32,000 nt of DNA from Nitratidesulfovibrio vulgaris str. Hildenborough (GCF_000195755.1 NC_002937.3:2460001-2492000), one strand, 5' to 3'. Shown: positions 1-32,000, counted from the stretch's first letter. The notes: a model not told the origin generated them from the letters alone. Translations and numbers: made by a program.

Positions 1-104
1 GAGATGGCCGCGGTCACGACCTCATGCAGGCGGGCGTCGGTCAGCCCGGCGTCGGTCACGAGGTACAGCCCGTAGTCCACCGCGGCCTTGCGCACCCGTG
101 TCAT
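1..104 (-). CDS. thiE: thiamine-phosphate synthase, N-terminal fragment; the rest lies beyond the window edge
   Basis: The ATG at 104-102 overlaps the thiM stop (ATGA). My translation is MTRVRKAAVDYGLYLVTDAGLTDARLHEVVTAAI, which carries the ThiE-style N-terminal LYLVTD strand. thiM followed directly by thiE is the usual arrangement. Confidence 0.65.
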   Translation of the reverse strand, partial: MTRVRKAAVDYGLYLVTDAGLTDARLHEVVTAAI

Positions 105-904
105 GCGCGCACCACTTCGACCTCGTCGCGCACCGTGACGAGGTCGAGGGAGTGAAGGACGTCGAGAAACGCCACCTGGAACGAACCCGGCCCCTGCGAC
201 CGGCGCGCGGCCAGTGCCCCGGCGGCAGACATGGCCGCCATACCCGTGACGGCCCCTTCCAGCACGTCGGCGGCGACAGCCACATGTGCCGCCACCAGCA
301 CGGTCGCCGTACAGCCCATGCCCGTCACGCGTGGCATCAGCGGACTGCCACCACGCACAAGCCACAGCGCATCGCCATCGGTCACCACGTCCTCGGCACC
401 ACTGACCACGACCACGGCACCATAGCGACGTGCCAGTGCCCGCCCCCCGTCGACGGCCTCGTGCGCGGTGCGTGCACTGTCCACGCCTCGGGTGTCTCCG
501 GCGGCCCCTGCCAGCGCGAGAATCTCCGACCCGTTGCCCCGCACCACGGCCGGACGCACCTTCTCCAGTATCTCCAGTGCCGTGGTCGTGCGCAGACTGC
601 TGGCCCCCGCACCCACAGGGTCGAGTACCACAGGCAACCTGCGTTCGCGCGCGGCCATGCCCGCCAGCATCATGCTTTCCACCCACGGCTTCGTGAGCGT
701 GCCGATGTTCAGGACGAGGGCCGAGGCGATGCCCGCCATCTCGGCCATCTCTTCGGGGGCATGGGCCATGATGGGCGACGCACCGGCGGCCAGCAGCGCA
801 TTGGCCGTGGTGTTCATGACCACGAAGTTGGTGATGCTGTGGATGATGGGCGCACGTTGCCGCACTGCCGCGACGTTCTTCCACACCGTACCTGTCGAAA
901 ACAT
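101..904 (-). CDS. thiM: hydroxyethylthiazole kinase
   Basis: The 267-aa ORF is collinear with E. coli ThiM. Matching motifs are IHSITNFVVMNTTANALLAAGASP, ALVLNIGTL, VVRGNGSEILALAG and GMGCTAT. The start is ATG, preceded by GAGGAGGG. Confidence 0.9.
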   Translation of the reverse strand: MFSTGTVWKNVAAVRQRAPIIHSITNFVVMNTTANALLAAGASPIMAHAPEEMAEMAGIASALVLNIGTLTKPWVESMMLAGMAARERRLPVVLDPVGAGASSLRTTTALEILEKVRPAVVRGNGSEILALAGAAGDTRGVDSARTAHEAVDGGRALARRYGAVVVVSGAEDVVTDGDALWLVRGGSPLMPRVTGMGCTATVLVAAHVAVAADVLEGAVTGMAAMSAAGALAARRSQGPGSFQVAFLDVLHSLDLVTVRDEVEVVRA

Positions 905-1140
905 GGGGTCCCTCCTCAGATGACAATGGCATCATAAAGGATAGCCATGTCGGTTTCCTGCGTCCATATCCTGCGAGGCAGGTCTTGTAGCCCTGTATCA
1001 GACAGACGTCCTGCCGGGCGCCGTCTGCGACAATGGGCGCGGCAACAACAGTCCCTCGTCATGCCCCGTAAGGTGTCGGGCTTCGAACCGCCGAGGCATG
1101 ACGCGGCCCTGCGGCTTCCGGTGAACCAGCGACACGACCA

Positions 1141-1173
1141 GCCTACGGCAAAGGGCCGGGATGAACCCGGCCC
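1141..1173 (-). terminator. candidate intrinsic terminator after the aminotransferase gene
   Basis: A perfect 8-bp stem, GGGCCGGG (1153-1160) with CCCGGCCC (1166-1173), has a 5-nt loop. On the minus strand only UUUG follows. A smaller CCCCGG/CCGGGG hairpin lies at 1198-1213. Confidence 0.4.
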
Positions 1174-1233
1174 TGATCATGCTACGATACCCTTCCGCCC
1201 CGGCAAACCGGGGACGATGCACCGGACGGCATG

Positions 1234-2400
1234 CTAACGCGCAAGCTCTTCGGTGAGGCACGCGCCGAGGCGCGCGATGCCCTCGACGATGTCGTCCTGA
1301 CTGGCGTTGGAGAAGTTGAGGCGGAAGCCGGTGTCGGTGCCGTCCACATAGAACGGACAACCGGGCACGAAGGCCACCTTGCGCTCGATGGCCTTGTGGA
1401 ACAGATGCTCAGAGGTCACGCCTTCGGGCAGACCGCACCACAGGAACATGCCGCCCTCGGGTTCCGTCACGGTGACGCATTCGGGGAAATGCTTGCGGAT
1501 GGCGTCCATCATGCACTGGCGCTGCGCCCCGTAGCGTTTGCGAATCGAGGCGATGTGCTCGTCCACGTCGTTGTCCACGAGGAAGCGATGCAGCAGACGC
1601 TGCGTGAACATGGGGGTATGCAGGTCGCTTGCCTGCTTGGCGGTGACCATGTGCCGCATGAGTTCGGCAGGGGCACAGGCCCACCCGATGCGCAGCCCCG
1701 GCGAGACCACCTTGGAGAACGAACCGAGCAGCACCGAAGGCGACTCGGCCCACTTGCGGATGGGCGCCACCGGCGTACCCATGAAGCGCAGTTCGCCATA
1801 GGGATTGTCCTCGACGAGCATACAGCCCGTCTCGGCCATGATGGCGGCCACTTCGCGGCGGGTCGGCTCATCGTAGGTGATGCCGGAAGGGTTCTGGAAG
1901 CTTGGCACGGCATAGAACAGCCGGGCACCCTTGGCCTCACGGCGCAGGGCCTCGACATCGACGCCGAGGGGCGTGAGGTCTACGGTACGGAATTGCGCGC
2001 CGTAGAACGAAAAACACTGGATGGCACCGAGATAGCCCGGACGTTCGATGACCACGGGCGCGCCGCGGTCGATGGTGGTCTTGGCCACGAGGTCGAGCGC
2101 CTGCTGCGAACCGGTGGTGATCAGAATCTCATCGGGGGACACTTCGATGCCCTGCCGTGCATAACGGGCGGAAATCCACTCGCGCAGGGGCAGGTAGCCC
2201 TCGGTGGTGCTGTACTGCAGGGCCTCGCTTCCGCTTTCGGCCAGTACCGCGGCTGCGGCCTCTGCCACGCCCTGCACCGGGAACGAATCGGGATGCGGCA
2301 ACCCGCCCGCGAACGAGATGATGTCGGGACGCGCCGTGACCTTGAGAATCTCGCGGATATAGGACCGCTGCACGTTATCCATGCGTTTCGCTATCTGCAT
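1234..2400 (-). CDS. PLP-dependent aminotransferase, class I/II (AspC / 2-aminoadipate aminotransferase-like)
   Basis: I trimmed ORF 1234..2889 to the ATG at 2400, which is preceded by GGAGGAG; the upstream part overlaps lpxI in another frame. The product is 388 aa starting MQIAKRMDNVQRSYIREIL. It has the SFSK PLP-lysine motif in LGSFSKVVSPGLRIGW and the NPSG motif. Confidence 0.85.
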   Translation of the reverse strand: MQIAKRMDNVQRSYIREILKVTARPDIISFAGGLPHPDSFPVQGVAEAAAAVLAESGSEALQYSTTEGYLPLREWISARYARQGIEVSPDEILITTGSQQALDLVAKTTIDRGAPVVIERPGYLGAIQCFSFYGAQFRTVDLTPLGVDVEALRREAKGARLFYAVPSFQNPSGITYDEPTRREVAAIMAETGCMLVEDNPYGELRFMGTPVAPIRKWAESPSVLLGSFSKVVSPGLRIGWACAPAELMRHMVTAKQASDLHTPMFTQRLLHRFLVDNDVDEHIASIRKRYGAQRQCMMDAIRKHFPECVTVTEPEGGMFLWCGLPEGVTSEHLFHKAIERKVAFVPGCPFYVDGTDTGFRLNFSNASQDDIVEGIARLGACLTEELAR

Positions 2401-2434
2401 GGCTCCTCCTTCGGGGTCCTGCCCGCGATGGTGT

Positions 2435-3271
2435 TCAGGGACGGGCCGCTTCCGCCGCCATGAAGTCCTCCGGCAAGGCCACGATGGCGATGCCGTGCCT
2501 CTCTGCCAGCGCGAGGCTCTCGTCCCTGTCGAAAAACAACGTCTTGTGTGCCTGCAAGGCAAGACATGAATACCCGTACTCCGCCAGTACGCCGATGGTG
2601 CCGGTGCCAAGGGCGGGCAGGTCGATACGTTCGTCCTGACCGGGCTTGACGAGCTTGATGGCAACGCATCCCGCCCCGCCGAGTTCACCGCCGCGACGCA
2701 AGGCGGCGTCTGTGCCCTCGGGGCCTTCGACAGCCATGACGATACCCCGCTTGACCACGATGCACTGACCGATGTCGAGCCTGCCCATGGTGCGGGCCAC
2801 TGGCCAGCCGAAGCGGATGTCATCCCACTCTTCGTCACCGGGCTGCCGCCGGGTGAGCACGCCCTCGGGGGCTCGCAGTCCCGGCACAAGTTCCGCGGCC
2901 TGCATCACCTTGAAACCATCCGATTCGAGCTCTTCGATGACGGCACGCAACAGGGCGTCATCGCCCTTGCCGCGCAGCCTGAAGAGCACGCGTGCGGCTC
3001 GCAGGTCGGGTCTCAGGTCGAGCGCGCGGGGCTTGTCGATGGCCCCGGCGAAGCAGAGGCGCGAGGCGCCCTGCCCGTGGAAGAACTCCGAGAGTCGCCC
3101 GAACTGTCCCAGATGGATGAGCGAGAACGCATCGCAGGCCTCCGCCAGAGAGGGGTCGGTATGACCGTGAAAGCCGCATATGGCGACACGCAGTCCGGCG
3201 CGGCGCGCCTCGCGTGCCACCAGCGCAGGGAACTGCCCCCGCCCGGCGATGATGCCCATGCTCTCGCTCAT
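2435..3271 (-). CDS. lpxI: UDP-2,3-diacylglucosamine pyrophosphatase LpxI (DUF1009 family)
   Basis: The 278-aa product has an N-terminal GIIAGRGQFP motif, C-terminal DIGQCIVV and RIDLPALGTGTI motifs, and a lipid A gene context. Confidence 0.8.
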   Translation of the reverse strand: MSESMGIIAGRGQFPALVAREARRAGLRVAICGFHGHTDPSLAEACDAFSLIHLGQFGRLSEFFHGQGASRLCFAGAIDKPRALDLRPDLRAARVLFRLRGKGDDALLRAVIEELESDGFKVMQAAELVPGLRAPEGVLTRRQPGDEEWDDIRFGWPVARTMGRLDIGQCIVVKRGIVMAVEGPEGTDAALRRGGELGGAGCVAIKLVKPGQDERIDLPALGTGTIGVLAEYGYSCLALQAHKTLFFDRDESLALAERHGIAIVALPEDFMAAEAARP

Positions 3272-3414
3272 GTAGCCGTCCTTGTATTGCCCGCCCCGGC
3301 GACCGACCGTCCATGCCCACAGGACATGCGGTCGAAGCTGGCGGCCTTCTGTATTCCATCACGTCATCGGGCAGATGCCCTGTTCCGGTCACTGGCGATG
3401 ACACATGCTGCATG

Positions 3415-3446
3415 AAAAAGGGGAAAGGGCCACGGCCTCTTTCCCC
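3415..3446 (-). terminator. intrinsic terminator after lpxA
   Basis: The minus strand reads GGGGAAAGAGGCC-GU-GGCCCUUUCCCC, a roughly 12-bp stem with one bulge, followed by UUUUUCAUG. It lies about 25 nt past the lpxA stop. Confidence 0.7.
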
Positions 3447-3470
3447 TCTGCATTGCGTTCTGGCCCGTGC

Positions 3471-4274
3471 CTACGCGTCTTGCTGCCCTCGGTTGGCAGA
3501 GAGGATGCCACGCTCGCTGCCCCTGATGAAGGCTACGAGGTCGAGAATCTCGGGGAAGTTGCCGAACTCGTATTCGAGTTGTTCCAGCGCTTCCTTACGA
3601 GGGGTCTCGGATAGCCATATCAGCCTGAAGGCGTTCTTGAGGGCGGCGATAAGCTCGCGCGAGGCGTGCATGCGACGCAGTCCCACGAGGTTGGGGCCGT
3701 GCACGGCGGCACGGCTGCCCACGGCAAGCATGAAGGGGGGCAGGTCTTGCGGCAGACCGCTCATGCCCGCCACGAAGGAATGCTGCCCGAGGCGCGTGAA
3801 CTGATGGACGGCGGAAAGGCCCGAGATGATGACGAAGTCACCGACGGTGACATGCCCCGCCAGCGTGGCGTTGTTGGACATCACCACGTTGTTGCCCACG
3901 ACGCAGTCGTGCGCCACATGGGTGTAGGCCATGAAAAGGTTGTTGTCGCCGATGCGTGTGCAGCCTCCGCCCCCTTCGGTTCCCCTGTGCAGGGTCGAGA
4001 ATTCGCGGATGTTGTTGCCGTTGCCGATTTCCAGCCACGACACTTCACCGGCGTACTTGAGGTCTTGCGGTTCGCCGCCGACACAGGCGTAGGAATGCAC
4101 ATGGTTGTCGCTGCCCATCCGGGTGTAGCGCTTCACGGTAGCGAAAGCGTCAAGCCGGGTGCGGTCACCGATGACCACATCCTCTTCGACGACCGCGCAC
4201 GGGCCGATGACGACTCCTTCGCCAAGCTGTGCCGAGGGATGGACGAACGCAGAAGGATGCACCTGCGCAGACAT
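3471..4274 (-). CDS. lpxA: UDP-N-acetylglucosamine O-acyltransferase
   Basis: I trimmed ORF 3471..4364 to the ATG at 4274, which overlaps the fabZ stop (ATGA). The product starts MSAQVHPSAFVHPSAQLGEGVVIGPCAVV and has hexapeptide-repeat LbH and LpxA C-terminal helical regions. Confidence 0.9.
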   Translation of the reverse strand: MSAQVHPSAFVHPSAQLGEGVVIGPCAVVEEDVVIGDRTRLDAFATVKRYTRMGSDNHVHSYACVGGEPQDLKYAGEVSWLEIGNGNNIREFSTLHRGTEGGGGCTRIGDNNLFMAYTHVAHDCVVGNNVVMSNNATLAGHVTVGDFVIISGLSAVHQFTRLGQHSFVAGMSGLPQDLPPFMLAVGSRAAVHGPNLVGLRRMHASRELIAALKNAFRLIWLSETPRKEALEQLEYEFGNFPEILDLVAFIRGSERGILSANRGQQDA

Positions 4275-4738
4275 CACATGTCCTCCCTGTTGGTCACGGC
4301 GGCGGTCATCACGGCTTCGGCGGCAAGTTTGCCGTCGACGTAGGCACGCCCTTCCATCTTCCACAGCTTGAGCTTGTGCTTGAGCAGGCGGCAGTGCAAT
4401 TCCAGCTTGTCGCCGGGGTAGACCGGCTTGCGGAAACGCACCGACTCGATGCCCGTGAAGAGAAAGAGCTTGTCCTCGACGGCTGTGTCGGTGCTCTTGA
4501 CCACGAGAATGCCACCGGCCTGTGCCAACGCTTCCATGATGAGCACACCGGGCATGACGGGCACGCCGGGGAAATGCCCCTGAAAGAAGGGCTCGTTCAT
4601 GGTGACGTTCTTGTAGGCCTTGATGTAGTCGCCCGGAACGTATTCGACCACACGGTCGACGAGCAGGAAGGGATAACGGTGGGGCAACAGCCCCAGTATC
4701 TGACGGATATCAAGAATGCTCTGCGCCGGGTCGATCAT
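4274..4738 (-). CDS. fabZ: 3-hydroxyacyl-ACP dehydratase
   Basis: The product has LLPHRYPFLLVDRV and NEPFFQGHFPGVPVMPGVLIMEALAQ, near-identical in pattern to E. coli FabZ. The ATG at 4738 overlaps the lpxD TGA by 1 nt. The ORF-track start at 4741 is a GTG one codon upstream. Confidence 0.92.
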   Translation of the reverse strand: MIDPAQSILDIRQILGLLPHRYPFLLVDRVVEYVPGDYIKAYKNVTMNEPFFQGHFPGVPVMPGVLIMEALAQAGGILVVKSTDTAVEDKLFLFTGIESVRFRKPVYPGDKLELHCRLLKHKLKLWKMEGRAYVDGKLAAEAVMTAAVTNREDM

Positions 4739-5772
4739 CACTGTTCCTCGGAAAGGCTCTTTTTGAGTTCGGCGAGCTCCTTTTCGAGCTTGCCGAGCCT
4801 CTTGTACATGTCGGGGAGCTTGGGCATGACCGTAAGCGTACGCATGTAGGTGGACTTGTCCACGGCGGGCGCTCCGCCCACGGTCTCTCCTGCGGGGATG
4901 TCCTTGGCGACACCCGACTTGGGCCCGATGGTCACACCGCTCCCGATGGAGAGGTGCCCCGCCACGCCCACCTGCCCGGCCATGGTCACGTCATCGCCCA
5001 CCTTGGTGCTGCCGGAGATGCCCACCTGCGAGACGATGAGACAGTTGCGCCCCATCTCCACATTGTGGCCCAGCATGACAAGGTTGTCGATCTTGGTGCC
5101 GTCTCCGACGGTGGTCACACCAAGCACGGAACGGTCGATGGTCGTATTGGCGCCGATTTCAACGTCGCTGCCGATGCGGACGGTGCCGACCTGCGGAATC
5201 TTCTGGATACCGAACTCGGTGCGGGCGAAGCCGAACCCGTCGGCCCCCAGCACGACACCGGCATGGAGGATGCAATCGTCGCCGATTTCGACACCGGCCA
5301 TGAGCACCACGTTGGGGTACAGGGTGCAGCCCCCTCCCACCACGCAGTCCTCGCCGATGTAGCAACCGGGAAAAAGAACGGTCCCCGCCCCGATGCGAGC
5401 ACGGGGACCGATGTATACATGCGGATAGACGGCGCACCCTTCACCGACGACGGCTTCGGGGTGGACGACAGCCTGTTCGCTGACACCTTCAAAACTGCCC
5501 TGCTTGCGTGCGAAGAGGGCCAGAGTGCGACCGAAATCGAAATAGGGATTCGCACTCACGAGGGCTACGGCCACATCCTGCGCGTGTTCGGCGGCGACGA
5601 TGACGGCCCCGGCACGCGTGGTGGACAGTTGCCCCATATAACGCGGATTGGCCAGAAAACTGATCTCGTCGGGCCCTGCGGCCTCCAGCGTGTTCACACC
5701 GGAGACCTCGCGGTCTTCCCCGCGCAGTTCAAGCCCCAGCAGCCCGGCGATCTCGGAGAGTCTTCTGACCAT
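4738..5772 (-). CDS. lpxD: UDP-3-O-acylglucosamine N-acyltransferase
   Basis: The 344-aa product has an LpxD N-terminal domain ([21 protein letters not shown]), a long hexapeptide-repeat region and a C-terminal coiled helix. Confidence 0.92.
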
Positions 5773-5782
5773 CTCGCACCCG

Positions 5783-6310
5783 CTATTTCTTGCCAGCGTG
5801 CCAGACGCGGTTGACTTCGATGAGCATGTCGTCGGTCACGTCGAGGCTCTTGTCGGCGTGGATGACACCGGCAGCGGCACCGTCGAGGATGACGGTGAAG
5901 CCCTTCTTGGCAGCGTAGTCGCTGGCGGCCTTCATGATCATCTCGGCCATGTCCTGACGGATACGCATCTGGGCTGCTTCGACCTTGCGGGCGAACACGC
6001 GGGCCTTGTCCTCGAAGTCGCGCTTCAGGCGGATGAACTCGACCTTCTTGTCCTCCTTGGCTTCGGGGGACAGCGCGGCGGACTGGGCCTTCATCTCGTC
6101 GGCGCGCTTCTTGAGGTCGGCGGCCTGCTTGTCGAGCTGGTCCTTCTCCGGGCCGAAGGTGGCCTTCATCTTCTTCTGGGCTTCCTGCGCGGCTTCGCAC
6201 TGGGTGGCCAGCTTCTGCATGTTGACGATACCGACCTTGAGGTCGGCGGCCATGGCGGTGGATGCGGCCATGAGGAAGGCAGCCACGGCAAAGACAAGAA
6301 TCTTACGCAT
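5783..6310 (-). CDS. skp: periplasmic chaperone Skp/OmpH
   Basis: I trimmed ORF 5783..6436 to the ATG at 6310, with GGAG 7 nt upstream. The product has a signal peptide ([21 protein letters not shown]) and a Lys/Glu/Ala-rich coiled-coil body. It sits in the conserved position upstream of lpxD. Confidence 0.85.
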
Positions 6311-6341
6311 TACAGCGCTCCTTGGGAGGTGGATAGATACC

Positions 6342-6362
6342 GGCCCGGCAGCGGGCCTTTTT
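6342..6362 (+). terminator. terminator-like hairpin oriented antisense to the flanking genes
   Basis: GGCCCG (6342-6347), a gcag loop and CGGGCC (6352-6357) are followed by TTTTT, but only on the plus strand. It lies between the amidase stop and the skp start, both on the minus strand. Confidence 0.35.
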
Positions 6363-6460
6363 CGCATACATGCATCATAGCGCGCCCGAGGCGCAAACGC
6401 CACGCTTTCACGGGGGTTCCGGTCAGATAGCGCCATGCCCGAACCCCGTCAAGCGGCTAA

Positions 6461-8167
6461 TCAACGCGATGCGTACCCTTCAAGTTTCCGTTTGTAGCGC
6501 ATCAGCCCGTCGACAATGGCATCAGCGAGCGCACGCCTGTATTTCGAGCTGGCCAGAAGTCTGGCCTCGGCCTTGTTGGTGCAGTATCCCACTTCCACGA
6601 GAACCGCAGGCATCCGTGCCCCCATCAGGACATAGAAGGGAGCCGAGCGGACGCCATTACCGTGCGGGGCACCGCCGTACGACGCGAGCCTCTTCGTCAT
6701 CGAGCTCTGCACCATACCCGCAACATCACGCGATTCTTGTGTCTTTGCGCTCAGCATGAGGTCGGTGAGGATATATTGGAGATCGCTCAGGTTCTTCTCA
6801 CTCACGGAGTTCTCTCGCGAGGCGACCTTGGCTGCGCTGCTGGTGCTGGCGAGGTCGAGGTAGTAGGTCTCGACCCCGGAGATGGAACTGTCTGTATTGG
6901 CGTTGACGTGCAGCGAGACGAAAAGGTCCGCCTTGCTGTTGTTGGCCATCTGGGTACGGTCGTCAAGCGGGATGAACACGTCGCGCTGCCGCGTGTAGAG
7001 CACCTTGAAACCCGCCGCGCGCAACCGTTCACCTACCAGTTTGGCCATGGCGAGCGTCACTTCCCGCTCGACGATGCCGTTGGCCATGGCCCCGGGGTCC
7101 TTGCCGCCATGCCCCGCGTCGATCATGATCGTCTTGACGCCAAGCCCCAGCTGTTCTGCGATATCCTTGGGCTTGCCCTGCGGCTTGCGCACCGACACCC
7201 CCGCCTCTGCGGAAGTGCCTTCGGGCAGCCCCTTGGTAGAGCGTGTTGCCTTGGCGACGATACGGTAGGGTCGACCGGCGATGGCATCGACATCGTACCG
7301 CTCCACGTCACTATAATCGATGATGATACGCGTACGGCCCTTGACGGAGAGGTCGACCCTCACACGGGAGAGCACCTTGCCGGATATGCGTGCGCCGGGA
7401 CGGACCTTCTCGTCAGCCCGTGCACCGTCGACATCGATGATGAGACGCGAAGCCCGACCTGTGCGCTCATCGCCGGGCACGAACTGATGCGACCAGCGTG
7501 CCTCACGATCAAGCTCAATGACCACCTGGGCGTCGTTGCCGGACACTTTCCACGACACCTGCCGCAACACGGCAAGGGCATCGCCATCTTTCGAGGAGCC
7601 TGACGTCGTATCGTTTGCCGCCGGGGCGGCAGGCTGGCGTGCCTCGGACTTGCCTCCGGAGAGCATCGCACGGGCGGCGTCCGCCATATCGCCCTTGGGG
7701 AATTCGCGAAGCTGGCGTTCAAGAATCTTGCGCGCAGCAGAAGCATCATCGAGACGTTCCATGCACAGCTTCGCCGCGGCGAAGAGCGCATCATCGGCAA
7801 GCGCGCTGCGGGGATAGCGACGCGCCACCTCTTCATACCGGTCGACAGCCGCCTTGAAATCAGCAGGGTTCATCGAACGTCTGGCAAGCCCCTCACGCGT
7901 GAGCGCAACCCGGTAGAGGGCAGCGGGCGCATTGGCCCACCCCTTGGCATCCTTGTGGATGCCGACGAAGAGTCGCTCGACCTTCTCCCACTCATGCCGC
8001 AGCCCCGCACGCCGGGCGTCCTTCTCGAGGGCCTCAAGCTCTTCCTTGGCGTTCTCATAACGCGCTTCGAGCGTAGACGCACGGGCAGCCAAGGCGCTAC
8101 CGCCCATGCCGAGGAAGGTCACCAGAGACAACAGCAGGACAATGAGTGGAAGGCGTATGGAATGCAT
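6461..8167 (-). CDS. N-acetylmuramoyl-L-alanine amidase (AmiC-like) with N-terminal TPR/YbgF-like and AMIN domains
   Basis: The 568-aa product has a signal peptide and TPR-like helices (RYEEVARRYPRSALADDALFAAAK). An AMIN-like segment follows (RLIIDVDGAR ... TRIIIDY). The Amidase_3 motifs are IMIDAGHGGKDPGA, DLFVSLHVNA and GVETYY. Confidence 0.88.
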   Translation of the reverse strand: MHSIRLPLIVLLLSLVTFLGMGGSALAARASTLEARYENAKEELEALEKDARRAGLRHEWEKVERLFVGIHKDAKGWANAPAALYRVALTREGLARRSMNPADFKAAVDRYEEVARRYPRSALADDALFAAAKLCMERLDDASAARKILERQLREFPKGDMADAARAMLSGGKSEARQPAAPAANDTTSGSSKDGDALAVLRQVSWKVSGNDAQVVIELDREARWSHQFVPGDERTGRASRLIIDVDGARADEKVRPGARISGKVLSRVRVDLSVKGRTRIIIDYSDVERYDVDAIAGRPYRIVAKATRSTKGLPEGTSAEAGVSVRKPQGKPKDIAEQLGLGVKTIMIDAGHGGKDPGAMANGIVEREVTLAMAKLVGERLRAAGFKVLYTRQRDVFIPLDDRTQMANNSKADLFVSLHVNANTDSSISGVETYYLDLASTSSAAKVASRENSVSEKNLSDLQYILTDLMLSAKTQESRDVAGMVQSSMTKRLASYGGAPHGNGVRSAPFYVLMGARMPAVLVEVGYCTNKAEARLLASSKYRRALADAIVDGLMRYKRKLEGYASR

Positions 8168-8512
8168 TCTTCTCGCGGTAGGGTTGAAGGCAAAGGGGAT
8201 GATGTGTGCGCGGCAACAACGTTACCCTGCCGCAGACGCGCCAGACTACTCCATGAAGCACGCGACGGCAAGCGGCGTTGTCCCGTGTCAATGACAGAGG
8301 CGTGGTCTGCTTCGCACAGCCTTCAATCACGCCCCGGAATACGGGACAGTCTGCCATCTGGGCGGCGTAGGTGCCGTCGGCTTTCGTGGGCATGGTGCGG
8401 GCTGGACTCGTCGCCACCGGAAGAGCATCGACGATGCGAGGACAAGGCAGGAGGTCGTTCACGCCAAGGCAGCCCGTCTGCTCCCTTCACTCCGGTCCCG
8501 ACCCCACGGGCG

Positions 8513-8549
8513 ACAAATGAAAGGGGGCGCGGTTCACACCGCGCCCCCC
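8513..8549 (-). terminator. intrinsic terminator after bamA
   Basis: A perfect 10-bp GC stem, GGGGGCGCGG (8523-8532) with CCGCGCCCCC (8539-8548), has a 6-nt loop. The minus strand continues UUUCAUUUG. It lies 15 nt past the bamA TAG. Confidence 0.8.
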
Positions 8550-8563
8550 TTTCTCACATCCTG

Positions 8564-11254
8564 CTAGAAGAACTGGCCCATCGAGAATTCGAAGCGACCG
8601 CTATGCTGTTCTCCGTCGCGTCCCTCGTCGAGAGGGAAGCCATAGGCGAACCGCAGGTCGCCCATGGGCGAACGCCAGCGCATCTCGAGACCCACGGACT
8701 TCTTCAGCTCGTCGTCCCAGTTGAATTCGGCGGACGAGTCATAGTTGATGCCCATGTCGAAGAAGGGCACCAGCGCGAGGCCGAGGTCGGGCTTGAACAC
8801 CCAGATGTATTCGAGGTTGACGAAGGCCATACGGTCGCCGCCGATGCGGTCGCCCGATTCGGGGTCACGCGGCGAGATGTCACGCGAGTTGTACCCGCGG
8901 ATGCTGTCGATGCCACCGATGTAGAAGCGTTCGAACACGGGGACGTCGCCCTGCCCGTTCTCCAGCACGGCACCACCACGGGTGCGACCATGGAGCACGT
9001 GGTTGGGGGCAAGCTGGTGATAGGCCTGAAACTCGACGACAGGCTTGATGAAGTCGTCGTCACCGCCGATGGGCCCGCCACCGAACTCGTTGAAGGTCTT
9101 GAAGATGGTACCCTTGGTGGGCTTCTCCTTGCTGTCGGTGGTGTCTCGGGTGAACCGGACATGCGCGACGCTGGATATGTTCTCGCCCTCACGCTCCTTG
9201 ATGATCTTCGCGGCATCGTCATCGATGTCATACAGTTCGTAACGGTCGAGGCGGTAGCCCCAGCCCACGGTGCTGTATTCGCCCACAGGCAGGGCGAAGC
9301 GGATGGTGTCACCAATGGTGTTCTTGCTGAAGTCGTCGAAGTACTCGCGCGAGATGTAGGCGTCGTTGCCGAAGCTCAGGTCGCCGTCATTGACGCGGGG
9401 GTTGGTGAACGAGGCGATGAAGGAGTTGCGCTTGCCCGAGAAGAACGCCTGCAGCGAGGCATAGTAGCCCTTGCCGAACAGGTTGCGTTCCATGATCGTG
9501 CCGCTGACGCCGAACTGATAGAAGGTGGAATAGCCGACACCGCCTATCAGGGCACCGGTGTTCTGTTCCTTGACCTTCACCTTGAGGTCGACCTCGTCCT
9601 CCTTCTGCGTGGGCACGAGTTCGGTGTCCACCTGCGAGAAGTAGCGGGTACGGTTCAGACGCTCGTTGCTACGGCGCAGCTTGGCGCCTTCGAACATGTC
9701 GCCGTCGGCAATGCGCATCTCGCGCAGCACCACGTTGTCACGGGTCTTCTGGTTGCCTTCGACAAGCACGCGGTTGATGTAGACCTTCTGACGCTTGCGG
9801 ATGACGTAGGTCACATCGATGACATGCTCTTCGGCGCTCTTCTGTGTGCGCGAATTGATCTCGGCGAAGGCGTAGCCGTAGTCGGCGTAGTAGTCGCTGA
9901 GCAGCTTGTCGTCGGTCTGCATCACGTCAAGGGCGAAGTACTGGTTGTCCTTCTTGTGGTCGTCGAGTTTGACGACCTTCAGAAGCCGCTCGTCGGTATC
10001 GATAAGTTCGCCGTCGAAGCCGATCTTGCCAAGCTTGTAACGGGGTCCTTCCTTGACTGCGAAGGAGACGATGATGCCGTCCTCCTCATAGTCGACCTTG
10101 GGGGCGGAGACCAGCGCGTCGACATAGCCATGATTGAGGCAGTAGGCGGTGATGGCGGCAGAGTCGCGTTCAAGCAGTTCGTCCTTGAGGACGCCCGTGC
10201 CGGTGAACCACGAGAACATGCCACGCTCGGAAAGCGCGAGGATGTCCTTGACTTCGCTCTCGGAAAGCTCCTTGAGTCCCTCGATCTTGACCTTCTTGAT
10301 ATAGAGCTTGTTGCCTTCCTCCACGTTCAGCACGAGCGTGGCGGAGGCAGCCCCCTGACGCGCCTCGACGCGGTGGGTCACATGGGCGAGGTAGAAGCCT
10401 TCCTTGCGATAGAGTTCCGTGACCTTCTGCAAGTCCTGCGCGAGGAGTTTGTCGTTGAGGACCGAGCCCGTCTTGGAGCTCATGGCAGCGAGGATATCGT
10501 CGTGACCGACCTTGTCGGAGCCTTCGATGACGATGTTGTCGATGCGCGGCTTCTCGGTGACGGTGTACACGAGTACCGTTCCGTCGCCGCCCTGCTCCAC
10601 ACTCGCCTGCACGTCACTGAAATAGCCGAGATCCCAGATGCGCTTGATTTCCTTGTTGATGGCGGCGGGGTCGATGGGGTCGCCCTTGCGGGTGGAGAGG
10701 CGCATGAGCACGACGTCGGGGTCAAGCACCTTGGTGCCGCGCACCTTCACGTCGGCGATGGCGTTGCCGCTGGTGAATTCGCCCGCCACACGGTCGACCA
10801 GTTCGTCGACGGCGGGAAGGATGTTGATGATGCCCTGCTTCTGGATGAAGAAGGGTTTGGCGGGCTTGACGCCGAGGGCATCGACAACGCGCAGGTCTAT
10901 GCTGAAGCTGTCTCCCAGCTGGGTGAAGCTGCCGTACACCGTGTACCCTGCCTGCGCCATGACCGCGAGGTTGCGCGCCGAGGCGATGTCGAGTTCGGTC
11001 ACGCGCTGGCGGCGCAGTATGGCCTTGACGTCCGACTGGGGAAGCACGTGCAGCCCGCGCGCAACAAGGCGCTGGGCCACGAGTTCGGGCAGGTCTTCGT
11101 TCAGGTACTCGAGGTCCTTGCCCGCGTTCACCTGAAAGGGCAGCACCATGATGGTGGTCTCCTGCACGGCGGGTGCTGCCTGCACAAGGCCCACCTGCAC
11201 AAGAAGGAGCAACAGGAACGCGAGAATGAGGCCCCTACGGGCGGTGTTGGTCAT
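8564..11254 (-). CDS. bamA: outer membrane protein assembly factor BamA with an extra N-terminal domain
   Basis: The 896-aa product has a signal peptide and POTRA repeats from about aa 166 (IADVKVRGTKVLDPDVV...). It has a C-terminal Omp85 barrel with RGY and GGDRMAFVNLEY motifs and ends in FSMGQFF. Confidence 0.93.
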   Translation of the reverse strand: MTNTARRGLILAFLLLLLVQVGLVQAAPAVQETTIMVLPFQVNAGKDLEYLNEDLPELVAQRLVARGLHVLPQSDVKAILRRQRVTELDIASARNLAVMAQAGYTVYGSFTQLGDSFSIDLRVVDALGVKPAKPFFIQKQGIINILPAVDELVDRVAGEFTSGNAIADVKVRGTKVLDPDVVLMRLSTRKGDPIDPAAINKEIKRIWDLGYFSDVQASVEQGGDGTVLVYTVTEKPRIDNIVIEGSDKVGHDDILAAMSSKTGSVLNDKLLAQDLQKVTELYRKEGFYLAHVTHRVEARQGAASATLVLNVEEGNKLYIKKVKIEGLKELSESEVKDILALSERGMFSWFTGTGVLKDELLERDSAAITAYCLNHGYVDALVSAPKVDYEEDGIIVSFAVKEGPRYKLGKIGFDGELIDTDERLLKVVKLDDHKKDNQYFALDVMQTDDKLLSDYYADYGYAFAEINSRTQKSAEEHVIDVTYVIRKRQKVYINRVLVEGNQKTRDNVVLREMRIADGDMFEGAKLRRSNERLNRTRYFSQVDTELVPTQKEDEVDLKVKVKEQNTGALIGGVGYSTFYQFGVSGTIMERNLFGKGYYASLQAFFSGKRNSFIASFTNPRVNDGDLSFGNDAYISREYFDDFSKNTIGDTIRFALPVGEYSTVGWGYRLDRYELYDIDDDAAKIIKEREGENISSVAHVRFTRDTTDSKEKPTKGTIFKTFNEFGGGPIGGDDDFIKPVVEFQAYHQLAPNHVLHGRTRGGAVLENGQGDVPVFERFYIGGIDSIRGYNSRDISPRDPESGDRIGGDRMAFVNLEYIWVFKPDLGLALVPFFDMGINYDSSAEFNWDDELKKSVGLEMRWRSPMGDLRFAYGFPLDEGRDGEQHSGRFEFSMGQFF

Positions 11255-11936
11255 AAAGCTCTCCGGCTCTGAGTTCGAGGCGCCTGCCCATCAGATCGGC
11301 CAGTTCCCGGTTATGGGTGACAACGATCAGCGTCATGCCGAGTTCACGGTTGAGATCAAGTAGCATTCTACCGACGACATCGCCGGTACGTTCGTCGAGG
11401 TTGCCGGTGGGTTCGTCCGCGAGCAGGACACGGGGACGCAGCAATATGGCGCGTGCAATGGCCGCACGCTGCCGCTCACCGCCTGAAAGGGTCGTCACCT
11501 TGTGCTCGACCCGGCCCGAAAGTCCCACCTTGTCGAGGGCCTCGCGCGCAAGGCCGTAGGCCTCCGCATGCGGCATGCCGCTGATGATGGCCTGCATCGC
11601 CACGTTCTCCACCGTGCTGAACTCGGGCAGAAGGTGGTGGAACTGAAAGACGAAGCCGATCTCGCGGTTGCGGAATGCGGCCTTCTCTTCCGGCGACATG
11701 GCCCCCATGTCACGATCGAGAAAATGCAGTTTTCCCCATGTGGGAGTATCAAGAGCACCGAGCAGATGCAAGAGGGTGGACTTGCCGGAACCGGAGGCGC
11801 CGACGATGGCGACGGACTCGCCCGCCTCTATGGTCAGGTCGAGGCCCTTCAGGATGACGAGTTCCTCGCCGGGGCCGTCGTATTCCTTGCCTACGCCTTC
11901 GAGGCGGTACAGCGGTGTGGATGGTGTCGTCATCAT
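11235..11936 (-). CDS. lolD: lipoprotein-releasing system ATP-binding protein
   Basis: I trimmed ORF 11235..12128 to the ATG at 11936, which overlaps the lolC stop (ATGA). The product has Walker A GASGSGKST, signature LSGGERQR and Walker B LLADEPTGNLD. It is MacB/LolD-type. Confidence 0.9.
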   Translation of the reverse strand: MMTTPSTPLYRLEGVGKEYDGPGEELVILKGLDLTIEAGESVAIVGASGSGKSTLLHLLGALDTPTWGKLHFLDRDMGAMSPEEKAAFRNREIGFVFQFHHLLPEFSTVENVAMQAIISGMPHAEAYGLAREALDKVGLSGRVEHKVTTLSGGERQRAAIARAILLRPRVLLADEPTGNLDERTGDVVGRMLLDLNRELGMTLIVVTHNRELADLMGRRLELRAGELYDQHRP

Positions 11937-13168
11937 TCGTACCGCAACGCTTCGACCGGTTCGAGGGCCGCAGCCTGCCGCGCCGGGTAGATGGTGGCTA
12001 GAAAACAGAGGAGCATGGCAGCGCCGCCCACGGCGGCAAGGTCCGACCACTGGAGCAGCACGGGCAGGTGGTCGATGGAATAGACACCCTGCGGCAACTT
12101 GATGAACTGGTAGCGCTGCAACGCCCACGACACGGAGAGCCCCAGCACATAACCGAGCGCAGTGCCGATGGCCCCGATGATGGTACCCTGCAGCATGAAT
12201 ATACGCCGTACCATGCTGCGTGTGGCCCCCATGGACATGAGGATGGCGATGTCGCGCGTCTTCTCCATGACCAGCATGACCAGCGTGGTGACGATGGAGA
12301 ACGACCCCACCAGCACGATGAGGGCGAGGATGACGAACATGGCCGTCTTCTCCAGCTTGAGCGCGGCGAAGAGGTTGGCGTTCATCTCCATCCAGTTGCG
12401 GACATAGTAGGGGTAGCCGCCCGACGCCTTGAGCACGTCCTCGCCGATGACGTCGGCCTTGTAGACGTCATCGACAACGACCTCGATACCCGAGACCTGA
12501 CCTTCAGGCAGTCCGAGGATGTCGCGTGCGGCGTCGAGAGTCACGAATCCGAGCGAGGAATCATACTCGTACATGCCGGTGGTGAAGATGCCGGCAACCC
12601 GGAAGGGACGGATGCGGGGGGCAAAACCCGTGGTGGTCTTCTGCCCGTCGGGAGACAGCAGGTTCACCCTGCTGCCGGTGGTGATGCCGAGTCGGTTGGC
12701 GAGTTCCTGCCCGATGATGATGCCGTGCGCACCGTCGGGCCCGGCCGGCAGGTCGCGCAGCCCCCCCCGCGTCATGCGCGAGAGGATGGACAGCACACCC
12801 GGTGCCGTCTGCGGGTCGATGCCGCGCAGCACGAGTCCTTTCACGCCATGAGGCGTGGACAGCATGGTCTCGGAGTAGATGAACGGGGTTGCCCCCTTCA
12901 CGCCGCGCACATCCTGCACGCGCCCCATGAGCTCGCCGACGTCGCGCATGGCGGCGGGCTTTGAACTCATGACGATGACATGGGCATTGGCACCCAGTAT
13001 CTTGTCGCGCAGGTCTGTGGTGAAGCCGTTCATGACGCCAAGCACGACGATGAGCGACGCCACCCCCAGCCCTACGCCGATGATGGACATGGCGGAGATG
13101 ACGGAGATGAACGCCTGCTTACGCCGGGCGAATAGATATCGCCCGGCGACGAACAACTCGAAGGACAT
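11933..13168 (-). CDS. lolC: lipoprotein-releasing system permease LolC/LolE family
   Basis: The 411-aa product starts MSFELFVAGRYLFARRKQAFISVIS, as LolC/E proteins do. It has a periplasmic MacB-like domain and a C-terminal FtsX 3-TM bundle. Confidence 0.9.
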   Translation of the reverse strand: MSFELFVAGRYLFARRKQAFISVISAMSIIGVGLGVASLIVVLGVMNGFTTDLRDKILGANAHVIVMSSKPAAMRDVGELMGRVQDVRGVKGATPFIYSETMLSTPHGVKGLVLRGIDPQTAPGVLSILSRMTRGGLRDLPAGPDGAHGIIIGQELANRLGITTGSRVNLLSPDGQKTTTGFAPRIRPFRVAGIFTTGMYEYDSSLGFVTLDAARDILGLPEGQVSGIEVVVDDVYKADVIGEDVLKASGGYPYYVRNWMEMNANLFAALKLEKTAMFVILALIVLVGSFSIVTTLVMLVMEKTRDIAILMSMGATRSMVRRIFMLQGTIIGAIGTALGYVLGLSVSWALQRYQFIKLPQGVYSIDHLPVLLQWSDLAAVGGAAMLLCFLATIYPARQAAALEPVEALRYE

Positions 13169-13175
13169 GTGGTTT

Positions 13176-14768
13176 TCAGCTCTCCGGCTTCAGCAGCGGA
13201 AAGAGGATGACCTCGCGGATGGAGGGCGAGTCGGTCAGCAGCATGACGAGGCGGTCGATACCCACGCCCTGCCCAGCCGCGGGCGGCATACCGTATTCGA
13301 GCGCGCGCAGGTAGTCCTCGTCCATGAAATGCGCCTCGTCGTCACCAGCCTCCTTCTCCTTGACCTGGTCCTCGAAGCGCATGCGCTGGTCGACGGGGTC
13401 GTTCAATTCAGAGAAGGCGTTGGCGAGTTCGCGCCCGGTGATGAACAGTTCGAAACGGTCGGTGACGTCCGGGTTCTGCTCGTTCCTGCGCGACAGGGGC
13501 GAGATGTCGGTCGGGTAGTGGTAGATGAACGTGGGCTGGATGAGCCGGGGTTCCACGTCGAGGTCGAACAGCTTGGCCTGTAGCTTGCCCAGCTTCTCGC
13601 CCTGAAGCACCTTCTCGCCACGCTCACGCACGTAGGCACGAACCTTCTCGTAGTCGTTGTAGAACTCGGGGGAATGCCCACCCACCTTCTCAAGCGACTC
13701 GTGGAAGGTCAGACGCACCCACTTGCCGGGCGTGAGGTCGACCTCCTGCCCCTGATAGGTGATGACCGAAGAGCCACAGACCTCGCGCGCGATGTGCGAG
13801 AACAGCTCCTCGGTGAGGTCCATCAGGTCTTCGAACGTGGCATAGGCCCAGTAGAACTCACACATGGTGAATTCAGGGTTGTGCTGGGTGGATATGCCCT
13901 CGTTGCGGAAGTTGCGGTTGATCTCGAAGACCTTCTCGAAACCGCCCACGAGCAGGCGTTTCAGATAGAGCTCGGGCGCGATGCGCATGTAGAGCTGCAT
14001 ATCCAGCGCGTTGTGGAAGGTGACGAACGGCTTTGCCGTGGCGCCGCCGGGGATGGCCTGCATCATCGGCGTCTCGACTTCCATGAAACCGCGGGCTTCG
14101 AGGAAGCGCCTGAACTCACGGACGATGATCGTGCGCTTGCGGAAGATGTCGCGGGCCCGCGGCGTGACGATGAGGTCGACGTAGCGCTGGCGATAGCGGA
14201 TTTCCACGTCCTTGAGGCCGTGATACTTCTCGGGGAGGGGCCGGATGGACTTGGTCAGCAGGCGCACCTCGGTACAGGAGAGCGTGAGCTCGCCCGTCTT
14301 GGTGCGAAAGAGCCTTCCGCTCACGCCGACGATATCGCCGATGTCGAGCTTCTTGAAGGTCTTGTAGGCTTCTTCGCCCAGTTCCTCACGCGCGGCATAG
14401 CACTGCATGCGCCCCGTGCGATCCATTATATGGAAGAAGGCCACCTTGCCGAACGAACGGTGCGAAACGATGCGCCCCGCCATCGTGAAGGCGGCGTCCA
14501 CCGTTTCGAGCTCATCAGCATCGAGCCCCTCGTACTCGGCAAGTACCGGTGCGATGTCGTGCTTCTTGATGAAACCGTTCGGGTAGGCCGACACTCCGGC
14601 GTCGAGAAGTTCGCACGTCTTCACGACGCGGTTCTTCACCACCTCGTTAAGCTCGTCGCGGGCTTCGAGGCTTTCGAGCATCGGCATGAAATAGTCGGCG
14701 TGGGCCGACTTCGTGGGCAATTTGACCTTCTTGCGCTTCGGCTGTTCCTGGATACTCAAGACAGACAC
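13176..14768 (-). CDS. lysS: lysine--tRNA ligase, class II
   Basis: The product is collinear with E. coli LysS. Matching motifs are RYRQRYVDLI, FMEVETPMMQ, RIAPELYLKRLLVGGFEKVFEINRNFRNEG and GIDRLVMLL. The start codon at 14768 is GTG without a convincing SD. In-frame ATGs at codons 28 and 30 are alternatives. Confidence 0.9.
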   Translation of the reverse strand: MSVLSIQEQPKRKKVKLPTKSAHADYFMPMLESLEARDELNEVVKNRVVKTCELLDAGVSAYPNGFIKKHDIAPVLAEYEGLDADELETVDAAFTMAGRIVSHRSFGKVAFFHIMDRTGRMQCYAAREELGEEAYKTFKKLDIGDIVGVSGRLFRTKTGELTLSCTEVRLLTKSIRPLPEKYHGLKDVEIRYRQRYVDLIVTPRARDIFRKRTIIVREFRRFLEARGFMEVETPMMQAIPGGATAKPFVTFHNALDMQLYMRIAPELYLKRLLVGGFEKVFEINRNFRNEGISTQHNPEFTMCEFYWAYATFEDLMDLTEELFSHIAREVCGSSVITYQGQEVDLTPGKWVRLTFHESLEKVGGHSPEFYNDYEKVRAYVRERGEKVLQGEKLGKLQAKLFDLDVEPRLIQPTFIYHYPTDISPLSRRNEQNPDVTDRFELFITGRELANAFSELNDPVDQRMRFEDQVKEKEAGDDEAHFMDEDYLRALEYGMPPAAGQGVGIDRLVMLLTDSPSIREVILFPLLKPES

Positions 14769-14894
14769 TCCGTAGTCTTGGAAATTCGCTCATGTGTCGA
14801 ATTGGGAAGGGGTATGCCAATTGCGCCCGCCCGTCAAGAAACGCCCCGCCAGCCTGCGTCCTTTATCTTTTTCTCCCGCCCTCCCTCTTTTTTC

Positions 14895-14923
14895 TTGACC
14901 CTCGCCCCCCGACCGAGTATCAA
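14895..14923 (+). promoter_or_regulatory. sigma70-type promoter for tRNA-Asn
   Basis: TTGACC (14895-14900) and TATCAA (14918-14923) are separated by a 17-nt spacer. A T-rich tract lies upstream. The tRNA 5' end is 27 nt downstream of the -10 element. Confidence 0.55.
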
Positions 14924-14949
14924 GTGCTCCGCGCCATGAGGCGCCACCT

Positions 14950-15025
14950 TCCCCGGTGGCTCAATCGGCAGAGCGGGTGACTGTTAATCACTAGGTTGGC
15001 GGTTCAAGTCCGTCCCGGGGAGCCA
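14950..15025 (+). tRNA. tRNA-Asn (anticodon GTT), CCA encoded
   Basis: I folded the cloverleaf by hand. The acceptor stem is TCCCCGG/CCGGGGA and the D stem is GCTC/GAGC. The anticodon stem is GGTGA/TCACT with loop CTGTTAA, giving anticodon GTT. The T arm is GGCGG-TTCAAGT-CCGTC, with discriminator G plus CCA. The total is 76 nt. Confidence 0.92.
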
Positions 15026-15033
15026 GATGATCT

Positions 15034-15065
15034 AGGCCTGTAGTAATACAGGCCTTTTTCTTTTT
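15034..15065 (+). terminator. intrinsic terminator after tRNA-Asn
   Basis: A perfect 9-bp stem, AGGCCTGTA with TACAGGCCT, has a GTAA loop and is followed by TTTTCTTTTT. Confidence 0.85.
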
Positions 15066-15319
15066 CTGCACCACACTCCCCCCGTAGCACCCGGCAGTCT
15101 CGTCATGGGGTTGTGGGGGGACTCTCAGGTTGAGAGAATGCGTCACACAAGCTGAATACGCTCACCTCTCGACGGCCACGGGCAACGGCTGACACATTGC
15201 ACTCTCTGCATCCCCCTGAAGGCATGGCCTCGGGGGGTCTTTGCATCCTGCCCCCCTGTACACCACCGCCCGAAAAGACACTTCACGTCCGGCCGTTCCG
15301 ATACGCAGATTGCGCTTCC

Positions 15320-15337
15320 GGGATAAGACGTTATCCC
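15320..15337. promoter_or_regulatory. perfect palindrome GGGATAA-GACG-TTATCCC, a candidate dimeric-regulator operator
   Basis: The 7-bp inverted arms have a 4-nt spacer. The palindrome lies 11 nt upstream of the AT-rich hexamer array and about 110 nt upstream of the AraC-family gene. Confidence 0.4.
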
Positions 15338-15348
15338 CATGTGTGATA

Positions 15349-15379
15349 TTTTGACTTTGATTTTCACTTTCATTATTCA
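15349..15379 (+). promoter_or_regulatory. AT-rich hexamer array overlapping a candidate promoter of the AraC regulator; Fur-box-like
   Basis: The array reads TTTTGA CTTTGA TTTTCA CTTTCA, four tandem YTTTSA hexamers or two 12-mers at 10/12 identity, followed by TTATTCA. TTGACT (15351-15356) and TATTCA (15374-15379) are separated by 17 nt. Positions 15359-15377 match the classical Fur box GATAATGATAATCATTATC at 12/19. Confidence 0.45.
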
Positions 15380-15404
15380 CAAACATCGAACGACGTAACC
15401 ACTC

Positions 15405-15421
15405 GCACGACAGCGTCGTGC
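15405..15421 (+). promoter_or_regulatory. 5'-UTR hairpin upstream of the AraC regulator
   Basis: GCACGAC-agc-GTCGTGC forms a perfect 7-bp stem 28 nt upstream of the ATG at 15449. Confidence 0.3.
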
Positions 15422-15448
15422 ACCACCTCCGCTGCAGGACCACACCAC

Positions 15449-16306
15449 ATGCCGCTCATTCCCACGCCAGCCTTCCACTCTCCGCAAGCAAGGGCATCGC
15501 GCACCGCCGAGGTTCACATCACCCCCCTCCTCGACCGGCAGGGCATGTGCCTTCTTCATGTCGAAGCCCGCGCCGCACATGACGGCCTGCTCATCCAGCC
15601 GGGGACGGAAGGGGTGCTCACCTGCCTCATCCTGCACAGTGGTCCCGCACCGTATGGCGAAGGCATCACCCTCTCCAGCGGCATCGCCCGCACCATCTCG
15701 ATACTTGGCGTAGACAGGGCCCTGTGCCCCGACCTTGCCGACATGCCGCCGGTACTCACCGTGCTGGCAAGCCCCTCGGTGCTGCTTTCATTGCAGGCAT
15801 GGCATACGGGCGCCCATGATGGCATGTCGCCCACTCGTGCGGCCGCCCGCCTCCTCGACCTCTTGGCCTCCGTCGTGGAGACCGCCCGCTGCGAAGACGA
15901 AGACATGCCCCCGGAACATCGCGCCGCGCACATCCTCGCCACGCATCTCGCGTCGCCTCCGCCCATCGACGACCTCGCCCGCATATGCCGCACCAGCAGG
16001 GCGACGCTGGCCCGCAGGTTCAGGGCCACCTACGGTACCACCATGCGTGAATACCTGCGGCTTCGCAGGCTAGAAGCGGCCTATCGCCTTCTCGAACGAG
16101 AAGGGGTCTCGGTGACGGATGCCGCCTACGCCGTCGGCTACGAGAGTCTGCCCTCGTTCTCGCGCGCCTTCCACGAACACTACGGCAAGGCCCCGGTCAT
16201 CGTGCGCAACAGGGTGCCTACATACGTTCCGCCTGCCCCCGTGGGGTATGTCTGCCGCCTTCACGACAGTCGCCCCCCATCCCCCGTTCACGACATCCAC
16301 GACTGA
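15449..16306 (+). CDS. AraC/XylS-family transcriptional regulator
   Basis: The 285-aa product has a C-terminal double helix-turn-helix (IDDLARICRTSRATLARRFRATYGTTMREYLRLRRLEAAYRLL ... VTDAAYAVGYESLPSFSRAFHEHYGKAP). I could not assign the ~180-aa N-terminal domain to a family. Confidence 0.85.
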   Translation: MPLIPTPAFHSPQARASRTAEVHITPLLDRQGMCLLHVEARAAHDGLLIQPGTEGVLTCLILHSGPAPYGEGITLSSGIARTISILGVDRALCPDLADMPPVLTVLASPSVLLSLQAWHTGAHDGMSPTRAAARLLDLLASVVETARCEDEDMPPEHRAAHILATHLASPPPIDDLARICRTSRATLARRFRATYGTTMREYLRLRRLEAAYRLLEREGVSVTDAAYAVGYESLPSFSRAFHEHYGKAPVIVRNRVPTYVPPAPVGYVCRLHDSRPPSPVHDIHD

Positions 16307-16430
16307 CAACGTCGTCCTGTTTTCCGGGGTTCGCCCCGCCACCATAACCCCCGCCCGCCGGGAGGTCTTCGACGACGCCCGAAGGCGACACGAGACCCCA
16401 CGACGCGGGCAGCCTGCAAGGTGACACCTC

Positions 16431-19400
16431 ATGTCCATGAAACACTCCTCGATGCGTACAGGCGGGACGGCGGCCCTTGCCGCCCTTCTCTGCCTCACAG
16501 GTGGATGCCTGCGCGACAGGGCGCCATCGGCACCACCTGCACTGGTCGCCCCCGCTGAATCCACTGCCGTTCCCTATGGCTGGTATGACGGCCGGTGGCC
16601 GCATGAACGCCCGCTGCCCCCCCACGAACGCCTCCTGCCACACGACAGCGCACGCTTCGGACGGCTGGCAAACGGGTTGCGGTACGTCATCGTCCCCAAC
16701 GCCAAACCGGAAGGACGAGTGAGTCTGCATCTCGACGTACAGGCTGGGTCGCTCATGGAGACTGACGAACAACGCGGACTGGCGCACTTCGTCGAACACA
16801 TGGCCTTCAACGGGTCGCGCAATTTCGCACCCGGCACGCTCATCCCCTTTCTGCAGCACAACGGCATGGCCTTCGGGGCCGACGCCAACGCCCATACCAG
16901 CACGGCAGAGACCGTCTACAAACTCGACCTGCCTACCGCCGACACTGCGACCATCGAAAAAGGGTTGCTCATCCTGCGGGATGTGGCCGACGGGCTGCTC
17001 ATCCTGCCTGAAGAGGTCGAGAAGGAACGCGGCGTCATCCTCGCCGAGAAGCTGGCGCGGGATAACCGCAGAAGTCGCGCGGGCAAGGCCCTGCGAGACG
17101 TCCTCTATGCCGATAGCCGCTACGCCTTCGAGACCATCGGCCTCGAGGATGTCGTGCGCCATGCCCGCCCCGAGACGCTGCGCGCCTTCTACGACACATG
17201 GTACCGCCCCGAACGCATGGTGCTTGTGGCTGTGGGGGCCGTCACCCCCGCCGACCTCGCGACCATGGTCGAACGTCACTTCGCTGATGTGAAGGCGCGC
17301 ACCGGCGCACCGGTCATGCCCGCGCCCGGCAACGTCAGGCACGAAGGCGTACACGCAAGCTACGACCCGGAGACGGGAGGCGGCGTGACGGTGAGCGTCA
17401 CCGCCATGCACACGGCGCGAACCGAGGTCGACTCCATGAGCCTGCAACGCCGCAGACTGGCAGAGGCCGTCGCCACCAGCGCGTTCCAGAAGCGGTTGCT
17501 GCGCCTCGCCTCCACGCCCGGTGCGCCCGTCCTTGGCGGTCATATGGCCATGCCCGTCGGTTTCGAGATGTTCGAGACCGCCACCATCACCATGCGTGCC
17601 CGTGGCGAAGACTGGCGCAACGCGCTGACGACCGCAGAGACGGAACTGCGCCGGGCCCTCGAACACGGCTTCACGCAAGACGAGTTCGAGAACGCGCGAC
17701 GCGTGTGCGAGGGGCTTTTCACCACCATGCGCCGTGAGAAGGCCAATCGCACCAACAGCGACATCGCCGCAGAGGCCGTGGCCTGCTTCAACGCCGACAG
17801 GGTGTTCCAGTCCACAGACCAGACCTGCGACCTCTACCTGAACATGCTCTCCAGCCTCACCCGAGGCGAGGTCGAAGAGGCATTCCGCCGCCGCTGGGAC
17901 ACAGGCAACAGGATGTTGCACCTCTCCGGCATGGCAGGCGTGGAGAACGCCCCGGCGCGCCTTGTCGAGGCGTGGGCCGAGAGTACCGCACACGCTGTCG
18001 AAGCACCGCGTGACAGCGTCGCTACGGCCTTCCCCTACCTTGCCGAACCCACCCTGCCCGCGCTCGTGTTGCACGACTCCTCGCGCCAGTTGCCGGAAGG
18101 CCCGGCCCTTCGCACCGTACGCCTCGACAACGGCCTCACCCTGCACATGGCCGTCACGCCCTACGAGAAGGGACGCTTCAGCCTTTCGCTGTTCCACGGT
18201 GACGGGCTGGACGGTCTGGACGATGCGACCTACGCGGTGGCACGCGCCACCGAACGCACCCTCCGTGAAGAGGGAGTGGGACGTCTCTCGCGCGAGGCCA
18301 CACGCGACCATCTCGGCTGGAGGCATGTGAAGGTGGAGACGGACTACCGCGACGACGCCTTCACCATCAACGCCAGCGGCCCCGGTGAGGAACTCGACGC
18401 CGTCACCGCCGCCCTGTGGACGCAATACACCGACCCCACCCCCACGAAGGCAGGACGGGCGCGGGCCATAGAGGGACTTGAAGCAGGCAGGGACGAACGC
18501 GAGAACACCGTCGAAGGCGTTGCCCCTCACCGCATTCGCGCCTTCCTCTACGGCGACGCCCGCCGCACCGCACCTCTTGACGGCCGGGATGTGGCCCGTG
18601 TGCCGCTCGACGCCATGAGCGACTTCGCCCTTGCCCGCACGTCCACGCCTCCTCGCACCATCGTGGCAGTGGGAGACTTCGACCCCGAACGTCTCATCGA
18701 ACGGGTGCGCCATCTCTTCGCCATGCCAGCACCCGTGCCTGCCTCCCACGAGGCACCGCATGAGGCCATCCGCTTCCCCGCCGGGGCACGGCGCACCGTC
18801 GAAGTGGCCGACCCCGATGGCAAAGCGCACCTCGTGGTGGCGTGGCGGCATGACCTTGAGGACGAATCAGACCAGCGCGCGCTGGCCATCCGCCACCTGA
18901 CAGCATCATGGCTCAACGAAGTGCTGCGCGAAGAGGTGCGAGAGGCCATCGGCGCCTCATACTCCCCCTCCGGGCGCTATCGCCATGACCAGGAACGCGG
19001 GGGCTTCGGCACCTATGTCGCCTCGATTCGCACCGATGCGGCACTGGTCGACAAGGTACGGCGGGCCGTGCGCGAGGCGGCCCAAGGGCTGGCGAAGGGC
19101 GAAGTGCCCCCCGGCACGGCTGCGCGCCTGCGCGCACCGGTACTCAACGCCATCACCAAGGCCCGCGACTCGAACACCTACTGGCAGCGCATCATCGAAG
19201 CCGAAGTCCTGCGCGGCAGACCGGCGGCCCGCCATGCCGAAGCCTTCGCCAAGGCACTGGGCACCGTCACCGATGCCGACATCGCTGCGGAAGCACGCGC
19301 CGTCTTCGCCACAAGAAGTGCCGAACTCGCCATCACGGGCAAGGCACCTGCGACAAAGCCCGGCGGCAAACCCTCCAAGGCTGCGGTCTCCCGAAAGATA

Positions 19401-19448
19401 CCCGCCGGGACCACAACCGAAGAAACAGCCCAAGGAGTAGCCCGATGA
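16431..19448 (+). CDS. exported M16-family zinc metalloprotease, PqqL/FusC-like (double M16 unit, ~1000 aa), possible lipoprotein
   Basis: The inverted zinc motif HFVEH is at 16785-16799, with the downstream NAHTSTAETVY glutamate region. The signal peptide ends LTGGC, which is lipobox-like. The size and repeated M16 active and inactive halves match PqqL-type enzymes. Confidence 0.9.
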   Translation: MSMKHSSMRTGGTAALAALLCLTGGCLRDRAPSAPPALVAPAESTAVPYGWYDGRWPHERPLPPHERLLPHDSARFGRLANGLRYVIVPNAKPEGRVSLHLDVQAGSLMETDEQRGLAHFVEHMAFNGSRNFAPGTLIPFLQHNGMAFGADANAHTSTAETVYKLDLPTADTATIEKGLLILRDVADGLLILPEEVEKERGVILAEKLARDNRRSRAGKALRDVLYADSRYAFETIGLEDVVRHARPETLRAFYDTWYRPERMVLVAVGAVTPADLATMVERHFADVKARTGAPVMPAPGNVRHEGVHASYDPETGGGVTVSVTAMHTARTEVDSMSLQRRRLAEAVATSAFQKRLLRLASTPGAPVLGGHMAMPVGFEMFETATITMRARGEDWRNALTTAETELRRALEHGFTQDEFENARRVCEGLFTTMRREKANRTNSDIAAEAVACFNADRVFQSTDQTCDLYLNMLSSLTRGEVEEAFRRRWDTGNRMLHLSGMAGVENAPARLVEAWAESTAHAVEAPRDSVATAFPYLAEPTLPALVLHDSSRQLPEGPALRTVRLDNGLTLHMAVTPYEKGRFSLSLFHGDGLDGLDDATYAVARATERTLREEGVGRLSREATRDHLGWRHVKVETDYRDDAFTINASGPGEELDAVTAALWTQYTDPTPTKAGRARAIEGLEAGRDERENTVEGVAPHRIRAFLYGDARRTAPLDGRDVARVPLDAMSDFALARTSTPPRTIVAVGDFDPERLIERVRHLFAMPAPVPASHEAPHEAIRFPAGARRTVEVADPDGKAHLVVAWRHDLEDESDQRALAIRHLTASWLNEVLREEVREAIGASYSPSGRYRHDQERGGFGTYVASIRTDAALVDKVRRAVREAAQGLAKGEVPPGTAARLRAPVLNAITKARDSNTYWQRIIEAEVLRGRPAARHAEAFAKALGTVTDADIAAEARAVFATRSAELAITGKAPATKPGGKPSKAAVSRKIPAGTTTEETAQGVAR
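16599..16640 (+). repeat. imperfect 21-nt tandem duplication encoding PHERPLP/PHERLLP
   Basis: CCGCATGAACGCCCGCTGCCC and CCCCACGAACGCCTCCTGCCA match at 16/21, in frame, just after the M16 signal peptide. Confidence 0.7.
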
Positions 19449-20350
19449 GCGGCACGACGATGATCGAATGCCGGGGCCTGCGCCACGACTACGGCGAACG
19501 CCCCGTGCTGCACGGGCTGGACTTCACAGTGGAAGAGGGCGGGGTGTTCGGCCTTCTGGGCCGCAACGGCGCGGGAAAGAGCACCACCATCAACATCCTC
19601 ATGGGATTCCTGCGTCCCACGGGCGGACAATGCAGCGTGTTGGGTGCACCCAGCCATGCCCTGCCCCCTGCCGTCCGTGCTGACATCGGCCTGCTGCACG
19701 AGGGGTTCATCCAGTACGACTTCATGACCATCGCCGAACTCGAACGCTTCCATGCGCCGTTCTATCCCCGGTGGGACAGTGGCGTGCTGCGCGAAGTGGT
19801 GGAACGCCTCGACCTGCCCATGGGCAGACGCCTTGGCCGCATGTCATGCGGTCAGCGGGCACAGGTGGTGCTGGGACTCATCATGGCCCAGAATCCGCGC
19901 CTCATGCTGCTGGACGACTACTCCATGGGGCTGGACGTGGGCTATCGCAGGCAGTTCATCGACATGCTGCGCGCCTACGTCCGCGAACGCGGCACCACCG
20001 TACTGCTCACCTCCCATGTTGTGCAGGAACTCGACCGCCTCGTGGACAGGATGGTCGTGCTGCAACGGGGCAGGGTCGCAGCCGACTGCACCAGAGCCCT
20101 GTTCATGGAGACCTACCGCCGCTACCGGCTGCCACTCTCCGAAGCCGTCCTGCGCCTTGTCCCCGACGGCATCATCCTCGACACCGACGACGATGCGGAA
20201 GGCGTGACGCTCTTCGCCGCAGCCGCCCCGGAGAGGATGCGCTCACATCTCGCATCGCTGGGCATCGCCTGCGATGCACTCACCGACGTGGCCCTCACCT
20301 TCGAGGACGCCTTCGTAGCCCTCACCACGGCCCGCCGTCTGCCCGCATGA
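19445..20350 (+). CDS. ABC transporter ATP-binding protein (ABC-2 type) with atypical Walker B
   Basis: The product has Walker A GRNGAGKST, signature MSCGQRAQV, Walker B LMLLDDYS (Asp where the catalytic Glu is expected) and H-loop LTSH. The ATGA overlaps the M16 stop, with AAGGAG 7 nt upstream. Confidence 0.9.
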   Translation: MSGTTMIECRGLRHDYGERPVLHGLDFTVEEGGVFGLLGRNGAGKSTTINILMGFLRPTGGQCSVLGAPSHALPPAVRADIGLLHEGFIQYDFMTIAELERFHAPFYPRWDSGVLREVVERLDLPMGRRLGRMSCGQRAQVVLGLIMAQNPRLMLLDDYSMGLDVGYRRQFIDMLRAYVRERGTTVLLTSHVVQELDRLVDRMVVLQRGRVAADCTRALFMETYRRYRLPLSEAVLRLVPDGIILDTDDDAEGVTLFAAAAPERMRSHLASLGIACDALTDVALTFEDAFVALTTARRLPA

Positions 20351-20367
20351 CAAGGAGAAAGCCCCCC

Positions 20368-21036
20368 ATGCTGCGCGCACTTCTCTACAAGGAATGGATC
20401 AAACTCCGCTACGCGGGATGGCTGGCCCCTGCCGCCATCCTTCTCGGACTGGGCGATGCGTGGCTCAAACTGCGCGGCGTCCGCAACAACCACGGCCCTG
20501 TCGACCTCTGGAACATGCTGCTCTTCAAACAGACCATCTTCTTCGAGACCCTGCTACTGACTCTGCCCCTCGCGGGCGTATGGCTTGCCGCCGTACAGTA
20601 TCGCCCCGAATGCGCGGGCAGACGCCTGCGCCTCGCCCTGCACCTGCCCGTGCCCCATCGCACGGCCCTCTACGCCCCGGCGGCGGTGGGCCTTGCGCTG
20701 CTCACGCTGGCGGGCGGGCTGGCACTGGGCGGTTTCGCCCTCATCCTCTGCGTTTACGGAATGCCCGCCGAACTTGCCGCGCCCATCGTCCGCACGGCAC
20801 TGCCCGCGTTGCTGGCGGGGCATGTGGCCTACTTCGCCACCGCCGCCGCACTGGCTGACACCCGCATGATTCGCCGTTGCGTCATCGGCTGCGCCGGTCT
20901 CGCCTACGCACTGCTGTTGCTGAAGACCTACGGCTACGACGCCATGACGGGCAGCCTCGGCTGGTACGCGCTGGCGTCCCTGCCATGGATTCTGCCGCTG
21001 GAGGCCGCCGCGCTGCGCCTCAAGGAGGGAGCATGA
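20368..21036 (+). CDS. polytopic membrane protein, ABC-2-type permease-like
   Basis: The ATG at 20368 is preceded by AAGGAG. An alternative in-frame ATG at 20347 overlaps the ATPase stop. The N-terminus LRALLYKEWIKLR is typical of ABC-2 permeases. There are about 6 hydrophobic segments and GC3-rich codons. Confidence 0.7.
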   Translation: MLRALLYKEWIKLRYAGWLAPAAILLGLGDAWLKLRGVRNNHGPVDLWNMLLFKQTIFFETLLLTLPLAGVWLAAVQYRPECAGRRLRLALHLPVPHRTALYAPAAVGLALLTLAGGLALGGFALILCVYGMPAELAAPIVRTALPALLAGHVAYFATAAALADTRMIRRCVIGCAGLAYALLLLKTYGYDAMTGSLGWYALASLPWILPLEAAALRLKEGA

Positions 21037-22397
21037 CACTCTCACCCGCCCGCCTCGCCTGCGCGGTGGTCACCGCCATGTCGCTTTTCTGGTTCATCCC
21101 CGATGTGTACCGCCGTGCCACCAACCCCGAAAAAGTCAGGGCCACCGCCTACTACAGCGCGGTGGAAGAACGCTTCATGGTGCGCACCGACACCTTCACG
21201 GGCGCAGGCTATGCCGACGAGTCCGGCAACCCGCTGGAAGCCCCGGCCTTCAAGGAACGGCTGCCTTTCCTGTATTTTGCCGAACTTGAGAAGCAGGGTC
21301 GCTTTCCCGCCACCGTTGCCGGAGTGCCCGTGACGGCGCAGGATGCGCGCAACGCCCTGCAGACGGTGCAACTCTCGCCGCGCATGTGGAACCTGCCGAA
21401 GATGCCGCTCAATGTGCTGCTGGACGCAGCCCCCGCCGGGGCGCACCTCTCGCTGCCGCCCGACATCTTCCGCATCACGGGTACCGGACTCGACTTCATC
21501 CGCTGCGCCGACGGCAGCCTCGACACCGCCAAGACCGCCAGATTCGCCGAAGCCCTGCGCACAGCGGACGTGCGCTTCCCGTTGCGCGGCCTCGGGTCGA
21601 ACCCCAACCCGCTCAAGCCCTTCGACGAAGGCTGCCTGCTGGTGGACGCCGAAGGCCGCGTGTTCAGACTCGCCATGCACAAGGGCGAACCCCGGTGCAG
21701 GGCAACGGGCCTCGCCATCGACGGCGAAGTGAAGGCCATCACCGTCGAGGAACACCCCCGCCGCGCCTTCGTGGGCACCATCGTCACCGGCGATGCCGTA
21801 CACCTCGTCACCTACGACGACACGCTGGTGAGGCTGCCGCTGGAAGGCTTCGACGCGGCAGGCAGTTACGCCGTGCTGCGTAGCGACCCGCTCAATGTCA
21901 CCCTCGCCTCCGCCGACCTGCGCGACCGTCTCACGCAGCCCACGCGCTACATCGCCACAGACGCACAGTACAACCCGGTGCACACCTTCGACCTGTACTT
22001 CCCCGCTGAGGCCAGAAGCCGCATCGAAGCCGCGCAGATTGCCGGGTCGGAGCTTTCTCCGCTGGCCTTGCGACAATTCGCCCCTGAAGAAGGTCGTGTG
22101 CTCTTCCGCATGGAACCCGCCGCATCGCTGCCTCTCGCCGCACTGGGCTGCGCACTATCGGTCGCCCTCCTCGTGCTGGTGCGCAGGCGCACTCGCACAG
22201 GTCTGCACTGGGGCGAGACACTCTTCGTCGCCGCGACGGGACTGCCGGGCCTTGCCGGGGTGCTGGTCTTCGGCCCGCTGGCGACCCCGAGTGAAAGCCT
22301 CACCCTTGGCAAGAACACGCCCACTGACGATGGACCCGAGAGACTGAACGGGTTCAAGAAGACGGGCTGCGCCTCCTGCTGTAGCGGCAACAAATGA
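21033..22397 (+). CDS. membrane protein of unknown family with a large extracytoplasmic domain and a Cys-rich C-terminal tail
   Basis: I trimmed ORF 20877..22397 to the ATG at 21033, which forms an ATGA overlap and follows AAGGAGGGAGC. The 454-aa product has one N-terminal TM and a ~370-aa soluble region. Two C-terminal TMs are separated by RRRTRT, and the tail ends GCASCCSGNK. Confidence 0.7.
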   Translation: MTLSPARLACAVVTAMSLFWFIPDVYRRATNPEKVRATAYYSAVEERFMVRTDTFTGAGYADESGNPLEAPAFKERLPFLYFAELEKQGRFPATVAGVPVTAQDARNALQTVQLSPRMWNLPKMPLNVLLDAAPAGAHLSLPPDIFRITGTGLDFIRCADGSLDTAKTARFAEALRTADVRFPLRGLGSNPNPLKPFDEGCLLVDAEGRVFRLAMHKGEPRCRATGLAIDGEVKAITVEEHPRRAFVGTIVTGDAVHLVTYDDTLVRLPLEGFDAAGSYAVLRSDPLNVTLASADLRDRLTQPTRYIATDAQYNPVHTFDLYFPAEARSRIEAAQIAGSELSPLALRQFAPEEGRVLFRMEPAASLPLAALGCALSVALLVLVRRRTRTGLHWGETLFVAATGLPGLAGVLVFGPLATPSESLTLGKNTPTDDGPERLNGFKKTGCASCCSGNK

Positions 22398-22429
22398 GAA
22401 TGAAATCCCATATCGTGAGGAGGCATCGA

Positions 22430-25057
22430 ATGAGACACATGGCAACACTGGCGCTCTGCGCCCTGCTCGCCATGCCGGAAGGGGCAGTCGCCGCCCCGAC
22501 CACCATGCCCGCAACGCCCGCACAGGCGGAGTCGGCTGGCAAGGCTGCGAAGACCCCATCGGCCAACACCACCAAGCCCGGAGCGGCCAACGCCACACTG
22601 CCCGCGCCCGCAACTGCGCCCGCGTCCGGCCCGGCGACTGGCCCGGCGACTGGCCCAGCAACCGGCACGTCGTCCACATCGGCGTCGGAGGTCTACAGAC
22701 TCGACCCGTTGCGCGTCTCGGGCGAGACGCAGCAGATGGGCAAGACCGTCATCGACGGCGAAAAACTCAACAGCCTGCCCTCACCGGGCCGCACCATCAA
22801 CGACGCACTCCGCACCCGTTCGGACGTGCAGTTCGATGAAGGCGCGTACTCATCGACCCAAGGGGGCGAGATACGCCCGCCGCGCGTCTCCATCGCAGGC
22901 AGCCGCCCGTATGAGAACAGCTACGTCATCGGCGGCATCTCCACCTCCAACCGCATCGACGCCTCGGGCGAAGACAGAAGCACGGCCGACGGCGTGGCAC
23001 CCACGGGCGAAGCCCAGTCGTTCTATATCGACACCGACCTGCTGGATGGTGTCACCCTCTTCAACAACAACATCCCCGCCGAATACGGCGGCTTCACGGG
23101 CGGCATGGTCAAGGCCGACATCCGCGACCCGCGCATGGACGGGGTGCATGGCTTTCTCAAGTATCGCCACACCCGCGACAACTGGGCGCACATCACCGCC
23201 CCCGACATGCCAAGCGGGACGACACAGGTCGACAAGCAGGACCGATTCCAGCGGCACGACGGTTCCGTAGCCGCGGAAGGGCCGCTGACTGAACGACTCG
23301 GGGTCATCCTCAACTACAGCGTGAAGCACTCCGTCATCCCCATGGAGACGGCGTGGGGTTCGCCCAAGGACCAGTACCGTACCAACGAGAACTTCATCAG
23401 CAAGCTGGCGTTCATGGATGACGGGCCGTTCAAGGGGTCGTTCACCCTGGGCTACGCGCCCTACCAGCGCGAGATGTACATCTCGAGCAGACTCGACAGC
23501 GACTTCTCCGTGGACGGAGGCGGCTTCTTCACCGCCCTTGACGGGACCTACGACTTCGGCCCCGTGGCGTGGAAGAACACGCTGGGCTTCTCGCGTAGCG
23601 AACTGTCACGCTACGGAACCGGTGATGTGGCAAGCACATGGCTGCGCTACAAGACCATCGGTGGGTCGCGCTTCGATAGTGCCTATGCCACGTGGGGCAA
23701 AGGCACCTCCGCCATGGAAGGCTCCATGGGCGACTATGAACAGTCGCAGGACGATGTGTCATGGAAGAGCATCCTCGACTTCGACCCGGTCCACACGGGC
23801 GTCCTCTCGCACGTGTTCCAGACGGGCATCGAGGTGCAGCATACCGACGCCTCGACCGACTCAACTGGCTATACCGCCTACTACAACCCCTCCATCCCCA
23901 ACAGTCAGGCCGACCGCGACAAGATACCCGCCGGGCCGGGCAACGTCGCAGGGGAACAGTTCGCGCAGAACAAGACGGTGGAGGATGCCTACAGCCGCTC
24001 GGCCTCCATGAACAGCTACGCATGGTTCGGGCAGGACACCATCGAAATAGGCCGCCTGACGCTGCGGCCCGGTCTGCGCGTCTCGCATGACGACCTGACC
24101 GGGAACATCGACCCGGCGTGGCGTTTCATGGCCGACCTCGACGTCTTCGATGACGACGTGGTGCACCTCATCGGCGGTGCCAACCGCTACTACGGTTCGC
24201 AGATGCTCGCCTACGCCCTGCGCAAGGACAGCGGTCTTGCCAGATACAAGCGCAGCTTCACCGGGGGCAACCTTGGCGACTGGGTCTACGACAAGACCAC
24301 CGGCGGCAAGAACTACGACCTCGACGAACTCGACACCCCCTATTCCGACGAACTCATGGCGGGCGTCACCCTCAAGGCGTTCGACACCCGCTTCGGGATG
24401 CGCGCCGAATCGCGCAAGCACCGCGACCAGTTGCGCACGACTCTCGACACCAATGGCGCTACCACGCTGAACAACAGCGGCAAGACGGACTACTGGGGCG
24501 TGACATGGACGGTGGAACGCGACTTCAACACCGAACACATGGGCGACCACACCGTTGAACTCGGCATCACCCGTTCCAACACCAAGAGCGACGGCACCGA
24601 CTTCGACAGTTCGTTCCTCAACGGCGACACGGGGTCGGTCATCGAGTGGGAGAAGGTCTACTTCGAAGGTTCCCTCGTACCGCGCAGCAACCTGCCCGCC
24701 TCCAACTACAACCGTCCGTGGGTGGGCACCCTCACCCACACCGCCCGGTTCATGGATGACGACGCACTGCGATGGTTCAACGTGCTTCGCTACAAGGGGC
24801 CGGGCACCGACCTCGTGCGTACGGGCACCTTCACCGACACCGACGGACTTCGCTACGACGCCTACGAAGCGCGCACGTTCAGCGACAGCGTCACCGTCGA
24901 CACCGCCGTGGAATGGGACGCCCTGCGTCATGAGGACCACGTGCTCACCCTCACCATGGAGGTGAGCAACCTCTTCGACCAGAAGAGCAACGTCGATTCG
25001 TCCACTGGCTATGTCATGGGCCGGCAATACTACGCCGGATTCAAATACACCTTCTGA
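22430..25057 (+). CDS. TonB-dependent outer membrane receptor
   Basis: The ATG at 22430 is preceded by GAGGAGG. An alternative ATG at 22394 overlaps the upstream stop. The product has a signal peptide, then a Pro/Ala/Thr linker, then a TonB-box-like YRLDPLRVSG. Plug motifs include NDALRTRSDV and YVIGGIS. A long beta-barrel ends YYAGFKYTF. Confidence 0.88.
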   Translation: MRHMATLALCALLAMPEGAVAAPTTMPATPAQAESAGKAAKTPSANTTKPGAANATLPAPATAPASGPATGPATGPATGTSSTSASEVYRLDPLRVSGETQQMGKTVIDGEKLNSLPSPGRTINDALRTRSDVQFDEGAYSSTQGGEIRPPRVSIAGSRPYENSYVIGGISTSNRIDASGEDRSTADGVAPTGEAQSFYIDTDLLDGVTLFNNNIPAEYGGFTGGMVKADIRDPRMDGVHGFLKYRHTRDNWAHITAPDMPSGTTQVDKQDRFQRHDGSVAAEGPLTERLGVILNYSVKHSVIPMETAWGSPKDQYRTNENFISKLAFMDDGPFKGSFTLGYAPYQREMYISSRLDSDFSVDGGGFFTALDGTYDFGPVAWKNTLGFSRSELSRYGTGDVASTWLRYKTIGGSRFDSAYATWGKGTSAMEGSMGDYEQSQDDVSWKSILDFDPVHTGVLSHVFQTGIEVQHTDASTDSTGYTAYYNPSIPNSQADRDKIPAGPGNVAGEQFAQNKTVEDAYSRSASMNSYAWFGQDTIEIGRLTLRPGLRVSHDDLTGNIDPAWRFMADLDVFDDDVVHLIGGANRYYGSQMLAYALRKDSGLARYKRSFTGGNLGDWVYDKTTGGKNYDLDELDTPYSDELMAGVTLKAFDTRFGMRAESRKHRDQLRTTLDTNGATTLNNSGKTDYWGVTWTVERDFNTEHMGDHTVELGITRSNTKSDGTDFDSSFLNGDTGSVIEWEKVYFEGSLVPRSNLPASNYNRPWVGTLTHTARFMDDDALRWFNVLRYKGPGTDLVRTGTFTDTDGLRYDAYEARTFSDSVTVDTAVEWDALRHEDHVLTLTMEVSNLFDQKSNVDSSTGYVMGRQYYAGFKYTF
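22628..22663 (+). repeat. 12-nt tandem repeat x3 encoding (GPAT)3
   Basis: The repeat reads GGCCCGGCGACT, GGCCCGGCGACT, GGCCCAGCAACC. It lies inside the receptor N-terminal linker. Confidence 0.85.
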
Positions 25058-25068
25058 TGTTTACAGCC

Positions 25069-25094
25069 GTGCCGCGCCCGAAAGGGCGCGGCAC
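25069..25094 (+). promoter_or_regulatory. intercistronic stem-loop with a GAAA tetraloop and no U-tract
   Basis: GTGCCGCGCCC-GAAA-GGGCGCGGCAC forms a perfect 11-bp stem. It lies in the 52-nt gap between the receptor stop and the SBP start. Confidence 0.7.
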
Positions 25095-25109
25095 CCCGGA
25101 GACTGCCTC

Positions 25110-27029
25110 ATGTCCGCCCTGCCGCGCCTGCACCCTCGCGCCCACGTATTCAGCGGCCTCACCGCCCTCATGTTATGTCTCGCCACCGCCATCGCCCCCG
25201 CCATGGCGGGTGTCCGCACACATGCCCTCACCCTTGCCGGGGCCGTACCCGCACTCTCAACGGGCTTCGCACACATGCCGCATGTGAACCCCGAGGCACC
25301 CAAGGGAGGCACATTGCGCCTTGGCGTCATCGGCGGCTTCGACAGCCTGCATCCCTTCATCATGCGTGGCATCCCCGCCGCACAACTGGGGCTGACCTAC
25401 GAGACGCTGGGCGAGACCGTACCCGGTGAGGACGGCGTCATCTACGGCCTGCTGGCCGAGAGTTTCGAAGAGTCCGCAGACGGCGGGCATCTGGTTTGCC
25501 ACCTCGCACCCGCGGCACGCTTCGCCGACGGGCACCCCGTCACCGCCGCCGACGTGGTCTTCTCGTTCGAGATGCTCACCCGCCACGGGTCGCCCTTCTA
25601 CCGGGACTACTACGCCGGGGTCGGCACCGTGACCGCGGTGGACGCCCGCACCGTGCGCTTCGACTTCACATCGCGCCACAACGCCGAACTTCCCTACATC
25701 GTGGCCCAGTTGCCCGTGCTGCCCCGTCACTGGTGGCAGGGGCGCGACTTCACCGCACCGCAAGCCGAAGCCGCACCGGGCAGCGGCCCGTACCGCGTAC
25801 GCGAGGCACGCCCCGGTTCAGGCATCACCTACGAACGCGTTCCGGGATGGTGGGGGGCGAAGCTTCCCATCAACAGGGGCCGCTACAATTTCGACGTCAT
25901 CCGCTGCGACTACTACCGCGACACCACCGTGGCACGGCAGGCGTTCCTCGCCGGAGAGTTCGACCTGTGGAACGAGAACACCATCAAGGACTGGTTCGCC
26001 TCGTACGACGTGCCCTCCGTCCGCGAAGGGCGCATCACCCGCGAGGAGATTCCCCACGGCAGGCCCGAGGGCATGGGCGGCTTCGTCTTCAACACGCGCC
26101 GTGCCATCTTCGCCGACGTGCGCGTCCGCCGTGCCCTTGCCATGTGCTTCGACTTCGAATGGACGAACCGCGCCCTCTTCCACGACGCCTACAGACGTTA
26201 CGACAGCTTCTTCTCCAATTCTCCGTTCGCAGCCACCGGCACCGCCACCGAAGGCGAACGCGCCCTGCTGCGCGAAGTGTCCCCCGAAAGGGCCGCCATG
26301 CTCTCCGGCCCCCCCCCTCTGCCCGCCACGCACGACGGCAGCGGCGACATCCGCCCCGTCCTGCGCGACGCCCTGCGCCTGATGCACGACGCGGGCTGGA
26401 ACCTGCGCGACGGACGCCTTGTCGATGCCTCGGGCAGGCCCTTCAGGTTCACGCTGCTGCTCTCGTCCAAAGGTCTGGAACGCGTGGTGCTGCCCTTCAG
26501 ACGCAACCTCTCGCGCCTCGGCGTGGAGATGGATGTGCAGGTGGTCGACCAGACGCAGTACGTCTCACGGGTGCGTGCCTTCGACTACGACATGGTGCAT
26601 GCCACCATGCGCCAGTCGTCGAATCCCGGTAACGAACAGCGTGCCTTCTGGACGACGGCGGCAGCGGACGCACCGGGGTCGCGCAACTACGCGGGCGTGC
26701 GCGATACCGCCGTCGACGCACTGGTCGAACGCATCATCGCCGCACGCGACGCCGCCACCCTGCGCGACGCCGTCCACGCCCTCGACCGGGTGCTGCTGCA
26801 CGAGCACTACGTCGTCCCCGGCTGGTACAGCGACAGGCAACGCATGGCCTACTGGAAGACCCGCGTGGCGCACCCCGCCTTCACCCCGCGTGGGGGCATC
26901 GACCTGCACTCGTGGTGGGCCGTATCCGGCGATGACACGCAGGCCAAGGGTGTTCCGGCCAAGCCGGCACAGGGCGACGGTACTCAGGCTGATGCGGCCC
27001 GCAGCACACCCGCAACGGAGACACGCTGA
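25110..27029 (+). CDS. yejA: ABC transporter periplasmic substrate-binding protein, family 5 (YejA-like)
   Basis: I trimmed ORF 25011..27029 to the ATG at 25110, with GGAG 8 nt upstream. The product has a signal peptide ending PAMAG. It shows a family-5 SBP pattern (KGGTLRLGVIGGFDSLHPF, GSGPYRV) and precedes yejB, yejE and yejF. Confidence 0.85.
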   Translation: MSALPRLHPRAHVFSGLTALMLCLATAIAPAMAGVRTHALTLAGAVPALSTGFAHMPHVNPEAPKGGTLRLGVIGGFDSLHPFIMRGIPAAQLGLTYETLGETVPGEDGVIYGLLAESFEESADGGHLVCHLAPAARFADGHPVTAADVVFSFEMLTRHGSPFYRDYYAGVGTVTAVDARTVRFDFTSRHNAELPYIVAQLPVLPRHWWQGRDFTAPQAEAAPGSGPYRVREARPGSGITYERVPGWWGAKLPINRGRYNFDVIRCDYYRDTTVARQAFLAGEFDLWNENTIKDWFASYDVPSVREGRITREEIPHGRPEGMGGFVFNTRRAIFADVRVRRALAMCFDFEWTNRALFHDAYRRYDSFFSNSPFAATGTATEGERALLREVSPERAAMLSGPPPLPATHDGSGDIRPVLRDALRLMHDAGWNLRDGRLVDASGRPFRFTLLLSSKGLERVVLPFRRNLSRLGVEMDVQVVDQTQYVSRVRAFDYDMVHATMRQSSNPGNEQRAFWTTAAADAPGSRNYAGVRDTAVDALVERIIAARDAATLRDAVHALDRVLLHEHYVVPGWYSDRQRMAYWKTRVAHPAFTPRGGIDLHSWWAVSGDDTQAKGVPAKPAQGDGTQADAARSTPATETR

Positions 27030-28150
27030 TGCGCGCCCGACAGTCATCCCACGGCGGGGCATGGGGCTACATGCTGCGCCGCCTGCTGCTGGTGCTGCCC
27101 ACGCTTCTCGGCATCGTCACGATCAACTTCTTCGTGGTGCAACTGGCCCCCGGCGGCCCGGTGGAACAGTATATCGCCCGTCTCGAAGGTGATGGCGCCG
27201 CCTACATGGAACGCATCGGCGCAGGTGATGGCGGCGACATGCAGCCCGCAGCCGACGACGGGACAGCCGCCTACAAGGGGGCGGCAGGACTCAGCCCGCA
27301 GGCTGTGGAGGCCATCCGCCGACAGTACGGCTTCGACCGCCCCATCCTCGAACGCTACGTCACCATGCTGGGCGACTTCGCCCTGTTCAGGTTCGGCGAC
27401 AGCCTCTTCAAGGGGCGCAGCGTCATCGACCTCGTAGGTGACGCCATGCCCGTATCGCTGTCGCTGGGACTCTGGAGCACCCTCGTCATCTATGCCGTCT
27501 CCATCCCGCTGGGCATGGCGCGTGCGCTACGTCGCGGCAGCCGATTCGACACCATGAGCGGCATCGCCGTCATCGCGGCACACGCCATCCCCGCCTTTCT
27601 GCTGGCGGTGCTGCTCATCGTGCTCTTCGCCGGGGGCAGCTACCTGCAATGGTTCCCGCTGCGGGGGCTGGTGTCGCCGGGGCACGACGCGCTGCCTTTC
27701 GGGGCACGGGTGCTCGACTATGCGCACCACATGGTGCTGCCCGTGACCGCCATGGTCGTGGGCGGCTTCGCGGGGCTGACCAGCCTGACGCGCAACGCCT
27801 TTCTCGACGAACTCGGCAAGGCCTATGTGGAGACGGCCCTCGCCAAGGGCCTCACGCGCAAGGCCGTGTTGTGGCGGCACGTCTTCCGCAACGCCATGCT
27901 GCTGGTCATCAGCGGGCTTCCCGGTGCCTTCGTGCGGGTGTTCTTCACCGGTTCGCTGCTCATCGAGACCATCTTCTCGCTCAACGGTCTCGGACTCATG
28001 GGGTTCGAAGCCGCCATGCAGCGCGACTACCCTGTCATGTTCGCCTCTCTCTATGTCTTCACGCTCATCGGTCTGACGGCATCCCTTGCCGGAGACATGC
28101 TCTGCATGGCCGTTGACCCGCGCATCGACTTCGAAAGGAGGGCGGCATGA
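27029..28150 (+). CDS. yejB: peptide ABC transporter permease
   Basis: RRLLLVLPTLLGIVTINFFVVQLAPGGPVEQ closely parallels the E. coli YejB N-terminus. The start overlaps the SBP stop (TGATG), with GGAG 8 nt upstream. ATG 27071 is an alternative. Confidence 0.88.
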   Translation: MRARQSSHGGAWGYMLRRLLLVLPTLLGIVTINFFVVQLAPGGPVEQYIARLEGDGAAYMERIGAGDGGDMQPAADDGTAAYKGAAGLSPQAVEAIRRQYGFDRPILERYVTMLGDFALFRFGDSLFKGRSVIDLVGDAMPVSLSLGLWSTLVIYAVSIPLGMARALRRGSRFDTMSGIAVIAAHAIPAFLLAVLLIVLFAGGSYLQWFPLRGLVSPGHDALPFGARVLDYAHHMVLPVTAMVVGGFAGLTSLTRNAFLDELGKAYVETALAKGLTRKAVLWRHVFRNAMLLVISGLPGAFVRVFFTGSLLIETIFSLNGLGLMGFEAAMQRDYPVMFASLYVFTLIGLTASLAGDMLCMAVDPRIDFERRAA

Positions 28151-29178
28151 CCACCGCACAACGACGCTGGAACGCCTTTCGGCGCAACGGGCGGGCGTGG
28201 TGGTCGCTGGTGTTCTTCGTCACACTGTTCTGCCTGAGCCTCTGCGCCGAAATCATCGCCAACGACAGACCCCTGCTGGTGATGGTGCATGGCAGGCTGC
28301 ACTCTCCGGTGCTGCACGACTACACCGAACGCGACTTCGGCGGCGAATTCGACACCCCCGCCGATTTCCGCGACCCGCTGCTCACCGCCTACATCGATGC
28401 CCACGGCTGGGCACTCTGGCCCCCGGTGCGCTTCGCCGACGCCACCATCAACTACGACGCCCCCGCCGTGCCCGCCCCGCCCGGTGGCGGCAACTGGCTG
28501 GGCACCGACGACCAGGGGCGCGACATCCTCGCACGGCTTCTGTACGGCTTCAGGCTTTCGGTACTGTTCGGGCTGGCACTCACCCTTGCCGGGTCGGTGA
28601 CGGGCATCGCAGCCGGGGCGGTCATGGGCTACCGGGGTGGAAGGCTCGACCTCTTCGGCCAGAGGATACTGGAGATATGGTCGGGTATTCCCGTGCTCTA
28701 CCTGCTCATGCTGGTGGGCAGCATGTTCCGCATGACGTTCTGGACACTACTCGGGGTGATGCTGCTCTTCGGGTGGATGCGCCTCGTGCCCGCGGTGCGC
28801 ACCGAGTTCCTGCGAGGGCGCAACCTCGACCACGTGCGGGCGGCACGCGCCCTTGGCGTACCCCAATGGCGCATCATGCTGCGCCACGTGCTGCCCAATG
28901 CCATGGTCGCCGTCGTCACCTTCCTGCCTTTTCAGTTGAACGGTTCCATCGTGGCACTCACGTCGCTCGACTTTCTCGGCTTCGGCCTGCCGCCGGGGTA
29001 TCCGTCACTCGGTGAACTGGTGGCGCAGGGACGCGCCAACCTCCACGCCCCGTGGATAGGATGCTCGGTCTTCGGGCTGCTTGGCGGCACCCTGATGCTT
29101 CTCGTCTTCATCGGTGAAGGCGTGCGCGACGCGCTCGACCCTTCGGTGACAAACCCCGCCCCCTCCCCACGGAGATGA
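28147..29178 (+). CDS. yejE: peptide ABC transporter permease
   Basis: The product is collinear with E. coli YejE. Matching motifs are RWNAFRRNGRAWWSL, NWLGTDDQGRDILARLLYGFR, LRHVLPNAMVA and LDFLGFGLPPGYPSLGEL. The start is an ATGA overlap preceded by AAGGAGG. Confidence 0.9.
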   Translation: MTTAQRRWNAFRRNGRAWWSLVFFVTLFCLSLCAEIIANDRPLLVMVHGRLHSPVLHDYTERDFGGEFDTPADFRDPLLTAYIDAHGWALWPPVRFADATINYDAPAVPAPPGGGNWLGTDDQGRDILARLLYGFRLSVLFGLALTLAGSVTGIAAGAVMGYRGGRLDLFGQRILEIWSGIPVLYLLMLVGSMFRMTFWTLLGVMLLFGWMRLVPAVRTEFLRGRNLDHVRAARALGVPQWRIMLRHVLPNAMVAVVTFLPFQLNGSIVALTSLDFLGFGLPPGYPSLGELVAQGRANLHAPWIGCSVFGLLGGTLMLLVFIGEGVRDALDPSVTNPAPSPRR

Positions 29179-30962
29179 CCACCATGACCCACGACCTTCT
29201 GCATATCGAAGACCTGCACCTCGCCTTCGGCGGGAGTGCCCATCCCCCTGCCGCGTCGGGCCGCGCCGTCCTGCACGGTGTGGGCCTCACCATGCGCCGG
29301 GGAGAGATACACGCACTGGTGGGCGCCAGCGGTTCGGGCAAATCGCTCACGGCAAGGGCCGTCCTCGGACTGCTGCCTCCCGGCGCACGCCTGACCCACG
29401 GCAACATCCGCTTCGAGGGGGCGCAACTGGCCCATGCTCCCGAATCCGCCCTGCGTGCCCTGCGGGGCGACCGCATCGGCATGGTCTTCCAGGACCCGCT
29501 TTCGAGCCTCAACCCCCTGCACACCATAGAACGGCAAGTGGCTGAACCGCTGGCCATCCACAAGGGCATACGCGGCCCCCGTGCACGGGCGCGGGCACTT
29601 GAACTGCTCGACATGGTGGGACTCGACGAACCTGAGGCACGACTCGCCAGCTACCCGCACCAGCTTTCGGGCGGGCAGAGGCAACGCGTGGCCCTTGCCA
29701 TGGCACTGGCCAACGACCCGGCACTGCTCATCGCCGACGAACCCACCACGGCCCTCGACACCACGGTGCAGAGCCAGATACTGCGCCTCATCGACACCCT
29801 GAGGCACCGTCTCGGCATGGGCGTCCTCATCGTCAGCCACGACCTCGGCGTGGTCCGCAGCCTTGCCGATGTCATCCATGTCATGGACGCCGGGTGCATC
29901 GTGGAGAGTGCCCCGACGACGCGCATCTTCTCCGCCCCCGCCTCGCCGGTGACCCGCGCGCTTCTCGGGGCCGAAGGCCCCTCCGGGCCCGCCCCGCTGC
30001 CAGAGACCACGGCGACTCAACCCGCCCTGCTTGAAGCCCGCGACATGGGAGTGACCTTCACACGCCAGAGGGGTCTCTTCGGTCTGCGCAAGACCGGGCA
30101 TGACGCCCTCGTCTCGGCCTCGTTCACGCTACGGCGCGGGGAGTGCCTCGGCGTGGTGGGTGAAAGCGGTTCCGGCAAGAGTACGCTGGCCCTCGCCGTA
30201 TTACGGCTCATCGCCTCGCGTGGCCGCGTGACGCTGGACGGTCAGCGACTCGACACGCTGGACGAAGAAGCCCTGCGCCCGCTGCGCCGCAAGGTGCAGG
30301 CCGTCTTTCAAGACCCCTTCTCCGCACTCAACCCCCGCATGACCGTGGCCGAAAGCATCGCCGAGGGGCTGACGACCCACTTCCCCGACCTGCGTGGAAG
30401 GCAGGGCCTCAAGGCCATGCACGACAAGACGCTCGCCGCCCTTGATGAAGTGGGACTCTCCGACGACTTCATGCAACGCTACCCGGGCGAACTCTCGGGG
30501 GGGCAATGCCAGCGGGTGGTCATCGCACGGGCACTGGCCCTGCGCCCCGAGGTTCTCGTGCTGGATGAACCCACCTCATCGCTCGACCGCGCCCTTCAGT
30601 TTCAGGTGGTGGCCCTGCTGCGCGACCTGCAACTCCGGCATGGCATGGCCTGCCTCTTCATCACCCACGACCTTTCTCTGGTGCGCAGCTTCTGCCACCG
30701 TGTGATGGTGCTCCACCGTGGGCATGTGGTCGAGGCCGGCCCCACGCCCGTGGTACTCGACGCCCCTGCCACCGCCACCACGAGGGCACTGGTCGAGGCT
30801 GCACTCGGCTGTGCACCGGCATCTGCCTCCGGCCTGTCCGCCGCGACAGCCGAGCCTACCGGCCTCATGGTCGGACGTCCCCGCTTTGCGGAGATGACAC
30901 CGGCACACGACGCCGCCACCCCATCAAACAGACGACCGCGTTCCGACGCGGCAGGAGCCTGA
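29175..30962 (+). CDS. yejF: peptide ABC transporter, fused double ATP-binding protein
   Basis: The product has two complete nucleotide-binding domains, with GASGSGKS / LSGGQRQR / LLIADEPTTALD and GESGSGKS / LSGGQCQR / VLVLDEPTSSLD. A ~50-aa low-complexity C-terminal tail follows. An alternative ATG is at 29184. Confidence 0.9.
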   Translation: MTTMTHDLLHIEDLHLAFGGSAHPPAASGRAVLHGVGLTMRRGEIHALVGASGSGKSLTARAVLGLLPPGARLTHGNIRFEGAQLAHAPESALRALRGDRIGMVFQDPLSSLNPLHTIERQVAEPLAIHKGIRGPRARARALELLDMVGLDEPEARLASYPHQLSGGQRQRVALAMALANDPALLIADEPTTALDTTVQSQILRLIDTLRHRLGMGVLIVSHDLGVVRSLADVIHVMDAGCIVESAPTTRIFSAPASPVTRALLGAEGPSGPAPLPETTATQPALLEARDMGVTFTRQRGLFGLRKTGHDALVSASFTLRRGECLGVVGESGSGKSTLALAVLRLIASRGRVTLDGQRLDTLDEEALRPLRRKVQAVFQDPFSALNPRMTVAESIAEGLTTHFPDLRGRQGLKAMHDKTLAALDEVGLSDDFMQRYPGELSGGQCQRVVIARALALRPEVLVLDEPTSSLDRALQFQVVALLRDLQLRHGMACLFITHDLSLVRSFCHRVMVLHRGHVVEAGPTPVVLDAPATATTRALVEAALGCAPASASGLSAATAEPTGLMVGRPRFAEMTPAHDAATPSNRRPRSDAAGA

Positions 30963-30965
30963 TTC

Positions 30966-31919
30966 ATGGAAATCATCGAACTCTACTCCCACGCCACTCC
31001 TGTGGCACGTGCGGTCATGGCGGTGCTGGTGGTCATGTCCGTGGTCAGCTGGTCCATCATCGTCCGCAAGGCCCTGCTCTTCCGCAGCATCGAAGGACGT
31101 CTCGACGGGGCCATACACCGGCTTGAAGCGTGTGACGGCATCGCCGAGGCCATGTCGCGTTTCAAGGGCCATGCCGACAACACCGTGTGGCATCTGCTGC
31201 GTACCGGCTACCGAGAGTACATGCGGCTGCTGCCCCGCCGCGCCCCGGCTGAGGTCATCGCCGACAACGTGCGCCGGGCCATGCGCCACGCCGTCGCGGA
31301 AGAGACAGGACGCCTCGGTTCGCAACTGCCCCTGCTTGCCACCACTGCCAACACCGCCCCGTTCATCGGTCTCTTCGGCACTGTATGGGGCATCATGGAT
31401 GCGTTCCACAAACTGGCGGGGGCCAAGACAGCGGCCATCGCCTCTGTCGCACCCGGCATCTCTGAAGCACTCATCGCCACGGCTGTGGGTCTTGGCGTCG
31501 CCATTCCCGCGGCCATCGGCTACAACCTGCACATGACCCGCGTGCGCCGTGTTCAGGCACGGCTCATCAGCCTTGCGGGACTCACCCTCAACACCATCAT
31601 GCTCGAAACCGCCCCACTGCCTGCTGCGGAAAACGGAAAACCAACGGCCACTGACGGGGCCGAAGCCCCCGCCACGGCACGAAGGCACGACGCGGCATCC
31701 CTGACGCCCGCACAGCCCGTCACGTCGGACACGACAGACGCAGCCCTTGCTGTGAGCGGGGGTAACGGAACGGGCGGGACCGCGGGGTCGAGCGTGTGCA
31801 GCCCCTCCATCGAGACCGGAAGCTTGGCGGCACCAGCGTCACAGAAGGTCGTAGCGGGGCAGGTGCCATTGCACGCCGTGCGCGGCGGAAAGGAAGGGCG
31901 TGATGCATCTCTCGCCTGA
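30966..31919 (+). CDS. exbB: MotA/TolQ/ExbB-family proton channel with a ~100-aa low-complexity C-terminal tail
   Basis: The conserved core includes LLATTANTAPFIGLFGTVWGIMDAF and APGISEALIATAVGLGVAIPA. AGGAG lies 8 nt upstream. The TonB-receptor operon context favours ExbB over TolQ. Confidence 0.85.
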   Translation: MEIIELYSHATPVARAVMAVLVVMSVVSWSIIVRKALLFRSIEGRLDGAIHRLEACDGIAEAMSRFKGHADNTVWHLLRTGYREYMRLLPRRAPAEVIADNVRRAMRHAVAEETGRLGSQLPLLATTANTAPFIGLFGTVWGIMDAFHKLAGAKTAAIASVAPGISEALIATAVGLGVAIPAAIGYNLHMTRVRRVQARLISLAGLTLNTIMLETAPLPAAENGKPTATDGAEAPATARRHDAASLTPAQPVTSDTTDAALAVSGGNGTGGTAGSSVCSPSIETGSLAAPASQKVVAGQVPLHAVRGGKEGRDASLA

Positions 31920-32000
31920 TGACGACGGTGTCGTCTCCGAAATCAACGTCACGCCGTTCGTGGACGTGATGCTGGTGTTGCTGGTCATCTTCATGGTCAC
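31903..32000 (+). CDS. exbD: ExbD/TolR-family protein, N-terminal fragment running off the window
   Basis: This is not in the ORF track. My translation from the ATG at 31903 is MHLSPDDDGVVSEINVTPFVDVMLVLLVIFMV, the hallmark ExbD/TolR N-terminus and TM. It overlaps the exbB end by 17 nt, with AAGGAAGGG upstream. Confidence 0.8.
   Translation, partial: MHLSPDDDGVVSEINVTPFVDVMLVLLVIFMV

Follow-up and report, generated by a model that had tools for sequence, protein, structure and literature searches.

How are sulfate reducers supplied with iron when sulfide strips free Fe(II)? The question is raised by a gene cluster of Nitratidesulfovibrio vulgaris str. Hildenborough, in a 32,000-nucleotide stretch of DNA that was analyzed whole and is called here the window. 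On one strand, a gene for an AraC-family regulator is followed by eleven closely packed genes, whose products include a zinc protease, an ABC module, an outer-membrane transporter, a YejABEF importer, and ExbB and ExbD. We lean, without great conviction, toward seeing the cluster as an iron-starvation-induced, TonB-energized import system of the Fus/YddB-PqqL class, known as “protease-associated import.” The first-pass annotation knew of no characterized system with all of these parts and overstated the novelty of the locus, as the cluster and the FusA homologues had been catalogued before. The cluster was published in 2004 for D. vulgaris and D. desulfuricans G20 (now D. alaskensis) under the name foxR-pqqL-atpX...exbB-exbD-tonB, as Fur-regulated and with siderophore uptake as the proposed function (Rodionov et al., 2004; PMC545781). 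The operon DVU2378-2390 figures in expression studies, and deltaproteobacterial FusA homologues were catalogued in a 2019 survey (S1 Table).

Gene order and predicted iron control

All of the open reading frames claimed earlier are present in the window, and the recomputed junctions match the earlier list exactly. The AraC and M16 protease genes are 124 nt apart, and the later junctions are, in order, -4, +17, -4, +32, +52, -1, -4, -4, +3, and -17 nt. Gene callers place the starts of the transporter at 22430 (875 aa), of the binding protein at 25110, and of YejF at 29184. A GGAG-type SD had been assigned to each start; AGGAG/GGAG-type sequences precede ten of the eleven, the exception being M16, with just AAGGTG ahead of its start.

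Two overlapping 17-bp Fur boxes, TTGACTTTGATTTTCAC and TTGATTTTCACTTTCAT (15351..15373), lie 76-98 nt 5' of the AraC ATG. With a weight matrix trained on 38 other Desulfovibrio FUR sites (training median 23.7 bits), they score 25.4 and 25.6 bits, the best two values in the 32 kb. They are identical in every letter to the sites published for the D. vulgaris foxR-pqqL-atpX cluster, whose membership in the Fur regulon had already been predicted (PMC545781). The placement of the cluster under predicted iron control, with these putative operators at its promoter, is supported. The sole remaining site in the window at or above 14 bits is a candidate internal operator (22394..22410, 15.8 bits) at the 32-nt spacer 5' of the transporter gene. 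Counterparts that score 16.6-25.4 bits occur 27-36 nt 5' of the transporter ATG in L007, L019, L062, and L020, the last a short Halodesulfovibrio contig, and one lies 105 nt 5' of it in L008 (19.2 bits). In six of the eight Desulfovibrionaceae loci examined, such a site lies closely 5' of the transporter gene, and a second Fur site is probable there. Fur-like sites are found 5' of the M16, exbB, AraC, or transporter gene in each of the six orthologous loci that have every gene of the set (L007, L008, L012, L013, L019, and L062). The modest 15.8 bits of the internal site in the window count against the import reading. A fur mutant of D. vulgaris has reportedly been the subject of an earlier study.

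The tight junctions fit the earlier description of the cluster as one coupled unit, and the genes of operon DVU2378-2390 are reported to be co-expressed as one (PMC5686539). However, given the internal Fur-like site, the cluster may instead comprise at least two Fur-controlled units. A possible promoter or operator ahead of the transporter gene would also suit a mosaic, in which a peptide importer (Yej), an exporter of the ABC-2 type, and a TonB system are no more than neighbors with unrelated functions, and the modules are indeed found apart in other phyla. We consider this highly improbable: junctions overlap or nearly touch, no convincing intrinsic terminator was found on the coding strand within the cluster, every candidate promoter has a Fur-like site, co-expression is on record, and the gene set survives rearrangement in L008.

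The regulator itself (15449..16306, + strand) matches HTH_18 (E 1.6e-20) and HTH_AraC (E 6.4e-15) over residues 163-254. No family matched its N-terminal ~160 aa, and the NCBIfam matches are at the HTH level only. AraC regulators of the FoxR/PchR/YbtA kind are usually sensors of small siderophores, which counts against protease-associated import. The gene bears the name foxR in the 2004 paper, and another possible start, 15545, agrees with the site offsets of -195 and -189 given there (PMC545781). A Fur-controlled AraC regulator resembles siderophore systems, and the uptake of a small molecule, either a (xeno)siderophore or a peptide-derived metallophore, is in essence what was proposed in 2004 for this same locus. 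YejABEF would then import the chelate, FoxR would sense it, and the M16 protein would degrade a peptidic chelator or have a side role. We hold this to be unlikely; in these genomes its own proponents found no pathway for making siderophores (PMC545781), and the transporter and protease described below also speak against it.

The transporter and its protease

The outer-membrane protein (22430..25057, + strand) belongs to the FusA/YddB family of TonB-dependent transporters and has a disordered N-terminal extension of about 100 residues. Profile searches with the 887-aa open reading frame first called a TonB-dependent receptor gave zero matches in Pfam or NCBIfam, and the identification stands through PDB sequence and fold matches instead. 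Against PDB sequences, phmmer returned FusA (4ZGV, E 5.7e-73, residues 94-874) and YddB (6OFR, E 6e-44) and no other relative. The AF2 model has a plug region and a long beta-barrel, and its Foldseek matches are led by FusA (E 8.5e-58, TM 0.74/0.80) and YddB (E 5.8e-51, TM 0.71/0.82), with PfeA as runner-up (E 8e-28, TM 0.55). In this fold search, all receptors for siderophores, heme, or B12 trail FusA and YddB by over 20 orders of magnitude and 0.2 TM units. Homologues carry the Plug domain PF07715, and the protein ends in ...FKYTF. These features agree with the TonB-dependent transporter superfamily, in which a plug sits in a 22-strand barrel and the C-terminal residue is aromatic; the Pfam models themselves stay silent. 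The lesson for annotation is that Pfam TonB-receptor models miss FusA-type transporters. The transporter sides with FusA and YddB and is remote from all siderophore receptors whose structures are known, which argues against small-molecule uptake.

The first of the eleven genes (16431..19448, + strand) encodes a single-chain M16 zinc protease of the PqqL/FusC type, a predicted lipoprotein with Peptidase_M16 and M16_C domains. Its closest PDB sequences are PqqL (6OFS, E 4.6e-44) and FusC (6B03, E 9e-27), and other M16 proteins come in at about 1e-17. The zinc site, earlier described as intact, is so: HFVEH is at residues 119-123 and ERGVILAE, which ends in E206, at 199-206, and the H-to-E spacing of 83 is that of PqqL. 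Export, also claimed before, is predicted from a signal peptide that ends in a lipobox (LTGGC; LAAC or LAGC in orthologues), and every M16 orthologue examined has an export signal. From its sequence, the protease is probably lipid-anchored.

A transporter of the FusA/YddB subfamily is therefore neighbored by an exported FusC/PqqL-type M16 protein with an intact HxxEH...E site, and since both members of the pair are related by homology to those of the known systems, the reading as protease-associated import, which the first-pass annotation had offered, is reasonable and supported. The M16 gene accompanies the transporter in 18 of the 49 loci with full flanks, which also argues against the uptake of a small molecule.

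Components of the inner membrane

At the 3' end of the window are an ExbB/TolQ-family proton-channel subunit whose C-terminal tail is of low complexity (30966..31919, + strand; MotA_ExbB, E 1.9e-33; TolQ and ExbB models both under cut-off) and the N-terminus of an ExbD/TolR protein, cut at the edge (31903..32000, + strand; ExbD, E 3.6e-6 on 32 aa). A TonB gene had been expected just beyond. Two contigs with identical genes (L001 and L085) continue from ExbD (137 aa) to TonB (302 aa, with TonB_C), followed by an 837-bp gap, and the system does have its own complete ExbB-ExbD-TonB energizer.

The Yej-type importer was rightly called complete. It consists of a YejA/MbnE-type family-5 periplasmic binding protein (25110..27029; SBP_bac_5, E 1e-59), the permeases YejB (27029..28150; NF011712, 492 bits, above the cut-off of 445) and YejE (28147..29178; NF011596, 432.6 bits against a cut-off of 439), and the double ATPase YejF, all on the + strand. 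YejF (29184..30962) has two ABC_tran domains and matches NF011713 with E 2e-182, at 607 bits against a cut-off of 834; its start was chosen over 29175 through the gene callers and a GGAG 9 nt upstream. Among PDB sequences, the binding protein is closest to 7Z8E (E 8e-134), followed by MbnE (5ICQ, E 3e-121) and YejA (E 7e-113). MbnE is linked to the uptake of a small peptide-derived chelator, which counts against protein import, and a binding protein that is equally near MbnE and YejA, with weak matches to the metal-chelate binders NikA and CntA, suits small-molecule uptake.

Between the protease and the transporter are three genes on the + strand for an ABC ATPase of the ABC-2 (DrrA/NodI-like) type (19445..20350; ABC_tran, E 2e-19; top NCBIfam match drrA, E 3.6e-38, under its cut-off), a small polytopic permease of 222 aa (20368..21036), and a 454-aa membrane protein (21033..22397). 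The permease is 6-TM-like and weakly ABC-2-like (ABC2_membrane_4, E 6e-3, under the Pfam cut-off). The 454-aa protein, for which no family could be named at first, is a DUF4857 protein (PF16149, E 5.5e-79), a small family with 559 representatives. Its AF2 model (pLDDT 78) predicts an N-terminal TM helix, a beta-rich, beta-propeller-like periplasmic domain, and C-terminal TM helices; Foldseek with this model gave only weak beta-propeller matches (TM about 0.2), and no PDB sequence relative was found. Natural permease-DUF4857 fusions exist, to whose N-terminal third the small permease is 34% identical (E 3e-25), and these fusions show that the two proteins act as one complex.

Far from being an orphan, as it had been called, the module is a recurrent companion of the FusA/YddB-type transporter family in several phyla. 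ATPase, permease, and DUF4857 protein are co-conserved and co-located in 20 loci across Desulfobacterota, Campylobacterota, Chlorobiota, and Verrucomicrobiota, and also in two alphaproteobacterial loci; among the loci with full flanks, the module is found in 14 of 49. As judged from these sequence comparisons, its recurrence with the transporter family, sometimes with permease and DUF4857 fused, is new here, as are the confinement of YejABEF to M16-bearing loci, the missing FusD/YddA counterpart, and the second Fur-like site. ABC-2-type transporters are exporters for the most part, which suits the mosaic, and an import role for the module is therefore not the default.

Conservation and comparison with known systems

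A gene-neighborhood check confirmed co-conservation of the parts among related Desulfovibrionaceae: the set of M16, ABC ATPase, permease, DUF4857, transporter, and YejABEF is kept in L007, L012, L013, L019, and L062 and rearranged in L008, with transporter identity down to 33% among the loci keeping it. With the same set in six further loci of the family, the arrangement is far beyond chance. Yej genes are present in 6 of the 49 full-flank loci, solely where M16 is present, and YejABEF is restricted among the loci compared to Desulfovibrionaceae with M16; being confined to a single bacterial family, this co-occurrence is only weakly independent evidence. A Magnetospirillum locus has the order transporter-M16-ABC-permease-DUF4857, with ExbB-ExbD-TonB beside it.

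In Rhodocista pekingensis, a transporter-ABC-permease-DUF4857 unit, with ECF sigma and FecR genes, adjoins ChuX/HutX and a radical-SAM gene, the latter possibly for anaerobic heme degradation of the ChuW/HutW type. This could point to the acquisition of heme or hemoproteins, such as a c-type cytochrome from lysed neighbors, with heme freed by the protease and then imported through one or the other ABC system; some family-5 SBP importers are able to carry heme. We think this very unlikely, as it involves one locus only: no ChuX or radical-SAM homologue was found in the other 78 loci, and a search of the window found no heme-utilization gene.

The 2004 cluster has identical Fur boxes and the same order of AraC, Zn peptidase, ABC components, exbB, exbD, and tonB, but its FusA-type receptor, PqqL/FusC link, and DUF4857 went unrecognized (PMC545781). 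Pectobacterium FusA-FusB-FusC-FusD, whose plant ferredoxin piracy is the one characterized case of protease-associated import, likewise combines a FusA-family transporter, a FusC-like exported M16 protease, a dedicated TonB-family protein, and an iron-linked function, the last of these predicted here. Here, however, YejABEF, the ATPase-permease-DUF4857 module, and an own ExbB-ExbD stand in place of a FusD-type ABC transporter, the protease is a predicted lipoprotein, the TonB protein has generic C-terminal similarity only, and the host is a free-living anaerobe rather than a plant pathogen. The E. coli yddA-yddB-pqqL cluster is iron-regulated (Grinter et al., 2019; PMC6793856), as is predicted here, and its products resemble those found here: YddB is 26% identical to the transporter over 824 residues (E 1e-49), and PqqL, which shares the HFVEH...E spacing, is 30% identical to the M16 protein in the catalytic half (E 6e-44). 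The E. coli cluster is without a Yej importer, DUF4857, ExbBD-TonB, or an AraC regulator; its cargo is not known, and no growth phenotype was seen for YddB/PqqL in iron-limited LB (PMC6793856), both of which count against the import reading. YddA homologues adjoin the transporter in Proteus, Klebsiella, Yersinia, and Phytopseudomonas loci. No YddA counterpart was found by tblastn in the window and its downstream extension, and blastp matches were limited to nucleotide-binding-domain motifs in YejF; the lack of a FusD/YddA-type fused ABC transporter as inner-membrane component counts against membership in the class. Methanobactin MbnT/MbnE also pairs a TonB-dependent transporter with a YejA-family binding protein, but has no M16 protease, and the locus here is without methanobactin genes. 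To our knowledge, MbnT is not a FusA-type transporter.

For protease-associated import, a stepwise route of protein cargo, periplasmic cleavage, and Yej uptake of the products can only be inferred. At low iron, Fur would leave the promoter or promoters, and FoxR, probably sensing an imported product, would raise expression. The transporter would bring in an iron-bearing protein or large peptide, which the M16 protease would cleave in the periplasm, and YejABEF would move the peptide products, possibly with bound cofactor, to the cytoplasm. The ATPase-permease-DUF4857 complex would be an older, more widely conserved inner-membrane partner of the transporter family, handling the released metal or cofactor or assisting cargo extraction. 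More tentatively, and with considerable doubt, we suggest that it may be an unrecognized dedicated inner-membrane machine for FusA-type protein importers, which in at least five phyla would take over from FusD/YddA. The beta-propeller-like domain in the periplasm might capture or pull the cargo, or the complex might import the iron cofactor after its release; it would, in Desulfovibrionaceae, be joined with the M16 lipoprotein and YejABEF under Fur control for scavenging protein-bound iron. If so, a sulfate reducer in sulfidic water, with its free iron precipitated, could draw on, for instance, Fe-S or heme proteins from dead cells. Since the cluster is well conserved, predicted to be Fur-controlled, and found in an anaerobe that is genetically tractable and has barcoded transposon libraries, the cargo hunt gains a second organism.

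DUF4857 also gains a concrete, testable context: iron-regulated, TonB-linked, and with natural fusions. A relative is found in B. thetaiotaomicron BT3625-BT3633, which differs in having PepSY reductase-like proteins and DUF4876 lid lipoproteins and is without M16 or Yej. There too, genes for a DUF4857 protein, its hypothetical neighbor, and an ABC ATPase lie beside a TonB-dependent receptor gene, and iron depletion induces them 37-128-fold (PMC10434189).

The transporter, its protease and their class

The assignments of the AraC HTH, M16 domains, ABC ATPase, family-5 SBP, YejB/E/F and ExbB/ExbD hold up in profile searches against Pfam and NCBIfam. The same collections return nothing for the 887-aa outer-membrane protein, even at E 10; its identity was taken instead from PDB sequence and fold searches. 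Among solved proteins, only FusA, the ferredoxin receptor (E 6e-73), and YddB of E. coli (E 6e-44) match it over its full length. The AlphaFold model of this transporter (pLDDT 71, with residues 1-101 disordered) superimposes on FusA at TM 0.74/0.80 and on YddB at TM 0.71/0.82, and these fold matches beat those of any siderophore, heme, B12 or SusC transporter by more than 20 orders in E-value. The alignments behind the structure predictions are shallow, since word-indexed homologue searches gave 12, 6 and 9 matches. The disordered N-terminal extension (residues ~25-100; window 22502-22730) carries repeated N-A-T / N-T-T sequons, ANTTKPGAANATLP. Orthologous extensions share such sequons (L007, L008 and L062), which read ENATNRNATMRNGTLHNAT in the full-set locus L007 and QNATKD...TNATEQ in the rearranged locus L008. 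N-glycosylation of the PglB type is present in some Desulfovibrio species, so the transporter sequons could be periplasmic N-glycosylation sites.

The M16 protein is closest to PqqL (E 5e-44), followed by FusC (E 9e-27). Its zinc site is made up of HFVEH at 119-123 and a distal Glu at 206, with a spacing equal to that of PqqL. The N-terminus is a signal peptide ending in a lipobox, LTGGC, for which the orthologues have LAAC or LAGC. Directly after it comes a W-Y/L-D-G-x-W-P/A-H-E motif (residues ~48-58; window 16560-16600), kept in the Desulfovibrionaceae orthologues of L007, L008, L019 and L062 and missing from PqqL in the aligned region. The SBP is a YejA/MbnE-type protein.

By sequence homology, the cluster falls in the Fus / YddB-PqqL class of Grinter et al. 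(2019); their survey already includes FusA homologues from deltaproteobacteria along with a "Desulfomicrobium" cluster (PMC6793856). The first-pass annotation knew of no characterised system with all these parts; however, the locus and its Fur control were published in 2004 (PMC545781), and the class of system is also known. The cluster does differ from every described Fus/YddB-PqqL member: FusD/YddA is replaced by two other ABC systems, the protease is a predicted lipoprotein, there is a dedicated ExbBD-TonB and an AraC regulator, and Fur control is probably double. Direct comparison with E. coli YddA found no YddA/FusD counterpart in the cluster, while YddA homologues flank the transporter in Proteus, Klebsiella, Yersinia and Phytopseudomonas loci.

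The DUF4857 module across genomes

The 454-aa membrane protein, previously left without a nameable family, is a DUF4857 protein (profile search, E 5.5e-79). With 559 of 1.84 billion representatives, this family is small. Fusion proteins of ~660 aa make up about a tenth of the best DUF4857 matches; in these, residues 1-210 match the small permease of the window (34% identity, E 3e-25) and the remainder matches DUF4857 (35% identity, E 3e-55). In several loci the fusion is a single ORF. These natural fusions imply that the small permease and DUF4857 form a single membrane complex with the ATPase. In the DUF4857 model (pLDDT 78), residues 36-362 form a beta-rich domain, preceded by one TM helix at the N-terminus and followed by three helices at the C-terminus; a Foldseek search with this model returned generic beta-propellers only, at TM ~0.2, and no functional analogue could be named. 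In B. thetaiotaomicron, genes for DUF4857, a neighbouring hypothetical protein and an ABC ATPase occur with a TonB-dependent receptor gene, and iron depletion induces them 37-128-fold (PMC10434189). Literature searches found no characterised substrate for DVU2378-2390 or for DUF4857. Nor did they find a description of the DUF4857-transporter association, which, within the literature searchable, appears not to have been described before.

A scan with the transporter alignment, taking one genome per species, gave 78 loci, and their ORFs were compared with all thirteen cluster proteins. The genes read earlier as parts of one system do keep together in gene neighbourhoods: the full set (M16, ATPase, permease, DUF4857, transporter and YejABEF) is found in Nitratidesulfovibrio sp. 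HK-II, which additionally carries the AraC gene and ExbBD-TonB, in four Desulfovibrio-type MAGs and, in rearranged order, in Desulfobaculum. Across these loci transporter identity goes down to 33%. Of the 49 loci flanked by at least 5 kb on each side, M16 is present in 18, the DUF4857 module in 14 and Yej in 6; the six Yej loci all come from Desulfovibrionaceae, and each also carries M16 and DUF4857. A compact ATPase-permease-DUF4857-transporter unit, without M16 or Yej, occurs in Campylobacteraceae (flanked in one locus by groEL and a Crp-like regulator), Chlorobium, an Opitutaceae MAG and Halodesulfovibrio. The Magnetospirillum locus reads transporter-M16-ATPase-permease-DUF4857, with ExbB-ExbD-TonB beside it; its M16 and DUF4857 are 49% and 54% identical to those of the window, and its transporter just 24%. 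The same imbalance holds for the Alphaproteobacteria relatives, whose M16 and DUF4857 proteins are 48-54% identical to the window's and whose adjoining transporters are only 24-25% identical. Across the loci compared, compact units and Alphaproteobacteria included, this transporter family thus has the ABC module once called an orphan as a recurring partner.

Proposed route and cargo

In the route that we infer, a protein or peptide cargo would be imported and then cleaved in the periplasm by the M16 protease. YejABEF would take up the products, and the DUF4857 complex would either handle the cofactor or assist translocation. The confinement of Yej to M16-containing loci backs the Yej uptake step only modestly, and the uptake of a small chelate, as modelled in 2004, is a live rival. 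Heme as the cargo is suggested by one neighbourhood, that of Rhodocista pekingensis (L087), where the four-gene unit lies directly beside ChuX/HutX and radical-SAM genes (3110-5100). This hints at heme as the cargo of that branch, but the lead is not general: ChuX and radical-SAM homologues were not found in any of the 78 other loci. The radical-SAM gene of L087 is a possible ChuW/HutW-like anaerobic heme degrader; the locus also has ECF sigma/FecR genes upstream, a cytochrome c peroxidase gene nearby, and ExbBD-TonB.

Fur sites, layout and boundaries

The 32-kb window was scanned with a Fur weight matrix built from 38 published Desulfovibrio FUR sites, the two foxR-pqqL sites being excluded. 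Two overlapping sites, at 15351 and 15357, score 25.4 and 25.6 bits, against a training median of 23.7 bits. Rodionov et al. (2004) list both, with identical letters, under the D. vulgaris "foxR-pqqL-atpX-..." cluster (PMC545781). The sole other site of at least 14 bits in the window is at 22394 (15.8 bits), in the 32-nt spacer between the DUF4857 and transporter genes. Fur-like sites recur in related loci 5' of the AraC gene, M16, exbB and the transporter gene. In five of the eight Desulfovibrionaceae loci (window included), the transporter ATG is preceded, at 27-36 nt, by a site of at least 15.8 bits; in one more, L008, the distance is 105 nt. In the other two, the full-set loci L012 and L013, weak matches at the transporter start were discounted, as they are the MKKKL start codons themselves. 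Sites of at least 14 bits occur at ~0.13 per kb across the sequences scanned, which makes the clustering before the transporter gene unlikely to be due to chance, with the caveats of relatedness among the loci and of AT-rich intergenic DNA. The site before the transporter gene is a probable second Fur-controlled entry point, and the iron link of the cluster is strong at the sequence level.

The AraC-family gene (15449-16306) is followed by eleven ORFs on the same strand, reaching the window edge. Recomputed junctions (124, -4, +17, -4, +32, +52, -1, -4, -4, +3 and -17 nt) match exactly those from which the first-pass annotation deduced one coupled unit; however, given the Fur-like sites before the transporter gene, its single transcript may instead be two co-regulated units. 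The GGAG-type SD ascribed to each start is present (as AGGAG/GGAG-type) at ten of the eleven, and not at the remaining one. As expected, TonB lies just past the window: contigs with identical genes continue with ExbD (137 aa) and a TonB_C protein (302 aa), and the unit therefore comprises the AraC gene plus twelve genes. An 837-bp gap follows 3' of the TonB gene. Upstream, the boundary is a tRNA-Asn (14950-15025) with a strong terminator after it (15034-15055). Past the tRNA lies an unrelated envelope-biogenesis block on the opposite strand, with lysS-like, lolCD-like, bamA, skp, lpxD, lpxA and lpxI among its genes. The terminator scan found no other convincing terminator, the consensus promoter scan was uninformative (2 matches vs 1.4 expected), and the tRNA was the sole match in the Rfam search. 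G+C is 0.65-0.69 in the cluster vs 0.59-0.64 in the upstream block, and the GC skew of the cluster is negative throughout. This contrast, the position 3' of tRNA-Asn and the unequal Alphaproteobacteria identities suggest that an M16-ABC-DUF4857 cassette may have been horizontally transferred, with swapping of the transporter.

The AraC start is ambiguous: gene callers place it at 15449 (285 aa), whereas a start at 15545 (253 aa) follows from the published offsets of the Fur sites (PMC545781), and a good Shine-Dalgarno is missing at both. Directly 3' of the AraC stop, in the 124-nt spacer before M16, a weak hairpin and, after it, a T-rich tract (16299-16315) could attenuate read-through from the regulator into the structural genes. 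Past its MotA_ExbB domain, ExbB has a low-complexity C-terminal tail of ~115 residues (31572-31919) rich in Ala/Thr/Gly/Pro, and its end is overlapped by 17 nt by the ExbD start. An 877-aa ORF runs antisense to M16 (16218-18851, minus strand), along with several more antisense ORFs of over 300 aa; these are likely stop-poor frames typical of 65-68% G+C DNA, none of them a probable gene. Finally, beyond the gap after TonB, L085 (13093-15754), one of the identical-gene contigs, encodes a type III secretion chaperone resembling CesT/SicP, along with a 698-aa protein that matches no family, an odd pair for a Desulfovibrio genome.
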